Position numbers and translations under genes: made by a program | Source: Candidatus Latescibacterota bacterium | Lineage (GTDB): Bacteria > Latescibacterota > UBA2968 | Assembly: GCA_965208125.1 (NCBI GenBank) | Contig: OZ242320.1 | Span: 4,352,001 to 4,416,000, forward strand | Length of the DNA stretch: 64,000 nucleotides | Direction of reading: 5' to 3' | The notes under the pieces: model-generated | The model's input: the letters and a program-made list of their open reading frames with translations, nothing else | Databases searched by the model: none | What the model was told of the DNA's origin: nothing | In this document: positions 1-64,000 of the stretch, piece after piece | Layout of the letters: each line of letters opens with the position of its first letter | How positions within the stretch are numbered: the stretch's first letter is position 1

Positions 1-196
1 CTAACCTATAAAAGCCGACGATCTGTCCCATTTCTTCTACTACATAGACGGTGTGATGGCTAATATCTTGTTGGGTATAAGTTAGATCCTGGCGGCATGC
101 TTCAAGAAAATCTGCATCGTAGTTCCAATGCGCTTTTGAGCACATTGCAAGGTTACTCAACGCTTCATTTTCGTCAGCTTTTGCAGTTCTGATCAT
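1..196 (-). CDS. GNAT family N-acetyltransferase (cassette gene, runs off window start)
   Basis: Manual translation from ATG at 196: MIRTAKADENEALSNLAMCSKAHWNYDADFLEACRQDL...VGFYRL, a typical GNAT N-terminus; follows the GTTAAATGTAAT cassette start. Confidence 0.8.
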   Translation of the reverse strand, partial: MIRTAKADENEALSNLAMCSKAHWNYDADFLEACRQDLTYTQQDISHHTVYVVEEMGQIVGFYRL

Positions 197-230
197 TGGC
201 GTGATCCCGATAATATGTATTTCTCATTAC

Positions 231-373
231 ATTTAACGGTTTATGGCTTGCGAACCGAGCAGGGGGTGGACGAAGGCCGACGGCTCTTGAAAAGAATCCC
301 CGCCAGAAAACTTATCTCGCAGGGATTTTATGGTGCAGAAATGGTTGATAATGGCAGACTAAATTTGCTACGC
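231..373 (-). repeat. Degenerate attC-like site
   Basis: Right arm CGCAAGCCATAAACC-GTTAAAT (minus) resembles the intact sites; left core is degenerate (GCTACGCGGCAT on + at 367). Confidence 0.5.
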
Positions 374-413
374 GGCATACCTACAGGAGTCAATAGTGTA
401 GAATATCAAACGA

Positions 414-587
414 TCAACCTAAATTTTCAGTCACTGGTTTGGATTCTATCAATTGATCCTGATACTCTTTCTGGCGTTCCATATAGTAAGCGACCAGTTG
501 TGCAGGATCATGGTCGAAACGTGCTGAGATACGGTGACGTATCTTCCGAATTTCGTCTATGACTGGGTCATTCTGATTCTTTTTCAT
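414..587 (-). CDS. Small protein downstream of PIN gene, putative antitoxin
   Basis: MKKNQNDPVIDEIRKIRHRIS...; overlaps the PIN gene stop. Confidence 0.65.
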   Translation of the reverse strand: MKKNQNDPVIDEIRKIRHRISARFDHDPAQLVAYYMERQKEYQDQLIESKPVTENLG

Positions 588-1062
588 TGTTGTCTCCAAG
601 TAGCTCTAAGGGCGTGACCAAGGTTGGCACATATAGCCCCAGCAAAGTATTCACGCGGCGAATGTGGCCAAATTTGTTTGCATTGGCCAAATGACGACAA
701 TTCCAGGTGGCCAAAAATTCGCATTTGTGAAAAGACGCCAGTGCCAAATGGATCGCATCACCTCCAGGATCAGCGGGCATTACCTTGTGCTGAATGTACG
801 TCTGTACGATTTCCAAAATCGCTGGCTCGATGGCCAAAAGGGGTAGGTCCCTAACAACAGCCAATCGTAGTTCCGTGCGCTCTGGAATATCGCCCATTAA
901 TTCGTCCAGAACTGCTGGACTTGTCACCAGGTCATATTGATTTGGCGCATTGTCCCACCACTCCCGAGTCCAGTCTCGTCGAGCTATAATATCAGGGGCA
1001 GTGCGTCTTTCGACGTAAAAACTGGGAATCGAAGTTTCAACATAGACACGTGGTTTGGCCAT
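568..1062 (-). CDS. PIN-domain (VapC-like) ribonuclease toxin
   Basis: VYVETSIPS, DAIHLALA and LATWNCRHLAN motifs. Confidence 0.85.
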   Translation of the reverse strand: MAKPRVYVETSIPSFYVERRTAPDIIARRDWTREWWDNAPNQYDLVTSPAVLDELMGDIPERTELRLAVVRDLPLLAIEPAILEIVQTYIQHKVMPADPGGDAIHLALASFHKCEFLATWNCRHLANANKFGHIRRVNTLLGLYVPTLVTPLELLGDNNEKESE

Positions 1063-1135
1063 ATTTATAAAATACCGCAATTAGCTTGGAAAGGGTAGAG
1101 TAAATTTGTTTGTCTACCAAACTTGGGATCTGCCA

Positions 1136-2026
1136 TCAACGCACCTGCCCCATAGGCCATTCCGAGGTCGGCCTACCTTGCCACGTTGATCGCCTGAAGA
1201 ATCGCCCGCCTGGGGGGCGGCTAAACCAGCTACTAATTGCGATTCCCCAAAAGTGCTCAAAGGACCTGTCTTTTAGATTTGCGTCACAGTATGCGTAGTG
1301 CGACAAGACCTCGTCGAGGAATGACTCTCCGTATATCCAGAACCCATAGAAATCCTTAGCGGGATCTGTGATTTCGACGTCTCCCCAGTCTATGATCCCA
1401 GTAAGTCTTCCGGTCAAGGGGTCATGATAGATGTGTTTGTACCAGAGGTCGTTGTGAGCCAGCACAGACTCGTATGAATGATCGATGCTTTCACTTCTTT
1501 CGATCCATGCTTCGAAAACATTGCGGACCTCACATTGAAGCTCGTCAGCCCGTTCAACGAATAACGCCTTCCACATCCTGCGACGCCTAACCGATGTGTC
1601 GCCCTCTTCTACGCCGAGGCTCCGTGCCTTCGCGACCGGGTAGCTGTGGAGTTCGCTGATGAAAACACCCAGCCTCTGAGCGGCCTCACTGCGGTTCGCC
1701 TTGGAAAGTCTCCAAAACCGCCACGGCGAGAGTCGAGTCCCCGAAATTGTGTGGTATCCCGCAAAATCTGACGCCTTCGGCACGAATGCATAGTCGGGAA
1801 TGGGTATTGCCTTCAGGTTGCTTCTAAGGGCATCCAGGACGGTCCGCTCCCTCGTCAGATTTGTATCCACATCGTTCTCGAACCGGAAAGCGATGCCATT
1901 GTCCAACAGAATCATTACATGATCGGGATCGGCAATGGTCTGAACTCTTCGGTAATTTGCCCACATGAGATCTGGAAAGGCGTTTCTGATTCTCTCCAGG
2001 TAGTAGCTGGAAGCCAATGGGGGCAT
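1136..2026 (-). CDS. Aminoglycoside phosphotransferase / choline kinase-like protein
   Basis: HNDLWYKHI and IIDWGD motifs; start moved to ATG 2026 because the longer ORF crosses an attC. Confidence 0.8.
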   Translation of the reverse strand: MPPLASSYYLERIRNAFPDLMWANYRRVQTIADPDHVMILLDNGIAFRFENDVDTNLTRERTVLDALRSNLKAIPIPDYAFVPKASDFAGYHTISGTRLSPWRFWRLSKANRSEAAQRLGVFISELHSYPVAKARSLGVEEGDTSVRRRRMWKALFVERADELQCEVRNVFEAWIERSESIDHSYESVLAHNDLWYKHIYHDPLTGRLTGIIDWGDVEITDPAKDFYGFWIYGESFLDEVLSHYAYCDANLKDRSFEHFWGIAISSWFSRPPGGRFFRRSTWQGRPTSEWPMGQVR

Positions 2027-2062
2027 GGGGACCTGCCAAAGAGGATTAATTGTCGCGATTTC

Positions 2063-2117
2063 CGCTAACTGTTGGGTGAAGCCCGAATGGCCGAAGCCGT
2101 GTACAGTCGTGTTATGC
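2063..2117 (-). repeat. Short attC-like site, probably internally deleted
   Basis: GCATAAC-ACGACTGTACACGGCTTCGGC...-GTTAGCG (minus); left arm resembles the site at 15123-15206. Confidence 0.65.
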
Positions 2118-2196
2118 GGTGTGCTCACTTCATTACGGCAGGAGAAACTCTGTGGAAAGGTTCCGCAAGCCTGGAGTTAGTGACCGTGCTCCCTCC

Positions 2197-2673
2197 CTAC
2201 TCACGCTCCACGAAATACTTCTTAAATCCACGACTCGTCCCATCTTGCATACCAAGGCTTCTATAGAATCCCACCTGATCTTCGTTTGGACCGCTGAGTA
2301 ACTGTAGCTTGTAGCAGCCCTTCTCTTCGGCAAGGTTAATCGCAAATGTCATCAGTTTTTTCCCAAATCCTTTGCCTCTTTGTTCGCGTGCAACAACGAC
2401 ATTCTCGATGATAGCCCAAGGGCGCCCTTCGTAAGTAAAATTCGGAACGATTGCCATTATGAGGGTGGCGACTATTTCCTTGTCCGATTCGCCCACAACG
2501 ATGAATATGTTGCCGTAGTCAGACATCTCATCAAAGATCCGGATCGACTCTTCGAGTCCGAGAGTCTTGGCCGAAAGACTATGGGGACGGCTCGTGATCT
2601 GAGGAAAGAGATTTAGCAGAGATTCGACGTCTAATCTGGTCGCAACTCGGCAAGAAATGTCTGAATGATTCAT
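2197..2673 (-). CDS. GNAT family N-acetyltransferase
   Basis: IENVVVAREQRGKGFGKKLM motif A; GCYKLQL. Confidence 0.9.
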   Translation of the reverse strand: MNHSDISCRVATRLDVESLLNLFPQITSRPHSLSAKTLGLEESIRIFDEMSDYGNIFIVVGESDKEIVATLIMAIVPNFTYEGRPWAIIENVVVAREQRGKGFGKKLMTFAINLAEEKGCYKLQLLSGPNEDQVGFYRSLGMQDGTSRGFKKYFVERE

Positions 2674-2689
2674 CCGGTGACCTTTCTCG

Positions 2690-2712
2690 ACTACGGACGT
2701 GTTAGCAGAAGT
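2690..2712 (-). repeat. Truncated attC (left core only)
   Basis: TGCTAAC-ACGTCCGT follows the map stop and matches the first bases of the 15206 site's left arm; the remainder is missing. Confidence 0.55.
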
Positions 2713-2720
2713 CAAGCCGC

Positions 2721-3240
2721 TCAGGCCGCAGTTAGCAAGATAGGCCAGCCATCGGTAATAACGACGGTATGCTCAAAATGAGCCGAAAGAGATCCGTTTG
2801 AGGTCCTCACGGTCCAACCGTCGCAATCTTCAACGGCCCGGGCTGGATGCTCGGCAATCATAGGCTCAATGGTGATCACAAGACCATTCGTAAGCGGCTT
2901 CGAATCGAACGGATTGTAGGTGTTTGCAACGATGGGATCTTCATGGATAACCCGACCTACCCCGTGCCCCGCAAGCTCATTGACAACCCAGAATCCTTGT
3001 CGTTTCACCTCGTGCTCTACGGCATGACCGATGCAATTGATCGGTTTGTTTGCACGAGCTACGGCCACCGCCTTTTCGAATGCCGTACGAGCACATCGAC
3101 ACAATCTATCGGCTTTCGCGGAATATGGAGGAATCGGGATGGTGATTGCTGCATCTGCAATGTAGCCATTCAGTTCAGCGGTGACATCCAGGCTTACAAT
3201 GTCACCCTGTTCCAGCACTCGATCACCCAGAATACCGTTT
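2721..3240 (-). pseudogene. map: N-terminally truncated type I methionine aminopeptidase
   Basis: GDIVSLD, DAAIT, GHGVG.IHE, TIEPMI, SAHFEHT motifs; begins at NGILGDR (cf. HGIP), so the N-terminal third is missing. Confidence 0.8.
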
Positions 3241-3255
3241 TGAAGGTGATAACTT

Positions 3256-4587
3256 TCAATATTTTAGTTTTATTATTTTATTTGCTTCTCGGAGACCGCT
3301 TAAAAAAGCTCCGTGTACCGTTCCTCTATAGTCAAAAATAGTGTGTTCACCAGCAAAAAATACTTTATTGCCAATGGGTTCTTCAAACACCTCAAAATCT
3401 GAACTTCTAGAACCACTAGCAACAAATGAGTAGGCGCCGAATGAATACGGGTTTTCGTTCCATTTTGTTCTTAACATATGAGTTGGGTGAGGTATGTCGT
3501 TTCCATAAATCCTTTTAAGATGTAACATAATTTCTTTGATAATCTGTTCATTTGTCATTGTCTCGGTTTGTTTAGAGTAGTCACCAAAAGCAAAAGTCAT
3601 TAACGCATTGGCATCTGCAAACTTTTTTACATTTAAGAAGTAATTGAATTTTCCTTTTGTCTCGGGTGTATAGCCAATATATTGTAGATCTTCTTCCCAA
3701 AATATATCGTCCCAGACTAAAAGAAATTTATTTACTGTACCCATCTTCAGGTTGTTGATGGCGTTTTGGATTTTATTGGGTAAGGCTGGCGTGAATTGTA
3801 TTACGTTCTTCTTGAGTACACCTAAAGGCACAGTAACCAAAACTATATCTGCTGTATAGTTACCATTAGTTGTTTGAATAGAAACCTTATCTTTAGAATA
3901 GTCAATATCTACGACTTTTGTGTTTAATCGAACATCAATGTCCTGGGCTAAATAATTGGTTATATGGTCGTAACCATTTGTAATGATAACATCTTTGCCC
4001 TTAAAAGCTTCATCATCATCAAAATCTAATGAGGACAGCTTGTAAATATCTCCTCCAGTATCAAATTCTAAAAAGGCTGATAGCATATAAGTCCAAAGTC
4101 TTTGATTTTTGTATTGAGGATATTTTTTATAGAAAATATCTGCAAAACTCTGGTCTCTATTACCTGCCAAATTCTCTAAAATGTCGTTGTACTTATCTTC
4201 TGCTGCGTCTAGTTTTTTAGGGATATATTCAGAACCATCTATGTCAAAAACTTTAACATGGAAATCGTCTGTAAAAAAGGTTTTAGCTCCTGACGCATTT
4301 GCAAGTTTAGTAATAGGGTTTTTTATAGGACCGTGAATCCAACTTGCTCCTTCGTCAAAGGCTACTCCAAGACTTCTATCTGTTTTTAATCGTCCGCCAA
4401 CTTTCTCTTGTGCTTCTAAAACAATAGGATTAAATCCATTTTTCTTTAGTTGATTAGCAGCACTTAAACCTGAAATTCCCGCTCCAATGATGATGACGTT
4501 CTTTTTGACCTGTTTGTTTCTATTTGGACTTAGAACGCTACAGGACGAAATGGCAAAAATAAAGAAAAGTAATAATATTTTTTTCAT
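3256..4587 (-). CDS. Flavin monoamine/polyamine oxidase family lipoprotein
   Basis: Lipoprotein-like signal MKKILLLFFIFAISSC; GAGISG, EAQEKVGGR and FAGEHT...GTVHGAFLSG motifs; markedly AT-rich. Confidence 0.9.
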   Translation of the reverse strand: MKKILLLFFIFAISSCSVLSPNRNKQVKKNVIIIGAGISGLSAANQLKKNGFNPIVLEAQEKVGGRLKTDRSLGVAFDEGASWIHGPIKNPITKLANASGAKTFFTDDFHVKVFDIDGSEYIPKKLDAAEDKYNDILENLAGNRDQSFADIFYKKYPQYKNQRLWTYMLSAFLEFDTGGDIYKLSSLDFDDDEAFKGKDVIITNGYDHITNYLAQDIDVRLNTKVVDIDYSKDKVSIQTTNGNYTADIVLVTVPLGVLKKNVIQFTPALPNKIQNAINNLKMGTVNKFLLVWDDIFWEEDLQYIGYTPETKGKFNYFLNVKKFADANALMTFAFGDYSKQTETMTNEQIIKEIMLHLKRIYGNDIPHPTHMLRTKWNENPYSFGAYSFVASGSRSSDFEVFEEPIGNKVFFAGEHTIFDYRGTVHGAFLSGLREANKIIKLKY

Positions 4588-4610
4588 AGAGATTGGTCCT
4601 AATGGCACAC

Positions 4611-4687
4611 AACTACGAGATTGACGAACAGTTACGATAATACGTACCAAATCTATGTATCTTCGACCTTGCGGAAATTCTTCCCTT
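4611..4687 (-). repeat. Second copy of the attI-like site
   Basis: 67/77 identical to 15970-16046; similarity stops at the GTT core. Confidence 0.8.
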
Positions 4688-4711
4688 TATTTCGTGCTTC
4701 TAACCATTGCT

Positions 4712-5692
4712 TTAGCGAACGTTGGCTCTCTCCTGAAGGTCGGCCAGTCCATATATTTCCGACGCTAATATCCTCATTTTGCATGGGTTTGACTGCAAAT
4801 CTCGGTGGAAGTCGTAGGTCCAGTCAACGGGCCGGAATCCCATGTTCGCGTACAGTGAAAGGGCTGGACCGTTGTCTTCGTTCGTACCGATGATCGCGCT
4901 CCGGTATCCTAATTGCGAGGCGTCGTACAGGCCGCGCTGAAGTGTCAACCATCCGTAGCCCTTCCCCTGTTCTGCCTCCACAACGTCAACATCATTCACG
5001 CAGAGCCAAGGACCCTCTCCCTTCTTTACTTCAGATGTCCTGAATGGGCGGCTGAAGTACACACCAACCTCACTGGCGTTCAGAAACGATGTAACACGAA
5101 GTGCAGGCATGTCGCCATCCTCGGGCACAGTTTCAGATCGGAAATCCAGAGGGCAGGACGCGGGAATCGGTTCCTGCGAGAAGCACGGCCACTCAAGTAT
5201 TACGTGACCTCTACTACGAACGTAGCCACGTGCGGCCAAGAGCCCCTGGACGTGAGCCAGGTGATTCGACAAGCTGGCCTGGGGAAGAGATCTGAAGAAG
5301 GGAAAGTTTCTCGAGAAGATCGTGACCGAGGACGCATTGTTCTCCAATGCGTGAGACTCAACTGCGTTGAGTAGCATCTGGCCAGCTCGTCGGCATCCAC
5401 GTTTGTATCCGAGGAATCGGACAATTCCTCTGCCTGTAGGCCTCATGGTCCCGGTGTGTCCTTGCCCTACTAAGGCAAGCCCAACAACCTCGGAACCTGA
5501 AACAGCGACCAGCTTCACTTCTGGCTGGATCCTTCTGTTCTTTCTTCTCTCGTTTCCTCCAACGGCGAAATCAATTTCGTCGGGAGTAAGGGACCTGCAA
5601 TGCGGAACTCCACCAACCAGATCTGCGAAGAACGTAGCCAGGTCCCTCGCCATACTGCTGGTGTAGTTGACGGTTTCAATTCTGCGATTCAT
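4712..5692 (-). CDS. Tandem-domain GNAT acetyltransferase
   Basis: VVEAEQGKGYG and NGPALSLYANMGF motifs; N-terminal degenerate GNAT domain. Confidence 0.75.
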   Translation of the reverse strand: MNRRIETVNYTSSMARDLATFFADLVGGVPHCRSLTPDEIDFAVGGNERRKNRRIQPEVKLVAVSGSEVVGLALVGQGHTGTMRPTGRGIVRFLGYKRGCRRAGQMLLNAVESHALENNASSVTIFSRNFPFFRSLPQASLSNHLAHVQGLLAARGYVRSRGHVILEWPCFSQEPIPASCPLDFRSETVPEDGDMPALRVTSFLNASEVGVYFSRPFRTSEVKKGEGPWLCVNDVDVVEAEQGKGYGWLTLQRGLYDASQLGYRSAIIGTNEDNGPALSLYANMGFRPVDWTYDFHRDLQSNPCKMRILASEIYGLADLQERANVR

Positions 5693-5758
5693 TTTTGAAC
5701 TGACCGTTCAGTCAAATTGTGAAAACCTCAAGAGAAAGTCTAATCATCTTCGCTTGTA

Positions 5759-6283
5759 TCAGTCAACCCATTTCGTCTTTGAAGTAAAGTCTTTGATTTC
5801 TTCTTCCAGGTTCCTCAGAGATTCCTCAATTTTCTTTATTTCCGCCTCCGGTGCATCCTTAAGTCGCAAGTTTTCCAATCGAAGTTGCAGGATTTCACGC
5901 TGCGTAACATAGCCGTAGCCTTTGAGTTGAGTTACAAGATTCGGGAACCCAATATGCTGCGTGTCCCAGTCCAGGATTGTGTATTGAGCTATCTTCCTGC
6001 CTTCCACTTTAAAGGTGACAGACTTCCCTTCTGCTACCTGAGAAACGTAAATAAAGCCCCGCTTCCGAAAGCGCTCATTGTCGCTATTCTCAGCGAGCAA
6101 TCGAGTTAGTCCTTGAACTTTTCGGAAGTGTTCATCGACTCTGCTCACAGCCTTGCTGAATTTCTGGTGATTGAATTGGTCCAGCCTGACTTTCCACCAA
6201 TCCTCTGCTTGTGAAACCGTTGTTGAAAGGAGTACTGCAAGTAGGGTGAAAGCAAGAATACGATTGCCCATGTGGTCCACCAT
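5759..6283 (-). CDS. Secreted hypothetical protein with C-terminal coiled coil
   Basis: Signal peptide ILAFTLLAVLLSTTVSQA; EK-rich C-terminal helix. Confidence 0.6.
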   Translation of the reverse strand: MVDHMGNRILAFTLLAVLLSTTVSQAEDWWKVRLDQFNHQKFSKAVSRVDEHFRKVQGLTRLLAENSDNERFRKRGFIYVSQVAEGKSVTFKVEGRKIAQYTILDWDTQHIGFPNLVTQLKGYGYVTQREILQLRLENLRLKDAPEAEIKKIEESLRNLEEEIKDFTSKTKWVD

Positions 6284-6370
6284 TTTAAAGGAAGAGGGGT
6301 TCGGGTTGATCAGAAAGATTTCTGCGTCAGGTTCAAATTTGTTAATGCCTGAGATGTGAGCCTACTCACT

Positions 6371-6425
6371 GTTGTGTTATGCGGCATGCTCACTTCTTTA
6401 CGGAGGGAGAAGCTCTGTGGAAAGG
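6371..6425 (-). repeat. Cassette 3'-end element with left attC core, repeated at 2106-2160
   Basis: 48/55 identical to 2106-2160; contains GCATAAC (minus). Confidence 0.7.
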
Positions 6426-7783
6426 CCCCCCGAGAAACCTCTTTCTTTGATTTGCGCCACGAAGCCATTGATCTCCGCCTGACTCAAGATATCATTTCCA
6501 CTTATAATAAGCTGGCCACCCAGGTGAGCCAGGTTCTTCAGTCCTCTCAGACTTCTTAGTCGTGGATTGTTGCTGATTTCCAAATGGCCGCCAATGGATG
6601 TAAGATGCTCCAGGCCTTCCAGACTCTCCAGTTGTTCGTTCTGGCGTATGTAGAGGAAGCCTCCAATTTCCTTTAGTGCTTGCAGACCATCGAGGACGGC
6701 AAGGTTGTTGTTGGCCGTAATATGTATGCCGCGGGAGACGTACCGTAGGCTTCGCAGCCCCTGCAAGTCTCGCAGGGAGTGGTTAGATACGATCAGCAAG
6801 CGACCATCAATAGACTCGATTCTATGAAGTCCCTCCAGCGACGCCAGCTTTGGATGGCCGTCCAGGCGGAGATCCCTTGGTACAGTTTTGATTCTGTTTA
6901 GGGATGCGATGCTCTGTAGTGATTCGTTGTGGAGTATGTAAATGTCTCTGCCTACTCTCTCTACATTGAGCCCATCCAGGTTGAGCAGGTCGGGATTCCG
7001 AATAAGCTTCAGGTCCCGCGCTACATTGGTGATCGTCTCACATTGGGTAATGCCATGAAGACCATCGCACCGGAAGATGCATAGATCACCGTATGTGGCA
7101 GCCAGACGATTATGCGATATGTCCTTCTCCTGGAGGCCTGGCGATAGGTGGGAAAGGATTGTCGTCAAGTATTCAGGCCATTGATGGTCGGTCATATCGA
7201 TTCTGCATACTCGGACGTCCAGCTTGCCAATTAACTCATCCGTCATCTCTCGAAACGCGGTATAGAGTTGGGCGTAGCCAGCGAATCCTCTCCACCCATT
7301 CCTCTTAGCCCGAGCCCGTGTGGTGACCTTGAGGTTGATCTGGGTATTCTCCCAGCGATTTCCCCGGTCATCACAGGTACGTCGCAGGAAACTCGGCACG
7401 TCAGACTGCATCAGATAAACCACAGTCGGGTTGAGTTGCGAAACTGCATTAATGACTCCTCGAACGTAGTTCTCGATTGTGACGGGTTCAACGTCGTTGA
7501 AGAACAGCTCTGCCGTATTGCGATGAAATAGCTGGCCATCGAGGACGGTGACCGAATCGTTCTGCGCTCTTGAGGCGGTGAAGTCTCGCCATCTTTCCAG
7601 ACTCTCCTCTATCTGGCAGGCCTCGCCTTGCCACTCCATCCGAGTTGGATGATTTGGATCCTTCTCATGAATATGTGCGGTTGGTATCCCGTTTCGTTCA
7701 AGCTGCGAGCAAAGGAACTCTGCTGTATTGGTCTTCCCGGAGCCAGGGATTCCTTCCACAAAGATCAACTTGGTGTTCAGCAA
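6398..7783 (-). CDS. P-loop nucleotide kinase-like domain fused to receptor-L/leucine-rich repeats
   Basis: IFVEGIPGSGKT Walker A; repeated LxxLxGLxxLxxIGGxLxIxxN units; TTG start after GGAGG. Confidence 0.7.
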   Translation of the reverse strand: MLNTKLIFVEGIPGSGKTNTAEFLCSQLERNGIPTAHIHEKDPNHPTRMEWQGEACQIEESLERWRDFTASRAQNDSVTVLDGQLFHRNTAELFFNDVEPVTIENYVRGVINAVSQLNPTVVYLMQSDVPSFLRRTCDDRGNRWENTQINLKVTTRARAKRNGWRGFAGYAQLYTAFREMTDELIGKLDVRVCRIDMTDHQWPEYLTTILSHLSPGLQEKDISHNRLAATYGDLCIFRCDGLHGITQCETITNVARDLKLIRNPDLLNLDGLNVERVGRDIYILHNESLQSIASLNRIKTVPRDLRLDGHPKLASLEGLHRIESIDGRLLIVSNHSLRDLQGLRSLRYVSRGIHITANNNLAVLDGLQALKEIGGFLYIRQNEQLESLEGLEHLTSIGGHLEISNNPRLRSLRGLKNLAHLGGQLIISGNDILSQAEINGFVAQIKERGFSGGLSTELLPP

Positions 7784-7888
7784 TGCAGCCTCCGTGATGG
7801 CTGTAGTGTTCTGCCCAAAACGGCCTCTCACGAGCTTGTTGGCTCGATTACATAAACACCAGAACGGATGCAGTTCTATGTGGACCTG

Positions 7889-8635
7889 TTAAGCACCCTG
7901 TGGGGGACCGGATATAGGTTTTCCCAACCTCATGAGTAATAACATCGGCCAACCAAGATCAAAATCTTCTGGAAACTCAGTCCAGTACTCCTTCGCTCTG
8001 GGCGACTTCTCAAGCAGGCATTCGTCAGCAAGATGCTCCTCAATGCGATCAATCTGAAGTTGGGCCTTCAAGGCTGCATTGACATAGTCCGCGGTCTGGT
8101 GGTGATAGCCCTCGACGTTAACCTTTTGGCCTGTCTTCATATCAGTGAAGCGAGCCTGTAGGCGACGGAGACGCATCGCTGGGTGGAGTTCTGAGATGAG
8201 AATGAAACCTCCTGGCCGACAGATCCTCGCCATTTCTCCGATTACTGGATCCAAACCAGAAATGTGCTCCAGGACGAGGCAGCATAGGACGCGATCAAAG
8301 GTATCATTCTCGAATGGGAGGCGCTCTGTCAGATCATGGGTAACGAATCGCACATCGTGGTCTTTCGTCTTCTCAATAGCTTGCGCCATCATTTCTGGAG
8401 CGAAGTCAATTGCGGTCACCCTGGCACCTGCTTCTGACAGATAGAGGGTATGACGTCCCGTACCGCAGCCGATATCAGCGACGCTGAGTTCTTGGACATT
8501 CCCCAACAGGGATCGCAATAGCGGCTCTTCCAAAATAATCAAGGAATTGTCCTGCGTATCGTACGTCTCAGACCAACGAGCGTAGCCTTGCCGGACAGGT
8601 ACGGTTTCAAGATCGGCCCCAGACCCGTCATTCAT
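7889..8635 (-). CDS. Class I SAM-dependent methyltransferase
   Basis: VADIGCGTGR, LPFENDTFD, RPGG motifs. Confidence 0.9.
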   Translation of the reverse strand: MNDGSGADLETVPVRQGYARWSETYDTQDNSLIILEEPLLRSLLGNVQELSVADIGCGTGRHTLYLSEAGARVTAIDFAPEMMAQAIEKTKDHDVRFVTHDLTERLPFENDTFDRVLCCLVLEHISGLDPVIGEMARICRPGGFILISELHPAMRLRRLQARFTDMKTGQKVNVEGYHHQTADYVNAALKAQLQIDRIEEHLADECLLEKSPRAKEYWTEFPEDFDLGWPMLLLMRLGKPISGPPQGA

Positions 8636-8856
8636 GTTGTATGCCTCCAGGATAATGCCGGTGGTCCTGCCCAAAGTTAATACTCAAATAAGATAGCCCC
8701 AACAGCATCGAGTCGATATTGGTTGCCATCGTATGCAATCGTCGTAACGGAGCATTCACGCATTACTTCACCACTGTATGGGTCATTGCAGAATTCCGGA
8801 CTGATGCGACTCAGTTCTTCAGATTCGCCCCCGACTGAACACAACTCGGTGGAAAA

Positions 8857-9576
8857 TCATGACTTACTCGATTTGTCCCTCTGCGCCAACATCTGTTGTC
8901 TAACTTTTCTCTTTAAGTTCTTCTTTCTCTCCCGCTCTTCCTTTTTTTTCTGCCGTTCCTCTCTTTTTGTTTTGCGATGCTGTTGGCTTTTTTTAACCTT
9001 CTGAATCCATTCTACTCTATTGGCTAAGATTTCAGGGCTACTCTTTTCGCCATATGAAAGCTTGTTTAGAAAATCTATAATTTCATGCTGTCTTCCTCCA
9101 ATTAAATCTGTGGCTCCAGGCCGAGTCAGTCCTCCCTCAAGTTCCCAATGATACCTATGAATCAAGGTGTCTATGAGGACCATCTTCTCTTTTGGAGATC
9201 TCGCAGTCTGGTATTTTTGGAGGAACTCTTGGAGAAAGACCGTGAGACCAGAGGCAGCAAGATGCTTACCTTGTTTGGCTTTATGATACTCGCCCCAGGT
9301 GAGTTCCCAGTTGCACGATTCGCATCTCAGAATCGTATCCTTCATACCGTCGTGGTCTATCTGGCGATCACATAATGGACATCTTGCTCGTCCAGTACTG
9401 GCTTCTCGTGCTTTGAAAATGCTTTCGATACGAGCGAAGAGTCCAATCCCCACGTCTTCAATAAGCTCTTCGTCTACTATGCCCTGTGCATCAGTTGCAT
9501 AAAGGCGGGCTATTTTTTCTCTTGGAACTCGACTTGCCCAAGTTGGCCTGTCGTGTCTTGGTTTCGGGTTGCTCAT
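8857..9576 (-). CDS. Hypothetical protein with zinc ribbon and basic C-terminal tail
   Basis: CPLC...CESC; K/R-rich tail. Confidence 0.65.
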   Translation of the reverse strand: MSNPKPRHDRPTWASRVPREKIARLYATDAQGIVDEELIEDVGIGLFARIESIFKAREASTGRARCPLCDRQIDHDGMKDTILRCESCNWELTWGEYHKAKQGKHLAASGLTVFLQEFLQKYQTARSPKEKMVLIDTLIHRYHWELEGGLTRPGATDLIGGRQHEIIDFLNKLSYGEKSSPEILANRVEWIQKVKKSQQHRKTKREERQKKKEERERKKNLKRKVRQQMLAQRDKSSKS

Positions 9577-9717
9577 GTATTCCTTAGAGATTTTTCAGGT
9601 TGGTCGATTTGGTGAAAACTCGAAGAATCAGAAAAGTTCGAGAATATGATGGGGAGTGGGTTCTGTTTTTGTTTTTGCACGCTAAAGGGTTTTTCTGGGT
9701 GGTGTTGGGGCGATTGC

Positions 9718-9857
9718 CCATAACGTCTCGCCGGTTGCCGATGTGGCCGTGATCAGTTAAACAAATCGCTGCTTTTACAATCAGGAAACACAAAGCTTCA
9801 CGAGCCATTTGGGTCGGAGCAACCGCAGGGAGCGGAGCCTGCAACTTGATGTTAACT
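9718..9857 (-). repeat. attC-like site (140 bp)
   Basis: AGTTAAC...CCGGCGAGAC-GTTATGG (minus); left end GTTAACTGC (+) matches the start of its own cassette at 12226. Confidence 0.8.
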
Positions 9858-9906
9858 GCTGTGGCGGTGCCGGGCTGCATTTGCCAGGACAGCAAATGCG
9901 GCTTCG

Positions 9907-12210
9907 TCAGGAACATCCGAGGTGTTCATCAAACCAAGCGACAATGCGGTTCCAGTAGTCCACTTGATTGGAGTATTCCCACTCACTTGGGGCATGTCTT
10001 TCGCCTTCGTACTTTGCATACACCACCTCTTTTCCAAGACGACGAAGGCCAACAAATATCTCATCGGCCAGAAACGAAGGTACCGCATAATCGACAGCTC
10101 CGTGGATAATAAAAAGTGGCGTTTGTACCCTATCGAGGTAGAATACGGGTGAATTCTCGATATACCGATCCCGAAATTGCCAGGGGGTGCCGCCCATTCT
10201 ACCTTGGCCTTCCTCTGCCCACGGGAGTCCATAAGTTGATCCATCTTTTCTCATTGCCCCATACGCGCCCAGTAAATTACCTTGCGCTGCACTGGCAACG
10301 GCTGCCTTAAAGAGTGTTGACTGAACAATCAACCCCAGTACGCAATATCCGCCATAGCTGTGACCCATTATCCCAAGACGATCAGGATCGGCAATCCCCA
10401 TCTCAACTGCTTTGTTTACACCCGGAAGCACGGTCTTGGCAAGGTCTTGCATCGGGGTTCCCACTTGAAGGGGCGCATCAGGAGAGAGAACTGCGTATCC
10501 TCGTGTGGCGAGCAGCTGTAGGTTATCAACTCCAGAGCCTTCTAGGCCGAACGTATTTAGGTTGTTCGACCCCCACCTGCCACCATACACGCGAACTACA
10601 AGTGGATACCGTCTTCCTGATTCATAGTTGGGCGGAAGCAACAACGCACCCCGTAGCCTCTGGCCATCGGCACTTCTCCATTCGATGAGACGACTCGCTC
10701 CCATGCTAGTCGCGTCAAGCAACGGATTAAGGCAAGTTAATCGTCTTGGATTCTGGAAATCAACGTCTGAGATCCAGATATCCTCGCTATGCTGAGCACC
10801 CTGTTTTATGTAAGCCACACGCTGCTCATCGTCAGAAATATCGATGGTATAGATGGTAGGGCGACCGCAATCCGCATCCTCTTCAAAAAGTCGTGTTAAC
10901 TGTCCCGTAGTCAGGTCAACTTTGTAGAATCCAATGTGTCTGGTTTCATCATCCCGTGTAATCAGAAACAGTGATTGACCTCCATCTGGCGACCAGAAGC
11001 GTCCCCCTTCCGCAGGAGAAACCACTTCCATTATTTCTCCACCTGAAATACGTGTAATATGCGTCGCCGTTGCATCAGGTACAGAGATGCGCCATAAAGC
11101 ATCAGAAACGAGGCAATAGAGGTTTTGTCCCTTGGAGTCCCATAAGGGAGCACGATAAACATGGTAAAAATTGGGATGTGGTTCCTTAGTCAAGTTTCGT
11201 GGCTCACCTCCGCTGGCAGACACAACGAAACAATCTCCGTCTGATATATAACTGAGTAGCTGCCCATCGGGAGACCAGCTGACGGAAATTGCGCGCTTTT
11301 GTTGAATATCTGTTGCAAAGACTTGAGAGCGAGTATCAGACAGAGAGACAACGATGAGTTTATTCTCCAAGATTGTAAATGCAATGTTCATACCATCTGG
11401 AGATATCCAGTAGCCGAGGACTTTCATTCGGTGTACGATACGTTGCACCTCTCCATTGGAAACATCGATCAAGGCAAGATCAGAAAGGTAAATATTCGTG
11501 ACCTCAATTTCTTGCATGTTGTCCTGCTGTTGTCCCACGTCATCTCCCTGCTTTGTGGCTTCGGGTGAGCGGTAGACAGCGACTGAGGGCTGATCTGCTT
11601 CTTTTTGATCATCCTTCGGCAATGGAGGACCCATAAAAAGACTGCAAGCTTCTTCAAGCGTCATCCTCTGCGGCAGGATTTTGCAGAGAATTTTCTGACT
11701 ATCCGGTGTCCAACGGACAATTTCGGAACCGTAATAAGGACGTACAATAGCGTCAGATACTTGCCTCAATGTATCGGATGACTTTTCCCACACCCAAAGC
11801 TGTGCTTGGCCATTCTGATCTGAATAAAAGGCAAGATAGTTTCCATTGGGGGACCATACCGGGCCCCAGCCATTACCTTTGCCTTCTGTCAAGCACCTTG
11901 ACTCACCAGATATAGAATTGGTGACCCAGACCTCACAACCAATCCTCAATCTTGGCATGCCTGAGCGACTAAAAAAGCTATATCTTTCATCGCCTGTTTT
12001 CTCCTTTTTTCGAGGGTTTTGGACTGTGTAGGCAACCCACTCGCCATCTGGAGAAAGGTCGATAGGTGTTTGTGGAGAAAAAGAGAGCGACGAAAGTACA
12101 TCTTCAGTTTCTATGTGCATCCATTTCTCCTTACAATAACTGATAGCCTCCACAACAGAGGTTTCTCTTTTGAGGAGGCGCCTTCCTGGCGCCTCCTGGT
12201 TTTCCGGCAC
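9907..12210 (-). CDS. S9 family prolyl oligopeptidase / dipeptidyl peptidase
   Basis: WSPDG beta-propeller repeats; GHSYGG nucleophile, HGAVD and GERH motifs. Confidence 0.9.
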   Translation of the reverse strand: MPENQEAPGRRLLKRETSVVEAISYCKEKWMHIETEDVLSSLSFSPQTPIDLSPDGEWVAYTVQNPRKKEKTGDERYSFFSRSGMPRLRIGCEVWVTNSISGESRCLTEGKGNGWGPVWSPNGNYLAFYSDQNGQAQLWVWEKSSDTLRQVSDAIVRPYYGSEIVRWTPDSQKILCKILPQRMTLEEACSLFMGPPLPKDDQKEADQPSVAVYRSPEATKQGDDVGQQQDNMQEIEVTNIYLSDLALIDVSNGEVQRIVHRMKVLGYWISPDGMNIAFTILENKLIVVSLSDTRSQVFATDIQQKRAISVSWSPDGQLLSYISDGDCFVVSASGGEPRNLTKEPHPNFYHVYRAPLWDSKGQNLYCLVSDALWRISVPDATATHITRISGGEIMEVVSPAEGGRFWSPDGGQSLFLITRDDETRHIGFYKVDLTTGQLTRLFEEDADCGRPTIYTIDISDDEQRVAYIKQGAQHSEDIWISDVDFQNPRRLTCLNPLLDATSMGASRLIEWRSADGQRLRGALLLPPNYESGRRYPLVVRVYGGRWGSNNLNTFGLEGSGVDNLQLLATRGYAVLSPDAPLQVGTPMQDLAKTVLPGVNKAVEMGIADPDRLGIMGHSYGGYCVLGLIVQSTLFKAAVASAAQGNLLGAYGAMRKDGSTYGLPWAEEGQGRMGGTPWQFRDRYIENSPVFYLDRVQTPLFIIHGAVDYAVPSFLADEIFVGLRRLGKEVVYAKYEGERHAPSEWEYSNQVDYWNRIVAWFDEHLGCS

Positions 12211-12219
12211 CGTTATTGC

Positions 12220-12310
12220 AGTTAACGTTTCGCCGGTTTGCGAACCCGCGCAGCGGGTTGCCGAAGGCCAAGGCGCGAACTGCGCCGCAGCGCAAACCGT
12301 GCTGTTAGAG
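12220..12310 (-). repeat. attC-like site (91 bp)
   Basis: CTCTAAC-AGCA-CGGTTTGCG...CGCAAACCG-GCGAAAC-GTTAACT with two internal hairpins. Confidence 0.9.
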
Positions 12311-12351
12311 GACGTTGTGCCTTCCCTGACACCCGACTGACACCGAGATGC

Positions 12352-13173
12352 TCAGGGAATGAAGCACTCATCTCTCCCCCTATGGACAAAGATCGAGTTC
12401 TCGCCATGCTCGCCGAGTTGAAATATGCACTCGAATCCGTAGGATTGCAGCTCCGCTACAAGCCTCTTCCGATCCCGATAACACCTCTTGGGAATGTAGG
12501 CCTTGCCGTTAACGAGGAGCGTGTCACTGCAGGCTTCTACCTGCTCCAGCGCGGAAGGCGCCTTTTCCAGCGGCTCGTAGTAGTAGTCCGTTGACGGATC
12601 GTAAAGGCAATCGCCGTCATAGATATCATAAGTTTGGCCGGTGGAGCGATCCACGATTTTCCTATCTGGGCTATGTCGTCTGGACTCATAAAGCGAAGAA
12701 CTTACGAGGTAGTAGCCCTTGGGCTTCAGCCTAGCCTTGACGCTCTCGAAGACTGATTTGCGCTCTTCGGAGAAGACGATGTGGTTGATGCAGTAACTAT
12801 CAATTATCAAGTCAAACCGGCGCCCACTGTGTGGAATCGCCGTCACATCCACCACCTCATAAGTAATAGCCAAGCCTCGGACGGAAGCTATCTCCTTGGC
12901 CGTCCGGATCGCCTCCGGTATCACGTCATAACCCGTGACTTGGTAGCCCCGTTCTGCAAGAAACAGGGCGACCGGCCCCACGCCCGTCCCAAGTTCGAGC
13001 ACTACTGGATTCGGCGTCTTGAACCGGAGCTTTGGCAAGGCCATATCGAGGAATTCCCGAGACGAGAAATCGTGGAAATCGATGCCACCATACGTCTGCG
13101 TTGCCCAATCTTTCAGACCCATCTGGGTCATGGTCTCGTAACGCCGGGCATTTTCACGGAAATAGTATCTCAT
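12352..13173 (-). CDS. Class I SAM-dependent methyltransferase
   Basis: VLELGTGVG, FDLIID, LKPKG motifs. Confidence 0.85.
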   Translation of the reverse strand: MRYYFRENARRYETMTQMGLKDWATQTYGGIDFHDFSSREFLDMALPKLRFKTPNPVVLELGTGVGPVALFLAERGYQVTGYDVIPEAIRTAKEIASVRGLAITYEVVDVTAIPHSGRRFDLIIDSYCINHIVFSEERKSVFESVKARLKPKGYYLVSSSLYESRRHSPDRKIVDRSTGQTYDIYDGDCLYDPSTDYYYEPLEKAPSALEQVEACSDTLLVNGKAYIPKRCYRDRKRLVAELQSYGFECIFQLGEHGENSIFVHRGRDECFIP

Positions 13174-13188
13174 TCACAATGTCCTCTA

Positions 13189-14125
13189 GGTAGTGTCTGA
13201 AAAGTCGTAAAGTATGTATTTTAGTTGCAGCATACGCCCAAGACAAAGGAGTATGATATGCAACGGAGATACGAACTGAGCGACGACGAATGGCATCTGA
13301 TCCAAGACTTGTTTCCACCGCCGAAGAAGATGGGTCGTCCCCGTCGAGATGATCGTACATTATTCAACGGGGTCTTCTGGATATTGTGTTCAGGTGCAGC
13401 TTGGCGCGACCTACCAGAACGATATGGTCCTTGGCAGACAGCCTTTGATCGATTCTGCAAATGGAAACAGGATGGCACTTTTGATCGCATTGTAGAAAAA
13501 TTGCATCTCAAATTGGATGAAGATGGCCTTTTAGATTATGCGACCTGGATGATGGATGCAACCCATATTCGAGCCACACAAGCCGCAGCAGGGGCGAAAA
13601 AAAAAGGGTAAAGAGGGTGAAGAAGAGCCCCCAGACCACGCTTTAGGACGCTCTCGTGGCGGTTTGACCACGAAAATCCATCTTCTTTGCGATGCAGTCG
13701 GGCATCCTTTAGCAGTGGACCTGCTCCCTGGCAACCAGTCAGAATCCACACAGGCTGAAAGGCTGTTATCAAAGGTACGCATACCCACCAAACAAGGACG
13801 TCCAAGAAACCGACCTCAGTATCTGGTGGCTGATAAATCTTATGATGTCTCACGCATCAGAGTCTATCTACGCAAACGGGGTATCAAGGCTGCTATCCCA
13901 AACAAGGCGATTCCTAAAGGCAGAAAACGGCGTAAGAGAGGACCAAGGCCAAAGTGTGATAAAAGATTATATGCCAAACGCAATATCGTAGAGCGTCTCT
14001 TTGGTTGGCTCAAACACTGCCGACGGATTGTGACTCGGTTTGAAAAAAAGGCGACTCATTTTCTCACTATGGTCAAGCTGGCCTGCATCAGACAACTCTT
14101 CAAAGCTTACTTTTCAGACACTACC
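13189..14125 (+). mobile_element. IS5-family (IS427-like) insertion sequence, 937 bp
   Basis: 17-bp TIR GGTAGTGTCTGAAAAGT / ACTTTTCAGACACTACC; TA duplication at 13187-13188 and 14126-14127. Confidence 0.92.
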
Positions 14126-14128
14126 TAA
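13258..14128 (+). CDS. IS5-family transposase in two frames, split at an A9 run (13597-13605)
   Basis: OrfA WRDLPERYGPW and MDAT; OrfB LGRSRGGLTTKIH, ADKSYD, RNIVERLF. Confidence 0.9.
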
Positions 14129-14220
14129 CGTTTCGCCGGTTTGCGAACCCCGAGCTTGTCGAGGGGTTGCCGAAGGCCAAGGCGCGACCAGCGCCGCAGC
14201 GCAACACCGTGCTGTTAGAC
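14123..14220 (-). repeat. attC-like site with right core rebuilt by the IS end
   Basis: Nearly identical to 12220-12310; GTCTAAC...GGCGAAAC-GTTAGGT. Confidence 0.9.
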
Positions 14221-15105
14221 GACGTGCCCTGCCATTCTCTCGAGTGAGTTCCGGGCTATCCGTTCTATCTCCTCCCCTGGTAACAAAGCAATGTCTTCGA
14301 AATCCACCACCTTTTCTAATGAGCGGATTACTTCCCGTCCAAGGAAGTGGCCACATCCACTGCGCCCCTTTATGCTGAACCAAGAGCCGAAGAATGAATT
14401 CACTGGCTGATCCCCATCTACCAGTTTCAGAAATTCGGTAGCAAGCCAGGCTTTGTTTGACGTGCACCAGGCGAGCCAATTCTCCTCGCCATATTGTTCA
14501 TGCCATGAATCGTCACCAAATACAATTTGCTCGCTACGGACCGCAAATCCCTCGCGATAAAGCTGCCAAAAAGGCCCCTTACCAGACGGTAAACCGCTTC
14601 GTTTGCGGCGCTGTATGTGGAGAAGATGGCCCAACTCGTGGGCAGTGAGGCCGGTCAGCGCCTTCTCTGTAGTGTAGCCACATTCAGCAATGTTCTCTAA
14701 TCCGAAGAGGCAAGCAGACCTCCCTCCAAGGCTAGTGGCCCATCCCGCGCCGCAACCAATTCCCACATAGATCATGAAGAGAACGTCAAAATCCAGATCA
14801 AGAGACTCCTGTGCCCTGCGGTATACTTTATCTATACAGGTTAACAATACAGCTCTCGCCTTTCCCATGGACGGCAACCGCTCCTGCAGATATGGGAAAA
14901 CTTTATCTTTTCCAATCGCGCGCCACCCCCCTTCCTGGCCAATGTAATCCTTTTGCTGTTTTTCGAGCAGTTCGGGCCACTGTGACATGTATTCAGTGGC
15001 CCAAAGCTCCAACTGCGTCTCAAGCGGTTTCACATGGACGGCCTCCCAAAAGGAGAGGAAAGCAGGAAACGTATCAACGATCTCGCACTGTGCCATCTTT
15101 AACAT
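14215..15105 (-). CDS. Putative zinc metallopeptidase (DUF2268-like)
   Basis: AHELGH HExxH motif followed by EGFA; its stop TAA lies inside the attC core. Confidence 0.65.
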   Translation of the reverse strand: MLKMAQCEIVDTFPAFLSFWEAVHVKPLETQLELWATEYMSQWPELLEKQQKDYIGQEGGWRAIGKDKVFPYLQERLPSMGKARAVLLTCIDKVYRRAQESLDLDFDVLFMIYVGIGCGAGWATSLGGRSACLFGLENIAECGYTTEKALTGLTAHELGHLLHIQRRKRSGLPSGKGPFWQLYREGFAVRSEQIVFGDDSWHEQYGEENWLAWCTSNKAWLATEFLKLVDGDQPVNSFFGSWFSIKGRSGCGHFLGREVIRSLEKVVDFEDIALLPGEEIERIARNSLERMAGHVV

Positions 15106-15122
15106 CTTGACCTCGGCATGTC

Positions 15123-15206
15123 GTCTAACGTTTTCGCCGTGTCCGAACCGCGAAGCGGTTGCGCGAAGGCGCCTCAGCGCCGAAGCCGGGCACGGACGTG
15201 TTACGC
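15123..15206 (-). repeat. attC-like site (84 bp)
   Basis: GCGTAAC-ACGT-CCGTGCCCG...CGGACACGG-CGAAAAC-GTTAGAC. Confidence 0.9.
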
Positions 15207-15256
15207 GCTGTGCTGCTACTGGCCCTCACCAAGGCAGTTCCGTCAAGTCTCATACT

Positions 15257-15913
15257 TCACGAATACATCGACAGATCATCCCAGTCCGGCCATAGCGTCG
15301 GTCGAGTTAATTTCGGATCGGGATGCCAGTCTTCCCACTCGGCAGAGAACGGACCCAAGTTCTGCTCAATCTCCTCAACTGCCCGCTGGCCTTCTGCATA
15401 GATCGCCTCAGCATCTTCGGCACTCACTCTACCGTCCTGCATACACAGCTCGAGTTCGTCCTCGTTTTTCCACCTCCACTCTCGGTTTGGCTCGACGAGA
15501 ATATCAAGCTGATGGTCCCTCAAGTCGAAACCCAACCGTGTACGCGTCAGCTCGCTCTGCATGTTTACGTACCACCCTAAGAACTCACGCTCTCTTGACC
15601 ATCTGACCCACGTCGCCCGTTGCTGATGGGGGTTGACGACGATCAATAGCTCAGCCCATTGCCAAGTCGAATCCTGAAGCGCCCAGTTGTTCTTGGTCCA
15701 CCGACGTGGCGTCCCAGGCGTGTGGTTTATTAGCTCCGCCTTCTTTGAAGGTGTATTCAGTGGGAGCCAAAGGACGATCTGGATATCAGAATCTTCGACT
15801 ACGGTGACAGGCTTCACATCGATGATTTGCCCATGTTCATCAGTCTCTCGATAAAGAATGGATTCACCGCGGCTAAATATGTTGGCTCCTTGGTACATTT
15901 GGGACTTCCTCAC
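15257..15913 (-). CDS. DUF402 domain protein (first cassette)
   Basis: FLGWYVNMQ, DHQLDILV, WRWKNEDEL motifs. Confidence 0.85.
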   Translation of the reverse strand: MRKSQMYQGANIFSRGESILYRETDEHGQIIDVKPVTVVEDSDIQIVLWLPLNTPSKKAELINHTPGTPRRWTKNNWALQDSTWQWAELLIVVNPHQQRATWVRWSREREFLGWYVNMQSELTRTRLGFDLRDHQLDILVEPNREWRWKNEDELELCMQDGRVSAEDAEAIYAEGQRAVEEIEQNLGPFSAEWEDWHPDPKLTRPTLWPDWDDLSMYS

Positions 15914-15965
15914 ACGGTACAGCCAGAAGATCCTATCAGCCTCGAAGTACCCGCAATGGCATGGC

Positions 15966-16075
15966 GCGTAACTACGGGATTAACGAACAGTTACGGTAAT
16001 ACATACCAAATCTATCTATCTCCGCACGTGCGGGAATTCTTCCCTTCAAAGGTTGTATCCCGAACATGTTCGGGA
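15966..16075 (-). other. attI-like recombination site overlapping the recombinase 3' end
   Basis: GTTACGC core where cassette 1 begins (complement at 15200); not an attC palindrome; conserved second copy at 4611. Confidence 0.75.
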
Positions 16076-16842
16076 ATGCTTCCTATGGAGGCATCATTTC
16101 TATTCAGAACCCGCCTCCTTTCCTCCATCAACGCATCCAACGGACTCTGGATCTTTGCGATATCCCGATTTGTCACCCGCGTATAAATCTGGGTGGTCTT
16201 TGGACTTTTATGCCCGAGCAGTTCCTGGATATACCGAAGATCTGTTCCGTGTTCAAGCAGGTGGGTAGCAAAAGAATGCCGTAACGTGTGTACCGACACA
16301 CGCTTGTTAATCTTGGCTTTTTTATAAGCGCGGTCAAAAATTTTTTGAACCGACCGTTCAGTTAAATGCAGTCCCGGTTTGGCACCCGGAAATAGCCATG
16401 TTTGGGGTTGATATTGGCACTTGTAATCTTGCACCGCCTTCTGGGCAAATTTGGAGAGCATCGTGTACCGATCCTTCCGGCGCTTGCCTTGACGGATATG
16501 AATCAATTTTCGATCCAGGTCGATATCCTCGACCTTCAGCCGGACCACCTCACCCAGACGAAGACCTCCGGAATACGTCAGCAGCATAATCGTCTGGTGT
16601 TTCAGGTTCTTTACTGCATTGAGGAGTCGAAGTACTTCTGCCTGGCTCAACACAGTGGGCAATTTATGCTCTTTTTGAGAACGGGGCAGATTTTCAAGAG
16701 GATATTGATATTTTAACACTCGTTGGAATAGGAATTTCAGGGCACTTACACACTGATTGACGTAACTGTGAGAAGCTCCCTTTTCAAGCAGATGATACAC
16801 ATAAGCTTTATATTTTGGCGATTTTAGATGTTGATATTCCAT
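16012..16842 (-). CDS. Tyrosine recombinase, IntI-like but lacking the IntI insertion
   Basis: KLPTVLS, GLRLGE, GKRRKDR, WLFP, HTLRHSFATHLLE, QELLGH, TTQIY, SPLD; AAGGAG RBS. Confidence 0.92.
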   Translation of the reverse strand: MEYQHLKSPKYKAYVYHLLEKGASHSYVNQCVSALKFLFQRVLKYQYPLENLPRSQKEHKLPTVLSQAEVLRLLNAVKNLKHQTIMLLTYSGGLRLGEVVRLKVEDIDLDRKLIHIRQGKRRKDRYTMLSKFAQKAVQDYKCQYQPQTWLFPGAKPGLHLTERSVQKIFDRAYKKAKINKRVSVHTLRHSFATHLLEHGTDLRYIQELLGHKSPKTTQIYTRVTNRDIAKIQSPLDALMEERRRVLNRNDASIGSIPEHVRDTTFEGKNSRTCGDR

Positions 16843-17101
16843 TGAGGTCTCCTTTCGGCTTTGCGTTCTAAAATTTGTTTGGCTTTGCTTACAAACAAAT
16901 CCTGTGCCGTAGAGACCGCCAATAAGGAACGTTTGACGAACCTTTTGTGAAACAGTGAGTTATGTACTTTCTGCTTCAGATGGGAAAATCTGCTTTATTA
17001 AACAGAATGTTCAGTTGGATGATTTGCTTGAAAACAGACCGTTCAACATTGTATGAAATTTACACAGACCAGATTTCAAAAACTGTCTGAAGTATTATAG
17101 G

Positions 17102-17851
17102 TCAAATTTCGGTCTTTTCCTTCAGGGAGAGAAGTTGATCGCGCAGTTCTGCGGCGCGTTCGAAGTCTTCGAGGCCCACGGCTTCGCGGATCTGGTCGCG
17201 CAGGTCCTGGGATAGGGATTTGGGGCGGTCGCGGCGAATCTCGTCTGCCCACTCCTGGAGGAAGGCAATTTCTTCGCTTTCGTCAATGAGGTCGTGCCGA
17301 TCAAATTCCCTGAAGAAGGCTCGGAGTTCGTCTATGCCTTCGTCGATTTTTGACAGTGCCATATCGTAGGCTTCGCGTTCGAGATACATCAGGACTTCAG
17401 CCCGTACGCGGTGTCCAATGACAAAGGGACGATAGTGCTCAAACGCCATGCGGTCTTCCTCGTCTTCCGCGTATTCTTTGACAAAGTCGAATAGTTCGAG
17501 GTTGCGTTCGGCGTCTTTTTTGGCGTTGAGATATTCGCCTATTTCGAGAAAGCTAATGCGGCGATGATAATATTGGAGGGCTTCCATTTGGAGTTCCATA
17601 CAGTTTTCAGAATTGAGCACAAAGTTTTCTGGACCGCGTTTTTGAGCCTGTGCTTTGTAATAGTGCAAGAGCGATTCATGCCCTTCGGGACGTTGGCCGT
17701 CGGGGCGACCGGTGACATCCATTTGTAGGATGCCCATTTCGATGCGGAGTTGAACTTTGGCGCGACCATCATTTCCTCTGATTTTGCGAACACACAATTG
17801 CCCGGGTTCACAGGGCCAGTCATCCAGAAGAGGCTGAATATCTTTACTCAT
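17102..17851 (-). CDS. Conserved protein with C-terminal UvrB/UvrC motif
   Basis: EDFERAAELRDQL; GRPDG motif. Confidence 0.8.
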   Translation of the reverse strand: MSKDIQPLLDDWPCEPGQLCVRKIRGNDGRAKVQLRIEMGILQMDVTGRPDGQRPEGHESLLHYYKAQAQKRGPENFVLNSENCMELQMEALQYYHRRISFLEIGEYLNAKKDAERNLELFDFVKEYAEDEEDRMAFEHYRPFVIGHRVRAEVLMYLEREAYDMALSKIDEGIDELRAFFREFDRHDLIDESEEIAFLQEWADEIRRDRPKSLSQDLRDQIREAVGLEDFERAAELRDQLLSLKEKTEI

Positions 17852-18029
17852 CGGTGCGTATCCTCCATTGATAAATTGTATGAGGAAAATAAGCTCGAAT
17901 GCAGTTTACGATAATCACTATATGTTGTCAAGAAATTAGCGGAAAGAAGTGAGAAGTAAGAAGAGAGAAGGAAGAGGACCACCCCCACCGCTCACCCTGT
18001 ATAACACCCCGTGGGGATTCTGTCATACT

Positions 18030-19076
18030 TCATCTCACTTCAGGTATTGACACACTCAGTTCATTTGCTGTTTCGACCGTGTTGTCCCAGGTTTCGTCTT
18101 CGATAAAGACACCTTCTGCTTCGCGTTTGACGCGTGTGTCGTGTTCGATTTCTCCCGGGAGATAGATTTTATCGACATCGGGCTGGGTGCGAGAGGACTT
18201 GATCCAGTCGCAGAGACGTCCAATTTCGTTGAGGTAGTCAGAGAGGTCGATAAAGCTGTCGATTTTGATGGCGATGGCGATATAGCCACTGCCGCCTCGC
18301 GTGGGTTGTTCCGAACTGCATCCCGCCCATGAGAGACCGCCCGCGATGGCGTCGATCATCATGCCCAGGCCATATCCCTTGTGGCCCTGAGGTCCGCCCA
18401 GGGGCAGCATTGCCACATCGCTGCCTTTGAAGCGATTGGGGTCATTCACGGGATTGCCGTCTGCATCTACGAGCCAGCCATCGGGTGTTTGTTGCCCGCG
18501 CGCGCGATACACATCGACTTTGCCACCGGCAGACATGCTGGTGGTTATGTCGAGCATGAGGGGAGGACCGTGGGGGGTGGGGGCGCTGAAGGCTATGGGA
18601 TTGGGGGGGAGGCGTCGGCTCGTGCCGCCAAAGGGGGCGGTAAAGCGTCCGCCGCCATTGAGCATGAGCAAGCCAATGCAGTTGCGTTCAGCCGCTTTGG
18701 GCGGATAATCGCCCAGGCGACCAATGTGACTGGAGCGGTGAACGGCGATGGCGCCGATGGTGTGTTCGAGGGCGCGGTCGGTAGCCATTTGCATGGCTTT
18801 GTGAGCGACGACAATGCCGATGGTGCGTTCGGCATCAATGACGGCTGAGACGGGGGTTTCTCGAATAATTTTGAGTTCATGTACGGGTTTAATGTTGCCG
18901 CTTGTGATGGCGCGGATATAGCCCGGCGTGCGAATAACACCGTGCGAATCGTGCCCGTAGAGGTTGGCATCCACGAGGTGGTCGGCTACGATGTGGGCTT
19001 GATCTTCGGGAAATCCCGCAGCGCTGTAGAGTTCGCGTTGCAGGGTTCGAAGGTGCGTTGCGTCAATAATGGGCAT
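18030..19076 (-). CDS. Ldh_2 family (malate/lactate/ureidoglycolate) oxidoreductase
   Basis: GHDSHG, SHIGRLG, NPIA, GHKGYGL, YLPGE motifs. Confidence 0.9.
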   Translation of the reverse strand: MPIIDATHLRTLQRELYSAAGFPEDQAHIVADHLVDANLYGHDSHGVIRTPGYIRAITSGNIKPVHELKIIRETPVSAVIDAERTIGIVVAHKAMQMATDRALEHTIGAIAVHRSSHIGRLGDYPPKAAERNCIGLLMLNGGGRFTAPFGGTSRRLPPNPIAFSAPTPHGPPLMLDITTSMSAGGKVDVYRARGQQTPDGWLVDADGNPVNDPNRFKGSDVAMLPLGGPQGHKGYGLGMMIDAIAGGLSWAGCSSEQPTRGGSGYIAIAIKIDSFIDLSDYLNEIGRLCDWIKSSRTQPDVDKIYLPGEIEHDTRVKREAEGVFIEDETWDNTVETANELSVSIPEVR

Positions 19077-19123
19077 ATAGTTATGTCCTTTCGAAAAGGA
19101 TGAGCGCGTGTGCCGGAATCCGT

Positions 19124-20275
19124 CTATTGGATCGCTTGACGAACCCAATCGAGCGCGGAGAGCGGCATGATGCCGTAGTTGTAAAAGGCGAATTTGGTCA
19201 CGCCTTGTTCTCGGGCCGCCTGAAGATTGGCACAGAGGGTTTCTGCATTGGGGGAGGCTGGGGGATAGGCTTGAAGTCCGACAACGAGTTGGTCTGGACT
19301 CTGGATGATAGGTAAGAGTTCTGAGACTCGCGTTCTGGTGCGTTGGGGATCAGCAGTATAAGAAAGAATTTCTACACTGTCAGCAATTTGTGCAATGGCT
19401 TTGGGGTTCGATCCCGTGATTGTTGAATCGCCCATCAAGATATAGGAGAGTGGAACATTAATGGACGCTTTGAGTTCGCGCACGAGGGATGTGACAATTT
19501 CTTCGCGCATGGCGTCAAATGCTTCGAGATAGGGTGTTGTGCGTTTGAGTTCTGTGATCGTTTCTCGAACGGGTTGACCGGTTTCAAATGCCGTGCGGAT
19601 TTTCGCGGTGACAGCGCTTTGTAGCTGGGCTATGTCGATATTGGCTTCCATCGCCTGTTTTTTGCAGCTGTCGCAGAAACAGAGCGAGAAGAGGAAGCGT
19701 CCGCCAGAGCCCAGGTCAATACCGTGTTTGGCGTGGTAGTGCAGATGGCCCCAACCGGAGTAGGCGAGAGATTCGCATTCGAGAAGGGAGATGCCATAGT
19801 TGTGAACCAGATCGCGAGAAAGCGCGATGGCAAAGGCACGCACGTCTGGATTTGCAGGGCAGAGAGCAGATGTGCTGATGTCACCTGTACAGCGGACTTC
19901 GGCACATTCGGGATGGGATTGCGCCTGATGGGAGTTGTGAAAAAAGACGGTCCATGAATTGAGATTTATACCAGCGGATGCTGCTGCTTTTGATGCTTCG
20001 CCCCACCAGTTTTCGTTTTGCATCAAAGGGCTAACATGTGGTTTGATTGCGCGGTAAAGCGATTCCTGTGGCTGAAAATAAATTGCTGCTTGTGAGACTT
20101 CGAGTGTGTTATTGGCGGGGAGATGGGGACGCAGCATGTCAAAGGTGTGGTAAGCCGATGCGAGGTTGATGGCGTCGAGTTTAACCTCTTCGCGGAGTTT
20201 GTGGAGAACGGCGTCATAACCTTCGTCGCGTAAATCCCAGGGATAAGTCCACATGGTGGCGTTGAGTGCAGGCAT
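19124..20275 (-). CDS. Conserved hypothetical TIM-barrel-like protein
   Basis: YPWD, AYH, LCPANP, FYNYG motifs. Confidence 0.6.
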   Translation of the reverse strand: MPALNATMWTYPWDLRDEGYDAVLHKLREEVKLDAINLASAYHTFDMLRPHLPANNTLEVSQAAIYFQPQESLYRAIKPHVSPLMQNENWWGEASKAAASAGINLNSWTVFFHNSHQAQSHPECAEVRCTGDISTSALCPANPDVRAFAIALSRDLVHNYGISLLECESLAYSGWGHLHYHAKHGIDLGSGGRFLFSLCFCDSCKKQAMEANIDIAQLQSAVTAKIRTAFETGQPVRETITELKRTTPYLEAFDAMREEIVTSLVRELKASINVPLSYILMGDSTITGSNPKAIAQIADSVEILSYTADPQRTRTRVSELLPIIQSPDQLVVGLQAYPPASPNAETLCANLQAAREQGVTKFAFYNYGIMPLSALDWVRQAIQ

Positions 20276-20359
20276 AGGGATGTTCCTTTCTCTGTTTAAG
20301 ACATGGTATTTTCGTTTTGAATAATTTCAAAGTGATTTTTGAAACGGGTTGAAAGAGGA

Positions 20360-20388
20360 TTGACTTTTTTCCTAAAATATGGTATAAC
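20360..20388 (+). promoter_or_regulatory. Sigma70-type promoter
   Basis: TTGACT-N17-TATAAC. Confidence 0.55.
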
Positions 20389-20421
20389 CTGTTTTGTATT
20401 CAACATTGTTTGGAGGAATGG

Positions 20422-21435
20422 ATGACAAAACTCGGATTGGGTGTGATTGGATGCGGCAATATGGGCGCGAGTCTGGCCAATGGCGCGCGGGAATTGGACT
20501 GCGCTGAGGTGGTTTGTGTCAGCGATATAGATGAAGAAAAGGGCCGGGCGCTATCTGAGAAAATGGACTGCGATTACGAGGTAGATTACCACACCATGCT
20601 GGCGCGGGAGGATGTGCAGGCTGTCATGATTGCCACGCCGCCGTTTTTGCATATTGAACCCACGACAGCAGCAGCCCGAGTGGGCGTGCATGTGTTTTGC
20701 GAGAAGCCCATGTCGCCGACGCTGGCAGGGTGTGATGCGATGATCGCCGCGTGTGAACAAGGTGGGGTTAAGTTGGGTATTGGGCTGGTATGTCGCTTTC
20801 ACCCGGTGCATCGCAAGGTGCGCGATTTGGCTCGCGGGGGCGATTTGGGAACGCCTTTGTGTTTGATGGTTCATCGCCTGGGGGGTGGTTGGGGCGGTGT
20901 GTGGTCTGCAACATGGCGGGAATCAAGAGCCAAAAGTGGCGGTACGTTGATGGAAGTGAATGCGCATGAAATCGATTTTATGCGTTTTGTGATGGGCGAT
21001 GCGGAATCGGTTTCTGCGGTGGGTGGACAGTTCGTGCAGATGGAGACGGATTTTCCAGATGTGGCACTCGTTTCCATCCGGTTTAAAAACGGTGGGGTAG
21101 GGGTATTGCATTCGAGTCAGGCAAGTGCTATTGGCGGTTATGGCGGGCGGTTGGATTGCGGCAAGGGTTCGGTGGTCTTTCCTTCGTTTTGGGGAGGTGA
21201 AGGTGGTTTGCGCTACAAGCGATACGACGGTCGTGAAACGGCGGTTGCCGCATCGGAGTTATCGCAAGATGAAAGCCCGGTGAGTCAGGAGGTCCGCGCG
21301 TTTTGCGAAGCAGTGATCAATGAGGAGGATCCACCGGTGTCTGGTGCAGATGGTCGGGCAGCTGTGGAAATTGCATTGGCTGCTTATCAGTCCATTGAAA
21401 CGGGCGAAGCGATTGCGCTTCCATTTGAGGAATGA
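20422..21435 (+). CDS. Gfo/Idh/MocA oxidoreductase
   Basis: GVIGCGNMG, HVFCEKP, GGTLME.AHEID. Confidence 0.92.
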   Translation: MTKLGLGVIGCGNMGASLANGARELDCAEVVCVSDIDEEKGRALSEKMDCDYEVDYHTMLAREDVQAVMIATPPFLHIEPTTAAARVGVHVFCEKPMSPTLAGCDAMIAACEQGGVKLGIGLVCRFHPVHRKVRDLARGGDLGTPLCLMVHRLGGGWGGVWSATWRESRAKSGGTLMEVNAHEIDFMRFVMGDAESVSAVGGQFVQMETDFPDVALVSIRFKNGGVGVLHSSQASAIGGYGGRLDCGKGSVVFPSFWGGEGGLRYKRYDGRETAVAASELSQDESPVSQEVRAFCEAVINEEDPPVSGADGRAAVEIALAAYQSIETGEAIALPFEE

Positions 21436-21441
21436 GATATC

Positions 21442-22680
21442 ATGGCACGAAAATTTGAGATTCCAGAGTTTTACAAAAGTCCGATTATTTCGCAGGTTAA
21501 AAGAGCGCGACAATTATCGGATCCCAAAAAGCGCGATTTGCAGCCCTCGGTGTTGGATTTTGGGCCTGTGCGATTTTTTTTGGCGCGGCATTTTGGGTTT
21601 TGCTTTGGTGTGGAGAATGCGATTGAAATTGCGTATAAAACCCTGGAAGCCCATTCAGATCGGCGTGTGTTTTTCCTTAGTGAGATGATTCACAATCCCA
21701 ATGTGAACGCAGATTTGCAGGATCGCGGCGTGCAGTTTATGTTTACGCCGTCCGGGGAACAGCTCATTCCGTGGGACGAGCTTGTACCCGAAGATATCGT
21801 GGTGGTGCCAGCTTTTGGTACGACTGTGGGAACGCAAGAGGAATTGGCTCGGCGGGGGATTGATCCATATCAGTATAATACCACATGTCCATTTGTCGAA
21901 AGGGTGTGGAAGCGCAGTGCCCAATTGGGCGATGGGGATTATACTGTTATCATTCACGGGAAGACCATACACGAAGAGACGCGAGCGACTTTTTCTCACG
22001 CGGTTCAAAATGCAGAGGTCGTAGCTGTACTGAATTTGAAAGAGGCGCGCATTCTATCAGATATTATTCGGGGCAAACGCGATCTCGGTGCTTTTGAACG
22101 GTATTTTAGACACAAGTGCTCACAGGGATTTGACCCCAGTATCCATTTGTCGCGCATCGGTGTGGTGAATCAGACGACGATGTTGGCTACTGAAACGCAT
22201 AAAATAGCTGAGATCATTCGGCAGGCACTCATAGATCGGTATGGAGCGGAGAATATCGACGATCATTTTGCGGATACGTCAGATACGCTTTGTTATGCTA
22301 CCAACGAGAATCAGAATGCGACATACACGCTTATTGAGCAAGGAGCAGATCTCGCTCTGGTTGTAGGGGGCTACAATTCTTCGAATACGTCGCATATTGT
22401 GGAATTGTGCGAGGAAGCCATGCCGACGTTTTTTGTGAAGGATGCCGAGGAATTGATTTCAGAACGCGAAATTCGGCACTATTGCCTCAGGTCGCACGGG
22501 GTGGAGGTTGCCGAGAATTGGTTGCCCGATAAAAGACCTGTGGATATTGCACTGACATGTGGTGCCTCGTGTCCCGATGCCGTGGTGGATGGTGTGCTGT
22601 TGCGCGTGTTGTCTTTTTTTTCCGATGTGCGGGATGTGAATGATGCGCTGGCGTTGTACAGGGCGATGGAGCCTGTGTAA
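21442..22680 (+). CDS. ispH: 4-hydroxy-3-methylbut-2-enyl diphosphate reductase
   Basis: FGFCFGV, TTCPFV, DTLCYAT, SSNT, GASCP motifs. Confidence 0.95.
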   Translation: MARKFEIPEFYKSPIISQVKRARQLSDPKKRDLQPSVLDFGPVRFFLARHFGFCFGVENAIEIAYKTLEAHSDRRVFFLSEMIHNPNVNADLQDRGVQFMFTPSGEQLIPWDELVPEDIVVVPAFGTTVGTQEELARRGIDPYQYNTTCPFVERVWKRSAQLGDGDYTVIIHGKTIHEETRATFSHAVQNAEVVAVLNLKEARILSDIIRGKRDLGAFERYFRHKCSQGFDPSIHLSRIGVVNQTTMLATETHKIAEIIRQALIDRYGAENIDDHFADTSDTLCYATNENQNATYTLIEQGADLALVVGGYNSSNTSHIVELCEEAMPTFFVKDAEELISEREIRHYCLRSHGVEVAENWLPDKRPVDIALTCGASCPDAVVDGVLLRVLSFFSDVRDVNDALALYRAMEPV

Positions 22681-22687
22681 TACGGGG

Positions 22688-23095
22688 TTACTCCTCTCCT
22701 AAGACTTCGAGAAGCCTGCGAACTTTTTCCAGTGACTCCTTTGTTTGCAAGCGTAGTAGTGCAGAAAGCACAGCTTTTCCGTCTTCAGAAGACAGTAAAA
22801 TATTCAGTTCTCTGAGTTGTTCTGTTGTGAGTGTATTAATCCGGTCACTTACAATACTACTCAGTTCGGGATCGCGCTCTTGCGGGTAAACGATAGTTGT
22901 TGTACCCAAAAGGACATCCGGCGAGACGCCCAAAGCAGTAGCAATAGCGACCAGAGTATCGGTTCGGGGCACCTTTGTCTCTGCTTCAATGCGAGATACT
23001 GTTGCCTGGTCAATATTGGCCGCATTGGCGAGGTCGAGTTGAGACCAGTCTTTTGCGTGCCGTAATTCCCTTATTTTTCGTCCAGTTACAATCAT
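22688..23095 (-). CDS. XRE family HTH transcriptional regulator
   Basis: IRELRHAKDWSQLDLA...TVSRIE...P...L..IA.ALGV. Confidence 0.9.
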   Translation of the reverse strand: MIVTGRKIRELRHAKDWSQLDLANAANIDQATVSRIEAETKVPRTDTLVAIATALGVSPDVLLGTTTIVYPQERDPELSSIVSDRINTLTTEQLRELNILLSSEDGKAVLSALLRLQTKESLEKVRRLLEVLGEE

Positions 23096-23207
23096 AAATG
23101 AAAAATAAGGTAATTTTATGGGTTTATTTATGTTCATAGGCATATATTGCGATTAAAAATATGTATTTATACATATTACACGTTTGCATTTTTGGACTGG
23201 AGCCGCT

Positions 23208-24003
23208 ATGAGAAAAATGTATTGGACAGACCTGAGGACTTCTAAAATTCAGTGTGCAAACACAGACGGTTCAGATGTCGAAGATCTCGTTGCTACTGGA
23301 TTGCGTATTCCAAATAGCATCGCCGTGGATGAGGATGAGGGGAAGATGTACTGGACGGATGCAGGGGCGTCCAAAATTCAGCGTGCAAATACAGACGGTT
23401 CAGATGTCGAAGATCTCATCACTACTGATGTGTATCTTCCAGGTGGAATGACGGTGCATAAAAAAAAAGATATATTGGACAGACGCGGCTTGGGGAGAGA
23501 CCATGGGGTGCAAAGTACAACGAGCGGACCTGGATGGCTCTCATGTCGAAACTCTCGTTTTCACCGAAATGAGTATTCCCAACGGTATCGTCCTGGATCT
23601 GGACATGGGTAAGATATACTGGACAGACTTAACTAAAATTCAACGAGCAGACCTGGATGGCTCCGATGTTGAAACTCTCGTTTTCACCGAATTACTGCCA
23701 TTAGGGATTGCCTTAGATGTAGGTGAAGAGAAGATGTACTGGACGAACTATAAGGGTGCTGGCGTGTCTAAAATTCAACGAGCGAACACAGATGGCTCCG
23801 ATGTTGAAGATCTCGTTACCGTGGGGTTGGATCGCCCGTCGGGAATTGCTCTGGATGTCGTCAAAGGGAAGATGTACTGGGGGGACTATGACAACTATGG
23901 CACGGCTAAAATTCAATGTGCAAATTTAGATGGTTCAGATGTTGAAGATCTTGTTACTACGGGATTGGATCGCCCATCGGGTATTGCACTGTGCTGCTTC
24001 TAA
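23208..24003 (+). pseudogene. LDL-receptor class B (YWTD) repeat beta-propeller, frameshifted at an A9 run (23460-23468)
   Basis: Six KMYWTD...KIQRANTDGSDVEDLV repeats over two frames; removing one A joins them. Confidence 0.8.
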
Positions 24004-24023
24004 TACCTCCACCTTTTCAAGGG

Positions 24024-24052
24024 TTGACTTTCGCTTTTGCATGCGCTATATT
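24024..24052 (+). promoter_or_regulatory. Sigma70-type promoter of the structured intergenic transcript
   Basis: TTGACT-N17-TATATT. Confidence 0.55.
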
Positions 24053-24057
24053 GGAAC

Positions 24058-24308
24058 CACACAAGAAAGGAGGTGGTCGAATGAGTGAAATGACCAGTGG
24101 AGGTGGCTGTCGTTAGGTGCGCCTCTGCCAGGAGCGGGAATAGCATCTCGAATGGTAGCGCACCTGGCAATCCAAGACAGCCATCGAGCGGTTTGTTATC
24201 TGCCATATTGGCGATTTTTTAATAGTCGCGAGGCAGAAACTTCCGTCAGACGATGCGCCGCACGGAGATGGGTCGGTTTTCCGACACCCGACGTGTGGCG
24301 CTTTTTTA
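24058..24308 (+). ncRNA. Candidate structured RNA containing an 11-codon ORF
   Basis: Several stems (TGGCTGTC/GACAGCCA, AGGTGCGC/GCGCACCT, TCTGCC/GGCAGA) and terminator GCGCCGCACG...CGTGTGGCGC-T6. Confidence 0.45.
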
Positions 24309-24320
24309 TGGGTTTCTAAC

Positions 24321-24348
24321 TTGACAAAATTGGATTATACTGTACCTT
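24321..24348 (+). promoter_or_regulatory. Putative rplM promoter
   Basis: TTGACA-N16-TACCTT. Confidence 0.45.
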
Positions 24349-24423
24349 CAAAGGCTTAAAGATTTCAAAATCAGGAGAGGAGGTGAGCGAGTTGCGCCGT
24401 AACCATGCGGCGCGATTGAGACG

Positions 24424-24855
24424 ATGATGACACCGAGTGCCAAAAAAGGTGATGTTGAACAAGTCTGGTATGTCGCCGATGCGGAAGGCAAGATACTGGG
24501 GCGATTTGCCAGTGGCGTTGCCAGAATTTTGCGCGGCAAACACAAGCCTTTTTATACCCCCCACGTCGATACGGGGGATCATGTGATTATTGTAAATGCC
24601 GAAAAAATACAGGTGAAGGGCAATAACAAAGCCCAGCAGAAGGTTTATACGAGCTATAGTGGGTATCCCGGCGGGCTTAAGAAGCAAACGCTGGAAGACG
24701 CGCTGGAAAAGCGCCCCGCATTTGTACTCGAGCACGCGATTCGGGGCATGTTGCCCCACAACAAATTGGGGCGGCAGATGATCAAAAAGGTCCGTATTTA
24801 CGCCGGGCCAGAGCACCCACACCAGGCTCAGTCTCCTGAGTCTATTGATTTATAG
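24424..24855 (+). CDS. rplM: 50S ribosomal protein L13
   Basis: [25 protein letters not shown]. Confidence 0.98.
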
Positions 24856-24868
24856 AGGAGGTGATTAT

Positions 24869-25264
24869 TTGGCAGTTGAACCACTGAGTTCTGCTACGGG
24901 GCGTCGCAAAACATCGACGGCGCATGTAAAACTCTTTCCTGGAACAGGGGCGATTATTATCAATGGGCTTTCCGCGCTTGATTATCTCAAACGGGAGACA
25001 TTGGTGATGATTATCGAACAGCCCTTAGATGTGACCGAGACCCGAGGGACTTATGATATTGTTGCCAAAGCAAAGGGTGGCGGTTTGACCGGTCAGGCCG
25101 GTGCCGTGCGATTGGGTATTGCGCGCAGTTTGCAAAGCGTGAATACAAGCAATCACAAACCACTGCGACAGGCGGGCTTGCTCACGCGCGATCCACGCAA
25201 AGTGGAACGAAAAAAACCCGGGCAGCCCGGAGCACGCAAAAAATTTCAGTTTTCCAAGCGTTAA
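24869..25264 (+). CDS. rpsI: 30S ribosomal protein S9
   Basis: TGRRK, GGG.TGQA, LTRDPR.VERKK, QFSKR; TTG start after GGAGG. Confidence 0.98.
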   Translation: MAVEPLSSATGRRKTSTAHVKLFPGTGAIIINGLSALDYLKRETLVMIIEQPLDVTETRGTYDIVAKAKGGGLTGQAGAVRLGIARSLQSVNTSNHKPLRQAGLLTRDPRKVERKKPGQPGARKKFQFSKR

Positions 25265-25285
25265 ACCAGAGTATTTTATCTGGAT

Positions 25286-25360
25286 ATCACATGTATCCTG
25301 ATTGCTTCACGGGTGCCAGATGGCAATGGGGCAATATGAGGGATGCAGAGGACAAACCCA
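25286..25360 (+). promoter_or_regulatory. rpsB leader (t44/S2 leader-like RNA)
   Basis: CACATGTATCC...GGGTGCC...GGGATGCAGAGG..AAACCC resembles the conserved S2 leader; directly upstream of rpsB. Confidence 0.7.
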
Positions 25361-25376
25361 AAATGCAGGAGGTGAC

Positions 25377-26135
25377 ATGGCTGTTGTTTCAATGAGGCAA
25401 CTGCTCGAATCTGGCGTTCACTTCGGGCATCAAACCCGGCGGTGGAATCCAAAGATGCAGAAGTACATTTTTACAGAGCGCAATGGTATTTATATTGTTG
25501 ATTTGCAAAAGACGCAGATGCAAGTCGAAGCAGCATATCAAGCTGTGCGCAAGGCTGCTGAAACAGGCCAACCGATTCTTTTTGTCGGTACCAAAAAACA
25601 GGCCAAAGACATCATTGTAAATGCTGCGGAACGCTGCGATATGTTTTACGTCAACAACCGCTGGTTGGGGGGCATGCTGACGAATTTTCAAACGATTCGG
25701 CAGAGCATTCGCCGTCTGGACACGTTGGATAAAATGGCTGGCGATGGCACATATCAGCAGTTGACCAAAAAGGAAGTGTTGCGTTTGGAACGCGAGCGCG
25801 ATAAGTTGCAAAAATCCCTGGGCGGTATCCGCAGTATGGGGCGTTTGCCAGCACTCGTATTTGTCGTGGATACCAAAAAGGAAAAAATCGCAGTCGCCGA
25901 GGCGCGTCGCCTGGAAATTCCTCTTGTGGCAATTGTCGATACCAACTGCGATCCGGATGAAGTTGACCATCCAATTCCCGGTAATGACGATGCGATGCGG
26001 TCTATTGCGCTGATTACAAATTTGATGGCCGAGGCCGTGGTCGAGGGTACAACTGTTCGACAGGATGACGAAGAAGATGGCCCTGCGCCAGATGCGGGTC
26101 CTGAGATTACAGAAATCGATCCCAGCAATAATTGA
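25377..26135 (+). CDS. rpsB: 30S ribosomal protein S2
   Basis: [29 protein letters not shown]. Confidence 0.98.
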
Positions 26136-26151
26136 TAAGACGGAGACTGAA

Positions 26152-26751
26152 ATGGCTATTTCTGCAAAAATGGTTCAGGAGTTGCGTGCCAGAACCAATG
26201 TGGGCATGATGGATTGTAAACGGGCGCTCGAAGAGGCCGATGGCGTCATGGATAAGGCTGTTGAGTTGTTGCGTAAACGGGGTATTGCCAAAGCTGAGAG
26301 CAGGGCGGGACGTCAGGCCAAAGAGGGAGCGATAGCGTCTTATATCCATGCGGGAAGCCAATTGGGAGTTTTACTCGAGATCAATAGCGAGACCGACTTT
26401 GTGGCGCGTACCGATGAGTTCCAGACGTTTTCAAAAGATGTGGCTATGCACATCGCCGCCTCTGCACCTCTCGTTGTGAATCGCGAAGATGTAGATGCCG
26501 AAATGCTTGAAAAGGAAAAGAATATTTATCGCGATCAGGCACTCAGCGAAGGCAAACCAGAGCACATCGTGGACCGGATTGTAGAAGGCCGCATGGAAAA
26601 ATACTACCAGGAAGTGGTTTTAATGGAGCAGGCTTTTGTCAAAGATCCGGACAAAACCATTCAGGATCTGCACTCAGATCTGGTGGCCAAGTGCGGCGAA
26701 AATATCACCATCCGCCGATTCGCCCGTTTTGTCCTGGGAGAAGAGAGTTAA
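26152..26751 (+). CDS. tsf: Elongation factor Ts (short form)
   Basis: GMMDCKRAL, NSETDFVA. Confidence 0.97.
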   Translation: MAISAKMVQELRARTNVGMMDCKRALEEADGVMDKAVELLRKRGIAKAESRAGRQAKEGAIASYIHAGSQLGVLLEINSETDFVARTDEFQTFSKDVAMHIAASAPLVVNREDVDAEMLEKEKNIYRDQALSEGKPEHIVDRIVEGRMEKYYQEVVLMEQAFVKDPDKTIQDLHSDLVAKCGENITIRRFARFVLGEES

Positions 26752-26780
26752 GCGTCTATAATGCCCAGAGGAGGTGCGCC

Positions 26781-27338
26781 GTGATTGATGAGATTATGGC
26801 CGAAGCGCGAACGGCCATGCAAAAGTCTGTGATAGCTTTACAAAACGAGATGGGTACAGTGCGAACCGGGCGTGCCAACGCGCATTTGCTGGATCAAATT
26901 CGGGTCGAGTATTACGGTACACAGGTGCCGATTAATCAAGTCGCCACGGTGGGTGTGCCAGAACCGCGTTTGATCGCGATTCAACCCTGGGACAAGTCGG
27001 CGATTCCACTGATTGAAAAGGCAATTCTGGAATCAAATTTGGGATTGACACCGGCCAATGATGGTACAATTATTCGGTTGCCCATTCCGCAGTTGACAGA
27101 AGACCGCAGGCGAGAACTGGTGCGGGTGGTGAGGCAATATGCCGAAGAAAGTCGCATTTCGGTTCGCAATACCCGTCGCGATGCCAATGAACTCATCCGC
27201 GATGCACAAAAAGAAGGCGAGATTCCCGAGGACGATGCCAGGCGCACAACAGAACGCGTGCAGGATTTGACCGACGAGTTTGTCGCAAAAATTGATGACG
27301 TGTTAGCGGAAAAAGAAGAAGAAATTATGGAGATTTGA
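26781..27338 (+). CDS. frr: Ribosome recycling factor
   Basis: RTGRA, YYG, IQPWD, LTEDRR, RNTRRD, KEEEIM. Confidence 0.97.
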   Translation: MIDEIMAEARTAMQKSVIALQNEMGTVRTGRANAHLLDQIRVEYYGTQVPINQVATVGVPEPRLIAIQPWDKSAIPLIEKAILESNLGLTPANDGTIIRLPIPQLTEDRRRELVRVVRQYAEESRISVRNTRRDANELIRDAQKEGEIPEDDARRTTERVQDLTDEFVAKIDDVLAEKEEEIMEI

Positions 27339-27362
27339 TGCGGAGCAAGATCTGCTGAATTG

Positions 27363-27394
27363 AAAAGGCCATTTCCATTGGGAGGTGGCCTTTT
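27363..27394. terminator. Bidirectional intrinsic terminator
   Basis: AAAAGGCCATTTCC-ATT-GGGAGGTGGCCTTTT between convergent genes. Confidence 0.75.
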
Positions 27395-27427
27395 GATTTT
27401 TAGGTCTGAGAAGTTCCTCCGATCCCT

Positions 27428-27952
27428 TTAGTATTTGATCGCATAGACCTCGACAAATTCGCCGTAGTGCCAGACGTAATACGCCGTGCGATAGTGCGAT
27501 TTGGATCTGCCTGTGCGAGCGGCGCGTTCAATGGCTTCGGGAGGATTGACGATCAGGAGTTTGCTATCGAGACGAAAACGAAAGCCCAGATGCGTGACAA
27601 AGGGCGCGAAGATCACACTGCCTGTTCGCGCGTCAATAACGGCGAGTTGCTGGCATTCTTCGCCACAAAACCACCGCACAATGGTTTGATCGCCCGCAAA
27701 ATTGGGACCGATTTTGGCTCCGTGAATCAAGCGGTCTTTGAATCGAATCGCGCGCGGATGGCTCACGAGATTGACAGGACGCGGTTTGTCTTTGTAAATT
27801 TGGTATTCGGGAATCGCAAACTGTTCAAATTCGGGTTTTTCAGTCACGGGACCAGGAGCGTCGGGTAACTCGAATTCGGGCATACAGGCGATAAAAAACA
27901 AAAACAGGACAGGGGAGATCGCCTGATAGTTTGTGTATTTTGCAATTTTCAT
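27428..27952 (-). CDS. Hypothetical lipoprotein
   Basis: LFLFFIAC lipobox-like segment; GPNFAG...CG..CQ motif. Confidence 0.6.
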   Translation of the reverse strand: MKIAKYTNYQAISPVLFLFFIACMPEFELPDAPGPVTEKPEFEQFAIPEYQIYKDKPRPVNLVSHPRAIRFKDRLIHGAKIGPNFAGDQTIVRWFCGEECQQLAVIDARTGSVIFAPFVTHLGFRFRLDSKLLIVNPPEAIERAARTGRSKSHYRTAYYVWHYGEFVEVYAIKY

Positions 27953-28033
27953 GATGTGAAATATAAGGCTTTTTCGCCAAGTCGCGCTATCATTTACCCA
28001 ATTGAAAACAGATTCAATTTTATGAGGAGATCT

Positions 28034-28987
28034 ATGAGAGACGAACTAAATGCAGTTGTTCAAGCGCACAATTTTTCGGGTGTGGTTCTCGTCGTGAGAT
28101 CGGGCGAGCGATTATTGGCGCAAGGATATGGGATGGCTGACCTGGAAAATAATGTGCCAAATACCCTGCATACCAAATTTCGCATTGGTTCTATAACCAA
28201 GACATTTACTGCAATGGCGGTGATGATATTGGCTGAGCAGGGCAAACTTCAAATAGACAATTTGCTCTCTGAGCATTTACCGGACATTCCCGATCACTGG
28301 ACCGAGATCACATTACACCATCTGCTGAGCAATACGGCGGGGATTATGCACGTGTGGGAACTGCCTGGTTTTTCCGATACCATGTCGCTGAAAGCAACCT
28401 CTGCTGAGACAATTCAAAAAGTTGCGGATCAGCCCCTCGTGGCGCCGCCGGGCACAAAATATCACTATAGTGGAACGGGATTTTTTGTATTGTCGCGAGT
28501 GATCGAAAAAGTGTCGGGTCAATCATATCAGGCTTTTTTGAAAGCGCACATATTTGACCCGTTAAAAATGGCCGATACGGGATGCGATCATCCCGATCCA
28601 ATTTTACCACATCGCGCACGCGGGTATGCCCCTGAGGGGAATGGCGTGATCAATTCGCCGATGATCTATATGCCGATTCTGACCGGTGGGGGAAATTTGT
28701 ATTCCACAGTGGAAGATCTGGCGAAGTGGGATGCCGCGCTCGGCGATGGCAAACTGATTTCACAGGCATCTTACCGGCAGATGTTTACGCCGGTGTTGAA
28801 CAATTACGCCTGCGGCTGGCGCGTGGAGGACAATGGATCTGTCAGGCACGGCGGTAGCGTATCGGGATTCAACACAGTTTTGTTGCGATTTTTAGATGAC
28901 GCGGTTTGTATTATTGTTTTGAGCAATGTGAACCCCGCCCCTGTAAAATCCATTGCGCAACAACTCGCGGCGGTTGTGTTTGCCTGA
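28034..28987 (+). CDS. Serine hydrolase, beta-lactamase family
   Basis: FRIGSITK (SxxK), YHYS, HGG motifs. Confidence 0.92.
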   Translation: MRDELNAVVQAHNFSGVVLVVRSGERLLAQGYGMADLENNVPNTLHTKFRIGSITKTFTAMAVMILAEQGKLQIDNLLSEHLPDIPDHWTEITLHHLLSNTAGIMHVWELPGFSDTMSLKATSAETIQKVADQPLVAPPGTKYHYSGTGFFVLSRVIEKVSGQSYQAFLKAHIFDPLKMADTGCDHPDPILPHRARGYAPEGNGVINSPMIYMPILTGGGNLYSTVEDLAKWDAALGDGKLISQASYRQMFTPVLNNYACGWRVEDNGSVRHGGSVSGFNTVLLRFLDDAVCIIVLSNVNPAPVKSIAQQLAAVVFA

Positions 28988-29080
28988 GCAACACCGCTGA
29001 GTAGCGCGCGTTGCTTGACTCCCCACAATCCATTGGGTACATTTGCATACCATTTATGTCCTGATCCAAAGGAGCTTGTT

Positions 29081-30160
29081 ATGAGCAGCACATTTGGTCG
29101 CGCGTTTCGCATCACCACCTGGGGGGAGTCACACGGTGGTGGCGTTGGCGTTGTATTAGATGGATGCCCGGCTGGCCTGGAGATCGGCGAAGAAGATATC
29201 CAGATTGAACTTGATCGCCGCAAACCGGGCCAGAGCAAGATTACCACACAACGCAAAGAAGAAGACCAGATAGAAATCCACTCGGGTCTTTTTGAGGGCA
29301 AAACCCTTGGCACGCCTATCTCGATGATGGTGTGGAATCAGGATGCGCGTTCCAAAGATTACGAAGAAATACGCACCAAATACCGCCCTTCGCACGCCGA
29401 TTACACGTATGAACAAAAATACGGTATTCGCAACTGGAAAGGTGGGGGCAGAGCCAGTGCGCGCGAGACAATCGGCCGCGTTGCCGCAGGTGCGATTGCG
29501 CGCAAATTGCTCAAACGCGATTGCAATATCGATATTATCGCTTATGTGCGCCAGGTTCACACCCTTGTTGCCAGTGTCGATCCCGTCAGGGTTACTCGCG
29601 AGCAAGTCGAGTCGAATATCGCCCGCGTGCCCGATGCCGAGATTGCCGAGCGAATCATTCAGCGCATCGATGCCGCCCGCAAAGATGGCGACTCTCTCGG
29701 TGGTGTGGTCGAGGCCGTTGCCCATCGCGTTCCTCCCGGCTGGGGCGAACCCGTCTTTGACAAACTCGAGGCCGACCTCGCAAAATCCATGCTTTCACTG
29801 CCCGCCTGCAAGGGTTTCGAATCCGGCTCTGGTTTTGGCGGTATTGCGATGACCGGCTCTGCCCACAACGATCCCTTTTACAACGATGGCAGCGGCATTC
29901 ACACGCGCACAAATTATTCCGGCGGCATTCAGGGCGGTATCTCCAACGGTGAACCCATCGTCATTCGCGCAGCTTTTAAGCCGACTGCCACAATTTTAGC
30001 CGAGCAAGAAACCGTCGATATCCACGGCAATCCCACCACGCTCAAAGGGCGCGGTAGGCACGACCCCTGCGTCTTACCCCGCGCAGTCCCCATTGTCGAA
30101 GCGATGATGGCACTCGTGCTGGCGGACCACTATTTGCGCCAGCGTGGACAACGAGGTTAA
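29081..30160 (+). CDS. aroC: Chorismate synthase
   Basis: GESHG, RPSHAD, ASARET, GRHDPC. Confidence 0.98.
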
Positions 30161-30181
30161 TCAATTTGATAGGAGATTCCA

Positions 30182-30439
30182 ATGAAAACGATCCAATTGT
30201 CCAACGCAATTTTGGAAAAACTCGGTGAACTGCGTCAAGCAGGCGGATACGAAACCATCACGCAAGGTTTGGAAAAGGCCGTTGATCATCATCTTTTGGA
30301 ATTGCGCCGTCAAAGGGCAGAGAAGACGACAAAAAAAATAAAAAAAAAGTTAAAAGAAAAAGGGTTGACAGAAGATGATATTCTCAAAGACTTTGAAATA
30401 TTTCGTGAGAAATTGAGGCAAGAGAATGCTGCGCCTTGA
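30182..30439 (+). CDS. Putative antitoxin
   Basis: Small charged protein overlapping the downstream PIN gene. Confidence 0.55.
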   Translation: MKTIQLSNAILEKLGELRQAGGYETITQGLEKAVDHHLLELRRQRAEKTTKKIKKKLKEKGLTEDDILKDFEIFREKLRQENAAP

Positions 30440-30844
30440 ACTCGCAGTCGATGCAAATCCATTAGTTTCTGCACTCATGGATGGACAAGCATTAAAATTG
30501 TTGTTCAGTCCATTGTTTTATTTTTTACCACAGAACGCACAACATGGGAGGTTAAAAGATATATTTCTGTTATTTCAGAACGACTTGGAATCGCGGAAAT
30601 TGAAATATTCAATACATTCGAAGGCTTTCCCATTATGGCTTATCAATCAAATCACTATAGCTCTACTCTTAGTCGCGCAACAAACGCGATTGGGCATCGT
30701 GACGCCAAAGATATAGATATTCTCGCTCTCGCATATCATCTCAGAATACCTCTGTGGACTCATGATCTCGATCTAATAGAAATCGAAGATATTCAAACTG
30801 TTACGACACAGGATTTGCTCACCATCATAACTACAAATGAATAG
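30426..30844 (+). pseudogene. PIN-domain toxin, frameshifted at a T6 run (30521-30526)
   Basis: AVDANPLVSAL in one frame; RDAKDIDILALA..L.IPLWTHD.D in the -1 frame. Confidence 0.75.
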
Positions 30845-32495
30845 TCAAATGATCGATTCCCAAATTTTCACCTGTATTAAAAATGCGAACGCTCACACCT
30901 ATCGCTTTCCGTGGCGAAATTTTACGCATCTATTAAAAGATCGCGCAGAGCATCAGCCAGATAAACCCGCGTTGATCTTTTGCGATTGCGATACGGATGC
31001 TCGCAGGGTTATTACCTATTCCGAATTTGAACGCCTCACCGCCGCGCTTGCAGGTCTGATGTACCGCGAATACGGTATAAGATGCGGAGATTGCGTCGGT
31101 CTTGCCTTGCCCAATTGTGCAGAAATTCCCCTGCTCACCCTTGCCCTTTTTCGCCTCGGCGCAACTTCTATTCCTCTCGATATTGCCAAAGATGTTCCCG
31201 AGCGCAAGCGCTACAAACTGCAGAATGCTGGAGCCAGGCTGCTCGTTGTTTTGCCCGAACATGCAGAAATTCAACGGCGCGTATTACCCGATATCCAGAT
31301 TGCGACGACAGAGCAGTTGCTCGCCGACGATGGATATGACGCAGTGGATATCGAACCTGAGTGGTCTGGCGATCCAGAAGGAGAACAACACACCAGTATT
31401 GCGCTGTACACATCGGGTACAACAGGTCATCCCAAAGGCGCGTGTATTACCCGACAAAGCCTCACATCCAATGCCGATGGTATCATTCGCTGGCTCGGAT
31501 TTGATGCACGCGAACGCCTCAATCTCGTTTTACCACTTCATCATATTAATTCCACCACGTTCTCGATCACCAGTTTCATGGTGGGGGGGAGCCTTGTGCT
31601 CAATTCGCGCTATAGCGTTTCGGCGTTCTGGCGTATCATATCGCGGGAGCGGGCGACATCTGCAAGTATTGTACCGACGATTATGGCCGATCTACTCGCC
31701 CGCGCCGATGACTTTGAGCGCGAGGGCTATGACATATCTTCACTAAAAAAAATTATGATCGGTTCGGCACCTGTTCAGCCCAATATTGCCTGCCAATTTG
31801 TCGAGAGGTTTGGCGTCCGCCTCGTTCAGGGGTATGGCTCAACCGAAGTCAGTTTGCGCGTTACCGGCGTACCACCCGATTTACCCGATGACCAGTACCG
31901 CGATGTACTCGAACAAAATGCCATTGGTGTTGAACTCGCCAATAACAATATAAGAATTGATGGTGGACGAAACGAAGGTGATGTCGGTGAAATTCTCGTG
32001 CGCGGTCCCGTGGTTGCCAATGGCTACCTCAACCAGCCCGAAGATACTGCCGAAGTTTTTTGCAATGGGTGGTTCCGCAGTGGCGACATGGGGTATTATC
32101 GCGATATGTATAGTCATCGTTTCTACTTTATGCACAGCCGAAAAAAAGAGATCATTATCAAAGGCGGTGTCAATATATCACCTATCGCCGTTGAAAATGC
32201 CCTGCTCGACGCATGTCCAGAACTCGACGCTGTTTATGTGATTGGCCTTCGTCATGACCGGTGGGGGGAAGACGTTTGTGCAGCCGCTATTTTTAGATCT
32301 GGGATCAACGGGGTCAAATCAGCTCGAGATATTCTCAGACGCGGACAAAGCGGCCAAATTCCGGGCCTGAGTACTTACGAAGCCCCTTCTCGCATTATCC
32401 CAATTACATTTGAAGACCGCCCGTTAACCTCTACGGGTAAAGTTCAGCGCAGTGCCCTGCAAGAGATTATCCAAAATCAGATTGACAACGCCTGA
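30837..32495 (+). CDS. AMP-binding acyl-CoA synthetase
   Basis: YTSGTTGHPKG, QGYGSTE, SGDMG, TSTGKV. Confidence 0.93.
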   Translation: MNSQMIDSQIFTCIKNANAHTYRFPWRNFTHLLKDRAEHQPDKPALIFCDCDTDARRVITYSEFERLTAALAGLMYREYGIRCGDCVGLALPNCAEIPLLTLALFRLGATSIPLDIAKDVPERKRYKLQNAGARLLVVLPEHAEIQRRVLPDIQIATTEQLLADDGYDAVDIEPEWSGDPEGEQHTSIALYTSGTTGHPKGACITRQSLTSNADGIIRWLGFDARERLNLVLPLHHINSTTFSITSFMVGGSLVLNSRYSVSAFWRIISRERATSASIVPTIMADLLARADDFEREGYDISSLKKIMIGSAPVQPNIACQFVERFGVRLVQGYGSTEVSLRVTGVPPDLPDDQYRDVLEQNAIGVELANNNIRIDGGRNEGDVGEILVRGPVVANGYLNQPEDTAEVFCNGWFRSGDMGYYRDMYSHRFYFMHSRKKEIIIKGGVNISPIAVENALLDACPELDAVYVIGLRHDRWGEDVCAAAIFRSGINGVKSARDILRRGQSGQIPGLSTYEAPSRIIPITFEDRPLTSTGKVQRSALQEIIQNQIDNA

Positions 32496-32586
32496 ACCCC
32501 TGTCTGCGATTGACACAATTTGTCTGGTGTATTATATACCTGATACATTGATTGCTCGGTGGGGGAACTGACGATTGGCTGCTGAC

Positions 32587-32614
32587 GTACGGGCGGGTTT
32601 GAAACCCGCCCTTT
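32587..32614 (+). repeat. REP-like palindrome
   Basis: GTACGGGCGGGTTTGAAACCCGCCC, similar to GTAG-type REPs. Confidence 0.55.
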
Positions 32615-32630
32615 CACTGACCACTTTCCG

Positions 32631-32960
32631 GTGATTGTCATGGTGCGTATTCTTCTCCTTCTATTTCGTCTCTTGCGCGTACGCGGTGTTTTATCAATCA
32701 TCTCTCGACTCCCAAAATACTTGCGTCTTACCTGGCGACTTTTATGGGATTCCCGCATACCCTTATTGCCCAAAGTGTTTGTCGTTTTAACCATTTTATA
32801 CGGGCTTTCTCCTTTTGATATTATCCCAGAGGCGATTCTTCCGCATATCGGATTGGGAGATGACATCGTGTTTGTTATCCTGTCTATTCGCAATTTGATC
32901 GCGGCCAGCCCGCAGAATATCGTTCAGGAGCACGCCCGCAAGATTGCAGAGAAGTCGTGA
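32631..32960 (+). CDS. DUF1232/YkvA family membrane protein
   Basis: Y.LSPFDIIPE...IGLGDD motif. Confidence 0.85.
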   Translation: MIVMVRILLLLFRLLRVRGVLSIISRLPKYLRLTWRLLWDSRIPLLPKVFVVLTILYGLSPFDIIPEAILPHIGLGDDIVFVILSIRNLIAASPQNIVQEHARKIAEKS

Positions 32961-32963
32961 TTT

Positions 32964-34058
32964 ATGTCCCGCATGGATTTCAAAACTCAGATCGCTGCCG
33001 ATCTTCTGACCTGGTATCGCGAGCACAAACGCGATTTGCCATGGCGACAGACAGACGATCCCTATCGCATTCTGCTGTCCGAATTTATGCTCCAGCAAAC
33101 GCAGGTCGATACTGTTATTCCCTATTACCATCGCTTTCTCGACCGATTTCCCACGGTTTTCGACCTCGCCAATGCCTCACTGGATGATGTCCTCAAAGCC
33201 TGGGAGGGATTGGGCTATTACGCTCGCGCCCGCAATTTGCACAAAGCCGCGCATTCTATTGCCACAGATTTTGGCGGTACAGTGCCCGATACTTACGACG
33301 AACTCAAATCCCTGCCCGGGTTTGGACCTTATACCACAGCCGCAGTTTTGAGCATTGCTTATGATCGCGACCATGCCGTGCTCGATGGCAATGTTATTCG
33401 CGTTGTCACGCGTCTCTTTGATATTGGTGACGACGTCACGCAAACCCGCGTCAAAAATCAATTGTGGAACCTCGCCCAGACCATGTTGCCAAAAGGTGAA
33501 GCAGGTATCTATAATCAGGCGATTATGGAACTCGGTGCAATGGTCTGTACTGCCAAAAACCCGGTGTGCGATCAGTGCCCTGTGCAAGAATACTGTGCAG
33601 CGTACAGAGCGGGCAATCCTCAGCGTCTGCCCGTCAAAGCTAAAAAGAAACCACGCCCCCATCATACGCTGTGCGCGGGTATTGTGTGGCACAATGGCAA
33701 AGTGCTCATTACCCAACGCCCACAAAACGGCTTGCTCGGCGGGCTTTGGGAATTTCCCGCAGGAACGCAACGGGATGGGGAATCTTTGCAAGATACTTGC
33801 AGGCGCAGTATAAGAGAAACCGCGGGTATCGACGTCAAAATTGACGATCGGTACCGCACCGTCAAGCACGCTTTTACGCACTTCAGTATCACCTTGCACA
33901 CTTTCCAGTGTCATTATGTCAAGGGCAGGGCGCGTCCACTCCTGTGTGACAATCTCGCATGGATTATGCGTGCCGATTTCAACGCTTATGCTTTTTCTCG
34001 CACCAGCCGCAAACTTATTGAATATCTACAACAAGATGTCCAAACCAGCCTTTTTTGA
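32964..34058 (+). CDS. mutY: A/G-specific adenine glycosylase
   Basis: SEFMLQQTQ, GLGYYARARN, LDGNV, Fe-S cysteines, GLWEFP. Confidence 0.97.
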   Translation: MSRMDFKTQIAADLLTWYREHKRDLPWRQTDDPYRILLSEFMLQQTQVDTVIPYYHRFLDRFPTVFDLANASLDDVLKAWEGLGYYARARNLHKAAHSIATDFGGTVPDTYDELKSLPGFGPYTTAAVLSIAYDRDHAVLDGNVIRVVTRLFDIGDDVTQTRVKNQLWNLAQTMLPKGEAGIYNQAIMELGAMVCTAKNPVCDQCPVQEYCAAYRAGNPQRLPVKAKKKPRPHHTLCAGIVWHNGKVLITQRPQNGLLGGLWEFPAGTQRDGESLQDTCRRSIRETAGIDVKIDDRYRTVKHAFTHFSITLHTFQCHYVKGRARPLLCDNLAWIMRADFNAYAFSRTSRKLIEYLQQDVQTSLF

Positions 34059-34085
34059 TTTGAACACAGTCTCTGGGAGGGTTTC

Positions 34086-34904
34086 ATGAAACTCGAAAAC
34101 AAAATCGCGCTCATCACGGGTGCCGGATCGGGCATTGGCAAAGCCATTGCGCTCGAAATGGGCAATGAAGGCGCGCATATTGCCGTTAACGATCTCACTG
34201 CCGAAACAGCCGAGACCACTGCGCACCAGATCGAAGATCTCGGACGCGAGGCTCTCGTCATCCCCGCAGATGTGGCTGACTCGGAGCAGGTCGAGAATAT
34301 GGTTCAGCAGACGCTCAATCGATTTGGACGCATCGATATTCTGGTCAATAATGCCGGTGTGTACATTCCTCAAGATGGCGGTGTTACAGCTATTACAGAC
34401 GAAGCGTGGCAGCGCATTCTCGATGTCAATCTCAATGGGCCTTTTTATTGTAGTCGCGCTGTTGTCAAAGACATGATAGCGCGCAAGCAGGGCGGCAAAA
34501 TTATCAATATTTCGTCTGTGCAGGCCGAAGTCGCGCATTTTGACGCTTCTGCCTATCAGCCTTCTAAAGCCGCCGTGGTTATGCTCACGAGAACCCTTGC
34601 GGTGGAACTCGCTCCTTACAAAATTAATGTCAATGCCATTGGTCCGGGTGCTATTGCATCCGAAGGTATGGGCGCTTCACTCGGTCCTGAAGTTATCGAA
34701 GCCTACCGCAAACGCATCCCCTGGGGTGCTCGAGGATATACCCGCGATATTGGCACTGTCGCCGCCTTTCTCGCTTCGGAAGATGCGCGCTATATCACGG
34801 GCCAAAACATCTATGTCGATGGCGGTTATTTGTCTGACAGCACACCGACGGAGCTAAAATCGCAAGATCATCCCGTTTCACCAGACGACCCGGATCCGAA
34901 ATAA
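34086..34904 (+). CDS. SDR family oxidoreductase
   Basis: TGAGSGIG, NNAG, YQPSK. Confidence 0.93.
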   Translation: MKLENKIALITGAGSGIGKAIALEMGNEGAHIAVNDLTAETAETTAHQIEDLGREALVIPADVADSEQVENMVQQTLNRFGRIDILVNNAGVYIPQDGGVTAITDEAWQRILDVNLNGPFYCSRAVVKDMIARKQGGKIINISSVQAEVAHFDASAYQPSKAAVVMLTRTLAVELAPYKINVNAIGPGAIASEGMGASLGPEVIEAYRKRIPWGARGYTRDIGTVAAFLASEDARYITGQNIYVDGGYLSDSTPTELKSQDHPVSPDDPDPK

Positions 34905-34905
34905 T

Positions 34906-35652
34906 ATGATTCCCAAAAATCTCACCAATAGAACGGCCATTATCACCGGTGCCGCACAGGGTATTGGAAAAGCGATTGCTATACGCCTTGCTGGAGCCGG
35001 TGCAACTGTGGCGATTGTCGATCTCAATCTGGACAGCGCGCGCAAAACAGCTCGAGAAATCGGGGCAGATGCATTGGCTTTACCGCTCGATGTTGCAAAT
35101 GCCGAGCGTGTGCAGAATACCATTGATGAATGTCTCAATACATGGGGACGTATTGATATTCTCGTCAACAACGCGGGCATTGTGGGGCGCGATGTGCCTG
35201 TCAAAGATCTCACAGAAGGGGACTGGGACCAGGTTCTCGATATCAATCTCAAGGGAACTTTTTTGTGCTCGCGCGCCGTAATCGCGCCTATGCTCAACCA
35301 AAAAAAAGGCGCTATCGTCTCGGTTGCCTCCATAGCAGGCAAAGAAGGCAATCCCAGCATGGCACCCTATTCGGTCTCTAAAGCGGGTATTATATGTTTT
35401 ACCAAGGTCTTGGCTAAAGAACATCTCCAGGACAATATTCGCGTCAATTGCGTCTCGCCAGCTCTGATCGAAACCCCACTTTTGGCAGATGTGGAGCCAG
35501 AGCAACTCGATTACATGACTTCCAAAATTCCCCTCGGTCGCCTCGGCCAGCCAGAAGAAGTCGCCGCTGTTGTTCACTTTCTCGCATCCGACGATGCTTC
35601 TTTTGTGACCGGGCAGTGTTATGATGTCAGCGGTGGCAGGGCGACGTATTGA
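34906..35652 (+). CDS. SDR family oxidoreductase
   Basis: TGAAQGIG, NNAG, YSVSK, DVSGGRATY. Confidence 0.93.
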   Translation: MIPKNLTNRTAIITGAAQGIGKAIAIRLAGAGATVAIVDLNLDSARKTAREIGADALALPLDVANAERVQNTIDECLNTWGRIDILVNNAGIVGRDVPVKDLTEGDWDQVLDINLKGTFLCSRAVIAPMLNQKKGAIVSVASIAGKEGNPSMAPYSVSKAGIICFTKVLAKEHLQDNIRVNCVSPALIETPLLADVEPEQLDYMTSKIPLGRLGQPEEVAAVVHFLASDDASFVTGQCYDVSGGRATY

Positions 35653-35658
35653 TAGGAT

Positions 35659-35823
35659 TTACCCGAGAGGTCGCGCGCTGAATACTTCTCTCAAATAGAG
35701 AACGACCCACCCGATAGCCGTCACTGCTATCGCAACGCCCACGGCAATCAGACACAGCAGCCACCCCGGAGTTCGGGCATCTGGATCGTGATAGGGGTTT
35801 CGTCGGGAATCGTCCCAGCGCAT
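35659..35823 (-). CDS. Small single-pass membrane protein (54 aa)
   Basis: Manual translation MRWDDSRRNPYHDPDARTPGWLLCLIAVGVAIAVTAIGWVVLYLREVFSARPLG; below the ORF-track cutoff. Confidence 0.45.
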   Translation of the reverse strand: MRWDDSRRNPYHDPDARTPGWLLCLIAVGVAIAVTAIGWVVLYLREVFSARPLG

Positions 35824-35850
35824 GGTCGTGTCCTGAGTTGTATCAGCAAT

Positions 35851-36291
35851 TTATTGATTTAAATCTTCTGAAAATTCAGTGCCTTCAGGTACGTCTGTAT
35901 CGCTTTCAAAGCAGATACTAAATCCATCCGGGTCGTTCAATGAAACAACCCACGTTCCGTTTCCCACAAAGGGATTCGATACCTCGATACCTCGATGCTT
36001 GATTCTGCGATAGATCGTCAGGGCATCTTCGCACATGAATACAATCGATACGCCTTCGCCCACTTTTCCTTCGGGCATCCATGAATTGCGTCCCTCCTTT
36101 CGGTATTCTTGTAACATCAGCGCAGCGCCCCCGCATTGGAGCCAGCACCAGCGCAGCTTCCCATCCGGTGCCCATTTATGGATCATTTCAAATCCGAGAC
36201 CATCGACATAGAAGCGGACAGACGCTTTGATGTTTGATACCGAAAAGAATGGGATCGCCTGTTTGACATTTGGTTTTGCTTCAACGGTCAT
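35851..36291 (-). CDS. VOC/glyoxalase family protein
   Basis: SVRFYVDGLGF, DPDGF. Confidence 0.88.
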   Translation of the reverse strand: MTVEAKPNVKQAIPFFSVSNIKASVRFYVDGLGFEMIHKWAPDGKLRWCWLQCGGAALMLQEYRKEGRNSWMPEGKVGEGVSIVFMCEDALTIYRRIKHRGIEVSNPFVGNGTWVVSLNDPDGFSICFESDTDVPEGTEFSEDLNQ

Positions 36292-36321
36292 TATTTGCTC
36301 CTTATGTTTTCCGGAGTGTAG

Positions 36322-36480
36322 TTATTGGAAGATGTAAAATTCCGCAATGTCGGGATCAATGCCGCGCACATAGAGCAATAAAATTATTGCGAGAATAATA
36401 AAGATAGCGACGCAGAGGAGGACAAATCCATGTTTTTGATACCACCATTTGGGGCGGGGGGGAATGTCGGGATCATTCAT
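36322..36480 (-). CDS. Small single-pass membrane protein (52 aa)
   Basis: MNDPDIPPRPKWWYQKHGFVLLCVAIFIILAIILLLYVRG...; ATGA overlap with the rdgB stop. Confidence 0.55.
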   Translation of the reverse strand: MNDPDIPPRPKWWYQKHGFVLLCVAIFIILAIILLLYVRGIDPDIAEFYIFQ

Positions 36481-37082
36481 GGTATAGGTGCTCTAAAGAG
36501 GTCGAGGATGAGAGGCAAGATGGCGCGCAAAGCCTGGCCCCGGTGGCTGATGCGATTTTTTTCGTCAGAAGATAGTTCGGCGGAAGTACAGTTGTGGGTG
36601 GGGATGAAAAAGAGCGGGTCGTAACCAAAGCCATTCTCGCCCCGGGGTGTTGTGAGGATGCGGCCCTTCCAGATAGCTTCGGAGGTCTGTACGCGGCCAT
36701 CAGGTGAGGCGAGAGCCATCGCACAGCAGAAGTGTGCGGTGCGATGGCTCTCGGGAATGTCGCGCAGGTTTTCGATGAGTTTGGCATTATTTGCTTCATC
36801 TGTGGCATTTTCCCCAGAGTAACGCGCAGAATACACGCCGGGTGCGCCGTTTAAGGCGTCAACCACAAGGCCAGAGTCATCAGCCAAAGCAGGCAAGCCC
36901 GTGTATTTTGCAATTTCACGGGCTTTTTTTTGGGCATTGGCTTCAAAGGTGTCTCCGTCTTCGGTCACTTCGGGCGCATTGGGAAATGCATCGAGCGATA
37001 CGACCTGAATATCAGAGCCGAGCATGTCCTGGATTTCCCTGCGTTTGCCCTGATTGCGGGTGGCGAGTATGAGGGTAGGCAT
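36477..37082 (-). CDS. rdgB: Non-canonical purine NTP pyrophosphatase
   Basis: ATRNQGK, ADDSGL, GFGYDP, KNRISHR. Confidence 0.96.
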   Translation of the reverse strand: MPTLILATRNQGKRREIQDMLGSDIQVVSLDAFPNAPEVTEDGDTFEANAQKKAREIAKYTGLPALADDSGLVVDALNGAPGVYSARYSGENATDEANNAKLIENLRDIPESHRTAHFCCAMALASPDGRVQTSEAIWKGRILTTPRGENGFGYDPLFFIPTHNCTSAELSSDEKNRISHRGQALRAILPLILDLFRAPIP

Positions 37083-37159
37083 GGGTTTGAAGTGTGAAGT
37101 TTGAAGTGTGAAGGAAGAAGGGAGAAATTCACCCGGCTTTGTAGGGTAACTGACTACTA

Positions 37160-37873
37160 TTATGCCAAAACATCACGCTGGAGTTGCGTGATTTCGGAGA
37201 TGCCCTTTTGGGCGAGGGCGACCAGGTGTTGCATCTGGTCGAATGTGAAGGGGTTTCCTTCGGCTGTGCCCTGTACCTCGACAAAGTTGCCCTGACCGGT
37301 CATGACGATATTCATATCCACTTCTGCAGTTGCATCTTCGGCATAACACAAATCGAGCATGGGGGTATTGCCAATGATGCCCACGCTAACGGCGGCAACG
37401 GAATCCCCAAGAGGATTTTTGGTAATACTACCCTCATTTTTGAGCTTGTTAATCGCATCGATGACTGCAACATAAGCTCCCGAGATTGAGGCTGTGCGGG
37501 TGCCGCCGTCGGCCTGTAACACATCGCAGTCGATCCAGAGGGTGCGCGAGCCGAGTTTTTTCAGATCGATCACGGCGCGCAGTGCGCGGCCAATTAAGCG
37601 TTGAATTTCTTGGGTTCGGCCCTTAGTACCGCGCGTTTCGCGCTCGCTACGCGTATGGGTTGAACGGGGCAACATGGCGTATTCCGCCGTGATCCAACCC
37701 GTGTTTTTACCCACGAGAAAATGGGGTACGCGGTTTTCAACACTCACTGTGCATATAACGTGTGTGTCACCCATTTTGATCAGTGCCGATCCCTCGGCGT
37801 GTTTCATAAATCCGCGTTCAATACTCACGGGACGCAATTGATCTGGGTGGCGTCCATCAATGCGCTGGGTCAT
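37160..37873 (-). CDS. rph: Ribonuclease PH
   Basis: [30 protein letters not shown]. Confidence 0.97.
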
Positions 37874-37886
37874 AAATGCTCCTTTG

Positions 37887-38738
37887 TTACTGCGAACCGA
37901 TCCATCTTTCTTCGGGGTTGCCCAATTCTCGGAAGTCGTATCCGTCAACGTGAATGATATGACACATTTCGAGGAAGCGAGAATAGATGCGCCCCTGCGC
38001 GAGTTCTTTTAATTCGTCGGCTTTCTGATTTGTGGTCACAAATGTCAGGCGTCGATTGGCATAGCGGGCATCAATGAGGTTGTAGAGGATTTCCATTTCC
38101 CATTCGGTATTGCGCTGCACGCCAAAGTCGTCAATGACGAGATAGGGCACATTGCTCAATACTTCAATCATGGGCATGGCCTGCCCATGCGTGTCACTGC
38201 TTTCGTCAAATGTATGTCTGAGTTCTTGAAAGCTCTTTGAAAGTGAGATGAATTTGCCGGGTTTTACAAATCGAAAAATGAGTTCGTTGAGCAAGATATA
38301 TGCAAAATAAGTTTTTCCACGGCCTGGCTCGCCCCATAAATAGAAGCCTTTGATCGATTCTTTGTTGCCGTAAAGATTATCGACCAGGGTGCTGAAATAG
38401 GACTTGAGGAGTATGGCTTCCCGGTTGGGCTGACCATTGTCGTACTGCTCCTTAAAGTCCTGTAAGAACTTAAAGCGAAAAGGCGCGGGAATGCCCGATT
38501 TCTGGATGTACCTGTCAACGTGGTGTCTCTTCATCCTAAAGGAATAACACGAGCACCAGGTGGGTTCGCCGCTCTTTGTATCAAGGACCATAAAAGGCGA
38601 CTTGCCGCCGCATCGACAGTGCTCGAGGACTTTTGGAGAAAGTTTGATTTCGCCGTGAAGCCCCGCTTTGACATGAGGGTCATAGTAATAGCCCAGATCA
38701 TTGGGGGGGAGGTCAATGCCTGTTATTTGTGTAGATAT
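37887..38738 (-). CDS. DnaC/IstB-like AAA+ ATPase
   Basis: [23 protein letters not shown]; frame is open upstream of ATG 38591 to an ATA after GGAGGT. Confidence 0.8.
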
Positions 38739-38744
38739 GATAAC

Positions 38745-39215
38745 TTACCTCCCACTTCGGATGCGTACCTTCAGCGCTTGTTCGACTTCGCGTTGGGCAT
38801 CTCGACGGGCAATATCACGCCGCTTGTCAAATTGTTTTTTGCCGCGTGCCACGCCGAGTTCGACTTTGGCTTTGCCGCGTTTGAAATAGAGTTTGAGGGG
38901 AATTAGTGTATGGCCTCTTTCATTGATATATCCCCTCAGGCGGTTGATTTCATGGCGGTGGAGCAGCAATTTTCGTTTGCGCTCGGTGTCATGGTTAAAC
39001 TGGTTGCCCTGTGCATATTCGCTGATATGCGTGTTGTGCAAATAGGCTTCCCCGCCCTCAATACGCGCATAGCCATCTTTCAAATTGGCCCGGCCTTCGC
39101 GCAGGGCTTTGACTTCTGTGCCTCGCAATTGCAAGCCGGCTTCATAAGTGCTGAGGATGTGATAATCGCGCCGTGCTTTTCGGTTTTGCGCGATGATTTT
39201 GATGTTTTCTGGCAT
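38745..39215 (-). CDS. smpB: SsrA-binding protein
   Basis: [29 protein letters not shown]. Confidence 0.97.
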
Positions 39216-39226
39216 TAGACCTCCGC

Positions 39227-40057
39227 TTATATATCAGGCTGAAGGATTTGCATGAGATCTTCGAGTTTTTTTGCGCGGTTTGGGTCGTCCAGGTTTAGAT
39301 ACGTATATCTGAGGTTGTTCATCATGCGAAAGAGCGTGAAGCGGTTGCTGGCTTGAGAAAAGAGATCTTTTGGAATTTCTTTCCCAATGAGGTCGGCGCA
39401 TTCATTTGCCGTGAGGATCTGCCCCCGATTGTGCGGGTCAATATAAATATGTTGATCGTTTTGGGTGTATTTGACGATGTAGTGGCTGGGTAGTGCAACG
39501 CCTGAGATGGGCAATTCCAGGCGCTGTGCGAGAATGAGATAGACCGCTGAAAGCGTGATCGGCCAGCCGCGCCTGCGATCGATTACGCGGTTGAAATACG
39601 TGTCGTCGGGATCATAGCGGGTCGATGCGTGAAACCCTTGCTCGTCAAAGAGATAATGATTGAGTGTGCGAATGATGCGGATGGGATGATCGTCGGGAGC
39701 AATCCTGGGCGCGAGTTCAAAGGCCATGTATCCCAGGCGCGTTTTGTAAGCACTTTCATCGAGGTCGGGATATCCGAATCGCGCCAGTGCAAAGACGCCT
39801 TCTTCGAGGGCAATATCGCCGTGTTGGTCGCGTGTGAGATTGCGAAACCGCATGTCGAGAGACGGTTCTCTAAATCGCCTGAGTACGCGGCTGACTTCTC
39901 GATGTGCGCGTGAGTCTTCGGCGCAGGCACTGTGAATTTCGCGTGTGGCCTTCTCGCCTAAATCATACAGTTTTTGGCGCAGGCGATCCGCAATGTCGGG
40001 GGAGGCGTCCGACAGAAGCGATACAATGGCGCAGATTTGTTTGGGGTGGAGTTTCAT
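39227..40057 (-). CDS. SirB1/transglutaminase-like domain protein
   Basis: [25 protein letters not shown]. Confidence 0.8.
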
Positions 40058-41931
40058 ACAGGAGTACCGCGTTTTTTTAGCATGATCATAAGCAGAGCAA
40101 TATCCGCAGGCGAAATGCCGGGAATGCGAGATGCCTGCCCCAGTGACCGAGGTCTAATGCGGGTAAATTTTTCAATAGCTTCATTTCGCAAAGCTGCAAT
40201 GGCAGCATAGTTAAAGTTTTCGGGAATATATTTTTTTTCCAGATTGTGAAAGCGTTGCACCTGCTCTTCTTGTCGATCGAGATAACCTTCGTATTTGAGT
40301 TCAATTTCGACCGATTCGCACACATCCTCGGGCAGGGTTTCAGAAGCAGGTGACAGTTGTGTGACAATGTCGTAAGACAATTCTGGGCGCCGCAAAAGTT
40401 CGGCGAGTGTCACCGCGCGTTTCAACGGGGAAGAATGCGACGCTTTGAGGGCTGTTTGAACGTTGTCGGTTGGGGTGAAGCGCGTGGACCGCAGCCGTTC
40501 GACTTCTTCATCGATTTGTCGTTTGCGCTTGCAAAAACGGTTATACGCCTCGTCGGAAAGCAGGCCAATTTTTCGTCCGAGTTCGCACAGGCGCAAATCC
40601 GCGTTGTCTTGTCGCAAGAGCAAGCGGTATTCGGCCAGCGAGGTAAACATGCGATAGGGTTCTTCTGTGCCTTTGGTCACGAGGTCGTCAATCAGTACGC
40701 CGATATAAGCCTGCGAGCGATCCAGGATTATGGGATCGTCACCTCGGGCTGTTAAGGCGGCGTTGATGCCCGCCATAATTCCCTGTCCAGCAGCTTCCTC
40801 ATATCCAGTGGTGCCGTTGATTTGCCCCGCGAAAAATAGACCGGCGATAGGTTTTGTCTCCAGGGTAGGATGGATTTGCGTCGGGGGCACATAGTCGTAT
40901 TCGACGGCATAGGCCGGGCGCATGATCTCTGCCCGTTCAAGGCCGGGAATGCTGCGCACAACTTCGACCTGTACATCTTCGGGCAGGCTCATCGATAGGC
41001 CGTTGAGATAGACTTCAAGGGTGTGATATCCCTCGGGCTCGAGAAAAATTTGATGCCCTTCCTTGTCGGGAAAACGCACAATTTTGTCCTCTACCGAAGG
41101 GCAATACCGCGGTCCCACACCCTGGATACGCCCGCTGTACATGGCAGAGCGATCCAGATTGCTGCGAATAATATCGTGCGTTTTTGGCACGGTCATTGTG
41201 AGATGACAACTGAGTTGCTCTTGCTCAATGCAGTCGGTATGATAGGAAAAAGGCCGGGGGTCTGTATCGCCGGGTTGTTCTTCGCAGGTGCCAAAGTCGA
41301 TGCTGCGCGCATTGACGCGCGGAGGGGTGCCGGTTTTGAGCCGCCCGAGTTCAAAACCGAGTTGTGAGAGGCCATCGGATGCTTTGTCAGCGGCTTGTTC
41401 ACCTGCGCGCCCTGCACTATAGGAAAAATCGCCCACATGAATGAGGCCCTTGAGGAAGGTGCCCGTGGTCAGGATTACGGTCCTGGCGGCAAAAACCGTT
41501 TTGGCTTTGGTGACCACGCCCTCAATACGTCTGTTTTTGACTACGAGGTCTTCGAGCAAACCCTGTTTGACGTCAAGGTGCGGCTGGTTTTCGATTACTT
41601 CTTTCATGCGAAATTGATATGCTTTTTTATCAGCTTGCGCCCGGGGGGCCTGTACGGCGGGTCCTCTACGCCGATTGAGCATGCGAAATTGCAAACCTGT
41701 GGCATCAATATTACGCGCCATTTCACCGCCCAGAGCATCAATTTCGCGCACCATATGGCCTTTTGCAATGCCTCCGATGGCCGGGTTGCACGACATCTGT
41801 GCGATAGTGTCGAGGTTCATGGTCAGCAGTAGTGTTTTACAGCCCATACGTGCAGAGGCCAGAGCGGCTTCTGCTCCCGCATGTCCACCGCCGACAACAA
41901 TGACGTCATATTTTTTTTCGTATGTCCACAT
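40054..41931 (-). CDS. mnmG: tRNA uridine 5-carboxymethylaminomethyl modification enzyme
   Basis: GGGHAG, MSCNPAIGG, GPRYCPS, GQINGTTGYEEA. Confidence 0.98.
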   Translation of the reverse strand: MWTYEKKYDVIVVGGGHAGAEAALASARMGCKTLLLTMNLDTIAQMSCNPAIGGIAKGHMVREIDALGGEMARNIDATGLQFRMLNRRRGPAVQAPRAQADKKAYQFRMKEVIENQPHLDVKQGLLEDLVVKNRRIEGVVTKAKTVFAARTVILTTGTFLKGLIHVGDFSYSAGRAGEQAADKASDGLSQLGFELGRLKTGTPPRVNARSIDFGTCEEQPGDTDPRPFSYHTDCIEQEQLSCHLTMTVPKTHDIIRSNLDRSAMYSGRIQGVGPRYCPSVEDKIVRFPDKEGHQIFLEPEGYHTLEVYLNGLSMSLPEDVQVEVVRSIPGLERAEIMRPAYAVEYDYVPPTQIHPTLETKPIAGLFFAGQINGTTGYEEAAGQGIMAGINAALTARGDDPIILDRSQAYIGVLIDDLVTKGTEEPYRMFTSLAEYRLLLRQDNADLRLCELGRKIGLLSDEAYNRFCKRKRQIDEEVERLRSTRFTPTDNVQTALKASHSSPLKRAVTLAELLRRPELSYDIVTQLSPASETLPEDVCESVEIELKYEGYLDRQEEQVQRFHNLEKKYIPENFNYAAIAALRNEAIEKFTRIRPRSLGQASRIPGISPADIALLMIMLKKRGTPV

Positions 41932-41937
41932 ATTTTT

Positions 41938-42966
41938 TTATAGCTGAGCGTGTACTGGTGTGCCAATCGATAGAAGATGATCGTTCTGCGATTCGCTTTG
42001 TATCGTTTCGACTTCAAATCCCAGATCGGTAATCATCTGGTGTGTATCTTCTACATCCAGGCCGCCTGTGGTCAAATATCCTTCCATAAAGAGCGAATTG
42101 GCGGGATAAAGCGCCAGAGGTTGGAGGGATCGGAGATTTTTTTCTCGACCACCCGCCACGCGAATTTCGGTTGATGGGTTGACAAATCGGAACAGACACA
42201 ATGCGCGCAGACAATCGTGAGGAGTTAAGGAATTTTGATTCGACAGGGGCGTGCCAGCGATGGGGTGTAAGAAATTGACGGGAATGGAGTTGACGCCGAG
42301 GTCGCGTAAAGACACTGCCATATCAATTATGTCGTTGTGGGTTTCTCCCATACCAATAATGCCGCCGCTGCACGTATCCAGACCCGCTTTTTGGATATTG
42401 TACAGAGTTTCTAATCGGTCTCCATAGGTATGTGTAGATACAATATGCGGCGTGTGCGCTTTGCTGGTGTTGAGGTTGTGATTGACGCGATCGACGCCCG
42501 CGTCTTTTAATCGCTGTGCTTTTTCGCCCGTCAGTAAGCCCAAACAACAACAGATGTCGATATCTACTTCCCGTTTGATCTGGCGAACTACACCTGTAAT
42601 GGCATCAACTTCATTGTCGGTGGGTGCGCGTCCACTCGTAACAATGCAGTAGCGATATGCGCCGTTTTCTTTGGCTTTGCGGGCTGCATCTATCATTTCA
42701 CGGGCTGGTCGCAGGGGATATTTATCAATTGGTGCGTTTGAGACAGCCGATTGCGAGCAATAGGCACAGTCTTCGGGACACAAGCCACTTTTGGCATTCA
42801 TCAGCACATGGATGTGTACTTTGCGCCCAAAATAATGATGACGCACCTGGTATGCCGCGTGCAAAAGCGGTAGAATATCGCGGTCAGGCATTTGAAGGAC
42901 AGCGTGCATTTCAGCGTTTGATAAGTCGGTTCCAGAGAGGATTTTTTGGGCATAAGAGGTGTACAT
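41938..42966 (-). CDS. bioB: Biotin synthase
   Basis: CPEDCAYCSQS, NHNLNTS, SIPVNFL, R.AGGRE. Confidence 0.96.
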   Translation of the reverse strand: MYTSYAQKILSGTDLSNAEMHAVLQMPDRDILPLLHAAYQVRHHYFGRKVHIHVLMNAKSGLCPEDCAYCSQSAVSNAPIDKYPLRPAREMIDAARKAKENGAYRYCIVTSGRAPTDNEVDAITGVVRQIKREVDIDICCCLGLLTGEKAQRLKDAGVDRVNHNLNTSKAHTPHIVSTHTYGDRLETLYNIQKAGLDTCSGGIIGMGETHNDIIDMAVSLRDLGVNSIPVNFLHPIAGTPLSNQNSLTPHDCLRALCLFRFVNPSTEIRVAGGREKNLRSLQPLALYPANSLFMEGYLTTGGLDVEDTHQMITDLGFEVETIQSESQNDHLLSIGTPVHAQL

Positions 42967-42998
42967 AGTATGTCCTGAATGTCTATACTTTTTTGTGG

Positions 42999-43520
42999 TT
43001 ATCGATAAAATGCAAGGCCGAGAGCTGCGGTTACAACAATGGCCAGAGCGGGATGAAGATTGAGAAAGTTGATGGCTGCAAAAGCAGCGACCGCAATGAG
43101 GGCCGTGTGCCAGGAAGTAACAGATTTGGGACACATTTCCCAGACCACGACGATTAAAAGCCCGACTACTGCCGGACGCACGGCTTTGAGCATGGCCTGT
43201 ACGAGCGGCGTATCTTTATAGTTCATAAAAAACAGACCGAGGATCATCATCATGAGCAATGAGGGGAATACCGTACCAAAGAGCGCGATCAAAAGGCCAG
43301 GTGTGTCGGCGACCTGGTATCCTATATACGCAGCCATTTTAGTGGCAATAGGCCCTGGAAGTGCATAGCCCATTGCAAGGGCGTCTGTAAATTCTTCTAT
43401 GGTCATCCAATCATTGCGATCGACGACTTCTTCTTGAATGAGGGGGATCATCGAAGGACCACCGCCATAGGCAAAGATGCCGACTTTGGTGAATGAAACA
43501 AACAGGTCCCATAGCTTCAT
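42999..43520 (-). CDS. Short-chain chromate transporter family protein
   Basis: FAYGGG, LPGP, RPAVVGL. Confidence 0.88.
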   Translation of the reverse strand: MKLWDLFVSFTKVGIFAYGGGPSMIPLIQEEVVDRNDWMTIEEFTDALAMGYALPGPIATKMAAYIGYQVADTPGLLIALFGTVFPSLLMMMILGLFFMNYKDTPLVQAMLKAVRPAVVGLLIVVVWEMCPKSVTSWHTALIAVAAFAAINFLNLHPALAIVVTAALGLAFYR

Positions 43521-43800
43521 TAAAACGCTCCTTGTAAGCGTAACAGATTGTTAAACATCAATGTTATGAATAAAATCGCTTCTTGTAACGAAATGGAAAT
43601 ATATCCATTTCACGCTTATGAAACAAGGTAAATCACATCGGGAATCGTCGAAATTACTGCCTGATTTTGCATTGGATTTTTTGCTGAGATTTTTTACATT
43701 TGAGCACGATTTTGTTGCGCGTTAATCTATTTTTGTGTAATTGTTCGGAAAGACGGCGCAATAGAAATGGAATAAGATCTGGTTTAATTTCTATTTATCG

Positions 43801-43829
43801 TTGACAATCCCGGACCTTTTTCCTATTAT
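43801..43829 (+). promoter_or_regulatory. Sigma70-type promoter
   Basis: TTGACA-N17-TATTAT. Confidence 0.6.
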
Positions 43830-43860
43830 GCCCGCTCTTTTTTGGTGGCGATTTACTCCT

Positions 43861-44586
43861 ATGTCGGCATTAAAAAAACTCCAAAAAATTTGTGATCAAA
43901 ATCCGACGTCCATTTTATTTGCACGTCTGGCAGATGGGTTGTTGCAGCAAGGAGAGGTCGCACGCGCAATTGAGGTTTGCCGCCGCGGTTTGCGCTATCG
44001 GCCTTCATATACGGCAGGCCATGTGGTGATGGGCAAGTGCTATCATGCGGCCGGGCATTATGAAGAAGCGCGTCTGGAGTTTCAAACGGTATTGCAATTA
44101 GATCCCGGTCATCTTGTCGCACACTGGTATATGGGCAAAATCGCATTGCAATTGGGCCGTGATGACCTCGCGCTCAAATATTTTGAACAGGCTCATGTGC
44201 GCGATCCATTTAGTCCCGAACTCATAGAGCAGATTCGCAAACTCAAAGGCGAGGAGCTTGAAGAGGAGCAGGACAACAGTCCTGAGTCTGACGGTCCTGG
44301 AGTCGTATCTGGAAGCGAAGCATTTGCTCAGGCGCTTTTAGAAGAAGATGACGAAGACGATTTGGATACGCTGGTTATGTCTCTTAAACGCGAGCCAAAA
44401 TCCGGGAGAGAGGCTCCTGTTATAGCAACGACCACGCTGGCCGAGCTATACGCGAGTCAGGGCCTTATTCCGGAGGCCATCGCAGTTTTGGAACAGGTGC
44501 TTGCCCGAGAACCCGACAATGAGCATCTTATTGCCCGTTTGAAAGCATTGCGGAATTTACCGAAACGAGAGGGACCGGAATCATGA
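43861..44586 (+). CDS. Tetratricopeptide repeat protein
   Basis: TPR-like helices; TLAELYASQG C-terminal motif. Confidence 0.85.
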   Translation: MSALKKLQKICDQNPTSILFARLADGLLQQGEVARAIEVCRRGLRYRPSYTAGHVVMGKCYHAAGHYEEARLEFQTVLQLDPGHLVAHWYMGKIALQLGRDDLALKYFEQAHVRDPFSPELIEQIRKLKGEELEEEQDNSPESDGPGVVSGSEAFAQALLEEDDEDDLDTLVMSLKREPKSGREAPVIATTTLAELYASQGLIPEAIAVLEQVLAREPDNEHLIARLKALRNLPKREGPES

Positions 44587-45317
44587 ATCCTGAGTATGAC
44601 GGAATTGCGGAAGCGTATAGGGATTCCAAGCAACTCTCATTTCGAAAATATATTGAAGAATATACTTTTTTTGAGATATTGGGAGATATCCGAGGGGCAA
44701 TGGTCGTAGATCTGGCTTGTGGTGAGGGATTTTACACGCGCAAGATCAAGCGAGCCGGAGCAGCAGAAGTCACAGGCGTCGATCTTTCCGCAGAAATGAT
44801 CAAGTTGGCAGAAGAAGAAGAACGCATCCGTCCTCTGGGATGCAAGTACCTGAATCGAGATGTGACACAGCTCGATATGGTCGAATCTGTCGATGTTGTG
44901 GTGGCGATGTATCTTTTAAATTATGCCAGGACAAAAGAGGAACTTCTCAATTTCGTCCAAGTGGCTTATAATAGACTGCGACTGGGGGGGCGATTTATCG
45001 GATTTAATGATAATGTCCAGCATGTTCCCAGGGGAATTATTTCCTTTGCCCAATACGGATTTGACAAAGTGTGTACCCCTTCTCCTGAAGAAGGCGATAT
45101 TATTTTATATCAAATGATCAATGAAGATGGCACGCAGTTTGAGTTTAAGAATTATTTCCTCAAACCAGAAACGTATCAGTGGGCTTTTCAGAAAGCTGGT
45201 TTTTCCAATTTTCAATGGGTGGGGCCTTTTATACATCCATCTCAGCAGCACAACCCTTTTTGGGATGCTTTTATGTCTCATCCCCCGCTCATTGGCTTTA
45301 GCGCGTCAAAACAATAA
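44583..45317 (+). CDS. Class I SAM-dependent methyltransferase
   Basis: VDLACGEG, GVDLS. Confidence 0.9.
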   Translation: MNPEYDGIAEAYRDSKQLSFRKYIEEYTFFEILGDIRGAMVVDLACGEGFYTRKIKRAGAAEVTGVDLSAEMIKLAEEEERIRPLGCKYLNRDVTQLDMVESVDVVVAMYLLNYARTKEELLNFVQVAYNRLRLGGRFIGFNDNVQHVPRGIISFAQYGFDKVCTPSPEEGDIILYQMINEDGTQFEFKNYFLKPETYQWAFQKAGFSNFQWVGPFIHPSQQHNPFWDAFMSHPPLIGFSASKQ

Positions 45318-45362
45318 GTTCATATCCCGGCAGGGATGACCGTTGAAAACAAAGGATTGTTT

Positions 45363-45920
45363 ATGGTTTCTACTTCTGACTTTCGCAATGGTATGGTTAT
45401 TCGCCTGGATGGGCAGCTTTTTTTTATGACCGAGTTTGAGCATTTTAAGCCCGGCAAAGGTGCTGCGGTCGTGCGCACCAAGCTCAAGAGTGTAAAGTCG
45501 GGGGCTGTGATTGATCGCACATTCCGGTCGGGCGACAAAGTAGATGATGTCCGCCTGGAAAAACGAAAGAGCCAATACTTATATAAGCAGGATGCGTTTT
45601 ACATTTTTATGGATACCCGCACTTACGACCAATACGAAGTGTCCAGGGAGATAGTGGGCGATGCGCAAAAGCTGTTGCAGGAAAATGAGATTGTCGATGT
45701 ACTGATTGCCGAGGGAAATGCTCTGGGTGTGGAACTGCCCATTTTTGTGGAATTGAAAGTCGATCAAACCGATCCCGGCTTGCGAGGCGATACGGCCACT
45801 GGTGGCACAAAGCCCGCGCGCGTAGAAACCGGGGCGACAGTGCAGGTTCCGCTATTTGTCGAGATTGGCGATGTGTTGAAAATCGATACGCGCACCCAAT
45901 CTTATGTCGAACGGGTTTAG
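45363..45920 (+). CDS. efp: Elongation factor P
   Basis: KPGKG, GDT, KPA, VPLF. Confidence 0.97.
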   Translation: MVSTSDFRNGMVIRLDGQLFFMTEFEHFKPGKGAAVVRTKLKSVKSGAVIDRTFRSGDKVDDVRLEKRKSQYLYKQDAFYIFMDTRTYDQYEVSREIVGDAQKLLQENEIVDVLIAEGNALGVELPIFVELKVDQTDPGLRGDTATGGTKPARVETGATVQVPLFVEIGDVLKIDTRTQSYVERV

Positions 45921-45929
45921 GAGATTACT

Positions 45930-46415
45930 GTGAAAATTTCCAAGCAGATAATAGCGAGTGCGAAAGAACTCATCGATCTGATTGGTGCCGATGATGTGCA
46001 GGAAGTTGAAATTGAACGCAAGCTCTTTGGACGCGGACGCATTCGCATTGTGCGCGCCAGCCAACAAGCTCCCATAGTGCAAACGCTGGCCGCACCGCCC
46101 GCGTCAGCATCTGCACCTGTTGATGCACCTGAGTCTTCGGCTGAAGATGCAGTAAGTGAAGACGATGGCCGCTATCACACTTTGCGGTCGCCTATGGTGG
46201 GTATGTTTTACCAATCGCCAAACCCCGACGCGCCGCCTTATGCAACAGAAGGCGATGAGGTGGCGAGAGGACAGACACTGTGTATTATTGAAGCCATGAA
46301 AATTATGAATGAAATCGAGTGTGACGTGAATGGTCGGGTAGTGCGCGTACTGGTTGAAAATGCCGCGCCCGTCGAATACAATACGCCCTTGTTTTTGATT
46401 GATCCAGAAAAGTAG
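45930..46415 (+). CDS. accB: Acetyl-CoA carboxylase biotin carboxyl carrier protein
   Basis: SPMVG, IEAMKIMNEI. Confidence 0.95.
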   Translation: MKISKQIIASAKELIDLIGADDVQEVEIERKLFGRGRIRIVRASQQAPIVQTLAAPPASASAPVDAPESSAEDAVSEDDGRYHTLRSPMVGMFYQSPNPDAPPYATEGDEVARGQTLCIIEAMKIMNEIECDVNGRVVRVLVENAAPVEYNTPLFLIDPEK

Positions 46416-46516
46416 CCCCTCGGGGATGCCCATTCGCCGATTGTTGCTTGCCCTTCCCCTGCGAATGAGCAGGCCCTATTGACCTTTCCTTTGTACACCG
46501 TTACGAGATCATACCT

Positions 46517-47860
46517 TTGTTTGAGAAAGTTCTCATTGCTGACCGCGGCGAAATTGCGCTGCGCATTATCCGAGCCTGTAAAGAGTTAGGCCTGAAAACA
46601 GTGGCCGTTTACTCCGAAGCGGATAGCAATTCGCTGCATGTCGGTATGGCCGATGAAGATGTTTGTATTGGTCCACCTCCCGGCGAGCAAAGCTATCGAA
46701 ATATTCCGCGCATCTTAAGTGCTGCCGAAGTGACCAATGCCGATGCGATTCATCCGGGCTATGGCCCGCTGGCCGAGAATGCCGAGTTTGCCGAAATTTG
46801 CGGCACCTGCGGCATTGTTTTTATTGGTCCATCCGCAGAATCGATACGCAAGATGGGCGATAAGGCTATCGCACGAGAGACCATGCAAGGAGCCGGTGTG
46901 CCCGTTGCGCCAGGTACGGGAGTTTTGGAAAGCTATGAGGCGGCCCAACAAGCTGCGCGTAGCATTGGATACCCCGTGCGCCTCAAGGCCGTGGCAGGTG
47001 GAGGCGGACGGGGGATGCGCACTGTATTTTCAGAGCGCGAGTTAGAACGCGCGTGGCAAATGGCACAGGCCGAGGCACAGGCGGCGTTTACATCTGGCGC
47101 GCTCTATTTGGAAAAAGAGATTGTGCAGCCCCGGCATGTGGAGATTCAAGTGTTGGGAGATCTGGCTGGGCGTATTGTGCATTTGGGGGAACGCGAGTGT
47201 TCGGTTCAGCGTCGGCACCAAAAGCTTATTGAAGAGTCGCCTTCACCTGTAGTTGATGACGCCATGCGCCAGCGCATGGGAGAGGCAGCTATCAAAGGTG
47301 CGCTCGCGGTCGGGTATGCCAGTGCTGGCACGGTTGAGTTTTTGCTCGACACTTCCGGTGATTTTTATTTTTTGGAAATGAACACGCGCATTCAGGTCGA
47401 GCATCCGGTTACAGAGATGGTGGCAAGGCTCGATCTGGTCAAATGGCAGATCCGTATCGCAGCCGGTGCGTCTCTTTCTCAGTCTCAAGATCTGTTTGAT
47501 TTCAAAGGGCATGCTATTGAATGTCGAATCAATGCCGAAGACCCCGAGCATAATTTCAGGCCCTCGCCCGGCACAATTACTTCTTTTCATATGCCGGGAG
47601 GCCCGGGCATTCGCATTGATTCACACGTATATACGGGATATACGGTTCCTCCGCAGTACGATTCTCTTTTGGCCAAGCTCATCGGATATGGGGACACGCG
47701 CGACGAGGCAATTGCACGGGTGATACGCGCGCTCGAAGAGTTTGTGATCGAAGGCGTGCCAACGACCATTCCCTTTCACCTCCATGCTTTGCAACACGAG
47801 GATTTTAGGACGGGACGAGCAACAACGGAATTTGTGAATAAGTTGGGCTATGGGGGATGA
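46517..47860 (+). CDS. accC: Acetyl-CoA carboxylase biotin carboxylase
   Basis: [26 protein letters not shown]. Confidence 0.95.
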
Positions 47861-47902
47861 AGCCCATTCTCACCCATAGGCAAAGGTATAAAGGAGCAGA
47901 AA

Positions 47903-48286
47903 ATGTCGGATATTCCAGAAGATTTACTTTTTAATAGCGATCACGACTGGGTTCGAATTGAGGGTGATACGGGCACATGCGGGATTACGGATTACGCGCA
48001 GGGCGAGTTGGGCGATATTGTATTTTTAGAATTGCCAGAGCCTGGCGATTTTGTTACTCAGGGAGAATCTTATGGCACAATTGAGGCGGTTAAGACTGTG
48101 TCCGATCTCATTGCACCAGTTTCGGGTGAGGTGGTGGATGTCAATACCCAGTTGACAGATGATGCTGCTCTGGTCAATGATGAGCCTTATGGAGAGGGAT
48201 GGATGATTCAAGTGCGCCTTTCAGATCCTTCAGAGACAGAGTATTTAATGGATGCTCACGCCTATGCAGGCCTGGTTGATGAATAG
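47903..48286 (+). CDS. gcvH: Glycine cleavage system H protein
   Basis: GITDYAQ..LGD, EAVKT, PVSG. Confidence 0.95.
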   Translation: MSDIPEDLLFNSDHDWVRIEGDTGTCGITDYAQGELGDIVFLELPEPGDFVTQGESYGTIEAVKTVSDLIAPVSGEVVDVNTQLTDDAALVNDEPYGEGWMIQVRLSDPSETEYLMDAHAYAGLVDE

Positions 48287-48394
48287 ATAGAGTGAATAAG
48301 GCTTGACACCTTGTAGTCAATACAATATATCATGAAGATTTATATTAGAGAGTGGATGGGGAGAGGCTAATCGTTATTTTTGAGGTATTTGATC

Positions 48395-48922
48395 ATGCCC
48401 GTGACAATGCCCACAGTACTCAATCAGTCTGTGCTGGTGCTCAATCAGAGTTACGAACCTCTGCATGTGTGTTCTGTGCGCAGGGCTATTGTGCTGGTTT
48501 TTCGAGGTCGCGCCGAAGTTGTTGAAGCGTGCGATTCTCGCATCCATACGGTGAGCAATTCATTCCCCGTGCCGAGCGTGGTGCGTCTGGCCGTATATGT
48601 GCGCGTGCCTCCCAAACCGCTCGCCTTGACCAAGCGCAATATCTTAAAACGCGATGGGTTTCAGTGCCAGTATTGTGGCATTCGCCGCGGTCCGTTTACC
48701 ATTGATCACGTGGTGCCGCGGTCTCACAATGGGCGCAATTCATGGGATAACCTGGTGTGCGCCTGTCATCGGTGCAACAACCGCAAGGGCGACAATACGC
48801 CTGCGGAAGTCGGTTTGTCATTATTGCGCAAGCCGCAGTCTCCCAATCGGGTGACCTTTATTCGACATCATATTGGGGTGCCAGACCGTCGCTGGCGTCC
48901 CTATCTTTTTATGGATGATTAA
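48395..48922 (+). CDS. HNH endonuclease (McrA-like)
   Basis: VLVLN.SYEP, RD...CQYC, TIDHVVP, CN.RKG. Confidence 0.92.
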   Translation: MPVTMPTVLNQSVLVLNQSYEPLHVCSVRRAIVLVFRGRAEVVEACDSRIHTVSNSFPVPSVVRLAVYVRVPPKPLALTKRNILKRDGFQCQYCGIRRGPFTIDHVVPRSHNGRNSWDNLVCACHRCNNRKGDNTPAEVGLSLLRKPQSPNRVTFIRHHIGVPDRRWRPYLFMDD

Positions 48923-48934
48923 AAGCGGGAACTG

Positions 48935-50002
48935 ATGGACAAAAAGCGAATTTTGACAGGTGATCGGCCCACGGGGCGTTTGCATCTCGGGCACTATGTC
49001 GGGTCTTTGAAAAACCGCGTGGCCTTGCAAGATGATTACGAGAGCTATTTTTTAGTGGCCGACCTGCACATGTTGACTACACAGCCTCAAAAAGAACACA
49101 TCGATGCATTGCGTGAAAATATCTATGAGATGGTATTGGATTATTTGGCCGTGGGTATAGATCCTCAAAAATCGACCATCTATTTGCAATCGGCTATTCA
49201 CGCTGTGTACGAGATGAATCTGTTTTTTGAGATGCTCGTGACTTTGCCCCGCGTGGCGCGGTTACCCAGTGTGAAAGATATGGCACGCGCGGCGAATATG
49301 ACCGAAGAGGCAATTCCATTTGGCCTGATCGGGTATCCCGTGCTTCAAAGTGCCGATATTTTGATGCCGCGCGCGCATGTTGTGCCCGTGGGGAAAGACA
49401 ATGAGGCGCACGTTGAAGTGACGCGGGAAATTGCGCGTCGGTTCAACGCGTATTACGGCGATGTATTTCCCATTCCCGAACTCCTCATGGGCGATGTGCC
49501 TACTCTGGTGGGAACCGATGGGCAGGCCAAGATGAGCAAAAGTCTCGACAATGCAATTTTTTTGTCTGATGATGAAAAGACAGTAGAAAAAAAAGTGCGC
49601 GGTATGTACACGGATCCCAATCGCGTTCGCGCAGATATTCCGGGGACGGTTGAAGGCAATCCCGTATTTATGTATCACGATGCGTTTAATCCCAATGTCG
49701 CTGAGGTTGAAGATCTCAAAACCCGCTATCGCCAGGGCCGCGTGGGCGATGTTGAAGTGAAAGATAAATTGGCACGCGCTCTCAATGTGTTTCTCGCCCC
49801 TATCCGCCAGCGCAGAGCATATTTTGCGGCGCAGTCGGGTTATGTCGAGCAAGTGATTTACGAAGGTACGCTCAAAACGCAAGTACTCGCACACGAAACT
49901 CTCGTGGCTATGAAAAAGGCGATGGGTTTTACTGGCGTATGGAATCGGATTTCTCGCAAAGCGCGAGATAGAATGAAAAAACAAGAGAAGGAGGCGCGAT
50001 GA
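48935..50002 (+). CDS. trpS: Tryptophan--tRNA ligase
   Basis: [25 protein letters not shown]. Confidence 0.97.
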
Positions 50003-50802
50003 TTGCATCCAATTTGACAGCTCGATTCGATCCGGATGCCGCGCCTTATGGCGTGAAGCTCGATTTGTTTGAAGGTCCGCTGGATCTGTTGCTCTTTCTC
50101 ATTCAAAAAAACGAGATTGATATCTACGATATTCCCATCGCCAATATTACGCGGCAATTTTTAGAATACGTCGAGATCATCCAGCGGTTAAACTTAGAGG
50201 TTGCCGGCGATTTTGTCGTGATGGCCGCCACATTGATGCGTATCAAATCGCGCATGTTGTTGCCCTCTGATCCAGAGGCTGAAGAGGAAGAAGGAGATCC
50301 GCGTGAGGAATTGGTGCGCCGCTTGTTGGAATACCAGCAATTCAGAGAAGTAGCCTCGTGGATGGATGAGCAGCAGACGGAGTACCGCGATGTTTTTTAT
50401 CGGGGGGCTTCGATGGATTTGGAAGATATTCGAAAGCAACACGCAGATGAAGTCGGGGAATTTCGTCCCGTGAGTCTGTTCGAATTGCTTCGCGCCTTTA
50501 AGCAAGCGATGGATGCGGCACCAAAAGTCGATTTTCACGAGGTGACGCGGGTTGATGTGACCACAGAGGAGCGCGCCGAATACGTGCTCGATGTACTTGA
50601 ACGACGACATCAGATTCCATTTAGTGAACTGATTGCCAGTGCATATCGCATTGTGGTGGTAGTGACATTTATCGCTTTGCTGGAATTGATGAAAGAGGGA
50701 AAAGTCCGCGTTCAACAGGCTGATATCGATGGAGAACTCTGGGTTTATCGCCGCGATGCTTTAGACACGGCGTCTTTCGAGGAGGGCACAACCGATGTCT
50801 GA
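49999..50802 (+). CDS. scpA: Segregation and condensation protein A
   Basis: [24 protein letters not shown]. Confidence 0.95.
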
Positions 50803-51541
50803 AAGAGATGACGCACGCGTCGCCATTCTGGCTACCGATGAAGATGCACGCAACAAAGGCGTAGTTGAAGCGTTGTTGATTGCAGCCGATGATCCTCTGG
50901 GAGCATCGCGCCTGTCATCGGTTTTGGGACAGCAGACTGGCGCAAAAGAAATTCGCGCTTATGTCAATGATCTCAATGAAGAATACGCACAGACGGGTCG
51001 CAGTTTCAGGGTTGTCGAAGTCGCAGGGGGCTTTCAGTTGGCTGTACACAGCGAATTTGCGCCCTGGATTCGGCAACTGATGCGCGAGAAAGTCGCACCC
51101 CGGCTTTCTCAAGCTTCTCTGGAAACCCTCGCTATTCTGGCTTTTAAGCAGCCGATTACCAAAGCCGAAGTCGAGCATATTCGCGGCGTGTCTGTCGATG
51201 GCGTTTTGCGACAGTTAATGGAAAAGGGACTGATCCGTATTTCCGGGCGGTCAGACGCACCTGGACGGCCCCTGTTATACGGAACGACACGCGATTTTTT
51301 AAAGCATTTTGGTCTCAAAACCCTGTCTGATTTGCCCAGGATTCGCGAGTTGGAAGAATTGCTTCGAGAAGAGGAGCAACGAGTGGCCGAAGGCAAGGAC
51401 AGCCCGTTATCGGGTGTGATCAATACCGATGGGAATAGCGAACGGGATACCCATGACAGAGCGCCTGAACCGGTTTCTGGCCCGCGCGGGAGTGGCTTCG
51501 CGGCGAGCGAGCGAGCGGTTGATTCAAACGGGCAGCGTTAA
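50795..51541 (+). CDS. scpB: Segregation and condensation protein B
   Basis: LETLAI.A.KQP.T, IRGV, GRP.LY.TT. Confidence 0.95.
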   Translation: MSERDDARVAILATDEDARNKGVVEALLIAADDPLGASRLSSVLGQQTGAKEIRAYVNDLNEEYAQTGRSFRVVEVAGGFQLAVHSEFAPWIRQLMREKVAPRLSQASLETLAILAFKQPITKAEVEHIRGVSVDGVLRQLMEKGLIRISGRSDAPGRPLLYGTTRDFLKHFGLKTLSDLPRIRELEELLREEEQRVAEGKDSPLSGVINTDGNSERDTHDRAPEPVSGPRGSGFAASERAVDSNGQR

Positions 51542-52184
51542 AATAAATGGCGCTGTTGTGACACATCCGGGCACGCGAATCAACCCGCGTAGCGATCAGG
51601 TATGTGTCAATGGTCGGGCGATCCAATCGGTTGATAAACAAACTTATATTTTATTGCACAAACCCCCGGGATATCTGGTATCGGCGCGCGACCCGCATCA
51701 TGCCCAAACAATTTACAAATTGTTGCGCGGCATCGATGCTCGGGTTTTTCCCGTCGGACGGCTCGATCTGGATACGCAAGGGGTTTTGTTGTTGATGGAC
51801 GATGGCGATCTGGCATTTCGATTGACCCATCCGCGATATGGGGTCAAGAAAGTCTATTGCGCCTGGGTGCGCGGGCATCCTGGCGAGGCGGTATTGAGAA
51901 CACTGCGAGAGGGAATAAAGCTCAATGATGGTATTTCTGCTCCTGCACATATTCGGGTTATGCGCGCAAGAGGTGGAGATACAGAATTGGAATTGGTGCT
52001 TCACGAGGGGCGCAAAAGACAGGTGAAGCGGATGTGCGAGGCGGCAGGACATGGGGTGCAATCTTTAATACGCACGCACTTTGCTGGTCTTACAACGCGT
52101 CACCTCGAGCCAGGTCAATGGCGGCATCTGACCCAAGCAGAAGTAAAGAGGCTCCGAGAACTGGTCGGGCTGAATCATGAATGA
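51453..52184 (+). CDS. rluB: rRNA pseudouridine synthase (RluB/RsuA family)
   Basis: GVASRR S4 domain, VGRLD, EGRKRQVKRM. Confidence 0.88.
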   Translation: MTERLNRFLARAGVASRRASERLIQTGSVKINGAVVTHPGTRINPRSDQVCVNGRAIQSVDKQTYILLHKPPGYLVSARDPHHAQTIYKLLRGIDARVFPVGRLDLDTQGVLLLMDDGDLAFRLTHPRYGVKKVYCAWVRGHPGEAVLRTLREGIKLNDGISAPAHIRVMRARGGDTELELVLHEGRKRQVKRMCEAAGHGVQSLIRTHFAGLTTRHLEPGQWRHLTQAEVKRLRELVGLNHE

Positions 52185-52875
52185 GCGATTTATGCGCGAA
52201 AATGGCATTGTTATTGCGATTGATGGCCCGGCAGGTGCCGGCAAGAGTACAACTGCACGGCTCGTAGCAGAGCAAATGGGGTACCTCTATCTGGATACCG
52301 GAGCCATGTATCGCGCCGTGGGCCTGGCAGCTTTGCAACAGGGCGTTGACCCCGATGATGCCGATGGCGTAACTGCATTGTGTAGCGCGCTCCATCTCGC
52401 ATTTCAAATGCGAGATGGGCAGTTGCAAACCCTGCTTAATGGGAAAAATATATCCGATGCGATTCGCACATCTGAAATATCTCAGGCTGCGTCTCGCGTA
52501 GCTGTCCATCCAGGGGTGCGTGATGTGCTCGTTGCATTACAGCGGGTCATGGGACGGGATGGGGGTATTGTTTTAGAAGGTCGAGATACTGGTACTGCTA
52601 TTTTTCCAGATGCGGAATTGAAAATTTTTCTCGTTGCCGATCCCGCCGAACGCGCGCGACGACGACTCAGAGATTTAAAAAAAAGGGGTGAATCTGCCGT
52701 GTTTGAGTCGCTGTTGGACGAAATTCGCATTCGGGATATTCGCGACCGTCAAACGCAGTTGCAACGCGGCGCGTGGCCCGCATCTGATGCCGTGTGTATA
52801 GATACCACAGAATTGTCAATCGCAGAACAAGTGGGTCGGATTGTTGCACTTGCCCAACGGCAAAACAGGGCGTGA
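52177..52875 (+). CDS. cmk: Cytidylate kinase
   Basis: IDGPAGAGKST, DTGAMYR, EGRD. Confidence 0.96.
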   Translation: MNERFMRENGIVIAIDGPAGAGKSTTARLVAEQMGYLYLDTGAMYRAVGLAALQQGVDPDDADGVTALCSALHLAFQMRDGQLQTLLNGKNISDAIRTSEISQAASRVAVHPGVRDVLVALQRVMGRDGGIVLEGRDTGTAIFPDAELKIFLVADPAERARRRLRDLKKRGESAVFESLLDEIRIRDIRDRQTQLQRGAWPASDAVCIDTTELSIAEQVGRIVALAQRQNRA

Positions 52876-52895
52876 ATGGTAAATGGATGGTATCG

Positions 52896-53540
52896 ATGAC
52901 ATTTTATCGCTTTTGCTGGTGGCTGGCCTACGGGCTGGCCGTTTTACTATTTCGGTTACGGGTCGAAGGGCGGCGTCACATACCCCAGTCGGGTGCTTTG
53001 ATTTTAGCTGCTAACCACTGTTCTTACGTCGATCCCGTTATTATTGGAGTTGCGGCAGGACGCGAACTTTGGTATCTTGCTAAGGCTGAACTCTTTCCTA
53101 TTCCGTTGTTGGGAAAGTTGATCCACAGGTTACACGCGATGCCCGTTGATAGAAGCCGAGGAGACCGCAGCGCATTTTTGGCCTGGACAAAGACTTTGCA
53201 GGCAGGCAATCCCGTGCTCATTTTTCCAGAAGGCACGCGCAATAAGCGCCCCGGTTTCCTGCGTCCCCGATCAGGGGTGGGCATGCTGGTTTATCGCACT
53301 CGAGCACCTGTGGTACCCGTATATATTTCGGGCACGGTCAATATCTGGAAGACGATGATTGGGCTGGATCGGTTGCAGGTGCGGTTTGGCGAGCCCATTT
53401 TTCGCTCCCCAGAACAATTGCCCGACAGGCGTCGCGACGCCTACAATTTTATCACTCATGAGGTGATGCGTCATCTCGCGGTTCTCAAGCGGATGCGGCG
53501 GAAAGCCGGCACGGTTGCACCCGCTTCCCGCAATGGTTAA
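52896..53540 (+). CDS. plsC: 1-acyl-sn-glycerol-3-phosphate acyltransferase
   Basis: NHCSYVD, FPEGTR. Confidence 0.9.
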   Translation: MTFYRFCWWLAYGLAVLLFRLRVEGRRHIPQSGALILAANHCSYVDPVIIGVAAGRELWYLAKAELFPIPLLGKLIHRLHAMPVDRSRGDRSAFLAWTKTLQAGNPVLIFPEGTRNKRPGFLRPRSGVGMLVYRTRAPVVPVYISGTVNIWKTMIGLDRLQVRFGEPIFRSPEQLPDRRRDAYNFITHEVMRHLAVLKRMRRKAGTVAPASRNG

Positions 53541-53632
53541 CGATAAGGTGTCGGCACGGTTTGATCGACGTTGTTTGTCGTTCTTTTTTTATTTTTTTGC
53601 GCGATTTTTTAGCGTGAAAGGAATTATCTGGT

Positions 53633-55525
53633 ATGTCCGTTAATACCCTTCCCAAACCCACCCCTGAAGAAGCACTGGCCGCGCTGGATGAAAGCGAATA
53701 TAGCGAGGCAGAATTTAATGAAATGATGGAACTCTACGAAGAGACATTAGAGACCATTAAGCAGGGCGAGATTGTTATGGGCACTGTGAGGTCCATCCAT
53801 GATGGAATCGTAGTGGTAGATATTGGTTTCAAGTCTGAAGGCGCGATTCCCCTCTCTGAATTTGGCGACCCGCCAGCTATAGAGGAAGGCGATGAAATCG
53901 AGGTTTTTTTAGAGAGCATTGAGGATCAAGAAGGCCAGGTGGTGCTGTCCAAGACCAAAGCTGACTTTATGCGGGTGTGGGATCGCATTAAGGACGCGTA
54001 TGATAGTGATCAGATTGTCGAAGGTCGTTTGATGCGGCGAATCAAGGGTGGCATAGTGGTCGATCTTTTCGGCGTCGATGCTTTCTTGCCCGGCTCCCAA
54101 ATTGACATCAAACAGGTCAAAAATTTTGATCAATTTCTCGGTAATGTGTACCCGTTCCGGATCATAAAGCTCAACAAGAATCGCCGAAATATTGTCATTT
54201 CTCGCCGCGTCGTTCTCGAAGAAGAACGCTCCAGGCTGCGCAAACAGATTCTCGCCACGTTGGAAGTGGGGCAAGTACGTCAGGGGTCGGTCAAAAATAT
54301 AACCGATTTTGGTGCGTTTATCGATCTGGGCGGCTTAGACGGATTGTTGCATATTACAGATATTGCCTGGGGCCGCGTTGGACATCCATCAGAAGTCTTG
54401 TCCATTGGCGAAGAAGTAGAAGTCAAGGTGCTCAATTACGATGAGAAACGCGAGCGCATTTCGCTGGGCATGAAGCAATTACAAGATCACCCCTGGAAAG
54501 ATGTTGAGGAAAAATATCCGGTTGATAGCAAGGTGATAGGTAAGGTTGTCAGCATTACGGATTACGGAGCTTTTGTCGAGTTGGAACAGGGTGTCGAAGG
54601 ATTGGTCCACATTTCTGAAATGTCGTGGACTCAGCATATTCGCCATCCCTCCAAGCTGGTCTCAATTGGTGATGAAGTTGAGGTTATGGTCCTGCGCGTG
54701 GATCAGGAAGGTCAAAAAATTTCGTTGGGTCTCAAGCAGGTGCAGCCCGATCCCTGGGAAGATCTCGACCAGAAATATCCCTCAGGCACACCTCTTCGAG
54801 GCATTGTACGCAATTTGACCAATTTTGGAGCCTTTGTCGAAATCGAAGAGGGGATCGACGGGCTGGTGCATATTTCCGATATGTCCTGGACCAAGCGCAT
54901 TCGCCATCCGAGTGAGGTAATAAAAAAAGGCCAGGAATTGGATATTGTTGTGCTCAATATCGATAAAGAGCGGCGGCGCATCTCACTGGGGCACAAACAG
55001 ACTATTGAAAATCCCTGGGCAAAACTGGCCGTTACTTATGCTGTGGGTAATGCCGTAGAAGGTACTATTTCACGCATTCTCGAACGCGGGGTGGTCGTTG
55101 ACCTGGAAGGGCATGTAGAAGGATTTGTGCCGGTCTCGCAACTGGGTATTGACGACCTTCAACGTCCCGATGAATATTTCGAGGAAGGCGATGAGTTGCC
55201 GCTGAAAGTCGTGGAGTTTGACGAAGACCAAAAGAAAATTGTGTTGAGCGTGCGAGAGCGTTTGCGCGATGCCGATCAAGATGAAATCGACGCTTTTCTG
55301 GAGGCACATCCTCGACGGGAAAGCGCAGAAGATAAAGCAGAGAAAGAAGTGGCAGAAGCTGAGGCCGAGGTAGAGGTGGAAGCAGAGACAGAGGATAAAG
55401 TTGAAGATACTGTGGAAGAGGTAGAGGCTGAAACTGAAGTAGAAGATGCGGTGGAAGCAGAGGCTGAAGCAGAGGTGGTAGCAGAAGCGGAAGCAGCTAA
55501 ATCGCAGAGCAGCAAAGAGGAATAA
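53633..55525 (+). CDS. rpsA: 30S ribosomal protein S1
   Basis: Six S1 domains (FGAFV, DGLVHIS); acidic tail. Confidence 0.98.
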   Translation: MSVNTLPKPTPEEALAALDESEYSEAEFNEMMELYEETLETIKQGEIVMGTVRSIHDGIVVVDIGFKSEGAIPLSEFGDPPAIEEGDEIEVFLESIEDQEGQVVLSKTKADFMRVWDRIKDAYDSDQIVEGRLMRRIKGGIVVDLFGVDAFLPGSQIDIKQVKNFDQFLGNVYPFRIIKLNKNRRNIVISRRVVLEEERSRLRKQILATLEVGQVRQGSVKNITDFGAFIDLGGLDGLLHITDIAWGRVGHPSEVLSIGEEVEVKVLNYDEKRERISLGMKQLQDHPWKDVEEKYPVDSKVIGKVVSITDYGAFVELEQGVEGLVHISEMSWTQHIRHPSKLVSIGDEVEVMVLRVDQEGQKISLGLKQVQPDPWEDLDQKYPSGTPLRGIVRNLTNFGAFVEIEEGIDGLVHISDMSWTKRIRHPSEVIKKGQELDIVVLNIDKERRRISLGHKQTIENPWAKLAVTYAVGNAVEGTISRILERGVVVDLEGHVEGFVPVSQLGIDDLQRPDEYFEEGDELPLKVVEFDEDQKKIVLSVRERLRDADQDEIDAFLEAHPRRESAEDKAEKEVAEAEAEVEVEAETEDKVEDTVEEVEAETEVEDAVEAEAEAEVVAEAEAAKSQSSKEE

Positions 55526-55606
55526 GATTGCTCAGATTTATCAGGCGGTTGCAAAGCGTTGGGGCATATCGTCTCAACGCTTTGTTTTTTCAAATGACTG
55601 ATTTTT

Positions 55607-56950
55607 ATGCGAGATCAAAAGACGGTTGCGTTTTATACGCTTGGTTGTAAGCTCAATACCTATGACACACAGTGGTATGCCGAGCAGTTTGTGGCGCAGG
55701 GTTATCGCGAGGTGCCATTTGGCGAGTTCGCAGATGTTACTGTGGTCAATACCTGCACTGTGACTGGTCAAGGGGATGCGCAGTCGCGTAAGGCATTGCG
55801 CAAAGCGCATCGGATTTCGCCTGCGGGTACCGTGGTCGCGGTGGGGTGTTATGCACAAACCGATCCAGATGCCCTATCTGCAATGCCCGAAGTCGATCTG
55901 GTGGTCGGAACAGCGGAGCGGACGCAACTCCTGGATTTGGTAAATAATACCTGTTCTTTGGGGCGCACATTCGTGACGCGCAGTCGCACGGCTGATTTTC
56001 AGGATATGGATATTTACAATTTCGGCGAGCGCGCTCGGGCTTTTGTCAAAATTCAGGAAGGGTGCAACGAATTTTGCTCGTTTTGCATTATTCCGTTTGC
56101 GCGTGGGCGCAGTCGCAGTCGCACGCTTGAGAGTACCGTATTGCAGGTCGAGAAATTGGTAGCAGCGGGCTATCGAGAGGTGGTGCTGACGGGGGTGCAT
56201 ATTGGCGATTACGGCGTGGATTTGGAGGCGCGCGATTTGTTGCAGGTGCTGGAGGCTATTGAGGGGATCAACGGGTTGGAACGCTTCCGCGTGAGTTCAA
56301 TCGAAGCGACTTATGTGACCGATGCCATGATCGATTTTTTTGCGTCGAGCCAGAAGTTTTGCAGACATTTGCACATCCCATTGCAAAGCGGTGACAATGG
56401 CGTGTTGAAGGCAATGCGTCGTCCCTATACGCGGGATCAGTATATCGCGCTGGTTGAAAAACTCGCGGATCGGATTCCCGATGTGGGGATTGGTGGCGAT
56501 GTGATGGTGGGGTTCCCCGGTGAGTCGGATGAGGCATTTCAAAATACGCGCGATTTGATTGCCAATCACCCCATGACGTATTTGCACGTATTTCCGTATT
56601 CGCCTCGGGGGAAAACGCCTGCAGCGCGCATGACAAATCAGGTTGATCCCCAGGTGAAAAAGCAACGCGGCGCAATACTTCGCAGATTGGGGCAGCAAAA
56701 GGTAGCGGCATTTCAAGCGCGGTTTATTGGGCGCACGTTGCCCGTGCTTTTTGAAAACCGCCGCAATGGGCAGCTTTTACAGGGGTTGACCGATAATTAT
56801 ATCCGGGTGGTTGCGCCTGCTCCAGATGCCGCGTGCGAAGAGATTGTCGATGTGCGCTTGCAGCGGATTGATGACGATGTGGTCGTCGGAGAATTGGTGG
56901 GTTTCGAGGGGCATCACACGCGGGAATTATTACAGGTGCAAAGTGCATAA
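55607..56950 (+). CDS. mtaB: tRNA threonylcarbamoyladenosine methylthiotransferase
   Basis: TLGCKLN, NTCTVT, KIQEGCNEFCSFC, HVFPYS. Confidence 0.92.
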   Translation: MRDQKTVAFYTLGCKLNTYDTQWYAEQFVAQGYREVPFGEFADVTVVNTCTVTGQGDAQSRKALRKAHRISPAGTVVAVGCYAQTDPDALSAMPEVDLVVGTAERTQLLDLVNNTCSLGRTFVTRSRTADFQDMDIYNFGERARAFVKIQEGCNEFCSFCIIPFARGRSRSRTLESTVLQVEKLVAAGYREVVLTGVHIGDYGVDLEARDLLQVLEAIEGINGLERFRVSSIEATYVTDAMIDFFASSQKFCRHLHIPLQSGDNGVLKAMRRPYTRDQYIALVEKLADRIPDVGIGGDVMVGFPGESDEAFQNTRDLIANHPMTYLHVFPYSPRGKTPAARMTNQVDPQVKKQRGAILRRLGQQKVAAFQARFIGRTLPVLFENRRNGQLLQGLTDNYIRVVAPAPDAACEEIVDVRLQRIDDDVVVGELVGFEGHHTRELLQVQSA

Positions 56951-56967
56951 GGCGAGATCTGGACAGA

Positions 56968-57005
56968 ATAGGCCGATTCCGAAGGGAATTGGTCTTTTTT
57001 TTTTT
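56968..57005 (+). terminator. Intrinsic terminator after mtaB
   Basis: AGGCCGATTCC-GAAG-GGAATTGGTCT followed by a long T run. Confidence 0.7.
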
Positions 57006-57084
57006 GAAATTCTGAGTATATTCCCGAAGAGAGAGAATTTTTGCGTTTTTTACAGGCGATTTTACAAAATAAAGGAGTGAGATT

Positions 57085-57651
57085 ATGTCTTTTGACGCAG
57101 GTGCTTATGGCGGCGTTTTTGCAGAATTGATTTCCGAAAAGCGATTGAATCCACTGGATGGTGGCGAAGAGAACGCCGCGGCGAAAAGCGCGCTCGACGC
57201 GCTGACAGTGGGGTCTGCTTTTGCTGGCAAAACAGTGGTGGATAGAGATATGGCACAGGGCTGCATTTCTGGCATGTGGTTGTATCACAACTTTTTAGAT
57301 GCGTCTCATACCATCAGTCAGGGCATTCATACGGCGACTGGAAGTTATTGGCACGGCATCATGCACCGCCGCGAACCCGATTTTTCCAATTCAAAATACT
57401 GGTTTGGCAAAGTGGGCAACCACGCCATTTTTGACGATTTGTGCAAGGCTGCTGCTCGCGTTGCGGGTGGCGTTTCCGGCGCGCCAGACTTTTTGACGAC
57501 GCAAGCACATTGGGATGCGTTTGCTTATGTTGATTTGTGTGCCGGTGCACTCGAAGGGCGTTCTGCACACGACGCACTTTGCCGCGAGATTCAACTGTGC
57601 GAATGGGAGTTGTTATTTGATTATTCGTATCGAAAAGCGATTGGAGAATGA
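57085..57651 (+). CDS. Conserved hypothetical protein
   Basis: [29 protein letters not shown]. Confidence 0.8.
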
Positions 57652-57672
57652 GAAGTCTTTAGAGGATTGGGA

Positions 57673-60297
57673 ATGGCGACGCAATTGACACCGGCAATGG
57701 AACAGTACGCGCGTTTTAAGGAGCAGCATCCGGATGCGATTTTGCTGTTTCGGATGGGCGATTTTTACGAGACATTTTACGACGACGCCGTTGTTGCATC
57801 TCAGCTTTTGGGATTGACGTTGACATCGCGTAACAATGGGCGTGCAGACCGCATCCCGCTGGCAGGTGTGCCACATCACGCGCTGGATACCTATCTCGCA
57901 AGGCTTATCAAAGCCGGAAAAAAGGTGGCGATTTGCGAGCAGATGGAGCCGCCACAAAAGGGCAAGAAAGTGGTGCGCCGAGAGGTGGTGCAGGTCGTGT
58001 CGCCGGGAACGGTAATGTCCGATGATTTGCTCGATCAAAAGCGCAATAATTATCTCATAGGCATTTTTGTTTCTGGCGATCAATTGGGTATGGCAACAGC
58101 GGATCTATCAACGGGTATGTTCAGAGCATCGGAACGCGCGGCAGATGATTTGTGGGAGATATTGGAGCGCGTGGCTCCCGCAGAGGTGCTGGCGCCCGAG
58201 GCGTGGGTCAAAGACAACGAAGCCGAGTTTGAAGCGCGGATGCCGGGTGCATTGCTCACGCATATAGAAGATTGGCACTTTGGACAGCATTATGCGTACG
58301 ATGCACTGAAGGAGCATTTCAAGGTGGCGTCTCTCAAGGGCTTTGGGTGCGATGATCTCACCGTTGGGATATGCGCTGCGGGCGGGGTGCTGTGTTATTT
58401 GCGCGAAAATCAGAAGGGGGCCGTATCCCATATTACGCGATTGGCACGCGAACACACCGAATCGGTAATGGAACTGGATCTGGTGACACAGCGCAATCTG
58501 GAACTGGTTACAACTATTCAAGAGGGACGGCGCGAGGGTACGTTGTTTGGGGTTTTAGATCAGACGTGTACGCCGCAGGGCGCGCGAACACTGCGTACAT
58601 GGCTATCACAGCCGCTTGTAGATGTCGGTCGCATTGAAGCACGCTTAGATGCAGTGCAAGCATTTGTCGAATCTGCAGCGTATCGGGACGAGGCGCGAGA
58701 GGCCCTGCGCGGTGTTGGAGATCTGGAGCGATTGATGTCCCGAATCTGTTGCAATCGGGCCAATCCGCGTGAACTTGTGGCTCTCCAGCGATCTTTGGAA
58801 GCGGTTGTTCCTCTGCGAGAAGCCCTGCGAGAATTTCGCGCGGATTTGCTGGTGCGGGCGCGCGATCAGGGCATGCCGGACCTGACAGAGCTGATTGATT
58901 TGATCGCTCATACGCTTGAAGACGACCCACCTGCCCAGATTAGCGATGGCGGATATATCAGAACGGGCTATCACAAAGAGCTGGATGAATTGCGGGAAAT
59001 CGCATCGGGCGGGCGCGATTGGGTTGCCAACTTGCAGGCAGATGAACGCGAGAAAACGGGTATCGCGTCGTTGAAGGTGGGGTATAATAAGGCATTTGGA
59101 TATTATATTGAGGTCACCAAGGCCAATCAGGATAAGGTGCCCGCGTATTTTGTGCGCAAGCAAACGCTGGTCAATGCCGAGCGGTATATCACGCCGGAAT
59201 TGAAGGATTGGGAGGCGAAAATTTTGGGCGCAGATGAGCGGGCCAGGGACCTCGAGCGCGATTTGTTTGCCGCGTTGCGCGAAGAGGTGGCCGGTTGGGT
59301 AGAACCCGTGCAGCGCACAGCGCTATCCGTGGCTACAGTAGATGTGTTGAGCACGCTGGCCGAGGTGGCGTCGTCCAGTGATTATGTGCGTCCCCAGGTG
59401 GATGATAGCGTGCGTATTGATGTGAAAGAAGGCCGACATCCCGCGGTTGAGCAGTTGCTTCCGGGCGGTAATTTTGTGCCCAATGACCTGAAGATTGATG
59501 GTGAGACCGATCAAATTTTGCTGATTACTGGCCCGAATATGTCGGGTAAATCGACGGTTTTGCGCCAGACCGGGTTGATTGTGCTTTTGGCGCAGGTCGG
59601 CAGTTTTGTGCCTGCGCGCGAGGCGCGTATTGGGGTGGTGGATCGCATTTTTACACGGGTGGGTGCATCCGATAATCTGGCGCGGGGCGAGAGTACGTTT
59701 TTGGTGGAGATGAATGAGGCGGCGAATATTTTGAATAATGCGACGCCGAAGAGTCTTGTGCTTTTGGACGAGATCGGGCGCGGAACGAGTACGTTTGATG
59801 GGTTGAGTATTGCCTGGGCTATGACGGAGTATTTACACAATGCCGAACAGATTCAGCCGCGGACGTTGTTTGCGACGCATTATCACGAGTTGACAGAATT
59901 GGAGGATTTGCTGCCTCGGGTGGTGAATTACAGCGTTGCCGTGCGCGAGGCGGGCGATACCATCGCGTTTTTGCACAAGCTGGTGCCGGGCGGGTGCGAC
60001 CATAGCTACGGCATTGAAGTGGCGCGTCTGGCCGGGATGCCGGCAGAGATGATTGCGCGGGCAAAGGAGATTTTGAACCGGCTGGAGCAAAACGATCTGT
60101 CGGTGGGATCAAAGTCCCAACCCGATCGCGTGAAGGAGAATGGGCAGATGCCGCTGTTTGCTCCGGTAGCAGAAGTGAAGGTTGAGCGGGAAGATCATCC
60201 GATGTTGTCTGAGTTGCGCGATTTAGACATCGCACATCTCACACCTGTTGAAGCGCTGGTAAAATTAGATGCGTGGAAGCGGGCGTTGGAAGAATGA
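57673..60297 (+). CDS. mutS: DNA mismatch repair protein MutS
   Basis: FRMGDFYE, TGPNMSGKST, DEIGRGTST, SYGIEVA. Confidence 0.98.
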   Translation: MATQLTPAMEQYARFKEQHPDAILLFRMGDFYETFYDDAVVASQLLGLTLTSRNNGRADRIPLAGVPHHALDTYLARLIKAGKKVAICEQMEPPQKGKKVVRREVVQVVSPGTVMSDDLLDQKRNNYLIGIFVSGDQLGMATADLSTGMFRASERAADDLWEILERVAPAEVLAPEAWVKDNEAEFEARMPGALLTHIEDWHFGQHYAYDALKEHFKVASLKGFGCDDLTVGICAAGGVLCYLRENQKGAVSHITRLAREHTESVMELDLVTQRNLELVTTIQEGRREGTLFGVLDQTCTPQGARTLRTWLSQPLVDVGRIEARLDAVQAFVESAAYRDEAREALRGVGDLERLMSRICCNRANPRELVALQRSLEAVVPLREALREFRADLLVRARDQGMPDLTELIDLIAHTLEDDPPAQISDGGYIRTGYHKELDELREIASGGRDWVANLQADEREKTGIASLKVGYNKAFGYYIEVTKANQDKVPAYFVRKQTLVNAERYITPELKDWEAKILGADERARDLERDLFAALREEVAGWVEPVQRTALSVATVDVLSTLAEVASSSDYVRPQVDDSVRIDVKEGRHPAVEQLLPGGNFVPNDLKIDGETDQILLITGPNMSGKSTVLRQTGLIVLLAQVGSFVPAREARIGVVDRIFTRVGASDNLARGESTFLVEMNEAANILNNATPKSLVLLDEIGRGTSTFDGLSIAWAMTEYLHNAEQIQPRTLFATHYHELTELEDLLPRVVNYSVAVREAGDTIAFLHKLVPGGCDHSYGIEVARLAGMPAEMIARAKEILNRLEQNDLSVGSKSQPDRVKENGQMPLFAPVAEVKVEREDHPMLSELRDLDIAHLTPVEALVKLDAWKRALEE

Positions 60298-60305
60298 GTT
60301 AGAGA

Positions 60306-60344
60306 TAAACAAAAAAAGCCGATATATCTCGGCTTTTTTTGTTT
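60306..60344. terminator. Bidirectional intrinsic terminator
   Basis: AAACAAAAAAAGCCGA...TCGGCTTTTTTTGTTT between convergent genes. Confidence 0.8.
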
Positions 60345-60350
60345 AGGTGA

Positions 60351-61196
60351 CTATTCACAGCTCATCCCGTGTTCGTCGAGCCAGGTTTTGAGGGGCGCGT
60401 CTTCGGGCGTGGGGGAGGTGTAGCCGCGACCGCCGGAGTAGCTGACGCCGAGGAGTTGTTTTTGGATGGGCGTGCAGTGGTCAAGGTAGTGTTCGACGCG
60501 CATGTCGTCGCGGGGGCGAAGCCAGCGATAGGAGTAGCCGTAGAAGAGTACGCGGCGAGGTTCCTTCCAGTAGTTGGTACTGGCCGAGTGCCATAAGCGG
60601 CGGTCAAAAAATACGGCTGAGCCGGGTGGTACGAGCACCGGGATAGCGTCTTTGTGCGGCGCGTTGCGATTTTCTCCGGGAAATGTGTTTTGAGTTTGGC
60701 TTTTGGGAAGGACGTAGAAATTGCCGCGGCCGGGTTGGGTTGTGTCGGTGAGAAAAAAGCCGATTTTGAGGGAGATCATGGGACGCGGGTTCATATCAAA
60801 GTCTTGATTGATGCGCCCGCTGTCTTGATGGAAGCCGAGGCCAGGTCCGTCTTTTTCGAGTGTTTTTTTCGGTTCTGCTGGGGGTGTCACGGTCATATGG
60901 GTGTGGTAGAGCTGGATGTGCCAGCCCAGGATGCCCCACACTTTGGGAAATGTTTTGTACCAGTCGAGCAGGGGCAAGAAGCGGTCGTCCTTGCCTATGA
61001 AGTCGTAGTGGTTGATGCGCGCTGTGGCACTTTTGCCCATCCGAGTGCGTTCTTCTTTATCTACGCGATCTACTGCGACGACGAGATCGCTGACCATGTC
61101 GGATGGCAGGGCGTCTGGAACGATGAAGTAGCCATCCCGTTTGAATTTGCGCGCTTCTTCTTCTGTCAGACAATAATCGAGACATTTGGGGTGCAT
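60351..61196 (-). CDS. Phytanoyl-CoA dioxygenase family protein
   Basis: FKRDGY, HQD, FDRRLWH. Confidence 0.9.
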   Translation of the reverse strand: MHPKCLDYCLTEEEARKFKRDGYFIVPDALPSDMVSDLVVAVDRVDKEERTRMGKSATARINHYDFIGKDDRFLPLLDWYKTFPKVWGILGWHIQLYHTHMTVTPPAEPKKTLEKDGPGLGFHQDSGRINQDFDMNPRPMISLKIGFFLTDTTQPGRGNFYVLPKSQTQNTFPGENRNAPHKDAIPVLVPPGSAVFFDRRLWHSASTNYWKEPRRVLFYGYSYRWLRPRDDMRVEHYLDHCTPIQKQLLGVSYSGGRGYTSPTPEDAPLKTWLDEHGMSCE

Positions 61197-61212
61197 TGTT
61201 TGGCTCCTTATC

Positions 61213-61674
61213 TCACGTTTTTGTTTTGCAGCGTCGCGTCAGTACATACCGATCTTCTGCGGCGCGATAATAACCTTTCACAAAGTTTCTCTCGCTAAAT
61301 CCCCATTTTTCGTACAGGGAACTAGCACTTTCATTTTCGGGATCTACGGTCAAAAAACAATCCACACCGATTTGATCGCATGCAGCCAAAACTGCGTCGA
61401 ACAGAGCAGAACCAATGCCTTTGCCGCGAAAGGGATGATCCACAAATACTTTGTGTAAACAATACAGCCTGTCTGTCATTGTGGGAAATGCCAGCACAGC
61501 ACCGATCAGTTTTTCGCGTTCCCATGCACAAAATACCAGCGCGTGCTCTGTCCACAATCGCCAGACGTGTTCTCCATCGGGAATGTACTCAGAATTCCGG
61601 TTTTGTGCCCATGCTTCGCGGTCCAATTTTGCGATTTCCAAAAAGTCGCGCGTCTCGGCACGCTGAATATGCAT
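61213..61674 (-). CDS. GNAT family N-acetyltransferase
   Basis: VDHPFRGKGIG, LYEKWGF. Confidence 0.9.
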   Translation of the reverse strand: MHIQRAETRDFLEIAKLDREAWAQNRNSEYIPDGEHVWRLWTEHALVFCAWEREKLIGAVLAFPTMTDRLYCLHKVFVDHPFRGKGIGSALFDAVLAACDQIGVDCFLTVDPENESASSLYEKWGFSERNFVKGYYRAAEDRYVLTRRCKTKT

Positions 61675-61905
61675 CTCAAATACTCCTGCGAATAGCGGTT
61701 TGTACCTGTGTAGATATGTAGAAATGTTTGATGTGCGTCAAGTCATTTTCTATGTCTTATGGGAGATACTTCAAAGGCATTGACATTCTGATTGCAAGTC
61801 CTATCTTCAGATGCGGTCGGCAACTACAAGTTCATCCACTTTCAGCTTTTGGCCCTTTGTTTTGCCGACCGATAGCGGCTGAGAGCTACCAATTGGGAGA
61901 TAAAA

Positions 61906-62667
61906 ATGAAGTTGGGTATTGTCACGTATCAAATCGCCGCGGACTGGGATGTTGCCACTATTATCGAAACCTGTGCGAAGCTCGGTTATGGCGGTGCCGA
62001 GTTGCGTACCACGCATGCTCACGGCGTTGAAACAGACCTTTCGGCGGGACAACGGCAGGATATCCGCAAACAATTTGAAGATGGTGGGGTCGAAATCGCG
62101 GGTTTGGGCTCGGCATTTGAATATCATTCGGATGATCCCGGCGTTGTGCGCGAAAATATTGATGGCACGATTGAATATGCCAAACTCGCCGCGGACCTGG
62201 GTTGCCCGGGCGTTAAGGTGCGGCCCAATGGCCTGCAAACCGGCAAAGGTATTCCGGTGGAGCAAACACTCGAACAAATTGGCAAATCTGTGCGTGAATG
62301 CGCGATTGCCGCTGCTGATCTGGGGGTGCAAATTCGTGTGGAAGTACACGGGCAAGAAACACAAAAGCCAGCACATATGCGCACTATTATGGATTGGGCA
62401 GATCACGACAATGCAAAGATATGCTGGAATTCGAATTTGGGTGAAGTGGAAGACGGTTCTATCAAAGCTAATTTTGATCTGCTCAAACACAAGATCGGTC
62501 TGGTACACATCACCGAATTGTGCAATCCGGCCTATCCATGGCGCGAACTCTTCTCTCTTCTTAAAGCCGAAGGCTATGCGGGATATACGCTGGCTGAAAT
62601 CCCCGGTAGCTCAGATGCCGAGCGTCTGCTCCAATATTACAAGGCATTGTGGGAAGCGTATCAGTAG
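61906..62667 (+). CDS. Sugar phosphate isomerase/epimerase (xylose isomerase-like TIM barrel)
   Basis: ELRTTHAHGVE, VEVHG. Confidence 0.85.
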   Translation: MKLGIVTYQIAADWDVATIIETCAKLGYGGAELRTTHAHGVETDLSAGQRQDIRKQFEDGGVEIAGLGSAFEYHSDDPGVVRENIDGTIEYAKLAADLGCPGVKVRPNGLQTGKGIPVEQTLEQIGKSVRECAIAAADLGVQIRVEVHGQETQKPAHMRTIMDWADHDNAKICWNSNLGEVEDGSIKANFDLLKHKIGLVHITELCNPAYPWRELFSLLKAEGYAGYTLAEIPGSSDAERLLQYYKALWEAYQ

Positions 62668-62683
62668 GTAGGCTCCGTTCCCT

Positions 62684-63370
62684 TTGATGAGTGTACAAAA
62701 AGAAATTTACGCCCTCAAACGCGAACTCGCCGCACGTTATCAACTCGGCGAAGAACACCACAATATTTGTGGGCGCAAAATAGGTGTGACTTGTGTTGAA
62801 GATGCCGAAGCACTCTTTGACAAAATGCAAATGGCCGATCCCGATAGCATTGAGATTCAGGATGAACGCCTGCCATATTGGGCAACGCTTTGGGATTCTG
62901 CGCTTGTTTTGTCCGATGTTCTGCTCGCGGATAATCTGATTGCGCCGGGCGAATCTGTGCTTGAACTCGGCTGTGGGTTGGGCCTTGTCTCATCTATTGC
63001 CTGTCTCAAACACGCGCGTGTCACGGCTACGGATTACCAGCCCGACGCACTCAAATTCGCGCAACTCAATGGGTTGCAAATTGCGGGTGTCGCTCCCAGG
63101 ACAATGCTCATCGACTGGCGCGCCCCGCCGCAAGGTCAACACTATGCCACCTTGTTGGGCGCAGATCTCGTGTACGAACTGCGTTTTTTCGATCCTCTCA
63201 TCGCCACATTTGACGCCCTTCTCGCACCGGGAGGGCGCGTTTTATTTTCTGAACCCAATCGCATTTTAGGCAGACCTTTTTTTGACCGTCTGCGCAATGC
63301 GGGCTGGGCGTTTTCCACTATAACTGAGCGGGAAGGTGCGACAGTGTATGAGATCGTGAGAGGTGATTAA
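62684..63370 (+). CDS. Methyltransferase_16-like SAM-dependent methyltransferase
   Basis: PYWATLWDS, VLELGCGLG, ADLVY. Confidence 0.85.
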   Translation: MMSVQKEIYALKRELAARYQLGEEHHNICGRKIGVTCVEDAEALFDKMQMADPDSIEIQDERLPYWATLWDSALVLSDVLLADNLIAPGESVLELGCGLGLVSSIACLKHARVTATDYQPDALKFAQLNGLQIAGVAPRTMLIDWRAPPQGQHYATLLGADLVYELRFFDPLIATFDALLAPGGRVLFSEPNRILGRPFFDRLRNAGWAFSTITEREGATVYEIVRGD

Positions 63371-64000
63371 AATATATCCAAATCCGCTGCTTCGATTTCT
63401 TTTCGCAATACTTTCTCTTCTTCCTCATCGAGCGGACGTGTTGGCTTGATGGGGGCACCGCACTCAATTCCCTGCCAGCGCAATACGGCGCGCACGCTAC
63501 CGTGTCCACCGTATTTTTGACAAATCCGAATCAGTTCATTTACGTCTGCTTGCAATGTGCGTGCTGTATCTAAATCGCGCTTGTTCACCGCCTCGTAAAT
63601 GCCCACAAAATGCGCGGGCATCACGTTGTAAAATGTGCCAATACCCCCCTGAGCACCTGCTGCAATGCCCGATAGGGCCACTTCGTCATGTCCGTTAAAA
63701 ATATGCGGTTTATGCGGCCCATTGAGTACGCGTTCCATTAAGAACAAGTTGAAATTTGTGAATTTAATGCCCACCACGCCCTCGAGTGCGAGCATCTGGT
63801 TGATTTGTTCAAACGAATATTCCTGATGCGTGACCACGGGGATGTAATACACAAAGACCGGCAAGTTTGCCGCCGAACTCAACGCGCTGTAATACGCCAA
63901 TATGTCGTCAAAACGATATCCCTGGACATAAGGAGGCAAACTCGAAATGCCATCGGCTCCTGCAGCTGCGGCGTGTTTGGCGAGTTCAACAGCATCTCGC
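63367..64000 (-). CDS. DHDPS/N-acetylneuraminate lyase family protein (5' end outside window)
   Basis: GADGISSLPP upstream, YYIP, GIKFT, GIGTFYN. Confidence 0.88.
   Translation of the reverse strand, partial: RDAVELAKHAAAAGADGISSLPPYVQGYRFDDILAYYSALSSAANLPVFVYYIPVVTHQEYSFEQINQMLALEGVVGIKFTNFNLFLMERVLNGPHKPHIFNGHDEVALSGIAAGAQGGIGTFYNVMPAHFVGIYEAVNKRDLDTARTLQADVNELIRICQKYGGHGSVRAVLRWQGIECGAPIKPTRPLDEEEEKVLRKEIEAADLDIF

What the first reader, a model, noticed from the sequence alone, without database searches (positions are those of the whole stretch)
1..16842. Non-canonical integron: cassette array downstream of a co-oriented recombinase lacking the IntI insertion
Seen: about 15 unrelated minus-strand genes separated by TAAC...GTTA palindromes, starting just after the stop of a tyrosine recombinase on the same strand. 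Between KDRYTML and WLFP the protein has only about 20 residues. Known: classical IntI carries an extra segment here (the I2 helix region) needed for single-stranded attC recombination, and is usually transcribed away from its array. Inference: this is a distinct cassette-capture system with a short integrase. Integron-detection tools would probably report it as an orphan attC cluster beside an unrelated Xer-like gene.
Basis: partly seen in the sequence, partly recalled or inferred. Interest (0 to 1): 0.92.

Follow-up and report, generated by a model that had tools for sequence, protein, structure and literature searches.

The report
Decayed integron-like array, short integrase
This is the head of a chromosomal gene-cassette array whose neighbouring recombinase belongs to a family that lacks the segment thought essential for integron integrases, and relatives of that family sit at the start of similar arrays in many other genomes, although the copy here is broken.

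Summary
The recombinase at 16012-16842 (-) does lack the IntI insertion: 59 residues between KDR and HxLRH, against 100 in ten canonical IntIs. It lies co-oriented upstream of unrelated minus-strand genes. Only four complete attC-type sites were found (9716-9860, 12218-12313, 14121-14223, 15121-15209), not about 15. The rest of the array holds degenerate sites, an IS insertion and recombinase fragments.

The window's recombinase is itself decayed. It has an in-frame 129-residue deletion and a C-terminal frameshift relative to 376-residue relatives.

- Non-IS91 members of this short family sit at the start of the same attC type in 18 of 22 assessable Latescibacterota loci.
- The same holds for 6 to 11 metagenome loci.
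- A conserved palindrome plus GTTA lies beside the gene, and homology between close genomes ends exactly at that GTTA.
- None of eight canonical-IntI loci in the phylum carries this attC type.
- The window's genome has no canonical IntI.

My reading is a fossil member of an integron variant with an insertion-less integrase. No recombination has been shown.

The parts
16012..16842 (-). Short tyrosine recombinase, a decayed copy. Catalytic motifs are kept, but residues 17-145 of the 376-aa form are deleted in frame at a 10-bp repeat. A 1-nt deletion after ...SPLDALME adds a 37-residue tail in place of the last 7 residues.
15969..16000 (-). attI-like site: ATTACCG-TAAC-T-GTT-CGTTAAT palindrome, 6 nt, then GTTA (15972-15969). 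Sequence conserved with relatives ends at this GTTA.
   Evidence: contig loose ends at 15969
15257..15913 (-). Cassette 1 ORF (DUF402)
15121..15209 (-). attC-type site
   Evidence: R3 69.0 bits, E=5e-14
14215..15105 (-). Cassette 2 ORF (no Pfam family)
14121..14223 (-). attC-type site, with an IS inserted directly after its GTTA
   Evidence: R3 71.5 bits
13189..14125 (+). IS4/IS5-type insertion sequence (DUF4096 and DDE_Tnp_1 in two overlapping frames), bounded by inverted repeats GGTAGTGTCTGAAAAGT
   Evidence: one contig spans 13187-14127 at very high depth
12352..13173 (-). Cassette 3 ORF (SAM methyltransferase)
12218..12313 (-). attC-type site
   Evidence: R3 87.3 bits, E=3e-18
9907..12210 (-). 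Cassette 4 ORF (S9 peptidase with beta-propeller, 767 aa)
9716..9860 (-). attC-type site, long form
   Evidence: R3 40.2 bits, E=3e-7
5692..5717 (-). 26-nt internal fragment of the recombinase gene, fused in front of ORF 4712-5692
4611..4687 (-). Second, degenerate copy of the region downstream of the recombinase gene with the attI-like site, inside the array and just before the low-GC amine oxidase gene
2061..2120 (-). Degenerate attC-like remnant (TAAC and GTTA kept, stem broken)
   Evidence: R3 12.4 bits, E=1.2
229..320 (-). Weak attC-like site after the 568-1080 cassette; its counterpart in L007 ends ...AAAACGTTA
   Evidence: R3 E=5.7
1..9576 (-). Distal, eroded part of the array. It holds a methyltransferase, a repeat protein, two GNATs, an amine oxidase, a truncated M24 peptidase, an APH-like kinase and the 568-1080 ORF. 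Intact sites are mostly missing. The array runs on beyond the window to at least genome position 4,331,835.
17102..17851 (-). Conserved backbone gene (UVR motif) that bounds the platform on the upstream side, as in L007 and L015

Best explanation
The window holds the proximal part of a sedentary chromosomal cassette array in a Latescibacterota genome. Its layout matches an integron: recombinase gene, a conserved attI-like site (7-bp inverted arms around AAC-N-GTT, 6 nt, then GTTA), then cassettes that each end in a structured TAAC...GTTA attC-type site.

The recombinase belongs to a clade of the IntI/IS91-recombinase group that never had, or has lost, the roughly 41-residue IntI insertion. I infer that intact members insert and excise cassettes by strand exchange in the GTT of the attI-like and attC sites, as IntI does, and so define an integron variant.

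In this genome the enzyme is dead. The N-terminal domain and about two thirds of the core-binding domain are deleted, and the C-terminus is frameshifted. The array is fossilising: four intact sites, an IS in one site, and remnants of attI and of the recombinase gene further in.

Shown: the anatomy, the missing insertion, the decay, the covariation in the sites, the adjacency of gene and array across genomes, and the homology breaks at GTTA. Inferred: that this recombinase catalyses the cassette exchange, and whether the site is used folded or double-stranded.
For: 1. Missing insertion. The KDR to HxLRH spacing is 59 residues in 24 of 24 short proteins where both motifs were found, 100 in 10 of 10 IntIs and 65 in one Xer. 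The TIGR02249 match is split, and the VchIntIA alignment shows the same gap.

2. Adjacency in the phylum. Of 22 assessable loci with a non-IS91 short recombinase, 18 have R2 attC hits within 10 kb that read away from the gene. Thirteen are co-oriented downstream and five are divergent upstream.

3. Adjacency outside the phylum. Six of 44 non-IS91 metagenome loci have R2 hits in the same geometry. Five more carry other attC-like repeat families downstream. None of the 36 IS91-linked loci has one.

4. The junction. Window, L007 (two copies), L008 (two), L009 and L060 share ...CCGTAAC-N-GTTCGKTAAT-N6-GTTA and then diverge. The divergent clade has TATGCGAAC-N5-GTTCGCATA-N6-GTTA and then diverges. 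BLAST homology between window and L007, and between L044 and L048, stops there.

5. Separation from canonical integrons. Canonical IntI exceeds the cut-off in 17 of 168 phylum genomes, none in the window's genus. None of 8 canonical-IntI loci has an R2 hit. With R3 and filters off, the best E on 5 of those loci is 0.22. One of them (L065) has its own array of different attCs.

6. Phylogeny. IntI, the two array-linked short clades and the IS91-linked clade are separate clades (support 100, 99, 84 and 99) on the same side of the Xer root.

7. Site structure. 93% of stem cells are paired, with compensatory changes in 10 of 15 pairs.
Against: - No recombination was observed. Everything rests on context.
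- The window's own gene is broken, so it cannot account for any recent change here.
- Only G000 and G077 of the 20 genomes of the genus have the gene at E<=1e-40.
- At least 49 of the 71 phylum genomes with R2-type sites have neither this recombinase at that threshold nor, mostly, a canonical IntI.
- Several of the genomes richest in sites hold only fragments (G056, G061, G097), only IS91-linked copies (G041) or nothing (G053).
- Four of 22 loci have no detected array (L035, L042, L043, L059).
- Copies or fragments of the gene and its site also lie inside arrays (window 4611-4687, L007, L050, L061, L105), as a mobile unit would.
- Rearrangements between window and L007 beyond the first cassettes are not all at attC sites.
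- The models R1 to R3 were trained on arrays found next to this recombinase, which biases them towards that attC type.
- Published experiments are reported to link the I2 helix to single-strand attC recombination (abstract of PMC7790495).
- Cury et al. [quoted passage not shown]
Confidence: 0.58

Rival explanations
1. The recombinase and its site form a mobile or selfish unit that targets or rides in attC arrays, as IS1111-attC elements and attC-specific group II introns do (recalled, not checked here). Some other enzyme, past or acting in trans, builds the arrays.
For: Copies and fragments of the gene plus site lie inside arrays: window 4611-4687 and 5692-5717, a second L007 copy at 19883-20051, and L013, L015, L018, L050, L061 and L105. 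The nearest sister clade is part of IS91-type insertion sequences with 3 to 6 copies per genome. At least 49 of 71 genomes with these sites lack the gene.
Against: In the window, L007 and L015 the gene sits at the border between conserved backbone and array. In 18 of 22 loci the array starts at the gene and reads away from it. No second element end was seen upstream of the gene. No other candidate enzyme is present in G000. Canonical-IntI loci carry a different attC type.
Confidence: 0.2
2. This is an ordinary CALIN: the remains of a canonical integron whose IntI was lost. The Xer-like gene lies beside it by chance or by descent within one lineage.
For: Canonical IntI exists in the phylum in 17 of 168 genomes, including a frameshifted one in the same family (G062). 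The attC architecture is classical (TAAC/GTTA boxes and an imperfect stem). Cury et al. 2016 reached this verdict for similar cases.
Against: The adjacency recurs in two separate recombinase clades, in several Latescibacterota families and in metagenome contigs of very different GC content. No IntI-type fragment was found near the array or anywhere in G000. A site conserved with the gene marks the cassette junction. R2/R3-type sites are absent from 8 of 8 canonical-IntI loci.
Confidence: 0.12
3. The TAAC...GTTA elements are not recombination sites. They would be a repeat family with another role, such as terminators or REP-like elements, that happens to follow genes.
For: The inner part of the sites is unusually conserved in sequence (CGCUUCGG...GGCCUUCGGCAAC...). 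Hairpins after genes can terminate transcription.
Against: The end boxes are invariant and the stem between them covaries. The sites occur in one orientation in arrays of unrelated genes. Gene content differs between close genomes exactly at GTTA. Contigs from other samples run on unlike exactly past the GTTA at 15126, 14126 and 15969 (contigs only).
Confidence: 0.04

Closest known systems
Sedentary chromosomal integrons, including the 'inverted integrase' group in which intI is co-oriented with the array (mentioned in Cury et al. 2016, passage read)
   Same: The platform order is recombinase, attI-like site, cassettes. attC-type sites have TAAC/GTTA boxes and an imperfect covarying stem. The junction lies at GTT. 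Cassette genes are unrelated and mostly of accessory type (GNAT, methyltransferase, kinase). The sites form a sequence-homogeneous family, as in sedentary integrons.
   Different: The recombinase has no IntI insertion (59 against 100 residues between KDR and HxLRH) and falls outside the IntI clade. The co-oriented clade carries an extra N-terminal alpha/beta domain of about 70 residues with no Pfam family. The sites have a fixed 1-nt by 5-nt asymmetric spacer, and a non-conserved single bulge in 56 of 101 sites. The canonical array L065 shows a recurrent bulged G (five of eight sites read by eye).
CALIN (cluster of attC sites lacking an integron integrase; Cury et al. 2016, Neron et al. 2022, passages read)
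   Same: By the tool's definition this locus would very probably be called a CALIN: at least 2 attC sites and no protein matching both IntI profiles.
   Different: A specific recombinase family and a conserved junction site head the cluster here and in relatives. That offers a cause other than loss of IntI. IntegronFinder itself could not be run.
'Integron-like' subgroup of simple tyrosine recombinases, which includes insertion-less recombinases of IS91 and IS3 elements (Smyshlyaev et al. preprint, passage read)
   Same: The window's protein groups with IntI and the IS91-linked recombinases relative to XerC/D and lacks the IntI helices, as that paper describes for the IS-borne members.
   Different: No IS91 Y2 transposase follows the gene, and none is found anywhere in G000. 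The gene instead heads an attC array. In the passages I read, that paper links the short members to IS91 and IS3, not to cassette arrays.
XerC/XerD chromosome dimer resolvases
   Same: Same fold and catalytic motifs, and similar length between the motifs (59 against 65 residues).
   Different: The scores are far below the XerC and XerD cut-offs (174.9 against 335; 166 against 329.6). The genome has two other Xer-type genes. The gene is sporadic, found in 32 of 168 genomes, and is not a core gene.

Membership tests
Integron (IntI-based, as defined for IntegronFinder) | Integrase carries the IntI-specific additional domain near patch III (intI_Cterm) together with PF00589 | tested here: not met
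   PF00589 is met. TIGR02249 scores 196.9 against 265 bits and is split around profile positions about 174-235. There are 26 residues against 68 in VchIntIA, and spacing is 59 against 100. The intI_Cterm profile itself was not available.
Integron (IntI-based, as defined for IntegronFinder) | Cluster of attC sites: structured, with R''/R' boxes ...AAC/GTT... and imperfect pairing | tested here: met
   Four sites in the window with home-built models and covariation. IntegronFinder's own attC model was not available.
Integron (IntI-based, as defined for IntegronFinder) | attI site next to the integrase gene where cassettes are inserted at G/TT | tested here: inconclusive
   A conserved palindrome plus GTTA lies next to the gene, and homology to relatives ends at that GTTA. 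No recombination assay was done.
Integron (IntI-based, as defined for IntegronFinder) | Cassette promoter (Pc) in or near the integrase gene | not tested
   No promoter analysis was run. Co-orientation would allow read-through from the recombinase gene.
CALIN | At least 2 attC sites within 4 kb and no IntI nearby | tested here: met
   Sites at 15.1, 14.1, 12.2 and 9.7 kb. No IntI exceeds the cut-off in the genome. This is an operational call made without IntegronFinder.
IS91-linked tyrosine recombinase | IS91 Y2 (HUH) transposase gene directly downstream; multi-copy | tested here: not met
   tblastn with the L053 transposase finds nothing in G000. There is one recombinase copy in the genome. 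The downstream ORF is DUF402.
XerC/XerD | Score above the equivalog cut-offs; conserved core gene | tested here: not met
   174.9 against 335.15 and 166 against 329.6 bits. Present in only 2 of 20 genomes of the genus.
'Integron-like' subgroup of simple tyrosine recombinases (Smyshlyaev et al.) | Clusters with IntI and IS91/IS3 recombinases rather than with Xer | tested here: inconclusive
   In a 44-row quick tree rooted on only two Xer proteins, all short clades and IntI lie on one side (support 100). That paper's own profiles were not used.

The most novel reading that the evidence does not exclude
A second lineage of integrons exists in which an integrase without the I2/additional domain captures cassettes at a palindrome-plus-GTTA attI and at folded attC-type sites. 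One clade has an extra N-terminal domain instead. It is spread over Latescibacterota and other uncultured bacteria. It would account for part of the many 'orphan' attC clusters and would give a natural test of whether the I2 helix is really needed for attC recombination, or what an integron looked like before it was acquired.
Probability: 0.45. Interest if true: 0.9.

Novelty: new variant of a known kind. Interest (0 to 1): 0.78.

Why it matters
Integron integrases are defined, both in software and in mechanism, by their extra domain. Recombinases without it that lie next to attC sites have been explicitly set aside as 'not IntI' (Cury et al. 2016, passage read).

If the short family seen here does run these arrays, three things follow:
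1. Integron surveys undercount complete systems and overcount orphan clusters.
2. The requirement for the I2 helix in attC recombination is not universal, or these sites are handled differently, possibly as double strands.
3. The step from Xer-like or IS-borne recombinases to integrons can be studied in living intermediates.

The proteins are small and the sites are defined, so the question is directly testable in E. coli.

For this window alone the biological weight is smaller, because it is a dead copy at the head of an eroding array.

Tried and rejected
- Rfam search of 1-20000 at E<=1 gave no family.
- The repeat finder with an 8-nt seed found only one of the attC stems.
- My first fold-based scan for AAC...GTT hairpins was too noisy to use.
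- A 16-mer from the right arm of the sites occurs at 3 or fewer mismatches only three times in the array and otherwise at chance-like places. This shows that the family cannot be tracked by a plain motif.
- The RNAalifold consensus of four sites did not give the attC fold, so I supplied the structure by hand.
- My generic attC scan has low sensitivity, about 6 of 11 sites in L048, and many false hits. I used it only to see the strand-biased series in L065 and L062.
- The self-BLAST repeat search misses arrays with dissimilar sites: L065 gave one pair.
- The Atlas look-up of the N-terminal 92 residues gave only unnamed clusters at 0.84-0.85, which is lead level only.
- Foldseek of the P0001 model (mean pLDDT 76) gave VchIntIA and then XerA as best matches, with nothing specific for the N-terminal domain.
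- Read laying had only contigs. They cannot show rare excision products, and attC repeats make contigs from other places lie partly on the stretch, so I use the loose ends only as a note. The parts without cover in X1 and X3 are not interpreted.
- Literature: six accepted searches found no paper that describes cassette arrays headed by an insertion-less integrase. Supplementary figures of Cury et al. 2016 (their tree of 21 such recombinases) could not be seen and may bear on this. Subscription journals are not covered.
- I considered and rejected that the gene is XerC or XerD or an IS91 element.

Full report
**What is there.** The window is G000:C1:4352001-4416000 of a single-contig 5.75 Mb genome. 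Its nearest relatives in public collections are Candidatus Latescibacterota MAGs. From 16842 down to 1, nearly all long ORFs lie on the minus strand. Read on that strand the order is as follows.
- A conserved UVR-motif gene at 17102-17851.
- A 259-nt spacer.
- The tyrosine recombinase at 16012-16842.
- Unrelated genes: DUF402, an unknown ORF, a SAM methyltransferase, a 767-aa S9 peptidase, an unknown ORF, a second methyltransferase, a repeat protein, an unknown ORF, a GNAT, a low-GC amine oxidase, a truncated M24 peptidase, a second GNAT, an APH-like kinase and a 170-aa ORF.

**The recombinase.**
- It matches PF00589 (E=4e-43).
- Its best NCBIfam model is the integron integrase TIGR02249. The match is in two stretches and below the cut-off (196.9 against 265 bits). 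XerA, XerC and XerD models follow, all below their cut-offs.
- Against the solved VchIntIA (2a3v) the alignment breaks in the same place: 26 residues in the query against 68 in IntI.
- In a set of 44 proteins gathered here, the distance from the KDR motif to HxLRH is 59 residues in all 24 short proteins where both motifs were found by pattern (the window's included). It is 100 in all 10 IntIs so measured (class 1 IntI1 included) and 65 in one Xer.

**The copy in the window is broken.** The closest homologues are about 370-376 aa. P0001 is 92% identical over the shared part and starts with the same 16 residues. It then carries 129 residues (17-145) that the window lacks.
- At the DNA level this is a 387-nt deletion between two copies of TATGTGTATC.
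- It removes a predicted N-terminal alpha/beta domain (residues 11-71 of the model, pLDDT about 80), the linker, and residues 96-145 of the SAM-like core-binding domain (Pfam 96-173).
- A 1-nt deletion after ...SPLDALME also shifts the frame past the normal stop.
- The genome has no second copy. The only other tyrosine recombinases of this kind are two Xer-type genes.

I therefore regard the enzyme here as inactive. This is an inference from the lost DNA-binding half.

**The sites.** I built covariance models from sites recognised by eye and widened them twice.
- With filters off, the window holds four strong sites, all on the minus strand at the 3' ends of the first four cassettes: 15121-15209, 14121-14223, 12218-12313 and 9716-9860. 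Two further matches are marginal (2061-2120 and 229-320).
- In the whole genome the model finds six sites at E<=1. Four are these, one lies 18 kb beyond the window start (4333658-4333750) and one is elsewhere.
- On 101 sites from 28 sources the end boxes TAAC/GTTA are almost invariant. The 11-bp stem is paired in 91% of cells, with compensatory changes in 10 of its 11 pairs.
- Shuffled partners give 70% pairing over the whole structure and slid partners 24-39%. The alignment was fitted to the model, which favours the structure.
- The spacer between the boxes and the stem is 1 nt on the 5' side (100 of 101) and 5 nt on the 3' side (98 of 101). A single bulged base of any kind sits in the 5' arm in 56 of 101 sites.

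Downstream of 9.7 kb the sites are eroded or missing.

**Signs of decay in the array.**
- An IS4/IS5-type element (13189-14125) sits directly after the GTTA of the 14.1-kb site.
- A 77-nt copy of the region downstream of the recombinase gene, with its site, lies at 4611-4687.
- A 26-nt internal piece of the recombinase gene lies at 5692-5717.
- Another copy of the site lies at genome position 4331835-4331861.
- In three congeners (L013, L015, L018) only 80-120-nt pieces of the gene survive inside arrays. In L015 the same backbone gene is present but the recombinase gene next to it is gone.

**The junction site.** Downstream of the normal stop, about 130 nt are conserved among window, L007, L008, L009, L060 and L061. 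They end in ATTACCG-TAAC-N-GTT-CGKTAAT, 6 nt, GTTA. After this GTTA every locus continues differently.
- L007 is syntenic with the window (same backbone, 92-96% identity). BLAST homology stops within three bases of that GTTA and resumes only in scattered cassettes in another order.
- A sister clade of about 312-aa recombinases has the classical divergent layout. About 210 nt upstream of its start codon lies TATGCGAAC-N5-GTTCGCATA-N6-GTTA.
- L044 and L048 are 92% identical across the gene and that site, and unrelated beyond the GTTA.
- The bases that follow the GTTA at these junctions resemble those that follow the GTTA of the attC sites. This is expected if the crossover lies in GTT.

This is what an attI site looks like in comparative data, but it is not proof of recombination.

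**Does the family go with arrays?**
- In 168 genomes of the phylum, P0001 homologues at E<=1e-40 occur in 32.
- I fetched 27 loci with such a hit and had four from earlier calls. Five of them (L053-L057; G041 and G042, 3 to 6 copies per genome) are followed directly by an IS91 Y2 transposase and form their own clade. I set these aside as IS-borne.
- Three loci end within 1.2 kb of the gene (L040, L045, L047), and L061 holds only a fragment inside an array.
- Of the remaining 22, 18 have R2 sites within 10 kb that start at the gene and read away from it. Thirteen are co-oriented downstream (window, L007-L009, L036-L039, L041, L051, L052, L058, L060). Five are divergent upstream (L044, L046, L048, L049, L050).
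- Four have none (L035, L042 with two stop codons, L043, L059).
- L050 also has three sites on the other side pointing towards the gene.
- Of 80 metagenome loci, 36 are IS91-linked and none of these has an R2 site. Six of the other 44 have R2 sites, again in the away-reading geometry.
- Among 20 metagenome loci that I screened for internal repeats, five more carry other families of 140-190-nt xxAAC...GTTxx hairpin sites downstream of the gene. Most of the other contigs are short.

**Canonical integrons in the same phylum.**
- TIGR02249 exceeds its cut-off in 17 of 168 genomes: none in the window's genus, one frameshifted copy in its family.
- The G042 protein is 52.7% identical to IntI1 over its full length.
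- None of eight canonical or partial IntI loci has an R2 site within 10 kb. With R3 and filters off the best E on five of them is 0.22.
- One canonical locus (L065) has a divergent series of eight candidate sites from my generic scan. At least five of these are about 120-nt sites with ATAAC/GTTAT ends and a recurrent bulged G.

The two kinds of recombinase therefore go with two kinds of site. R1 to R3 were trained on arrays next to the short enzyme, so 'absent' means 'this attC family is absent'.

**Counter-evidence at genome level.**
- R2-type sites occur in 71 of 151 genomes searched, but only 22 of these have a P0001 homologue. Most arrays are therefore orphan.
- Of the 12 genomes with 17 or more scored sites, 11 have a homologue. 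That count includes three with fragments only (G056, G061, G097) and one with IS91-linked copies only (G041). G053 has none.
- This fits frequent loss of the gene, as in the window's genus. It equally fits a gene that merely visits arrays.

**Phylogeny.** A quick IQ-TREE of 44 proteins used 313 columns. The insertion columns were dropped by the fill filter, and the root was two Xer proteins of G000. It gives IntI (support 100), the divergent short clade (99), the IS91-linked clade (99) and the co-oriented clade (84) as separate groups in an unresolved fork. The co-oriented clade also holds proteins named from Dehalococcoidia and Clostridia. The short enzymes are thus not degenerate offshoots of the phylum's own IntIs. 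The order of branching, and so 'ancestral' against 'secondary loss', is open.

**Literature.** Cury et al. 2016 found 50 PF00589 proteins without intI_Cterm next to attC sites and concluded they 'are not IntI' (passage). Smyshlyaev et al. place insertion-less recombinases of IS91 and IS3 in an 'Integron-like' subgroup with IntI (passage). Abstracts of Escudero et al. 2016 and 2020 tie the I2 helix to single-strand recombination. Six accepted searches found no description of arrays headed by such enzymes. Supplements were closed.

Noticed in passing
window 13189-14125: An IS4/IS5-type element with a two-frame transposase sits exactly after the GTTA of an attC site. One contig of run X19 covers it at about 3500-fold word depth, so it is highly repeated in that sample.
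   Followed up: partly
window 3256-4650: An amine oxidase gene with about 39% GC in a 50% GC region is preceded directly by the degenerate copy of the attI-like site (4611-4687). It looks like a recent foreign cassette placed at an internal attI copy.
   Followed up: no
L055 and L056 (G042:C1:2158606-2160406 and 2493564-2495721): A canonical intI (one full copy, one partial) is followed about 390 bp downstream, on the same strand, by an IS91-type pair of short recombinase plus Y2 transposase. The module occurs twice, and the IS occurs a third time at 5.72 Mb.
   Followed up: partly
window 9666-9726; L007 14182-14241; L037 after the junction: A conserved cassette leader (GTTAT.GGCAATCGCCCC.ACCACCCC...) follows an attC site in two genomes and the attI-like junction in a third. 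Many cassettes start with similar C-rich leaders.
   Followed up: no
protein P0031 and window 1136-2128: In other genomes a 214-aa product joins an N-terminal piece of the APH-like cassette gene to the C-terminal half of the recombinase. This shows deletions that fuse cassettes to the recombinase gene.
   Followed up: no
P0001 residues 11-71 (model m2b445579c838): The co-oriented clade has an N-terminal beta-beta-alpha-beta-beta-alpha-beta domain with a GRRW...KCW motif and no Pfam family. The divergent clade lacks it.
   Followed up: partly
phylum genomes G053, G128, G134, G136, G141, G146: Complete or near-complete genomes with 12-20 R2-type attC sites show neither a canonical IntI nor the short recombinase at the thresholds used.
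   Followed up: no
window 1-17000 against the rest: GC skew is negative across the array and turns positive at about 17-18 kb, where the backbone begins. This probably reflects the uniform gene orientation of the array.
   Followed up: no
runs X1-X3 and X19-X24: Runs labelled sponge or marine metagenome hold parts of the stretch. Contigs break at the attC sites and at 15969 and continue with unrelated sequence.
   Followed up: partly

Follow-up and report, generated by a model that had tools for sequence, protein, structure and literature searches.

Conserved bases at cassette starts probably mark the outer end of a 12-bp recombinase-site arm in integron-type arrays of a Candidatus Latescibacterota bacterium and related loci

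The attC sites of integrons (59-base elements, R''-L''-L'-R') are described by the core rule GTTRRRY/RYYYAAC and a textbook R box of 7 bp, and canonical integrons recombine the folded bottom strand. Among other tyrosine recombinases, Xer and Cre contact the arms of their sites over 11-13 bp. In the Xer/dif system, XerC and XerD act at one 28-bp chromosomal site, each of whose two arms measures 11 bp; the E. coli XerD arm fits TT-N6-AAT, and the single-stranded hairpins of CTX-phage attP mimic dif. Two publications (PMC7439510, PMC11641012) term the R box the integrase binding site and place cleavage between the A and C of RYYYAAC, so that binding on the cassette side belongs to the standard picture as given there. 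Escudero et al. 2016, in their treatment of integron origins, propose a Xer-like, I2-less stage as the integron ancestor (PMC4792948). The survey by Cury et al. 2016 (PMC4889954) records tyrosine recombinases without intI_Cterm near attC sites, 21 scattered proteins with <3 attC sites each, which were judged "not IntI."

The window analyzed here is a stretch of 64,000 nt from a Candidatus Latescibacterota bacterium (GCA_965208125.1, OZ242320.1, positions 4,352,001-4,416,000, forward strand). Positions 1-16000 hold a cassette array of the integron type that is chromosomal and read on the minus strand; the gene for an IntI-like tyrosine recombinase lies upstream of it in the same orientation (Table 1). 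This platform layout of recombinase gene, adjacent attI, and cassette array was also found in the related genome loci L001, L003, L004, and L033 and in metagenome loci. The attI-like sites A and B are self-similar (15961-16046 with 4602-4687). Alignment of the three genome copies with L001 revealed that the sequence diverges between genomes past the G/TT of the core (the slash marks the crossover), and the homologous attI sites of the window and L001 part straight after GTTA.

Table 1. Features of the cassette array in the window.
Feature	Position	Strand	Evidence
Tyrosine recombinase gene, IntI-like	16012..16842	-	Profile, BLASTP, and fold matches
attI-like site A	15970..16046	-	Core GTAACTGTTCGTTAATCCCGTA then G/TT; alignment of three genome copies and L001
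Junction 1, attI then first cassette, GTT ACGCGC CAT	15961..15972	-	Read directly, GTTACGCGCCAT; start pairs with R'' at 15200-15211
attC, cassette 1, R'' flank ACA GCGCGT AAC to R' GTT	15127..15211	-	Covariance model, 76 bits; hairpin fold
Junction 2, GTT AGACGA CAT	15118..15129	-	Read directly, GTTAGACGACAT; covariance model
attC, cassette 2, R' box split by IS	14126..14225	-	Covariance model, 107 bits
IS5-family insertion sequence inside R' box	13189..14125	+	Pfam DUF4096 and DDE_Tnp_1; IS ends read
Junction 3 remainder, cassette side; rebuilt GTT AGAGGA CAT	13179..13188	-	IS removed
attC, cassette 3	12224..12315	-	Covariance model, 92 bits; fold
Junction 4, GTT AACTGC AAT	12215..12226	-	Read directly, GTTAACTGCAAT
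attC, cassette 4, long form	9722..9862	-	Covariance model, 58 bits
Junction 5, GTT ATGGGC AAT	9713..9724	-	Read directly, GTTATGGGCAAT; identical junction in L033
attI-like site B and junction 6, GTT GTGTGC CAT	4602..4687	-	Similarity to site A; alignment; 4602-4613 read directly, GTTGTGTGCCAT
Short attC (R'' flank ACA CCGCAT AAC) and junction 7, GTT AGCGGA AAT	2058..2122	-	Marginal covariance-model match; weight-matrix scores; complement in left duplicate; 2058-2069 read directly, GTTAGCGGAAAT
Probable attC and junction 8, GTT AAATGT AAT	226..360	-	Alignment, fold, weight matrix; weakest of eight; 226-237 read directly, GTTAAATGTAAT

The sites share with integron attC the AAC...GTT triplets, the imperfect palindrome, the unpaired central spacer, and the variable loop. 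In the folded segments 15115-15214, 14115-14228, and 12212-12309, AAC is paired with GTT, and the covariance model for attC matches in the window. Each cassette opens with bases complementary to its own R'', as expected of the G/TT crossover register. Site lengths were 46-165 nt (median 94). In the loci of relatives all covariance-model matches lay downstream of the recombinase gene and on its strand, and the 13 sites that passed a hairpin finder in L003 alone were all on that strand. The L helix is unbroken over 9-13 bp in many sites, and the first irregularity in the L stem is most often one A bulged out of L'' (10-13/65). Integron attC differs in its central spacer, here mostly 1 x 5 nt, and in the orientation of the recombinase gene, which here reads in the cassette direction. 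Membership in the Xer/dif dimer-resolution system was considered and rejected: the sites occur in numbers, are carried by cassettes in arrays with attI, and form hairpins, and the genome has separate XerC/D-like genes at other positions.

A first-pass annotation had proposed that all eight recognizable cassette starts in the window read GTT-N6-(A/C)AT. All eight 12-mers were indeed found on the minus strand, seven read directly and the eighth (GTTAGAGGACAT) restored by deleting the IS at 13189-14125 together with one copy of its TA target duplication (13187-13188 and 14126-14127). Four of the starts are R' ends of attC hairpins matched by the covariance model (15129, the IS-split 14129/13188, 12226, and 9724), and two (15972 and 4613) come after two attI-like core copies, the cassette after site B being AT-rich and carrying an amine-oxidase. 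Junction 2069 gave only a marginal covariance-model match (E 1.2) and is backed by a cassette duplicate 18 kb leftward, whose attC R'' flank is its exact 12-nt complement. The support for junction 237 consists of a hairpin and a weight-matrix score. The word "all" fits the eight starts listed but not every candidate: CCT comes next to the third attI-like copy (C), left of the window, the first cassette of L001 begins AAC, a possible but ambiguous junction at 1140 reads AGA, and a decayed attC near 6330-6387 is without any GTT. The opposite cassette ends carry GTT-N6-NGT on the plus strand at 15200, 14214, 12304, 9851, and 2111, as had been noted. By itself, GTTN6MAT is no commoner in the window than in shuffled sequence (62 matches versus 80 +/- 9). 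The signal lies only in its occurrence at independently defined junctions.

Such junctions were collected from related loci with a hairpin finder that required the GTT/AAC triplets and was blind to positions 4-12. It returned 75 non-window sites downstream of a recombinase gene and on the same strand; in control regions, which covered double the amount of DNA, it found 14-16. In the non-redundant set of 63 junctions from 40 related loci, M-A was kept in 53 and M-A-T in 31, with binomial p values of ~1e-30 and ~9e-27 that overstate independence because the relatives share ancestry. The finder missed the window attCs at 9724, 2069, and 237, so the set is biased to strong L helices. The covariance model, which ends at GTT and is likewise blind to MAT, placed M-A at +10/+11 in 36/37 junctions of related loci and M-A-T in 18/37. 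Control hairpins from the hairpin finder carried the motif in 0/24, 4/14, and 2/16 cases. The motif is orientation specific, as opposite-strand hairpins had M-A in 0/24, and it accompanies one recombinase clade irrespective of source (metagenome loci 31/37, other genome loci 12/15, Bacteroidota-type loci 10/11).

Information at +10, +11, and +12 was 0.61, 1.23, and 0.35 bits and fell to about zero from +13 onward; conservation at +11 thus matches that at +4 (1.29 bits). On the cassette side, A was found at +4 in 57/65, G at +8 in 49/65, and A at +11 in 55/65, and on the R'' side, C at -11 in 48/65 and at -8 in 52/65. The T at +12 is of moderate frequency (37/65), making the family-wide motif M-A-(T>C>G), and ten of the 63 junctions are without M-A, though ~9 of the finder's sites are expected to be false positives. 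As a family consensus, the cassette side reads G TTA K V Y G M M A T, with crossover after the first G, and the R'' side A C N K C R N A T A A C. That several starts break GTTRRRY, as had also been pointed out, holds across the family: the rule is obeyed by just 15/63 junctions, the consensus being GTTAKVY.

The first-pass annotation had interpreted MAT as a second half-site beyond a variable 6-bp spacer. A conserved element does exist beyond the classical 7-nt R' box, but its description as half-site and spacer was not supported. GTT and N6 together are the reverse complement of the R'' box of the cassette's own attC (window cassettes 1, 2, and 4, and cassette 3 after IS removal); N6 makes up the paired stretch of the R helix and does not space two half-sites apart. 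Nor is MAT free-standing: opposite it, R'' has a conserved A-C at -12/-11, and between the two, position 11 is fixed as an A.C mismatch and position 12 is an A-T pair. In 16 distinct cassettes of related loci paired with their own R'', positions 1-9 were Watson-Crick in 14-16/16, position 11 in 0/16 (A.C in 13/16), and positions 12-15 in 13-14/16. Window cassettes 1-4 follow the same pattern; the APH cassette of the window is an exception, with a Watson-Crick A-T at position 11. The R helix of excised cassettes thus runs to about position 15, beyond the textbook 7-bp R box. In the hybrid helix of the array, Watson-Crick pairs were found in 65/65 at positions 1-3, 52/65 at 4, and 48/65 at 8. 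Read on the bottom strand, the A opposite C at position 11 of the top strand becomes a T.G wobble, present as G.T in 43/65 of the hybrid helices. The stability that the wobble lends the bottom strand is small (mean 0.5 kcal/mol), the bottom strand being more stable in just 10/16.

We consider it likely, with a probability of roughly 0.8, that the R arm is longer than the textbook 7 bp and that MAT forms the outermost part of a predicted recombinase-binding arm of 12 bp. The new point, as judged from sequence comparison, is that the recombinase-site arm extends at least as far as position 12. Once a cassette is excised as a circle, its flanks pair with each other over ~15 bp, positions 1-9 as Watson-Crick pairs that co-vary between cassettes, position 10 free, position 11 nearly always A opposite C, that is, a bottom-strand T.G wobble, and positions 12-15 paired again. 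In the array, R'' faces the start of the next cassette, and only positions 1-4, 8, and the wobble still match. As Xer and Cre do along their arms of 11-13 bp, the recombinase is predicted to contact positions 8-12, and the conserved outer positions may keep the hybrid R helix together or flag it. The wobble, possible only in a folded single strand, might help tell the folded bottom strand from the duplex and the top strand. Integron attC, in comparison, has an R helix of 7 bp rather than the ~15 bp and conserved 12-nt arm seen here, and the fixed A.C / T.G at position 11 is a further difference. XerC/XerD-dif and the CTX-phage attP hairpins resemble the present system in an I2-less recombinase and a long, almost fully paired arm in place of a short box. 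The possible motif resemblance to dif lies in the E. coli XerD arm, and a dif-like candidate of this genome reads ACT at positions 10-12.

The recombinase has the tyrosine recombinase fold (PF00589 at 1e-43), and its predicted model (mean pLDDT 84) matches 2a3v. The closest solved structure by both sequence (147 bits) and fold (Foldseek E 1.6e-15, 34% identity) is VchIntIA/IntI4, and identity to IntI1 is 31%, with a C-terminal SPLDAL common to both. As with IntI, its gene adjoins attI and an attC array. It differs in that the IntI-specific insertion near patch III (I2 helix, ~35-40 residues) is absent: TIGR02249 matches in two pieces and skips 174-235, and BLASTP against IntI1 leaves gaps of 27 and 14 residues. 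The corresponding motif spacing was 58-60 residues in 93/95 clade proteins versus 99-100 in IntI1 and 16/17 canonical IntI. Neither the window copy (197 bits) nor its full-length L001 homologue (214 bits) reached the TIGR02249 cut-off of 265 bits, and the whole genome held no match above it. A second difference from IntI is an extra N-terminal domain of ~80 residues with weak fold matches to the UvsW N-domain, XPB DRD, SMARCAL1 HARP, and MotA, all of them domains that bind DNA structures. The window recombinase is without residues 17-134 of its 92%-identical L001 homologue, and this 118-residue internal deletion suggests that the array may now be static. Clade recombinases are 35-63% identical and spread over several phyla, and canonical IntI nests inside the clade in a quick tree. 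The proteins described by Cury et al. 2016 (PMC4889954) similarly match PF00589, are without the IntI-specific region, and adjoin attC sites, but are scattered, whereas those studied here form one coherent clade with arrays.

Could the conserved bases be a property of all integrons that the textbook consensus omits? We regard this as improbable. The N6 of class 1 cassettes pairs with R'' too, CAT or CAG is found at some class 1 starts (aadA1; cassettes after blaGES-1 and dfrA1), and M-A in canonical cassettes, at ~7/21, is somewhat over the ~17% expected. M-A was nevertheless found in ~4/13 class 1 starts and in 3/8 starts of arrays beside canonical IntI genes in the same phylum, versus 53/63 in the clade (Fisher test, p = 1e-5 on the counts then available), although these canonical samples are of limited size and were chosen by visual inspection of the finder output.

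Common descent, with MAT hitch-hiking without a function of its own in recently duplicated attC sites, appears very unlikely. Copied junctions do exist (GTT AGACGC CAG GTCCCC repeats in L003, and one is identical in the window and L033), and attC sites of one host are known to resemble each other (PMC8352920). The signal persists, however, after dereplication to 63 junctions and 40 loci, despite recombinases of 35-63% identity in several phyla. Positions +5 to +7, +9, and +13 onward are nearly information-free, showing that sequence turned over around the conserved bases, and N6 co-varies with R''.

Equally hard to credit is a role in expression, with the cassette head carrying a translation signal or part of a promoter element of the -10 type. 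The end of the -10 hexamer consensus loosely resembles ...GMAAT, the N6 of cassette 3 (AGAGGA) stands 11 nt ahead of an ATG, and the inverted layout raises the question of where cassette transcription originates. Against this, the partner positions at the far end (-11 C, -12 A) are equally conserved, a promoter has no need of a fixed non-Watson-Crick position within a co-varying helix, and the distance from motif to start codon ranges from ~10 to >100 nt in the window. Chance with reader selection, whereby a loose GTT-N6-MAT was called a cassette start wherever present, might draw on the lack of enrichment, the ~10 matches on the minus strand of 1-16000 (a chance number), and the little independent support for junction 237, but is refuted by five window junctions defined independently of the motif and by the blind-found junctions of related loci (36/37, 53/63) set against the control hairpins.

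With the extended arm as the preferred reading, a recombinase without the domain taken to define IntI enzymes is still tied to attC-type arrays. We tentatively raise the possibility, itself rather doubtful, that the arrays represent a second, possibly ancestral, kind of integron, with an I2-less IntI-like recombinase, recognition through the T.G wobble, and an extra N-terminal domain that may read the wobble. If so, an I2-less IntI-like recombinase would run attC arrays across many phyla, I2 having never been gained or having been lost, and the folded bottom strand would be recognized via the position-11 T.G wobble in a long R helix instead of by extrahelical bases. The nesting of canonical IntI within the clade would then fit the Xer-like, I2-less ancestor postulated in the discussion of integron origins by Escudero et al. 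2016 (PMC4792948).

The first-pass annotation had listed eight 12-mers reading GTT-N6-(A/C)AT at cassette starts on the minus strand, and all eight are present in the window sequence, at 15972, 15129, 12226, 9724, 4613, 2069 and 237, and at a start split by an insertion sequence (13188/14129). The split 12-mer is restored once the IS5-family element and one copy of its TA duplication are deleted; the element sits exactly within the R' box of an attC, the cassette hairpin that lies between R'' (...AAC) and R' (GTT...). The bare pattern GTTN6MAT (M, A or C) is not special in the window, where it has 62 matches versus 80 ± 9 in shuffled sequence, and the question therefore becomes whether it stands at junctions defined by other means. 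At starts 15972, 15129 and 12226, and likewise at the start rebuilt across the insertion sequence, the 9-mer formed by GTT and N6 reverse-complements, without a single mismatch, the R'' box in the first attC downstream, which fixes the cassette register independently of MAT. Start 2069 was confirmed by the left duplicate (18 kb, 98.7% identical), in which the R'' flank of the attC is a 12-nt complement of the start, and start 237 is the least supported of the eight. A candidate junction at 1140 (GTT GATGGC AGA) falls within the 3' end of the APH reading frame, whose duplicate copy shares the sequence for 22 nt beyond it, and was counted neither way.

Two scans were made to find further sites. 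A covariance model (R1), built from four attCs and trimmed to end at GTT, recovered its own four sites strongly and 2048-2119 marginally; over the whole genome it matched its four training sites only, and it thus says nothing on the rest of the array. A weight-matrix scan was too noisy to serve as a junction counter (53 matches on the cassette strand versus 44 on the other) and was kept as a pointer only.

Positions of the array, the recombinase gene and the associated elements
Feature	Position	Strand	Remarks
Cassette array	window 1-16000	minus	run of genes with hairpin sites between them, downstream of the recombinase gene
Tyrosine recombinase gene	window 16012-16842	minus	array lies downstream
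IS5-family insertion sequence	window 13189-14125, 937 bp	plus	DUF4096 and DDE_Tnp_1, two frames joined at an A-run
attI-like core copies A, B	window 15961-16046, 4602-4687		starts 15972 and 4613 come directly after them
attI-like core copy C	~20.2 kb left of window		only the ~25-nt core in common

The genome holding the window is a single contig of 5.75 Mb from a Latescibacterota-like lineage, and the genes of its array are unrelated in kind, encoding a DUF402 protein, two methyltransferases, an S9 peptidase, GNAT acetyltransferases, an APH-family kinase and an amine oxidase. L001, the closest public locus, has the same flanking genes, a recombinase 92% identical to that of the window, and different cassettes. 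The two sequences diverge exactly after ...CCCGTAGTTA, as expected of an attI site at which crossover occurs at G|TT. This core occurs three times in the genome, with copy B in mid-array and copy C followed by the triplet CCT rather than MAT.

Several irregularities were observed within the array. Copy B is followed by an AT-rich flavin amine-oxidase cassette (3256-4650). No attC separates this cassette from the adjoining M24 peptidase gene (2721-3218), which is truncated at its 5' end, and the arrangement (2721-4650) resembles the product of a deletion or of illegitimate joining. Two copies of the APH-family cassette, 98.7% identical, are present (window 1118-2040, and 17.3-18.2 kb left of the window); only the left one retains its attC, and the one in the window runs at ~1118 into other cassette DNA. 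Two unrelated cassettes have in common a 58-nt module (2103-2160 and 6368-6425, 86% identity) immediately upstream of R''; the second has an attC (~6330-6387) with no recognisable R' GTT. A perfect 131-nt repeat occupies an intergenic stretch of the array at 8693-8823 and another position ~4 kb left of the window.

The recombinases of the window and of L001 scored 197 and 214 bits, respectively, against the integrase_gron profile, versus a cut-off of 265, with the match split in two and profile positions 174-235 left out. Alignment with IntI1 (31% identical) left gaps of 27 and 14 residues at the extra domain of IntI1. The spacing from GKxxKDR to HxLRH was 58-60 residues in 93 of 95 proteins of the clade, 99-100 in IntI1 and in 16 of 17 canonical IntI proteins of the phylum, and 65 in the two Xer-like proteins of the genome. 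The top solved-structure match, both by sequence and by fold, was IntI4. An N-terminal domain of ~80 residues, predicted with pLDDT ~90 to fold as beta-beta-alpha-beta-beta-alpha, is common to 53 full-length relatives; Foldseek returned no match for it at E ≤ 0.001, and the best of the weak fold matches was the UvsW N-domain (VIA-align Z 5.9, below the tool's stated noise level), followed by XPB DRD, HARP and MotA. The whole clade is IntI-like, lacks the IntI-specific insertion that holds the I2 helix, and carries this extra N-terminal domain. Its members in several phyla (loci L001-L123 and the window) consistently have attC arrays downstream on the same strand. Relative to its L001 homologue (L001 10001-11131), the window's own copy is missing residues 17-134. 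This deletion, flanked by short direct repeats, takes out the bulk of the N-terminal extension and some of the SAM-like domain, and the copy is probably inactive. Canonical IntI was found in 17 of 168 genomes of the phylum and in 0 of 20 of the window's genus. A quick FastTree phylogeny rooted on only two Xer sequences placed the 17 canonical IntI proteins (support 1.0) inside the I2-less group, which we regard as a lead toward canonical IntI nesting within the clade.

Relatives of the recombinase with 35-92% identity were collected from 43 genome loci, including Gemmatimonadales, Fusibacter and many Bacteroidota, and from 80 metagenome loci, kept out of ~586 relatives seen in the metagenome scan. 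In these loci, all covariance-model matches shared the strand of the recombinase and were located downstream of it; the 37 junctions so defined had A or C at +10 in 37/37 (counting the GTT as 1-3), A at +11 in 36/37, and MAT in 18/37. A hairpin finder blind to the motif, which required AAC, a GTT 36-170 nt further on and a stable L-stem duplex, gave at ≤ -12 kcal/mol 93 raw matches downstream on the recombinase strand versus 16-18 upstream, in twice the DNA. This finder misses attCs with weak L helices, including those at window starts 9724, 2069 and 237. Overlap removal and dereplication left 63 non-window junctions from 40 loci.

The conservation that the first-pass annotation had described persists in this larger set, with M-A in 53/63 and M-A-T in 31/63; the corresponding p values against local base composition (1e-30 and 9e-27) are overstated because the relatives are not independent. 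Control hairpins from the same finder had M-A in 0/24 on the opposite strand and in 4/14 and 2/16 upstream. By locus group, M-A was present in 31/37 metagenome, 12/15 other genome and 10/11 Bacteroidota-type junctions. Information content was 1.29 bits at +4, 0.85 at +8, 0.61 at +10, 1.23 at +11 and 0.35 at +12, falling to near 0 from +13, so that T is the weakest letter of MAT. The R'' flank facing the start had C at -8 (52/65), C at -11 (48/65) and A at -12 (35/65). The GTT-N6-MAT observation is thereby confirmed and generalises beyond the window. Among these loci, the Gemmatimonadales array at L003 13600-20450 holds many near-identical short cassettes of ~340-nt period that start GTT AGRCGC CAG GTCCCC, in which GTCCCC is able to pair with GGGAC directly before the GTT.

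For comparison, M-A followed ~4/13 starts of class 1 cassettes from six plasmid records and 3/8 starts of arrays that adjoin canonical IntI genes in the window's phylum, where few sites passed the finder and just 8 plausible junctions, picked by eye, were usable. Small and hand-picked as these canonical samples are, they differ clearly from the 53/63 of the clade. The canonical attC is described with a 7-nt R box; that of the clade keeps a 12-nt arm.

The arm is paired. Sixteen distinct cassettes had both ends located and an N6 match of at least 5 of 6 positions; in them, positions 1-9 of the start form Watson-Crick pairs with the R'' flank of the same cassette. The N6 is therefore part of the R helix and not the spacer that the first-pass annotation had taken it for; of that interpretation, conserved bases beyond the 7-nt R box are what stands. 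Position 10 was mixed (8 Watson-Crick pairs, 6 mismatches, 2 wobbles), position 11 was Watson-Crick in 0/16 (A opposite C in 13, other mismatches in 3), positions 12-15 were Watson-Crick in 13-14/16, and pairing faded at 16-18. Cassettes 1-4 of the window follow the same pattern exactly; the APH cassette is the exception, with A-T at position 11. Read in the bottom strand, the one recombined by canonical integrons, the A.C of the top strand becomes a T.G wobble. The earlier remark that starts read MAT on the minus strand and the opposite ends NGT on the plus strand describes this asymmetry viewed from its two ends. Within the array, each R'' stands opposite the start of the following cassette, and there matching is limited to the conserved positions (1-3 in 65/65, 4 in 52/65, 8 in 48/65), and the bottom-strand wobble at position 11 is present in 43/65. 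Inside the attC, the sequence common to the family is AAC-A ... RAAC-GTT, and the central spacer is mostly 1 x 5 nt; a search for a matching irregularity ~11-12 bp into the L arm gave a pattern heterogeneous among sites.

The motif resembles a Xer arm; of the dif-like candidates in the genome, the best one has ACT at positions 10-12. A thermodynamic strand bias would give the wobble a purely energetic role; the difference is only 0.5 kcal/mol, with the bottom strand the stabler in no more than 10/16 cassettes, making such a role weak, and it was dropped as the main explanation.

Tyrosine recombinases cleave at the inner edge of the bound arm. With cleavage at G|TT, the monomer bound to R covers TT and the bases outward of it, and cassette-side binding is thus the textbook arrangement; what is new here is the arm length. 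The arms of Xer and Cre sites are 11-13 bp, and by analogy the recombinase may contact positions 8-12. The conserved outer bases could keep in register the hybrid R helix that an integrated attC forms, and the wobble, being impossible in duplex DNA, may flag the folded bottom strand.

In the literature, the R box is given as a 7-nt consensus, with extrahelical bases, a central spacer and a variable loop as the structural features of attC (PMC7439510, PMC11641012, PMC3053210), and recognition is described as structural, the I2 helix reading the extrahelical bases (PMC7439510, PMC11641012, PMC4792948). The arrays of the clade are paired with an I2-less recombinase. Cury et al. 2016 judged scattered recombinases without the IntI region, having <3 attCs nearby, not to be IntI (PMC4889954), Smyshlyaev et al. 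2021 noted that the insertion 'is not fully conserved' within an integron-like subgroup (PMC8138268), and Escudero et al. 2016 speculated on a Xer-like, I2-less ancestor (PMC4792948). The openly accessible main texts searched contained nothing on a lengthened R box, on a wobble at position 11 or on arrays of attC sites tied to I2-less recombinases.

The site is a kind of attC with an extended arm, tied to an unusual clade of recombinases. For the definition of the site, one array lineage conserves an arm of 12 nt, with a fixed wobble, versus the 7 nt described for the R box; for that of the enzyme, the paired recombinase lacks I2. Detection tools for integrons that depend on a match to the IntI-specific profile would class the arrays of this clade as clusters without an integrase, and may also misplace the cassette borders; the consensus AC-N-N6-AAC ... 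GTT-N6-MA provides a sharper, orientation-specific signature for its cassettes in metagenomes. If the wobble is a recognition mark, it offers a testable route to single-strand recombination without I2, which, if true, bears on the origin of integrons from Xer-like enzymes.

Follow-up and report, generated by a model that had tools for sequence, protein, structure and literature searches.

An orphan attI-like site in a chromosomal cassette array of a Latescibacterota bacterium headed by a tyrosine recombinase without the integron integrase-specific insertion

Integrons are defined, and detected by software, through an insertion that is specific to their integrases together with a single attachment site per array. 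The closest described relatives of the locus analyzed here are the chromosomal integrons with an 'inverted integrase' (e.g., that of Treponema denticola), in which, according to the available text of PMC3607928, intI is transcribed toward attI and each integron has one attI only. A second point of reference is the delta-attI, which is found mid-array in class 1 and class 2 mobile integrons and is described, in the available part of the source, as recombination-proficient (PMC12901181). With respect to the enzymes, Cury et al. hold, in the sections at hand, that recombinases without the intI_Cterm region located beside attC sites are not IntI (PMC4889954); that study lists 21 such enzymes, perhaps with relatives among them. 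A search of the open-access literature yielded no account of a system like the one described below.

The window, i.e., the whole 64,000-nt stretch of DNA that was analyzed, encompasses the head and the first ~16 kb of a chromosomal cassette array from a Latescibacterota bacterium, which reads on the minus strand, and a segment of the core chromosome (17-64 kb, with rpsB, tsf, frr, aroC, mnmG, efp, accC, scpAB, cmk, rpsA and mutS). No second recombinase was detected among the ORFs of at least 180 aa in the 17-64 kb portion, and an Rfam scan of the window returned no family at the gathering score. Using P0001, a full-length (376 aa) homolog of the recombinase encoded at the array head, to scan species-representative genomes, we obtained 12 loci, 6 of which are from Candidatus Latescibacterota and are 75-99% identical to the window at the DNA level; four of the relatives are chromosome-level assemblies that show the same repeat pattern. 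Related chromosomes include OZ250150.1, OZ244960.1, OZ242311.1 and OZ241986.1. The recombinase-side flank of the window is syntenic with two of these loci (L001 and L006) which, together with the core-gene surroundings, indicates that the array is a sedentary chromosomal element. The locus shares with the inverted-integrase integrons, as far as these are described in the available text of PMC3607928 and PMC4889954, the placement of the recombinase gene, the site and the cassettes on one strand, the sedentary array beside core genes, attC sites with R''/L''/L'/R' boxes, the G|TT crossover, and the frequent inactivation of the integrase. Judging from the sequences, the element appears to work like an integron, but its recombinase fails a test that defines integron integrases.

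The recombinase gene (16012..16842, minus strand) encodes a 276-aa protein with a tyrosine recombinase domain (PF00589, E 4e-43) that is 92% identical to P0001 and is clearly damaged, the full-length homologs being 365-376 aa long. In all, more than 8000 homologs were identified. Approximately 100 codons have been lost in frame between two YVY motifs (MEYQHLKSPKYKAYVY|HLLEKG), and the reading frame runs 30 codons beyond the end of the homologs (…LMEGKEAGSE*); comparison of the DNA sequences places a frameshift near 16122, where the window has one G fewer than L001 at GGAGG(G)AAAGG. Among the four recombinase genes located at array heads, only that of L001 (376 aa) is intact; the gene in the window is deleted and frameshifted, that of L003 is split and that of L002 is 5'-truncated. 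In related genomes, P0031 and similar 214-aa proteins consist of the C-terminal half of the recombinase fused to an N-terminal fragment of a phosphotransferase-like cassette protein (…HPDHVMLLLDNAVAFRFENDL…), which is another sign of deletions entering the recombinase gene. Upstream of the recombinase start, at 16930-16955 on the minus strand, we noticed the sequence GGTTCGTCAAACGTTCC, which resembles the 3' end of an attC-like site (GGTTCGCAAACCGGCGAAACGTTA) and may be a relic site preceding the gene, or a chance likeness.

In the first-pass annotation, this gene was taken to encode an integron integrase, an assignment that did not withstand profile comparison. The best NCBIfam match of the window protein is indeed TIGR02249 (integron integrase, curated cut-off of 265 bits), but the scores of the window protein (196.9), P0001 (211.9) and the L001 protein (214.2) are all below the cut-off, and the match falls into two separately reported stretches (P0001, 1-173; window protein, 236-315), with the profile positions between them unmatched. 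The scores for the XerA profile NF040815 (191.4, 211.8 and 215.7, respectively) are likewise below the curated cut-off of 220 bits, and P0001 scores about equally against the two models (211.8 vs 211.9 bits). By sequence, the closest solved structure is the integron integrase VchIntIA (2a3v; E 9.4e-38 for the window protein and 1.1e-41 for the L001 protein), but in the alignment 26 residues of the window protein correspond to 68 of VchIntIA (25 vs 67 for L001). What is missing is the insertion that IntI carries specifically near patch III (intI_Cterm, known in VchIntIA as the I2 region); it is absent from the recombinase of the window, P0001 and the L001 protein alike. In IntI, this region binds the extrahelical bases of attC. 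The AlphaFold model of P0001 (pLDDT 81.6) also has 2a3v as its best fold match (E 1.4e-16), followed by XerA, so that IntI is the nearest solved structure by both sequence and fold. The N-terminus contains ~95 extra residues that are predicted to form a small strand-rich domain; no Pfam family matched it above threshold (the sole match, in one homolog, is HARP with E 0.0098), and the protein atlas placed it only in unnamed clusters with scores below 0.9.

Thus, the gene lacks the IntI-specific region, scores below the curated cut-off and is damaged in the window. The absence of this region and the additional N-terminal domain of ~95 residues distinguish the recombinase from those of the inverted-integrase integrons. 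Compared with XerA and the XerC/D-dif systems, it shows near-equal XerA and IntI scores and a palindrome in the site; it differs in that its scores are below the cut-offs and in that the site is multicopy, is followed by variable cassettes and is not located at the replication terminus. Considering that the adjoining recombinase lacks intI_Cterm, the array would probably be called a CALIN under the IntegronFinder definition as given in the available text of PMC4889954; unlike in a CALIN, a conserved, recombinase-linked site marks the start of the first cassette in four genomes. Presumably, the local recombinase performs the cutting, although the true enzyme could instead be a canonical IntI from another part of the genome.

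The site in question is present twice in the window, namely, as copy B, an attI-like site that heads the array (15970..16046, minus strand; crossover GTT at 15970-15972), and as copy A, an orphan attI-like site (4611..4687, minus strand; GTT at 4611-4613). The previously noted identity of the two segments at 67 of 77 positions was reproduced by blastn as a gapless alignment, and a repeat search extended it to 86 nt (4602-4687 and 15961-16046, 85% identity). A 33-nt core pattern, allowing at most 3 mismatches, occurs at two places in the 64 kb, both corresponding to the copies, and 100 shuffled sequences gave no match to it. Copies A and B form a direct repeat with a spacing of 11.4 kb. Nothing was found in favor of an assembly artefact or a collapsed repeat, and the probability of either is very low, given that copies A and B differ at 10 of the 77 positions and have unrelated flanks, and that the two-copy pattern recurs in other genomes including chromosome-level assemblies.

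Two details of the earlier description of the repeat required correction. The match was said to stop at the GTT, which is nearly so, except that 6 of the next 9 bases (4602..4610, minus strand, following the copy A GTT; 15961-15969 in copy B) are still identical; this residual likeness is due to a short, R'-like start that is common to every cassette in these arrays, all of which resemble GTTAnnnGCmAT. The repeat was also described as including the last codons of the integrase, and this is literally correct for ORF 16012-16842, but the tail of that ORF is a frameshift artefact: the 1-nt deletion causes read-through of the native stop (~16100-16102), so that the 'last integrase codons' within the repeat are non-coding DNA. 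Copy B is located ~53-127 nt past the native stop, is conserved across the nine copies described below, and the first cassette begins at its GTT. Between the native stop and the repeat, there are palindromes (16047..16099, minus strand; ATGCCTCC-ATA-GGAAGCAT and TCCCGAACATGTTCGGGA) that are missing at copy A and whose half-site CCGAAC/GTTCGG is also found in both palindromes within the repeat.

Using BLAST and profile searches, we identified nine copies of the site in the window and the six related loci, every one on the recombinase strand; nhmmer revealed no further copies in these sequences at E below 0.02. Four of the copies (window B, L001a, L002a and L003) are located 80-130 nt past the recombinase gene and the other five (window A, L001b, L002b, L005 and L009) are orphans. 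The arrays of the window, L001 and L002 contain two copies each, in contrast to the single attI of the inverted-integrase integrons. All copies conform to the consensus GAT..GG…ATTACCGTAAC-N-GTTCGkTAAT-mCC-TA-GTT, which contains the palindrome ATTACCGTAAC-N-GTTCGGTAAT, and the conserved core ends with CCCGTA-GTT in all nine. In a comparison of 35 pairs of copies (the pair L001b/L005, which has one cassette in common, was left out), the 43 nt through the GTT show a mean identity of 86.8% (minimum 74.4%), whereas the following 40 nt show 32.6% (maximum 47.5%); within the latter, the identity is 55.9% over the first 9 nt and 25.8% over nt 10-40. Beyond the GTT, there are 8 different sequences among the 9 copies, so that the DNA differs on one side of the site only, and the four head copies are followed by different first cassettes that start at the same GTT, as would be expected of attI. 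The attI-type behavior suggested in the first-pass annotation is therefore upheld, in the sense that a conserved site lies 3' of a tyrosine recombinase gene and unrelated cassettes appear to begin at its G|TT.

Single-strand folding of the copies from the window and L001 is not better than that of shuffled sequences (z from -0.77 to +0.64), for which reason we treat the site as double-stranded; the L002 and L003 copies fold modestly better than shuffled sequences (z of -2.0 and -1.6). A scan of 15800-16300 and 4400-4900, which does not cover the promoter types of this phylum, gave no sigma-70-like site, and the earlier suggestion that attI was duplicated to provide a second expression point is not supported. 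On the coding strand, no terminator-like site was detected at either copy. These results bear on the reading under which the 77-mer is no more than a 3' untranslated region or terminator belonging to the recombinase gene, copied passively together with gene fragments and without a role in recombination. This explanation accommodates the invariable origin of the 77-mer from the 3' flank of the gene and also the recombinase fragments without a site that are scattered through the arrays (window 5692-5717, L005 10006-10126, L006 10000-10099 and L009 10006-10100; the window fragment of 26 nt, on the minus strand, is 92% identical to 16342-16367, and L006 has 100 nt at the same junction). Nevertheless, we regard it as quite improbable because, apart from the unremarkable folding and the lack of a terminator-like site, the similarity stops at the same GTT in 9 of 9 copies with 8 different continuations, and these continuations are cassette starts that match their own attC.

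The downstream intergenic DNA in these arrays contains imperfect palindromes that start with ..TAAC and end with ..ACGTTA. In nine such attC-like sequences, 8 of the 11 stem pairs show compensatory changes, and the covariance model that we built from these nine sequences (hereafter R1) produced 23 matches at E<=1 in the window and the six loci, all 23 on the recombinase strand. By this model of our own, the palindromes have the features of attC, i.e., the R''(..TAAC) and R'(GTTA..) boxes, a paired L box, unpaired bases, a variable center and one orientation. In the window, attC-like sites (all on the minus strand) were found for cassette 1 (15120..15209, R1 score 75.1 bits, R'' GCGCGTAAC), cassette 2 (14120..14223, 86.6 bits), cassette 3 (12217..12313, 97.8 bits) and, in a long form, cassette 4 (9715..9860; its ortholog in L005, 2881-3027, scores 24.9 bits). 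A cassette start and the 5' box (R'') of the attC belonging to the same cassette are reverse complements of each other. This closure rule holds in cassettes 1-4 at 9/10, 10/10, 10/10 and 9/10 nt, respectively: the R'' of cassette 2 (GTCGTCTAAC) is the reverse complement of the start GTTAGACGAC, that of cassette 3 (GTCCTCTAAC) is the reverse complement of GTTAGAGGAC, the start after removal of an insertion sequence, and that of cassette 4 (AGCAGTTAAC) compares with the start GTTAACTGCA. After the sites L001a, L002a, L003 and L005, the agreement is 9-10/10 nt. By analogy with integrons, this rule is the signature that circular cassettes recombined at G|TT would leave. In L002, positions 20105-20801 contain a second copy (98.7% identity over 697 nt) of the cassette located past the orphan site (GTT at 8498); this second copy immediately follows an attC-like site and is joined to it precisely at the GTT. 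The presence of one cassette in both contexts indicates that the GTT of the site is equivalent to that of attC.

The attC-like site of cassette 2 is interrupted by an insertion sequence of the IS5 family (13187..14127, plus strand; 19-bp perfect terminal inverted repeats, DUF4096 and DDE_Tnp_1), which consists of two overlapping frames, has the TA within the GTTAG crossover box as its exact insertion point and is carried on the strand opposite to the array. A truncated attC represented by its 5' half (2060..2120, minus strand; weak R1 score of 8.5 bits) has an intact counterpart in L005 (9227-9313) and was recruited as the 5' end of a phosphotransferase ORF (1136-2128). A direct repeat of 67 nt (2103-2169 and 6368-6434, 82% identical) corresponds to the 3' end of an LRR-protein gene with the 5' half of its attC; the half-attC at 2071-2128 now provides the first codons of the phosphotransferase-like ORF, and the one at 6368-6397 is cut after ACAGTG.

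The single-gene units between attC-like hairpins are also pertinent to the possibility that integrative elements are arranged in tandem at one chromosomal site, with the repeats as their attL/attR-type junctions instead of an integron-type attI. Integrases with arm-binding domains carry an extra N-terminal domain comparable to the β-rich one of the recombinase described here, the copies form direct repeats with a distance of 11.4 kb between them, and relatives of the recombinase accompany IS91-family transposases in Clostridium plasmids, all of which could be reconciled with such elements. This interpretation is nonetheless very improbable, given that the recombinase gene is outside the repeat-bounded segment, that this segment is composed of units obeying the closure rule, that only one side of the site varies among the nine copies, and that the same cassette is found after the site and after attC.

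The surroundings of copy A were clarified by comparison with the related loci. Its mid-array position, already noted in the first-pass annotation, is confirmed by attC-like sites or their relics on both sides, which shows that cassette-type DNA flanks the copy; the one downstream is degenerate (228..320, minus strand; R1 score 13.4 bits, E 0.16 with filters off) and ends with GGTTCGCAAGCCATAAACCGTTA. Homology between the window and L006 stops at 4783, inside an acetyltransferase ORF, and resumes at 2696, such that the block 4782->2697 is an insert relative to L006; because both of its ends lie within genes, we consider it an insert with illegitimate junctions. In order, the block consists of 95 nt that are absent from all related loci (4688..4782, minus strand), copy A, an amine oxidase gene and a 5'-truncated map gene. 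The 95 nt form the chimeric tail of ORF 4712-5692 and include, at 4698-4704 on the minus strand, the heptamer GTTAGAA that had been described as preceding copy A. The heptamer is there, but it is not the end of an attC: with filters off, the attC model had no matches between 4454 and 9715, and the heptamer breaks the pattern GTTRRRY. As a candidate R' box of an attC it was rejected, since it ends in A instead of a pyrimidine.

The amine oxidase gene (3256..4587, minus strand; Amino_oxidase, E 6.7e-79) encodes a flavin amine oxidase with a lipoprotein-type signal peptide, begins 23 nt past the GTT of copy A and has a G+C content of 0.39-0.40 vs ~0.50 in the flanks. This segment occurs in none of the related loci and lacks an attC: within the window, no R'' matching GTTGTGTGCC was found downstream of it, and this box is matched well only in attC-like sites of L005 (13034) and L006 (16467). 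It is therefore at most a putative cassette. Joined to it is the 5'-truncated methionine aminopeptidase gene (map; 2721..3218, minus strand), which covers positions 84-246 of the 247 in TIGR00500.

Many breakpoints between the related arrays are not at a GTT, which implies that much of the array shuffling is not site-specific. At several of these junctions (window ~6352-6367 and ~2189-2201, L001 ~18545-18560, and L009 ~8085-8101), there is a hairpin-like motif, GTGAGTAGGCTCAC, that may represent a second type of breakpoint or only microhomology. A non-coding segment of 159 nt located upstream of a methyltransferase gene (8665-8823) recurs three times in L005, twice in L009 and once in L006 (93-97% identity) and resembles a leader or junction element that these arrays carry repeatedly. 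Comparison of L009 (13730-16449) with window positions 1-1104 showed that the orphan site of L009 is ~1.5 kb beyond the homolog of the left end of the window; from this alignment, a third copy of the site may lie just outside that end.

Based on these observations, we propose, with a probability of roughly 0.6, that copy A is an orphan attI-type site, a relic of a second recombinase-plus-site platform from which the gene was removed by a deletion that was not site-specific. Under this proposal, and in analogy with integrons, circular cassettes would be inserted at the site through recombination with the folded attC of the cassette; a second platform would once have been present, and ordinary deletions would have eroded it from the 5' side; the low-G+C amine oxidase gene at the GTT of copy A would be the last capture of this platform, truncated later; and the block of site, amine oxidase and truncated map gene would now be lodged between illegitimate junctions within the array. 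Copy A would thus have been active once, and is now presumably a relic rather than a working site. In the relatives, the orphans retain graded lengths of recombinase 3' sequence: in window coordinates, L002b retains 15959-16367, L001b and L009 extend to 16128-16130, copy A to 16046 and L005 to 16024. The coding sequence kept beside the orphans of the relatives amounts to about 0, 30 or 320 nt, and L001b and L005, which have the downstream cassette in common, differ in their upstream breakpoints. The earlier suggestion of a second integron that lost its integrase fits these remnants, although none is present beside copy A itself, no recombinase coding sequence being found upstream of it, so that the origin of copy A from a full platform rests on the relatives. 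Transfer of the platform as a legitimate cassette was considered as well and rejected, the upstream breakpoints of the five orphans being different and none of them located at GTT boxes.

Unlikely, in our estimate, is that copy A remains functional for insertion and is served by an active recombinase acting in trans, in which case cassettes would enter at 4613 and recombination between copies A and B would excise a giant cassette of 11.4 kb. The core of copy A is largely intact, and its nhmmer profile score (74.2) falls within the range of seven other full-length copies (70.8-82.7; the truncated L005 copy scores 59.6), which is what a working site would show. The same can be said of the recent insertion suggested by the 98.7%-identical cassette joined at the GTT of the L002 orphan, of L001, where an intact 376-aa recombinase is paired with two sites that are 97% identical, and of the proficiency ascribed to the mid-array delta-attI of class 1 and class 2 integrons in the available part of PMC12901181. 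However, the recombinase of the window is frameshifted and lacks ~100 codons, the two upstream palindromes of the head copies are missing at copy A, and there is no attC in the DNA past its GTT. Moreover, copy A has 3 substitutions in the core beside the crossover, at positions that are invariant in the other 8 copies (ATTAcCG, GTtAAT and TCcCG), and these, read from the alignment, might be a faint sign of decay.

The relic reading of copy A differs from what is described for delta-attI. Both situations involve a whole or partial attI that resides inside the array and not at its head (PMC12901181, available part). In the cases described there, the delta-attI are short remnants that form the 3' site of single resistance cassettes in mobile elements with canonical IntI1, whereas here the array is chromosomal, belongs to an uncultured phylum and contains a full-length site, with recombinase remnants in the relatives. 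Copy A was accordingly not accepted as a delta-attI-type cassette site: it comprises the whole 77 nt, there is no class 1 or class 2 integrase, the upstream ORF is chimeric, and no recombination box marks the junction between this ORF and the site.

The array thus has all the cassette sequence hallmarks, yet its recombinase lacks the insertion and there are extra orphan sites. Should the local recombinase be the enzyme, the current definition of an integron integrase would be too narrow, some of the 'integrase-less' clusters would hide an overlooked integrase, and a natural intermediate would be available for testing the step from a Xer-like enzyme to an integron integrase. The orphan sites, for their part, show how arrays can fuse or duplicate platforms, which bears on the order and age of cassettes in chromosomal arrays.

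More broadly, one could tentatively imagine, although we consider it somewhat doubtful, that tyrosine recombinases intermediate between Xer and IntI, without the insertion and with an additional N-terminal domain, run integron-type arrays in both Latescibacterota and Bacteroidota, that the attachment site lies 3' of the gene, and that the platform, in which the gene's 3' end is combined with this site, has been repeatedly duplicated and eroded to give several insertion points per array. Were this the case, single-stranded attC recombination would not need the IntI insertion, and many arrays scored as integrase-less would have an unrecognised integrase.

For Bacteroidetes, IntegronFinder surveys report very few integrons in the available text of PMC9024848. 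On a Chryseobacterium plasmid (L013, NZ_CP041688.1 9035-24036; 6962-12800), a recombinase that is 38% identical to the one described here and also lacks the IntI insertion heads a same-strand array. Its TIGR02249 score (206.7 bits) is below the cut-off of 265, and its XerA NF040815 score (221.5 bits) is just above 220. The array consists of small unrelated genes between TAAC…GTTA palindromes, the closure rule holds twice at 9/10, and the next attC-like site harbors a transposase of the IS110 family. The Clostridium plasmids encode more distant relatives of the recombinase, which are located next to the IS91-family transposases instead.

Follow-up and report, generated by a model that had tools for sequence, protein, structure and literature searches.

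Gene cassettes, attI junction and integrase in the window

The window, the whole 64-kb stretch of DNA that was analysed, carries on its minus strand a run of genes bordered by three attC-type sites (12220-12310, 14123-14220 and 15123-15206), an array that lies downstream of a same-strand integrase gene (16012-16842) and an attI-type junction (15972|15971). The sites were scored with two covariance models, R1, built without the three window sites, and R2, trained solely on other phyla. The parts of the array are as follows.

4611-4687, minus strand: partial second copy of attI-region sequence (blastn 87% over 77 nt to window 15956-16075)
9721-9854, minus strand: degenerate attC-type site; ends kept (TTAAC-A ... 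GAGAC-GTTAT), stem decayed
9907-12210, minus strand: probable cassette 4 gene, S9 peptidase with beta-propeller (PF00326, PF07676)
12220-12310, minus strand: attC-type site 1 (R1 39.4 bits; R2 32.8 bits)
12352-13173, minus strand: cassette 3 gene, SAM-dependent methyltransferase (PF13649, E 1e-16)
13187-14127, plus strand: IS element; terminal inverted repeats perfect over 19 nt, transposase encoded in two frames (PF13340 and PF01609 on ORFs 13225-13611 and 13556-14128)
14123-14220, minus strand: attC-type site 2, with the IS inserted in its R' box (R1 29.4 bits; R2 24.5 bits)
14215-15105, minus strand: cassette 2 gene, product of 296 aa (without match in Pfam or NCBIfam)
15123-15206, minus strand: attC-type site 3 (R1 29.4 bits; R2 21.3 bits)
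15257-15913, minus strand: cassette 1 gene, DUF402 / FomD-like (PF04167, E 1e-8; NF049998, E 4e-39, below cut-off), flanked by site 3 and the attI junction
15969-16010, minus strand: attI-type junction, putative crossover at 15972 (G) | 15971 (T) within CCCGTAG|TTACGCGCC
16012-16842, minus strand: tyrosine recombinase related to IntI but lacking its insertion; allele with an internal deletion, 276 aa (PF00589, E 4e-43)

The outer boxes of neighbouring sites match across the genes between them. At the attI junction, nine nucleotides from GTTACGCGC can pair with the outer R'' of site 3, and across the cassette 2 gene GTTAGAC, the outer R' of site 3, matches GTCTAAC, the outer R'' of site 2, by complementarity at 7/7 positions. 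Excision of the IS in silico together with one TA gave GTTAGAGGAC, a sequence able to pair with the outer R'' of site 1 at 10/10 positions. Around the probable cassette 4 gene, the arms at 9851-9873 and 12204-12226 are 83% complementary. As in canonical integrons, attI adjoins the integrase and the cassettes are joined at G|TT: on the attI side, about 96% identity to a genome of the same genus (G077), which has an intact integrase and 5 sites, runs through ...CCCGTAGTTA and ends there, that is, at the G|TTA of attI. A loose site pattern had 5 matches in the 44 kb around the array versus 23 on the same strand in the whole 5.75-Mb genome. The degenerate site at 9721-9854 gave no R1 match at E<=10.

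Sequence and fold of the three sites

Read on the minus strand, site 1 (12224-12306) is AAC-AGCA-CGGTTTGCG...CGCAAACCG-GCGAAAC-GTT and site 3 (15127-15202) is AAC-ACGT-CCGTGCCCG...CGGACACGG-CGAAAAC-GTT, as a preliminary description of this DNA had quoted them. The arms of site 2 are 93-100% identical to those of site 1, and the extra inner-stem base attributed to site 2 was found, a single one in the 5' arm. The window sites have the R'' and R' boxes of attC (AAC end, GTT start) and an L''/L' stem, and lack near-equal central spacers. Their spacers are 4/7, or 1/5 in an alternative pairing: minimum-free-energy DNA folds of both strands and the model alignments add two pairs (GC or CG) on each side, which leaves spacers of 1 and 5 nt. 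Canonical attC spacers were given in that description as 5/6. Four canonical attC sites, taken from three records, folded with spacers of 3/3, 5/5 or 3/3, and 2/3; the asymmetry reported earlier is real and sets the window sites apart from these four. In the folded canonical sites the spacers are near-equal and the extra bases are single and on the R''-L'' arm, whereas in the sites of the present family the extra nucleotides form one block on the R'-L' arm.

Other features by which the sites had been set apart from canonical attC fared less well. They were said to have no conserved bulged base; each of the three has one predicted bulged base (A, A and T on the minus strand) at a shared position, which is 2 bp inside the stem on the R''-L'' arm, both in the folds and in the model alignments. 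Most members of the family do lack a bulged base (19 plain 1/5 sites). Two internal hairpins, claimed for every site, are present as such in the minimum-free-energy fold of site 3; in sites 1 and 2, two hairpins of 5-7 bp are accompanied by a third of 3 bp. Nor does a branched loop depart from canonical attC, since Bouvier 2009 (PMC2727003) already describes the VCR site as having a branched terminal structure. In stability, two of the three folds were no better than shuffled sequence (z -0.1 and -0.3, minus strand). A finder based on minimum free energy failed to detect class 1 attC sites, and a hairpin scan of generic type over the window was too noisy for use alone; in the stretch after aac(6')-Ib in locus L137 no clear site was seen. 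A blastn search of the three sites against the whole genome gave no matches beyond the sites themselves, and an Rfam scan of window positions 1-24000 gave none at E<=1.

Covariance models and stem covariation

Over the 64-kb window, R1 returned at E<=10 exactly the three sites (E 2.8e-6, 4e-4 and 4e-4). R2 likewise matched within the window only these three (E 7e-5, 0.006 and 0.03 over 110 kb), and it also matched a fourth site 18 kb outside the window; the model matches in the whole 5.75-Mb genome number 4, on one strand and in one region. Over 80 loci, R1 gave 28 matches at E<=0.01, of which 14 are training rows, and 28/28 lie downstream of the integrase on its strand; R1 is insensitive, overlooking many sites detected by script. 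Around canonical IntI genes, R1 gave no matches at E<=1 in 33 loci, and with filters off it scored 10-14 bits (E>1) on canonical-IntI locus L123 and three plasmid integron loci. Seven canonical IntI genes of this phylum served as controls, and in the loci around them the script found an array at L123 only. The window sites might yet score as attC with the attC covariance model of IntegronFinder.

In an alignment fitted to the model, half of whose rows are training rows, 92% of stem cells were paired and 10/11 stem pairs had changed on both sides, which none of 500 shuffles equalled; when the partner was slid by 1-3 columns, 19-40% of cells were paired. As judged from sequence, the three sites are real recombination-type sites of a gene-cassette array, beyond chance.

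The window integrase

The window integrase is nearest to IntI, minus about 40 residues at the IntI insertion. It scored 196.9 bits against TIGR02249 (cut-off 265) and matched in two pieces, profile positions of about 174-235 being unmatched. Its best solved structure is VchIntIA (2a3v), in which chain residues 173-240 (68 residues) correspond to query residues 133-158 (26 residues). Scores against the Xer equivalogs were also below cut-off: XerA 191.4 vs 220, XerC 174.9 vs 335, and XerD 166 vs 330. Two other Xer-like genes lie elsewhere in the genome.

The gene is 92% identical in product to an intact homologue (P0001). Compared with G077, it is missing 387 bp in frame, between two copies of TTATGTGTATC, as well as 1 nt close to its 3' end; its product has lost 129 residues, comprising the N-terminal domain and half of the core-binding domain, with a shifted C-terminal tail. 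Because of the 387-bp deletion this copy is probably dead, an inactive deletion derivative, and with its own integrase deleted nothing in the window array can then be active. With the IS in the R' box of site 2 and one further site decayed, the system in this genome looks frozen.

Intact homologues and a shared site geometry across phyla

Intact homologues are about 370 aa long, conserved over their full length, and have an extra N-terminal domain of about 90 residues. Cassette arrays follow them downstream, on the same strand, in Bacillota, Spirochaetota, Bacteroidota, Nitrospirota and archaea. No member of the family alignment (A1) has an insertion at the IntI-specific region, and the archaeal members (loci of Methanoperedenaceae, Undinarchaeales and Altiarchaeales) lack the IntI-specific domain. 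The intact homologues in 5 genomes scored below the TIGR02249 cut-off and were matched in two pieces. The predicted structure of P0001 (pLDDT 83.5) had IntIA 2a3v as its best solved match (33% identity, E 8e-15), ahead of XerA. The motif STQNQAL was found, among the proteins compared, only in canonical IntIs. In a 38-row tree the family formed one group (19 rows, 88/90 support) and canonical IntI another (15 rows, 100/100), both apart from 2 Xer proteins, and the family did not nest inside the sampled IntIs; the tree has these two Xer outgroups, canonical IntIs from one phylum, and a third pair of rows. For the N-terminal domain, a single-sequence model had pLDDT 69 and a wide fold search gave a best Z of 5.3 with no standout. 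HARP was considered for this domain and rejected, the Pfam match (E 0.016) being below cut-off.

The sites beside these homologues have a common geometry. On the gene strand, YTAAC comes first, then 1-4 nt of 5' spacer and the first arm of a covarying stem; a terminal structure that varies and is often branched leads into the return arm, which is followed by 5-7 nt of 3' spacer with AC at its end and by GTTAR. The 3' spacer exceeds the 5' spacer, and the R'-L' arm is therefore longer by 2-4 nt. In 83 loci, 75 hairpins were found downstream of the integrase (318 kb), with the 3' spacer longer in 70, the 5' spacer longer in 4 and equal spacers in 1; upstream (558 kb) these numbers were 7, 6 and 2. 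The spacer class (1,5) occurred 19 times over the 83 loci, and (4,7) 7 times. A Desulfitobacterium locus (L012) has 12 sites, and sites were also found at loci of many other phyla and in genomes of the same family. Where at least 1.5 kb of downstream DNA was available, 32 of 45 loci had at least one such site and 13 had none under the strict script. Of 21 loci picked because sites were present, 18 have an attI-type junction (TTCGT...G|TTA) beyond the integrase, at a distance of 76-234 nt. The position and strand of the array relative to the insertion-less integrase are constant across loci.

Explanations for the sites and their integrase

We consider it likely, with a probability of roughly 0.75, that the sites are attC-type sites of a chromosomal integron-like array, and that their partner is a widespread I2-less sister lineage of integron integrases with its own site geometry. 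Computed in this analysis are the site anatomy, the outer R-box complementarity across each gene, the G077 homology break at attI, and the association of geometry with integrase across phyla. The layout would be a 'reverse' one, running from integrase to attI junction to cassettes on a single strand. The sites would act as folded single strands or as extruded hairpins; the asymmetric spacer of 4-5 nt beside the cleaved R' box may set the bend and the strand choice, replacing the contacts between the I2 region and extrahelical bases, and the N-terminal domain may contribute DNA contacts. It had been proposed earlier that the sites co-evolved with an insertion-less integrase. In favour of this, the neighbouring integrase does lack the insertion, arrays of the same geometry lie downstream of its homologues in many phyla, and neither five array genomes nor the window's own has an IntI above the TIGR02249 cut-off; as caveats, the local integrase is probably inactive and two of the three site differences claimed did not stand. 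Co-occurrence suggests co-evolution of sites and integrase.

Might the sites instead be ordinary attC sites, within the normal spread of canonical geometry and produced by a canonical IntI that is now lost or acts in trans, with the insertion-less recombinase a bystander or a decayed IntI? The TAAC/GTTA R boxes, the A that follows AAC in R'' and the C that precedes GTT in R' match canonical sites; for the bottom strand, Bouvier 2009 (PMC2727003) reports that a G following the AAC of R' is conserved. Canonical IntIs do occur in 17/168 genomes of the same phylum. In genome G042 a canonical IntI directly adjoins a truncated family member, and the CALINs reported by IntegronFinder include some in Firmicutes and the majority of archaeal integrons. 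Nevertheless, no IntI above the TIGR02249 cut-off was found in the window's own genome, in any of 20 genomes of the same genus or in any of five array-bearing genomes of other phyla. The constant position and strand of the arrays, the conserved attI-type junction after the insertion-less integrase, the full-length conservation of intact members and the placement of the family outside the sampled IntIs also speak against this explanation, which we regard as decidedly unlikely. Conventional double-strand recombination of the Xer/dif type at the TAAC/GTTA boxes, with hairpin potential incidental, would suit a protein that lacks what is regarded as the determinant of single-strand recombination (Escudero 2020, PMC7790495), model scores for XerA and XerC/D that are nearly as high, and an attI partner that is a simple site. 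It, too, is unlikely, because the stem covaries without sequence conservation, which is not expected from sequence-specific binding to duplex arms, and because the arm asymmetry is strictly polar, 70 vs 4. The protein is also far under the XerC and XerD cut-offs (175 vs 335, 166 vs 330), in a genome with two other Xer-like genes. Finally, the sites are G+C-rich and come right after stop codons, and two of the three fold like shuffled sequence, all of which would fit gene-end hairpins, terminators or REP-like repeats, that have no recombination role. Such hairpins are a very improbable explanation given that no T-run follows the sites, that outer boxes are complementary across each gene (10/10, 7/7), and that G077 homology breaks at G|TTA; moreover, the model has only 4 matches in 5.75 Mb, on one strand in one region, and the sites are integrase-linked in many phyla.

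Comparison with known systems

The proposed array with an I2-less integrase shares much with canonical integrons: a tyrosine recombinase nearest to IntI, a simple attI-type site with crossover at G|TT, and single-gene cassettes that look promoterless, point in one direction and carry their outer R boxes with them. Like canonical attC, the sites are imperfect palindromes in which the R boxes read TAAC/GTTA, the L stem covaries and the terminal structure varies. Unlike canonical integrons, the system has no IntI insertion, TIGR02249 scores below cut-off, an extra N-terminal domain in intact members, an integrase on the cassette strand, and unequal spacers (mostly 1/5; 4/7 in the window). The integrase of the Treponema denticola integron probably carries the IntI domain. 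Its primer motif SSQNQAL resembles the STQNQAL of canonical IntIs, and the integron itself has been called 'reverse' or 'unusual' (Coleman 2004, as cited in Tansirichaiya 2016, PMC4909258). In the archaeal integrons described in Ghaly 2022 (PMC9668308), attI is directly downstream of intI and arrays occur in archaea, as here; these integrons are mostly reported there as arrays without detectable IntI, and their IntIs are defined by the IntI-specific domain, which the archaeal members of the present family lack. A precedent for an I2-less tyrosine recombinase on a folded site is the use by XerC/D of the folded CTX phage single strand (Escudero 2020, PMC7790495), but in that case a phage integrates at dif by means of the host Xer, without a cassette array or a dedicated integrase. 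Our literature search, in which coverage of subscription journals was thin, turned up no description of the present integrase family together with arrays of this kind.

Escudero 2020 (PMC7790495) holds the I2 insertion to be necessary for cassette capture, as conferring single-strand recombination, and describes intermediates between Xer-like proteins and IntI as lacking. A conserved pairing of insertion-less IntI relatives with hairpin arrays would open strand choice and single-strand recombination without I2 to testing, and such a partnership would supply a candidate intermediate or a parallel invention and would extend the reach of gene-cassette systems in bacteria and archaea. More tentatively, and with a little less than even confidence, we suggest a second, I2-independent lineage of integron-type gene capture, with its own attC geometry and N-terminal accessory domain, in Bacillota, Spirochaetota, Bacteroidota, Nitrospirota, Thermodesulfobacteriota and archaea, representing either a pre-I2 state or a parallel solution. 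Detection pipelines require the additional domain (Ghaly 2021; Ghaly 2022, PMC9668308), and an I2-less lineage, if real, would be overlooked by current pipelines because they define IntI by it. Integrons are described as almost absent from Firmicutes, for reasons given as unknown (Cury 2016; Neron 2022); the proposed lineage would account for part of these 'missing' integrons and for some arrays filed as CALINs.

Junctions in metagenome contigs

Metagenome contigs from four runs (X1-X4) were placed on G077 at 90% likeness; one of the runs may be the source of G077. The contigs track the attI side of G077 to position 1762 or 1769 and then diverge into at least 3 different sequences, and contigs also switch at the R' of the last G077 site. 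The window and G077 have several gene-sized modules in common, in different order; these modules have no recognisable sites at their ends and were therefore not called cassettes. Some contigs have odd joints on G077, one running from 268 to 9062 with 1330 other letters in X2 and others backward to about 1602-1716; these joints are at least partly due to extra copies of the attI region in G077.

The integrase and cassettes of the window

A minus-strand gene precedes each of three imperfect palindromes, which lie on the same strand as the adjacent genes. The outer boxes of each are R'' (AAC...) and R' (GTT...), and the stem arms are L'' and L'.

Features of the array
12220-12310, minus, site 1: ...CTCTAAC-AGCA-CGGTTTGCG ... 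CGCAAACCG-GCGAAAC-GTTAAC
12352-13173, minus, cassette gene, SAM-dependent methyltransferase
13187-14127, insertion sequence (IS), 19-nt perfect terminal inverted repeats, two-frame transposase (PF13340 + PF01609)
14123-14220, minus, site 2: near copy of site 1
14215-15105, minus, cassette gene without family match
15123-15206, minus, site 3: ...CGTAAC-ACGT-CCGTGCCCG ... CGGACACGG-CGAAAAC-GTTAGAC
15257-15913, minus, cassette gene, DUF402/FomD-like
16012-16842, minus, upstream of the cassettes, tyrosine recombinase gene; top NCBIfam model TIGR02249 (integron integrase)

The strings quoted for sites 1 and 3 in the preliminary description are present as quoted on the minus strand, and the extra inner-stem base it noted at the 14123 site is one additional base in the 5' arm of the site 2 stem. 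No further copies of the sites were found by blastn across the 5.75-Mb genome. The box ends flanking a single gene can pair with each other: GTTAGAC follows site 3 and GTCTAAC precedes site 2. The R' box of site 2 is interrupted by the IS, with TA at both IS ends; after removal of the IS, GTTAGAGGAC (after site 2) is complementary to GTCCTCTAAC (before site 1). Judged from sequence, such outer-box complementarity across genes is the pattern that would be expected for circularising cassettes. The transposase frames of the IS overlap at an A-run near 13598-13608.

The window integrase scored 196.9 bits against TIGR02249 (cut-off 265) in an alignment split in two, with profile positions 174-235 skipped. 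Its closest solved structure is VchIntIA (2a3v), on which 26 query residues stand against 68 in the chain. The IntI insertion, I2, is therefore absent, as had been proposed for the integrase beside these sites. Homologues in a large protein collection, most of them 360-390 residues in length, have an additional N-terminal domain that contains a GRRW...KCW motif; the window integrase resembles them at its start and then jumps. Compared with the integrase of G077, a same-genus genome whose intact enzyme is 97% identical to the intact homologue P0001, it has lost 387 bp in frame between two copies of TTATGTGTATC, and with them the N-terminal domain and roughly half of the core-binding domain; a 1-nt deletion also alters its C-terminal tail. 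The array in the window genome is probably a fossil. For the N-terminal domain there was a sub-threshold HARP match (E 0.016) and no other lead, a fold search returning no standout match; a model of the intact protein matched IntIA best.

About 40 nt past the integrase stop lies CCCGTAG|TTACGCGCC, whose final nine letters can pair with the outer R'' of site 3. The window's identity to G077 extends through ...CCCGTAGTTA and stops there, with different genes beyond in each genome, which places the crossover of the attI-type site at 15972|15971.

Site geometry compared with canonical attC

Bouvier 2009 (PMC2727003) describes the extrahelical bases of canonical attC as single partnerless bases on the R''-L'' arm, two or three per site, notes that a conserved G follows the AAC of R' (bottom strand), and gives the terminal structure as ranging from 3 nt up to a branched fold. 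For comparison we folded four sites adjoining canonical IntI genes. Their 5'/3' spacers were 3/3 for the dfrA14 cassette from a class 1 integron, 5/5 or 3/3 for a pair of sites on a cyanobacterial plasmid, and 2/3 for a site from another genome of the window's phylum. Each of these folds shows single bulged bases 5-6 bp into the stem, on the R''-L'' arm. Canonical attC and the window sites have in common an A after the AAC of R'' and a C before the GTT of R'. The geometry of the window sites is nevertheless truly different: the arms are unequal in the opposite sense, and the spacer asymmetry claimed earlier is real, the R'-L' arm being 3 nt longer as against near-equal spacers in the four comparators. 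When folded, the window sites gain two more pairs on each side, leaving spacers of 1 and 5 nt. Two other claimed departures did not hold. Folding places one bulged base (A, A and T, minus strand) at the same position in all three window sites, which were said to lack one, and a branched loop falls within the published range of canonical terminal structures. The GG-T or CG-T arrangement also occurs in G077, in another genome (G071) and at a Thermodesulfobacterium locus; the majority of sites of the insertion-less family, that is, IntI-related recombinases without I2, are plain 1/5.

The same system in other genomes

Our sample was 80 loci encoding integrase relatives, plus same-genus and same-family loci. 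At locus L012, Desulfitobacterium sp. Sab5, an intact integrase gene leads into an attI-type junction and then 12 cassettes of one gene each, all on the same strand, every cassette terminating in ATAAC-A-stem...stem-GRRAC-GTTAT. Like arrays lie 3' of the integrase gene in Bacillota, Spirochaetia, Nitrospirota, Thermodesulfobacterium, Bacteroidota (Runella, Arundinibacter) and a Methanoperedenaceae archaeon, and two same-family genomes also carry them. A Paenibacillaceae array has three sites with 4/7 spacers; of the five sites in G077, one is 4/7 and starts with ACGT-CC as window site 3 does. At L012 10850-20500, short G+C-rich hairpins around CCGTCCATGG (repeat family D4) recur directly past many R' boxes and about 45 nt ahead of many sites.

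Hairpins (TAAC...GTTA, stem at least 8 bp, integrase strand) were counted at 83 loci.

Spacer inequality of hairpins on either side of the integrase gene
Downstream, 318 kb scanned: 3' spacer longer 70, 5' longer 4, equal 1
Upstream, 558 kb scanned: 3' spacer longer 7, 5' longer 6, equal 2

The most frequent spacer pairs were (1,5) (n=19) and (4,7) (n=7), and at least one such site was present in 32 of the 45 loci for which 1.5 kb or more of downstream DNA was available. Among 21 loci picked for having sites, 18 carry, 76-234 nt past the integrase, a sequence complementary to the outer R'' of the first site, and its surroundings resemble TTCGT-N8-9-(A)G|TTA; at the remaining 3, the site that the script called first did not belong to the first cassette.

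Covariance model R1, trained on 18 sites, none from the window, found exactly sites 1-3 in the window, on the minus strand, and nothing more at E<=10. On the 80 loci it gave 28 matches at E<=0.01 (14 of them training rows), all downstream of the integrase and on its strand. It gave no match at E<=1 on 33 loci around canonical IntI genes and, with filters off, reached only 10-14 bits on a canonical-IntI locus (L123) and three plasmid integron loci. The 28-match alignment had been fitted to the model; in it 92% of cells are paired, and changes on both sides are seen for 10 of 11 stem pairs. None of 500 shuffles of this fitted alignment attains these values, and slid controls pair at 19-40%. Model R2, trained only on sites from other phyla, recovered sites 1-3 with E of 7e-5 to 0.03 and found a fourth at G000:4333660-4333747 in the window genome (minus strand, 18 kb beyond the window start, window coordinate about -18340). 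This fourth site, 30 kb further along the same strand, has 4/7 spacers, and the gene directly before it is about 66% similar to window 1235-2002.

Canonical IntI as a possible partner

A canonical IntI acting on these arrays from elsewhere in the genome was also considered. The whole window genome has no IntI above the TIGR02249 cut-off, nor does any of five other array-bearing genomes (those of L012, L018, L019, L047 and L055), in which the best matches are the array-adjacent genes, each without profile positions ~180-230. Canonical IntI occurs in 17 of 168 genomes of the window's phylum and in none of the 20 further genomes from its genus. A 38-row tree (one partial row dropped) separates the insertion-less family (88/90) from canonical IntI (100/100) and sets the two together apart from two Xer proteins; it gives no branching order among the family, IntI and a third pair. 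At L119 (genome G042), a truncated family member of 284 aa (11328-12182) comes directly after a canonical IntI gene (9941-10957), in the same orientation.

Proposed mechanism

The intact integrase would act like IntI, joining a simple attI site to folded attC-type hairpins by recombination at G|TT. We infer that the block of 4-5 nt present on one side only, by the cleaved box, would substitute for the contacts of I2 with extrahelical bases in setting bend and strand choice, and the N-terminal domain may contribute DNA contacts. Earlier papers report that I2 is needed for cassette capture and that intermediates are lacking (Escudero 2020, PMC7790495), that the insertion is 'not fully conserved' in an integron-like subgroup (Smyshlyaev 2021, PMC8138268), that complete integrons are nearly missing from Firmicutes (Cury 2016; Neron 2022), that IntIs are picked by the additional domain (Ghaly 2021; Ghaly 2022), and that Treponema has a 'reverse' integron (Tansirichaiya 2016). 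In a partial coverage of the literature, we found no published description of this insertion-less integrase family with its arrays.

Turnover between genomes

At the same chromosomal position, G077 and the window have flank, integrase and attI in common; their first cassettes differ. In a comparison at 90% likeness, contigs of four coded runs, one of which may be the source of G077, match its attI side up to 1762 or 1769 and then take at least three different continuations; contigs likewise switch at the R' of the last G077 site. Gene-sized stretches 92-99% identical to parts of the G077 locus (L126 8553-14000) are reordered in the window (176-1104, 2196-2696, 5701-5875 and 8810-9585), and no recognisable sites were found at their ends. 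The downstream regions of both genomes contain extra attI-region copies: partial integrase-end/attI sequences ending CCCGTAG|TTA were seen at window 4611-4687 and at L126 10383-10551 and 14102-14146. Elsewhere, window 23200-24000 holds tandem repeats of ~129-138 nt in a plus-strand reading frame, all bearing a KMYWT-like motif; these repeats suggest a beta-propeller repeat protein.
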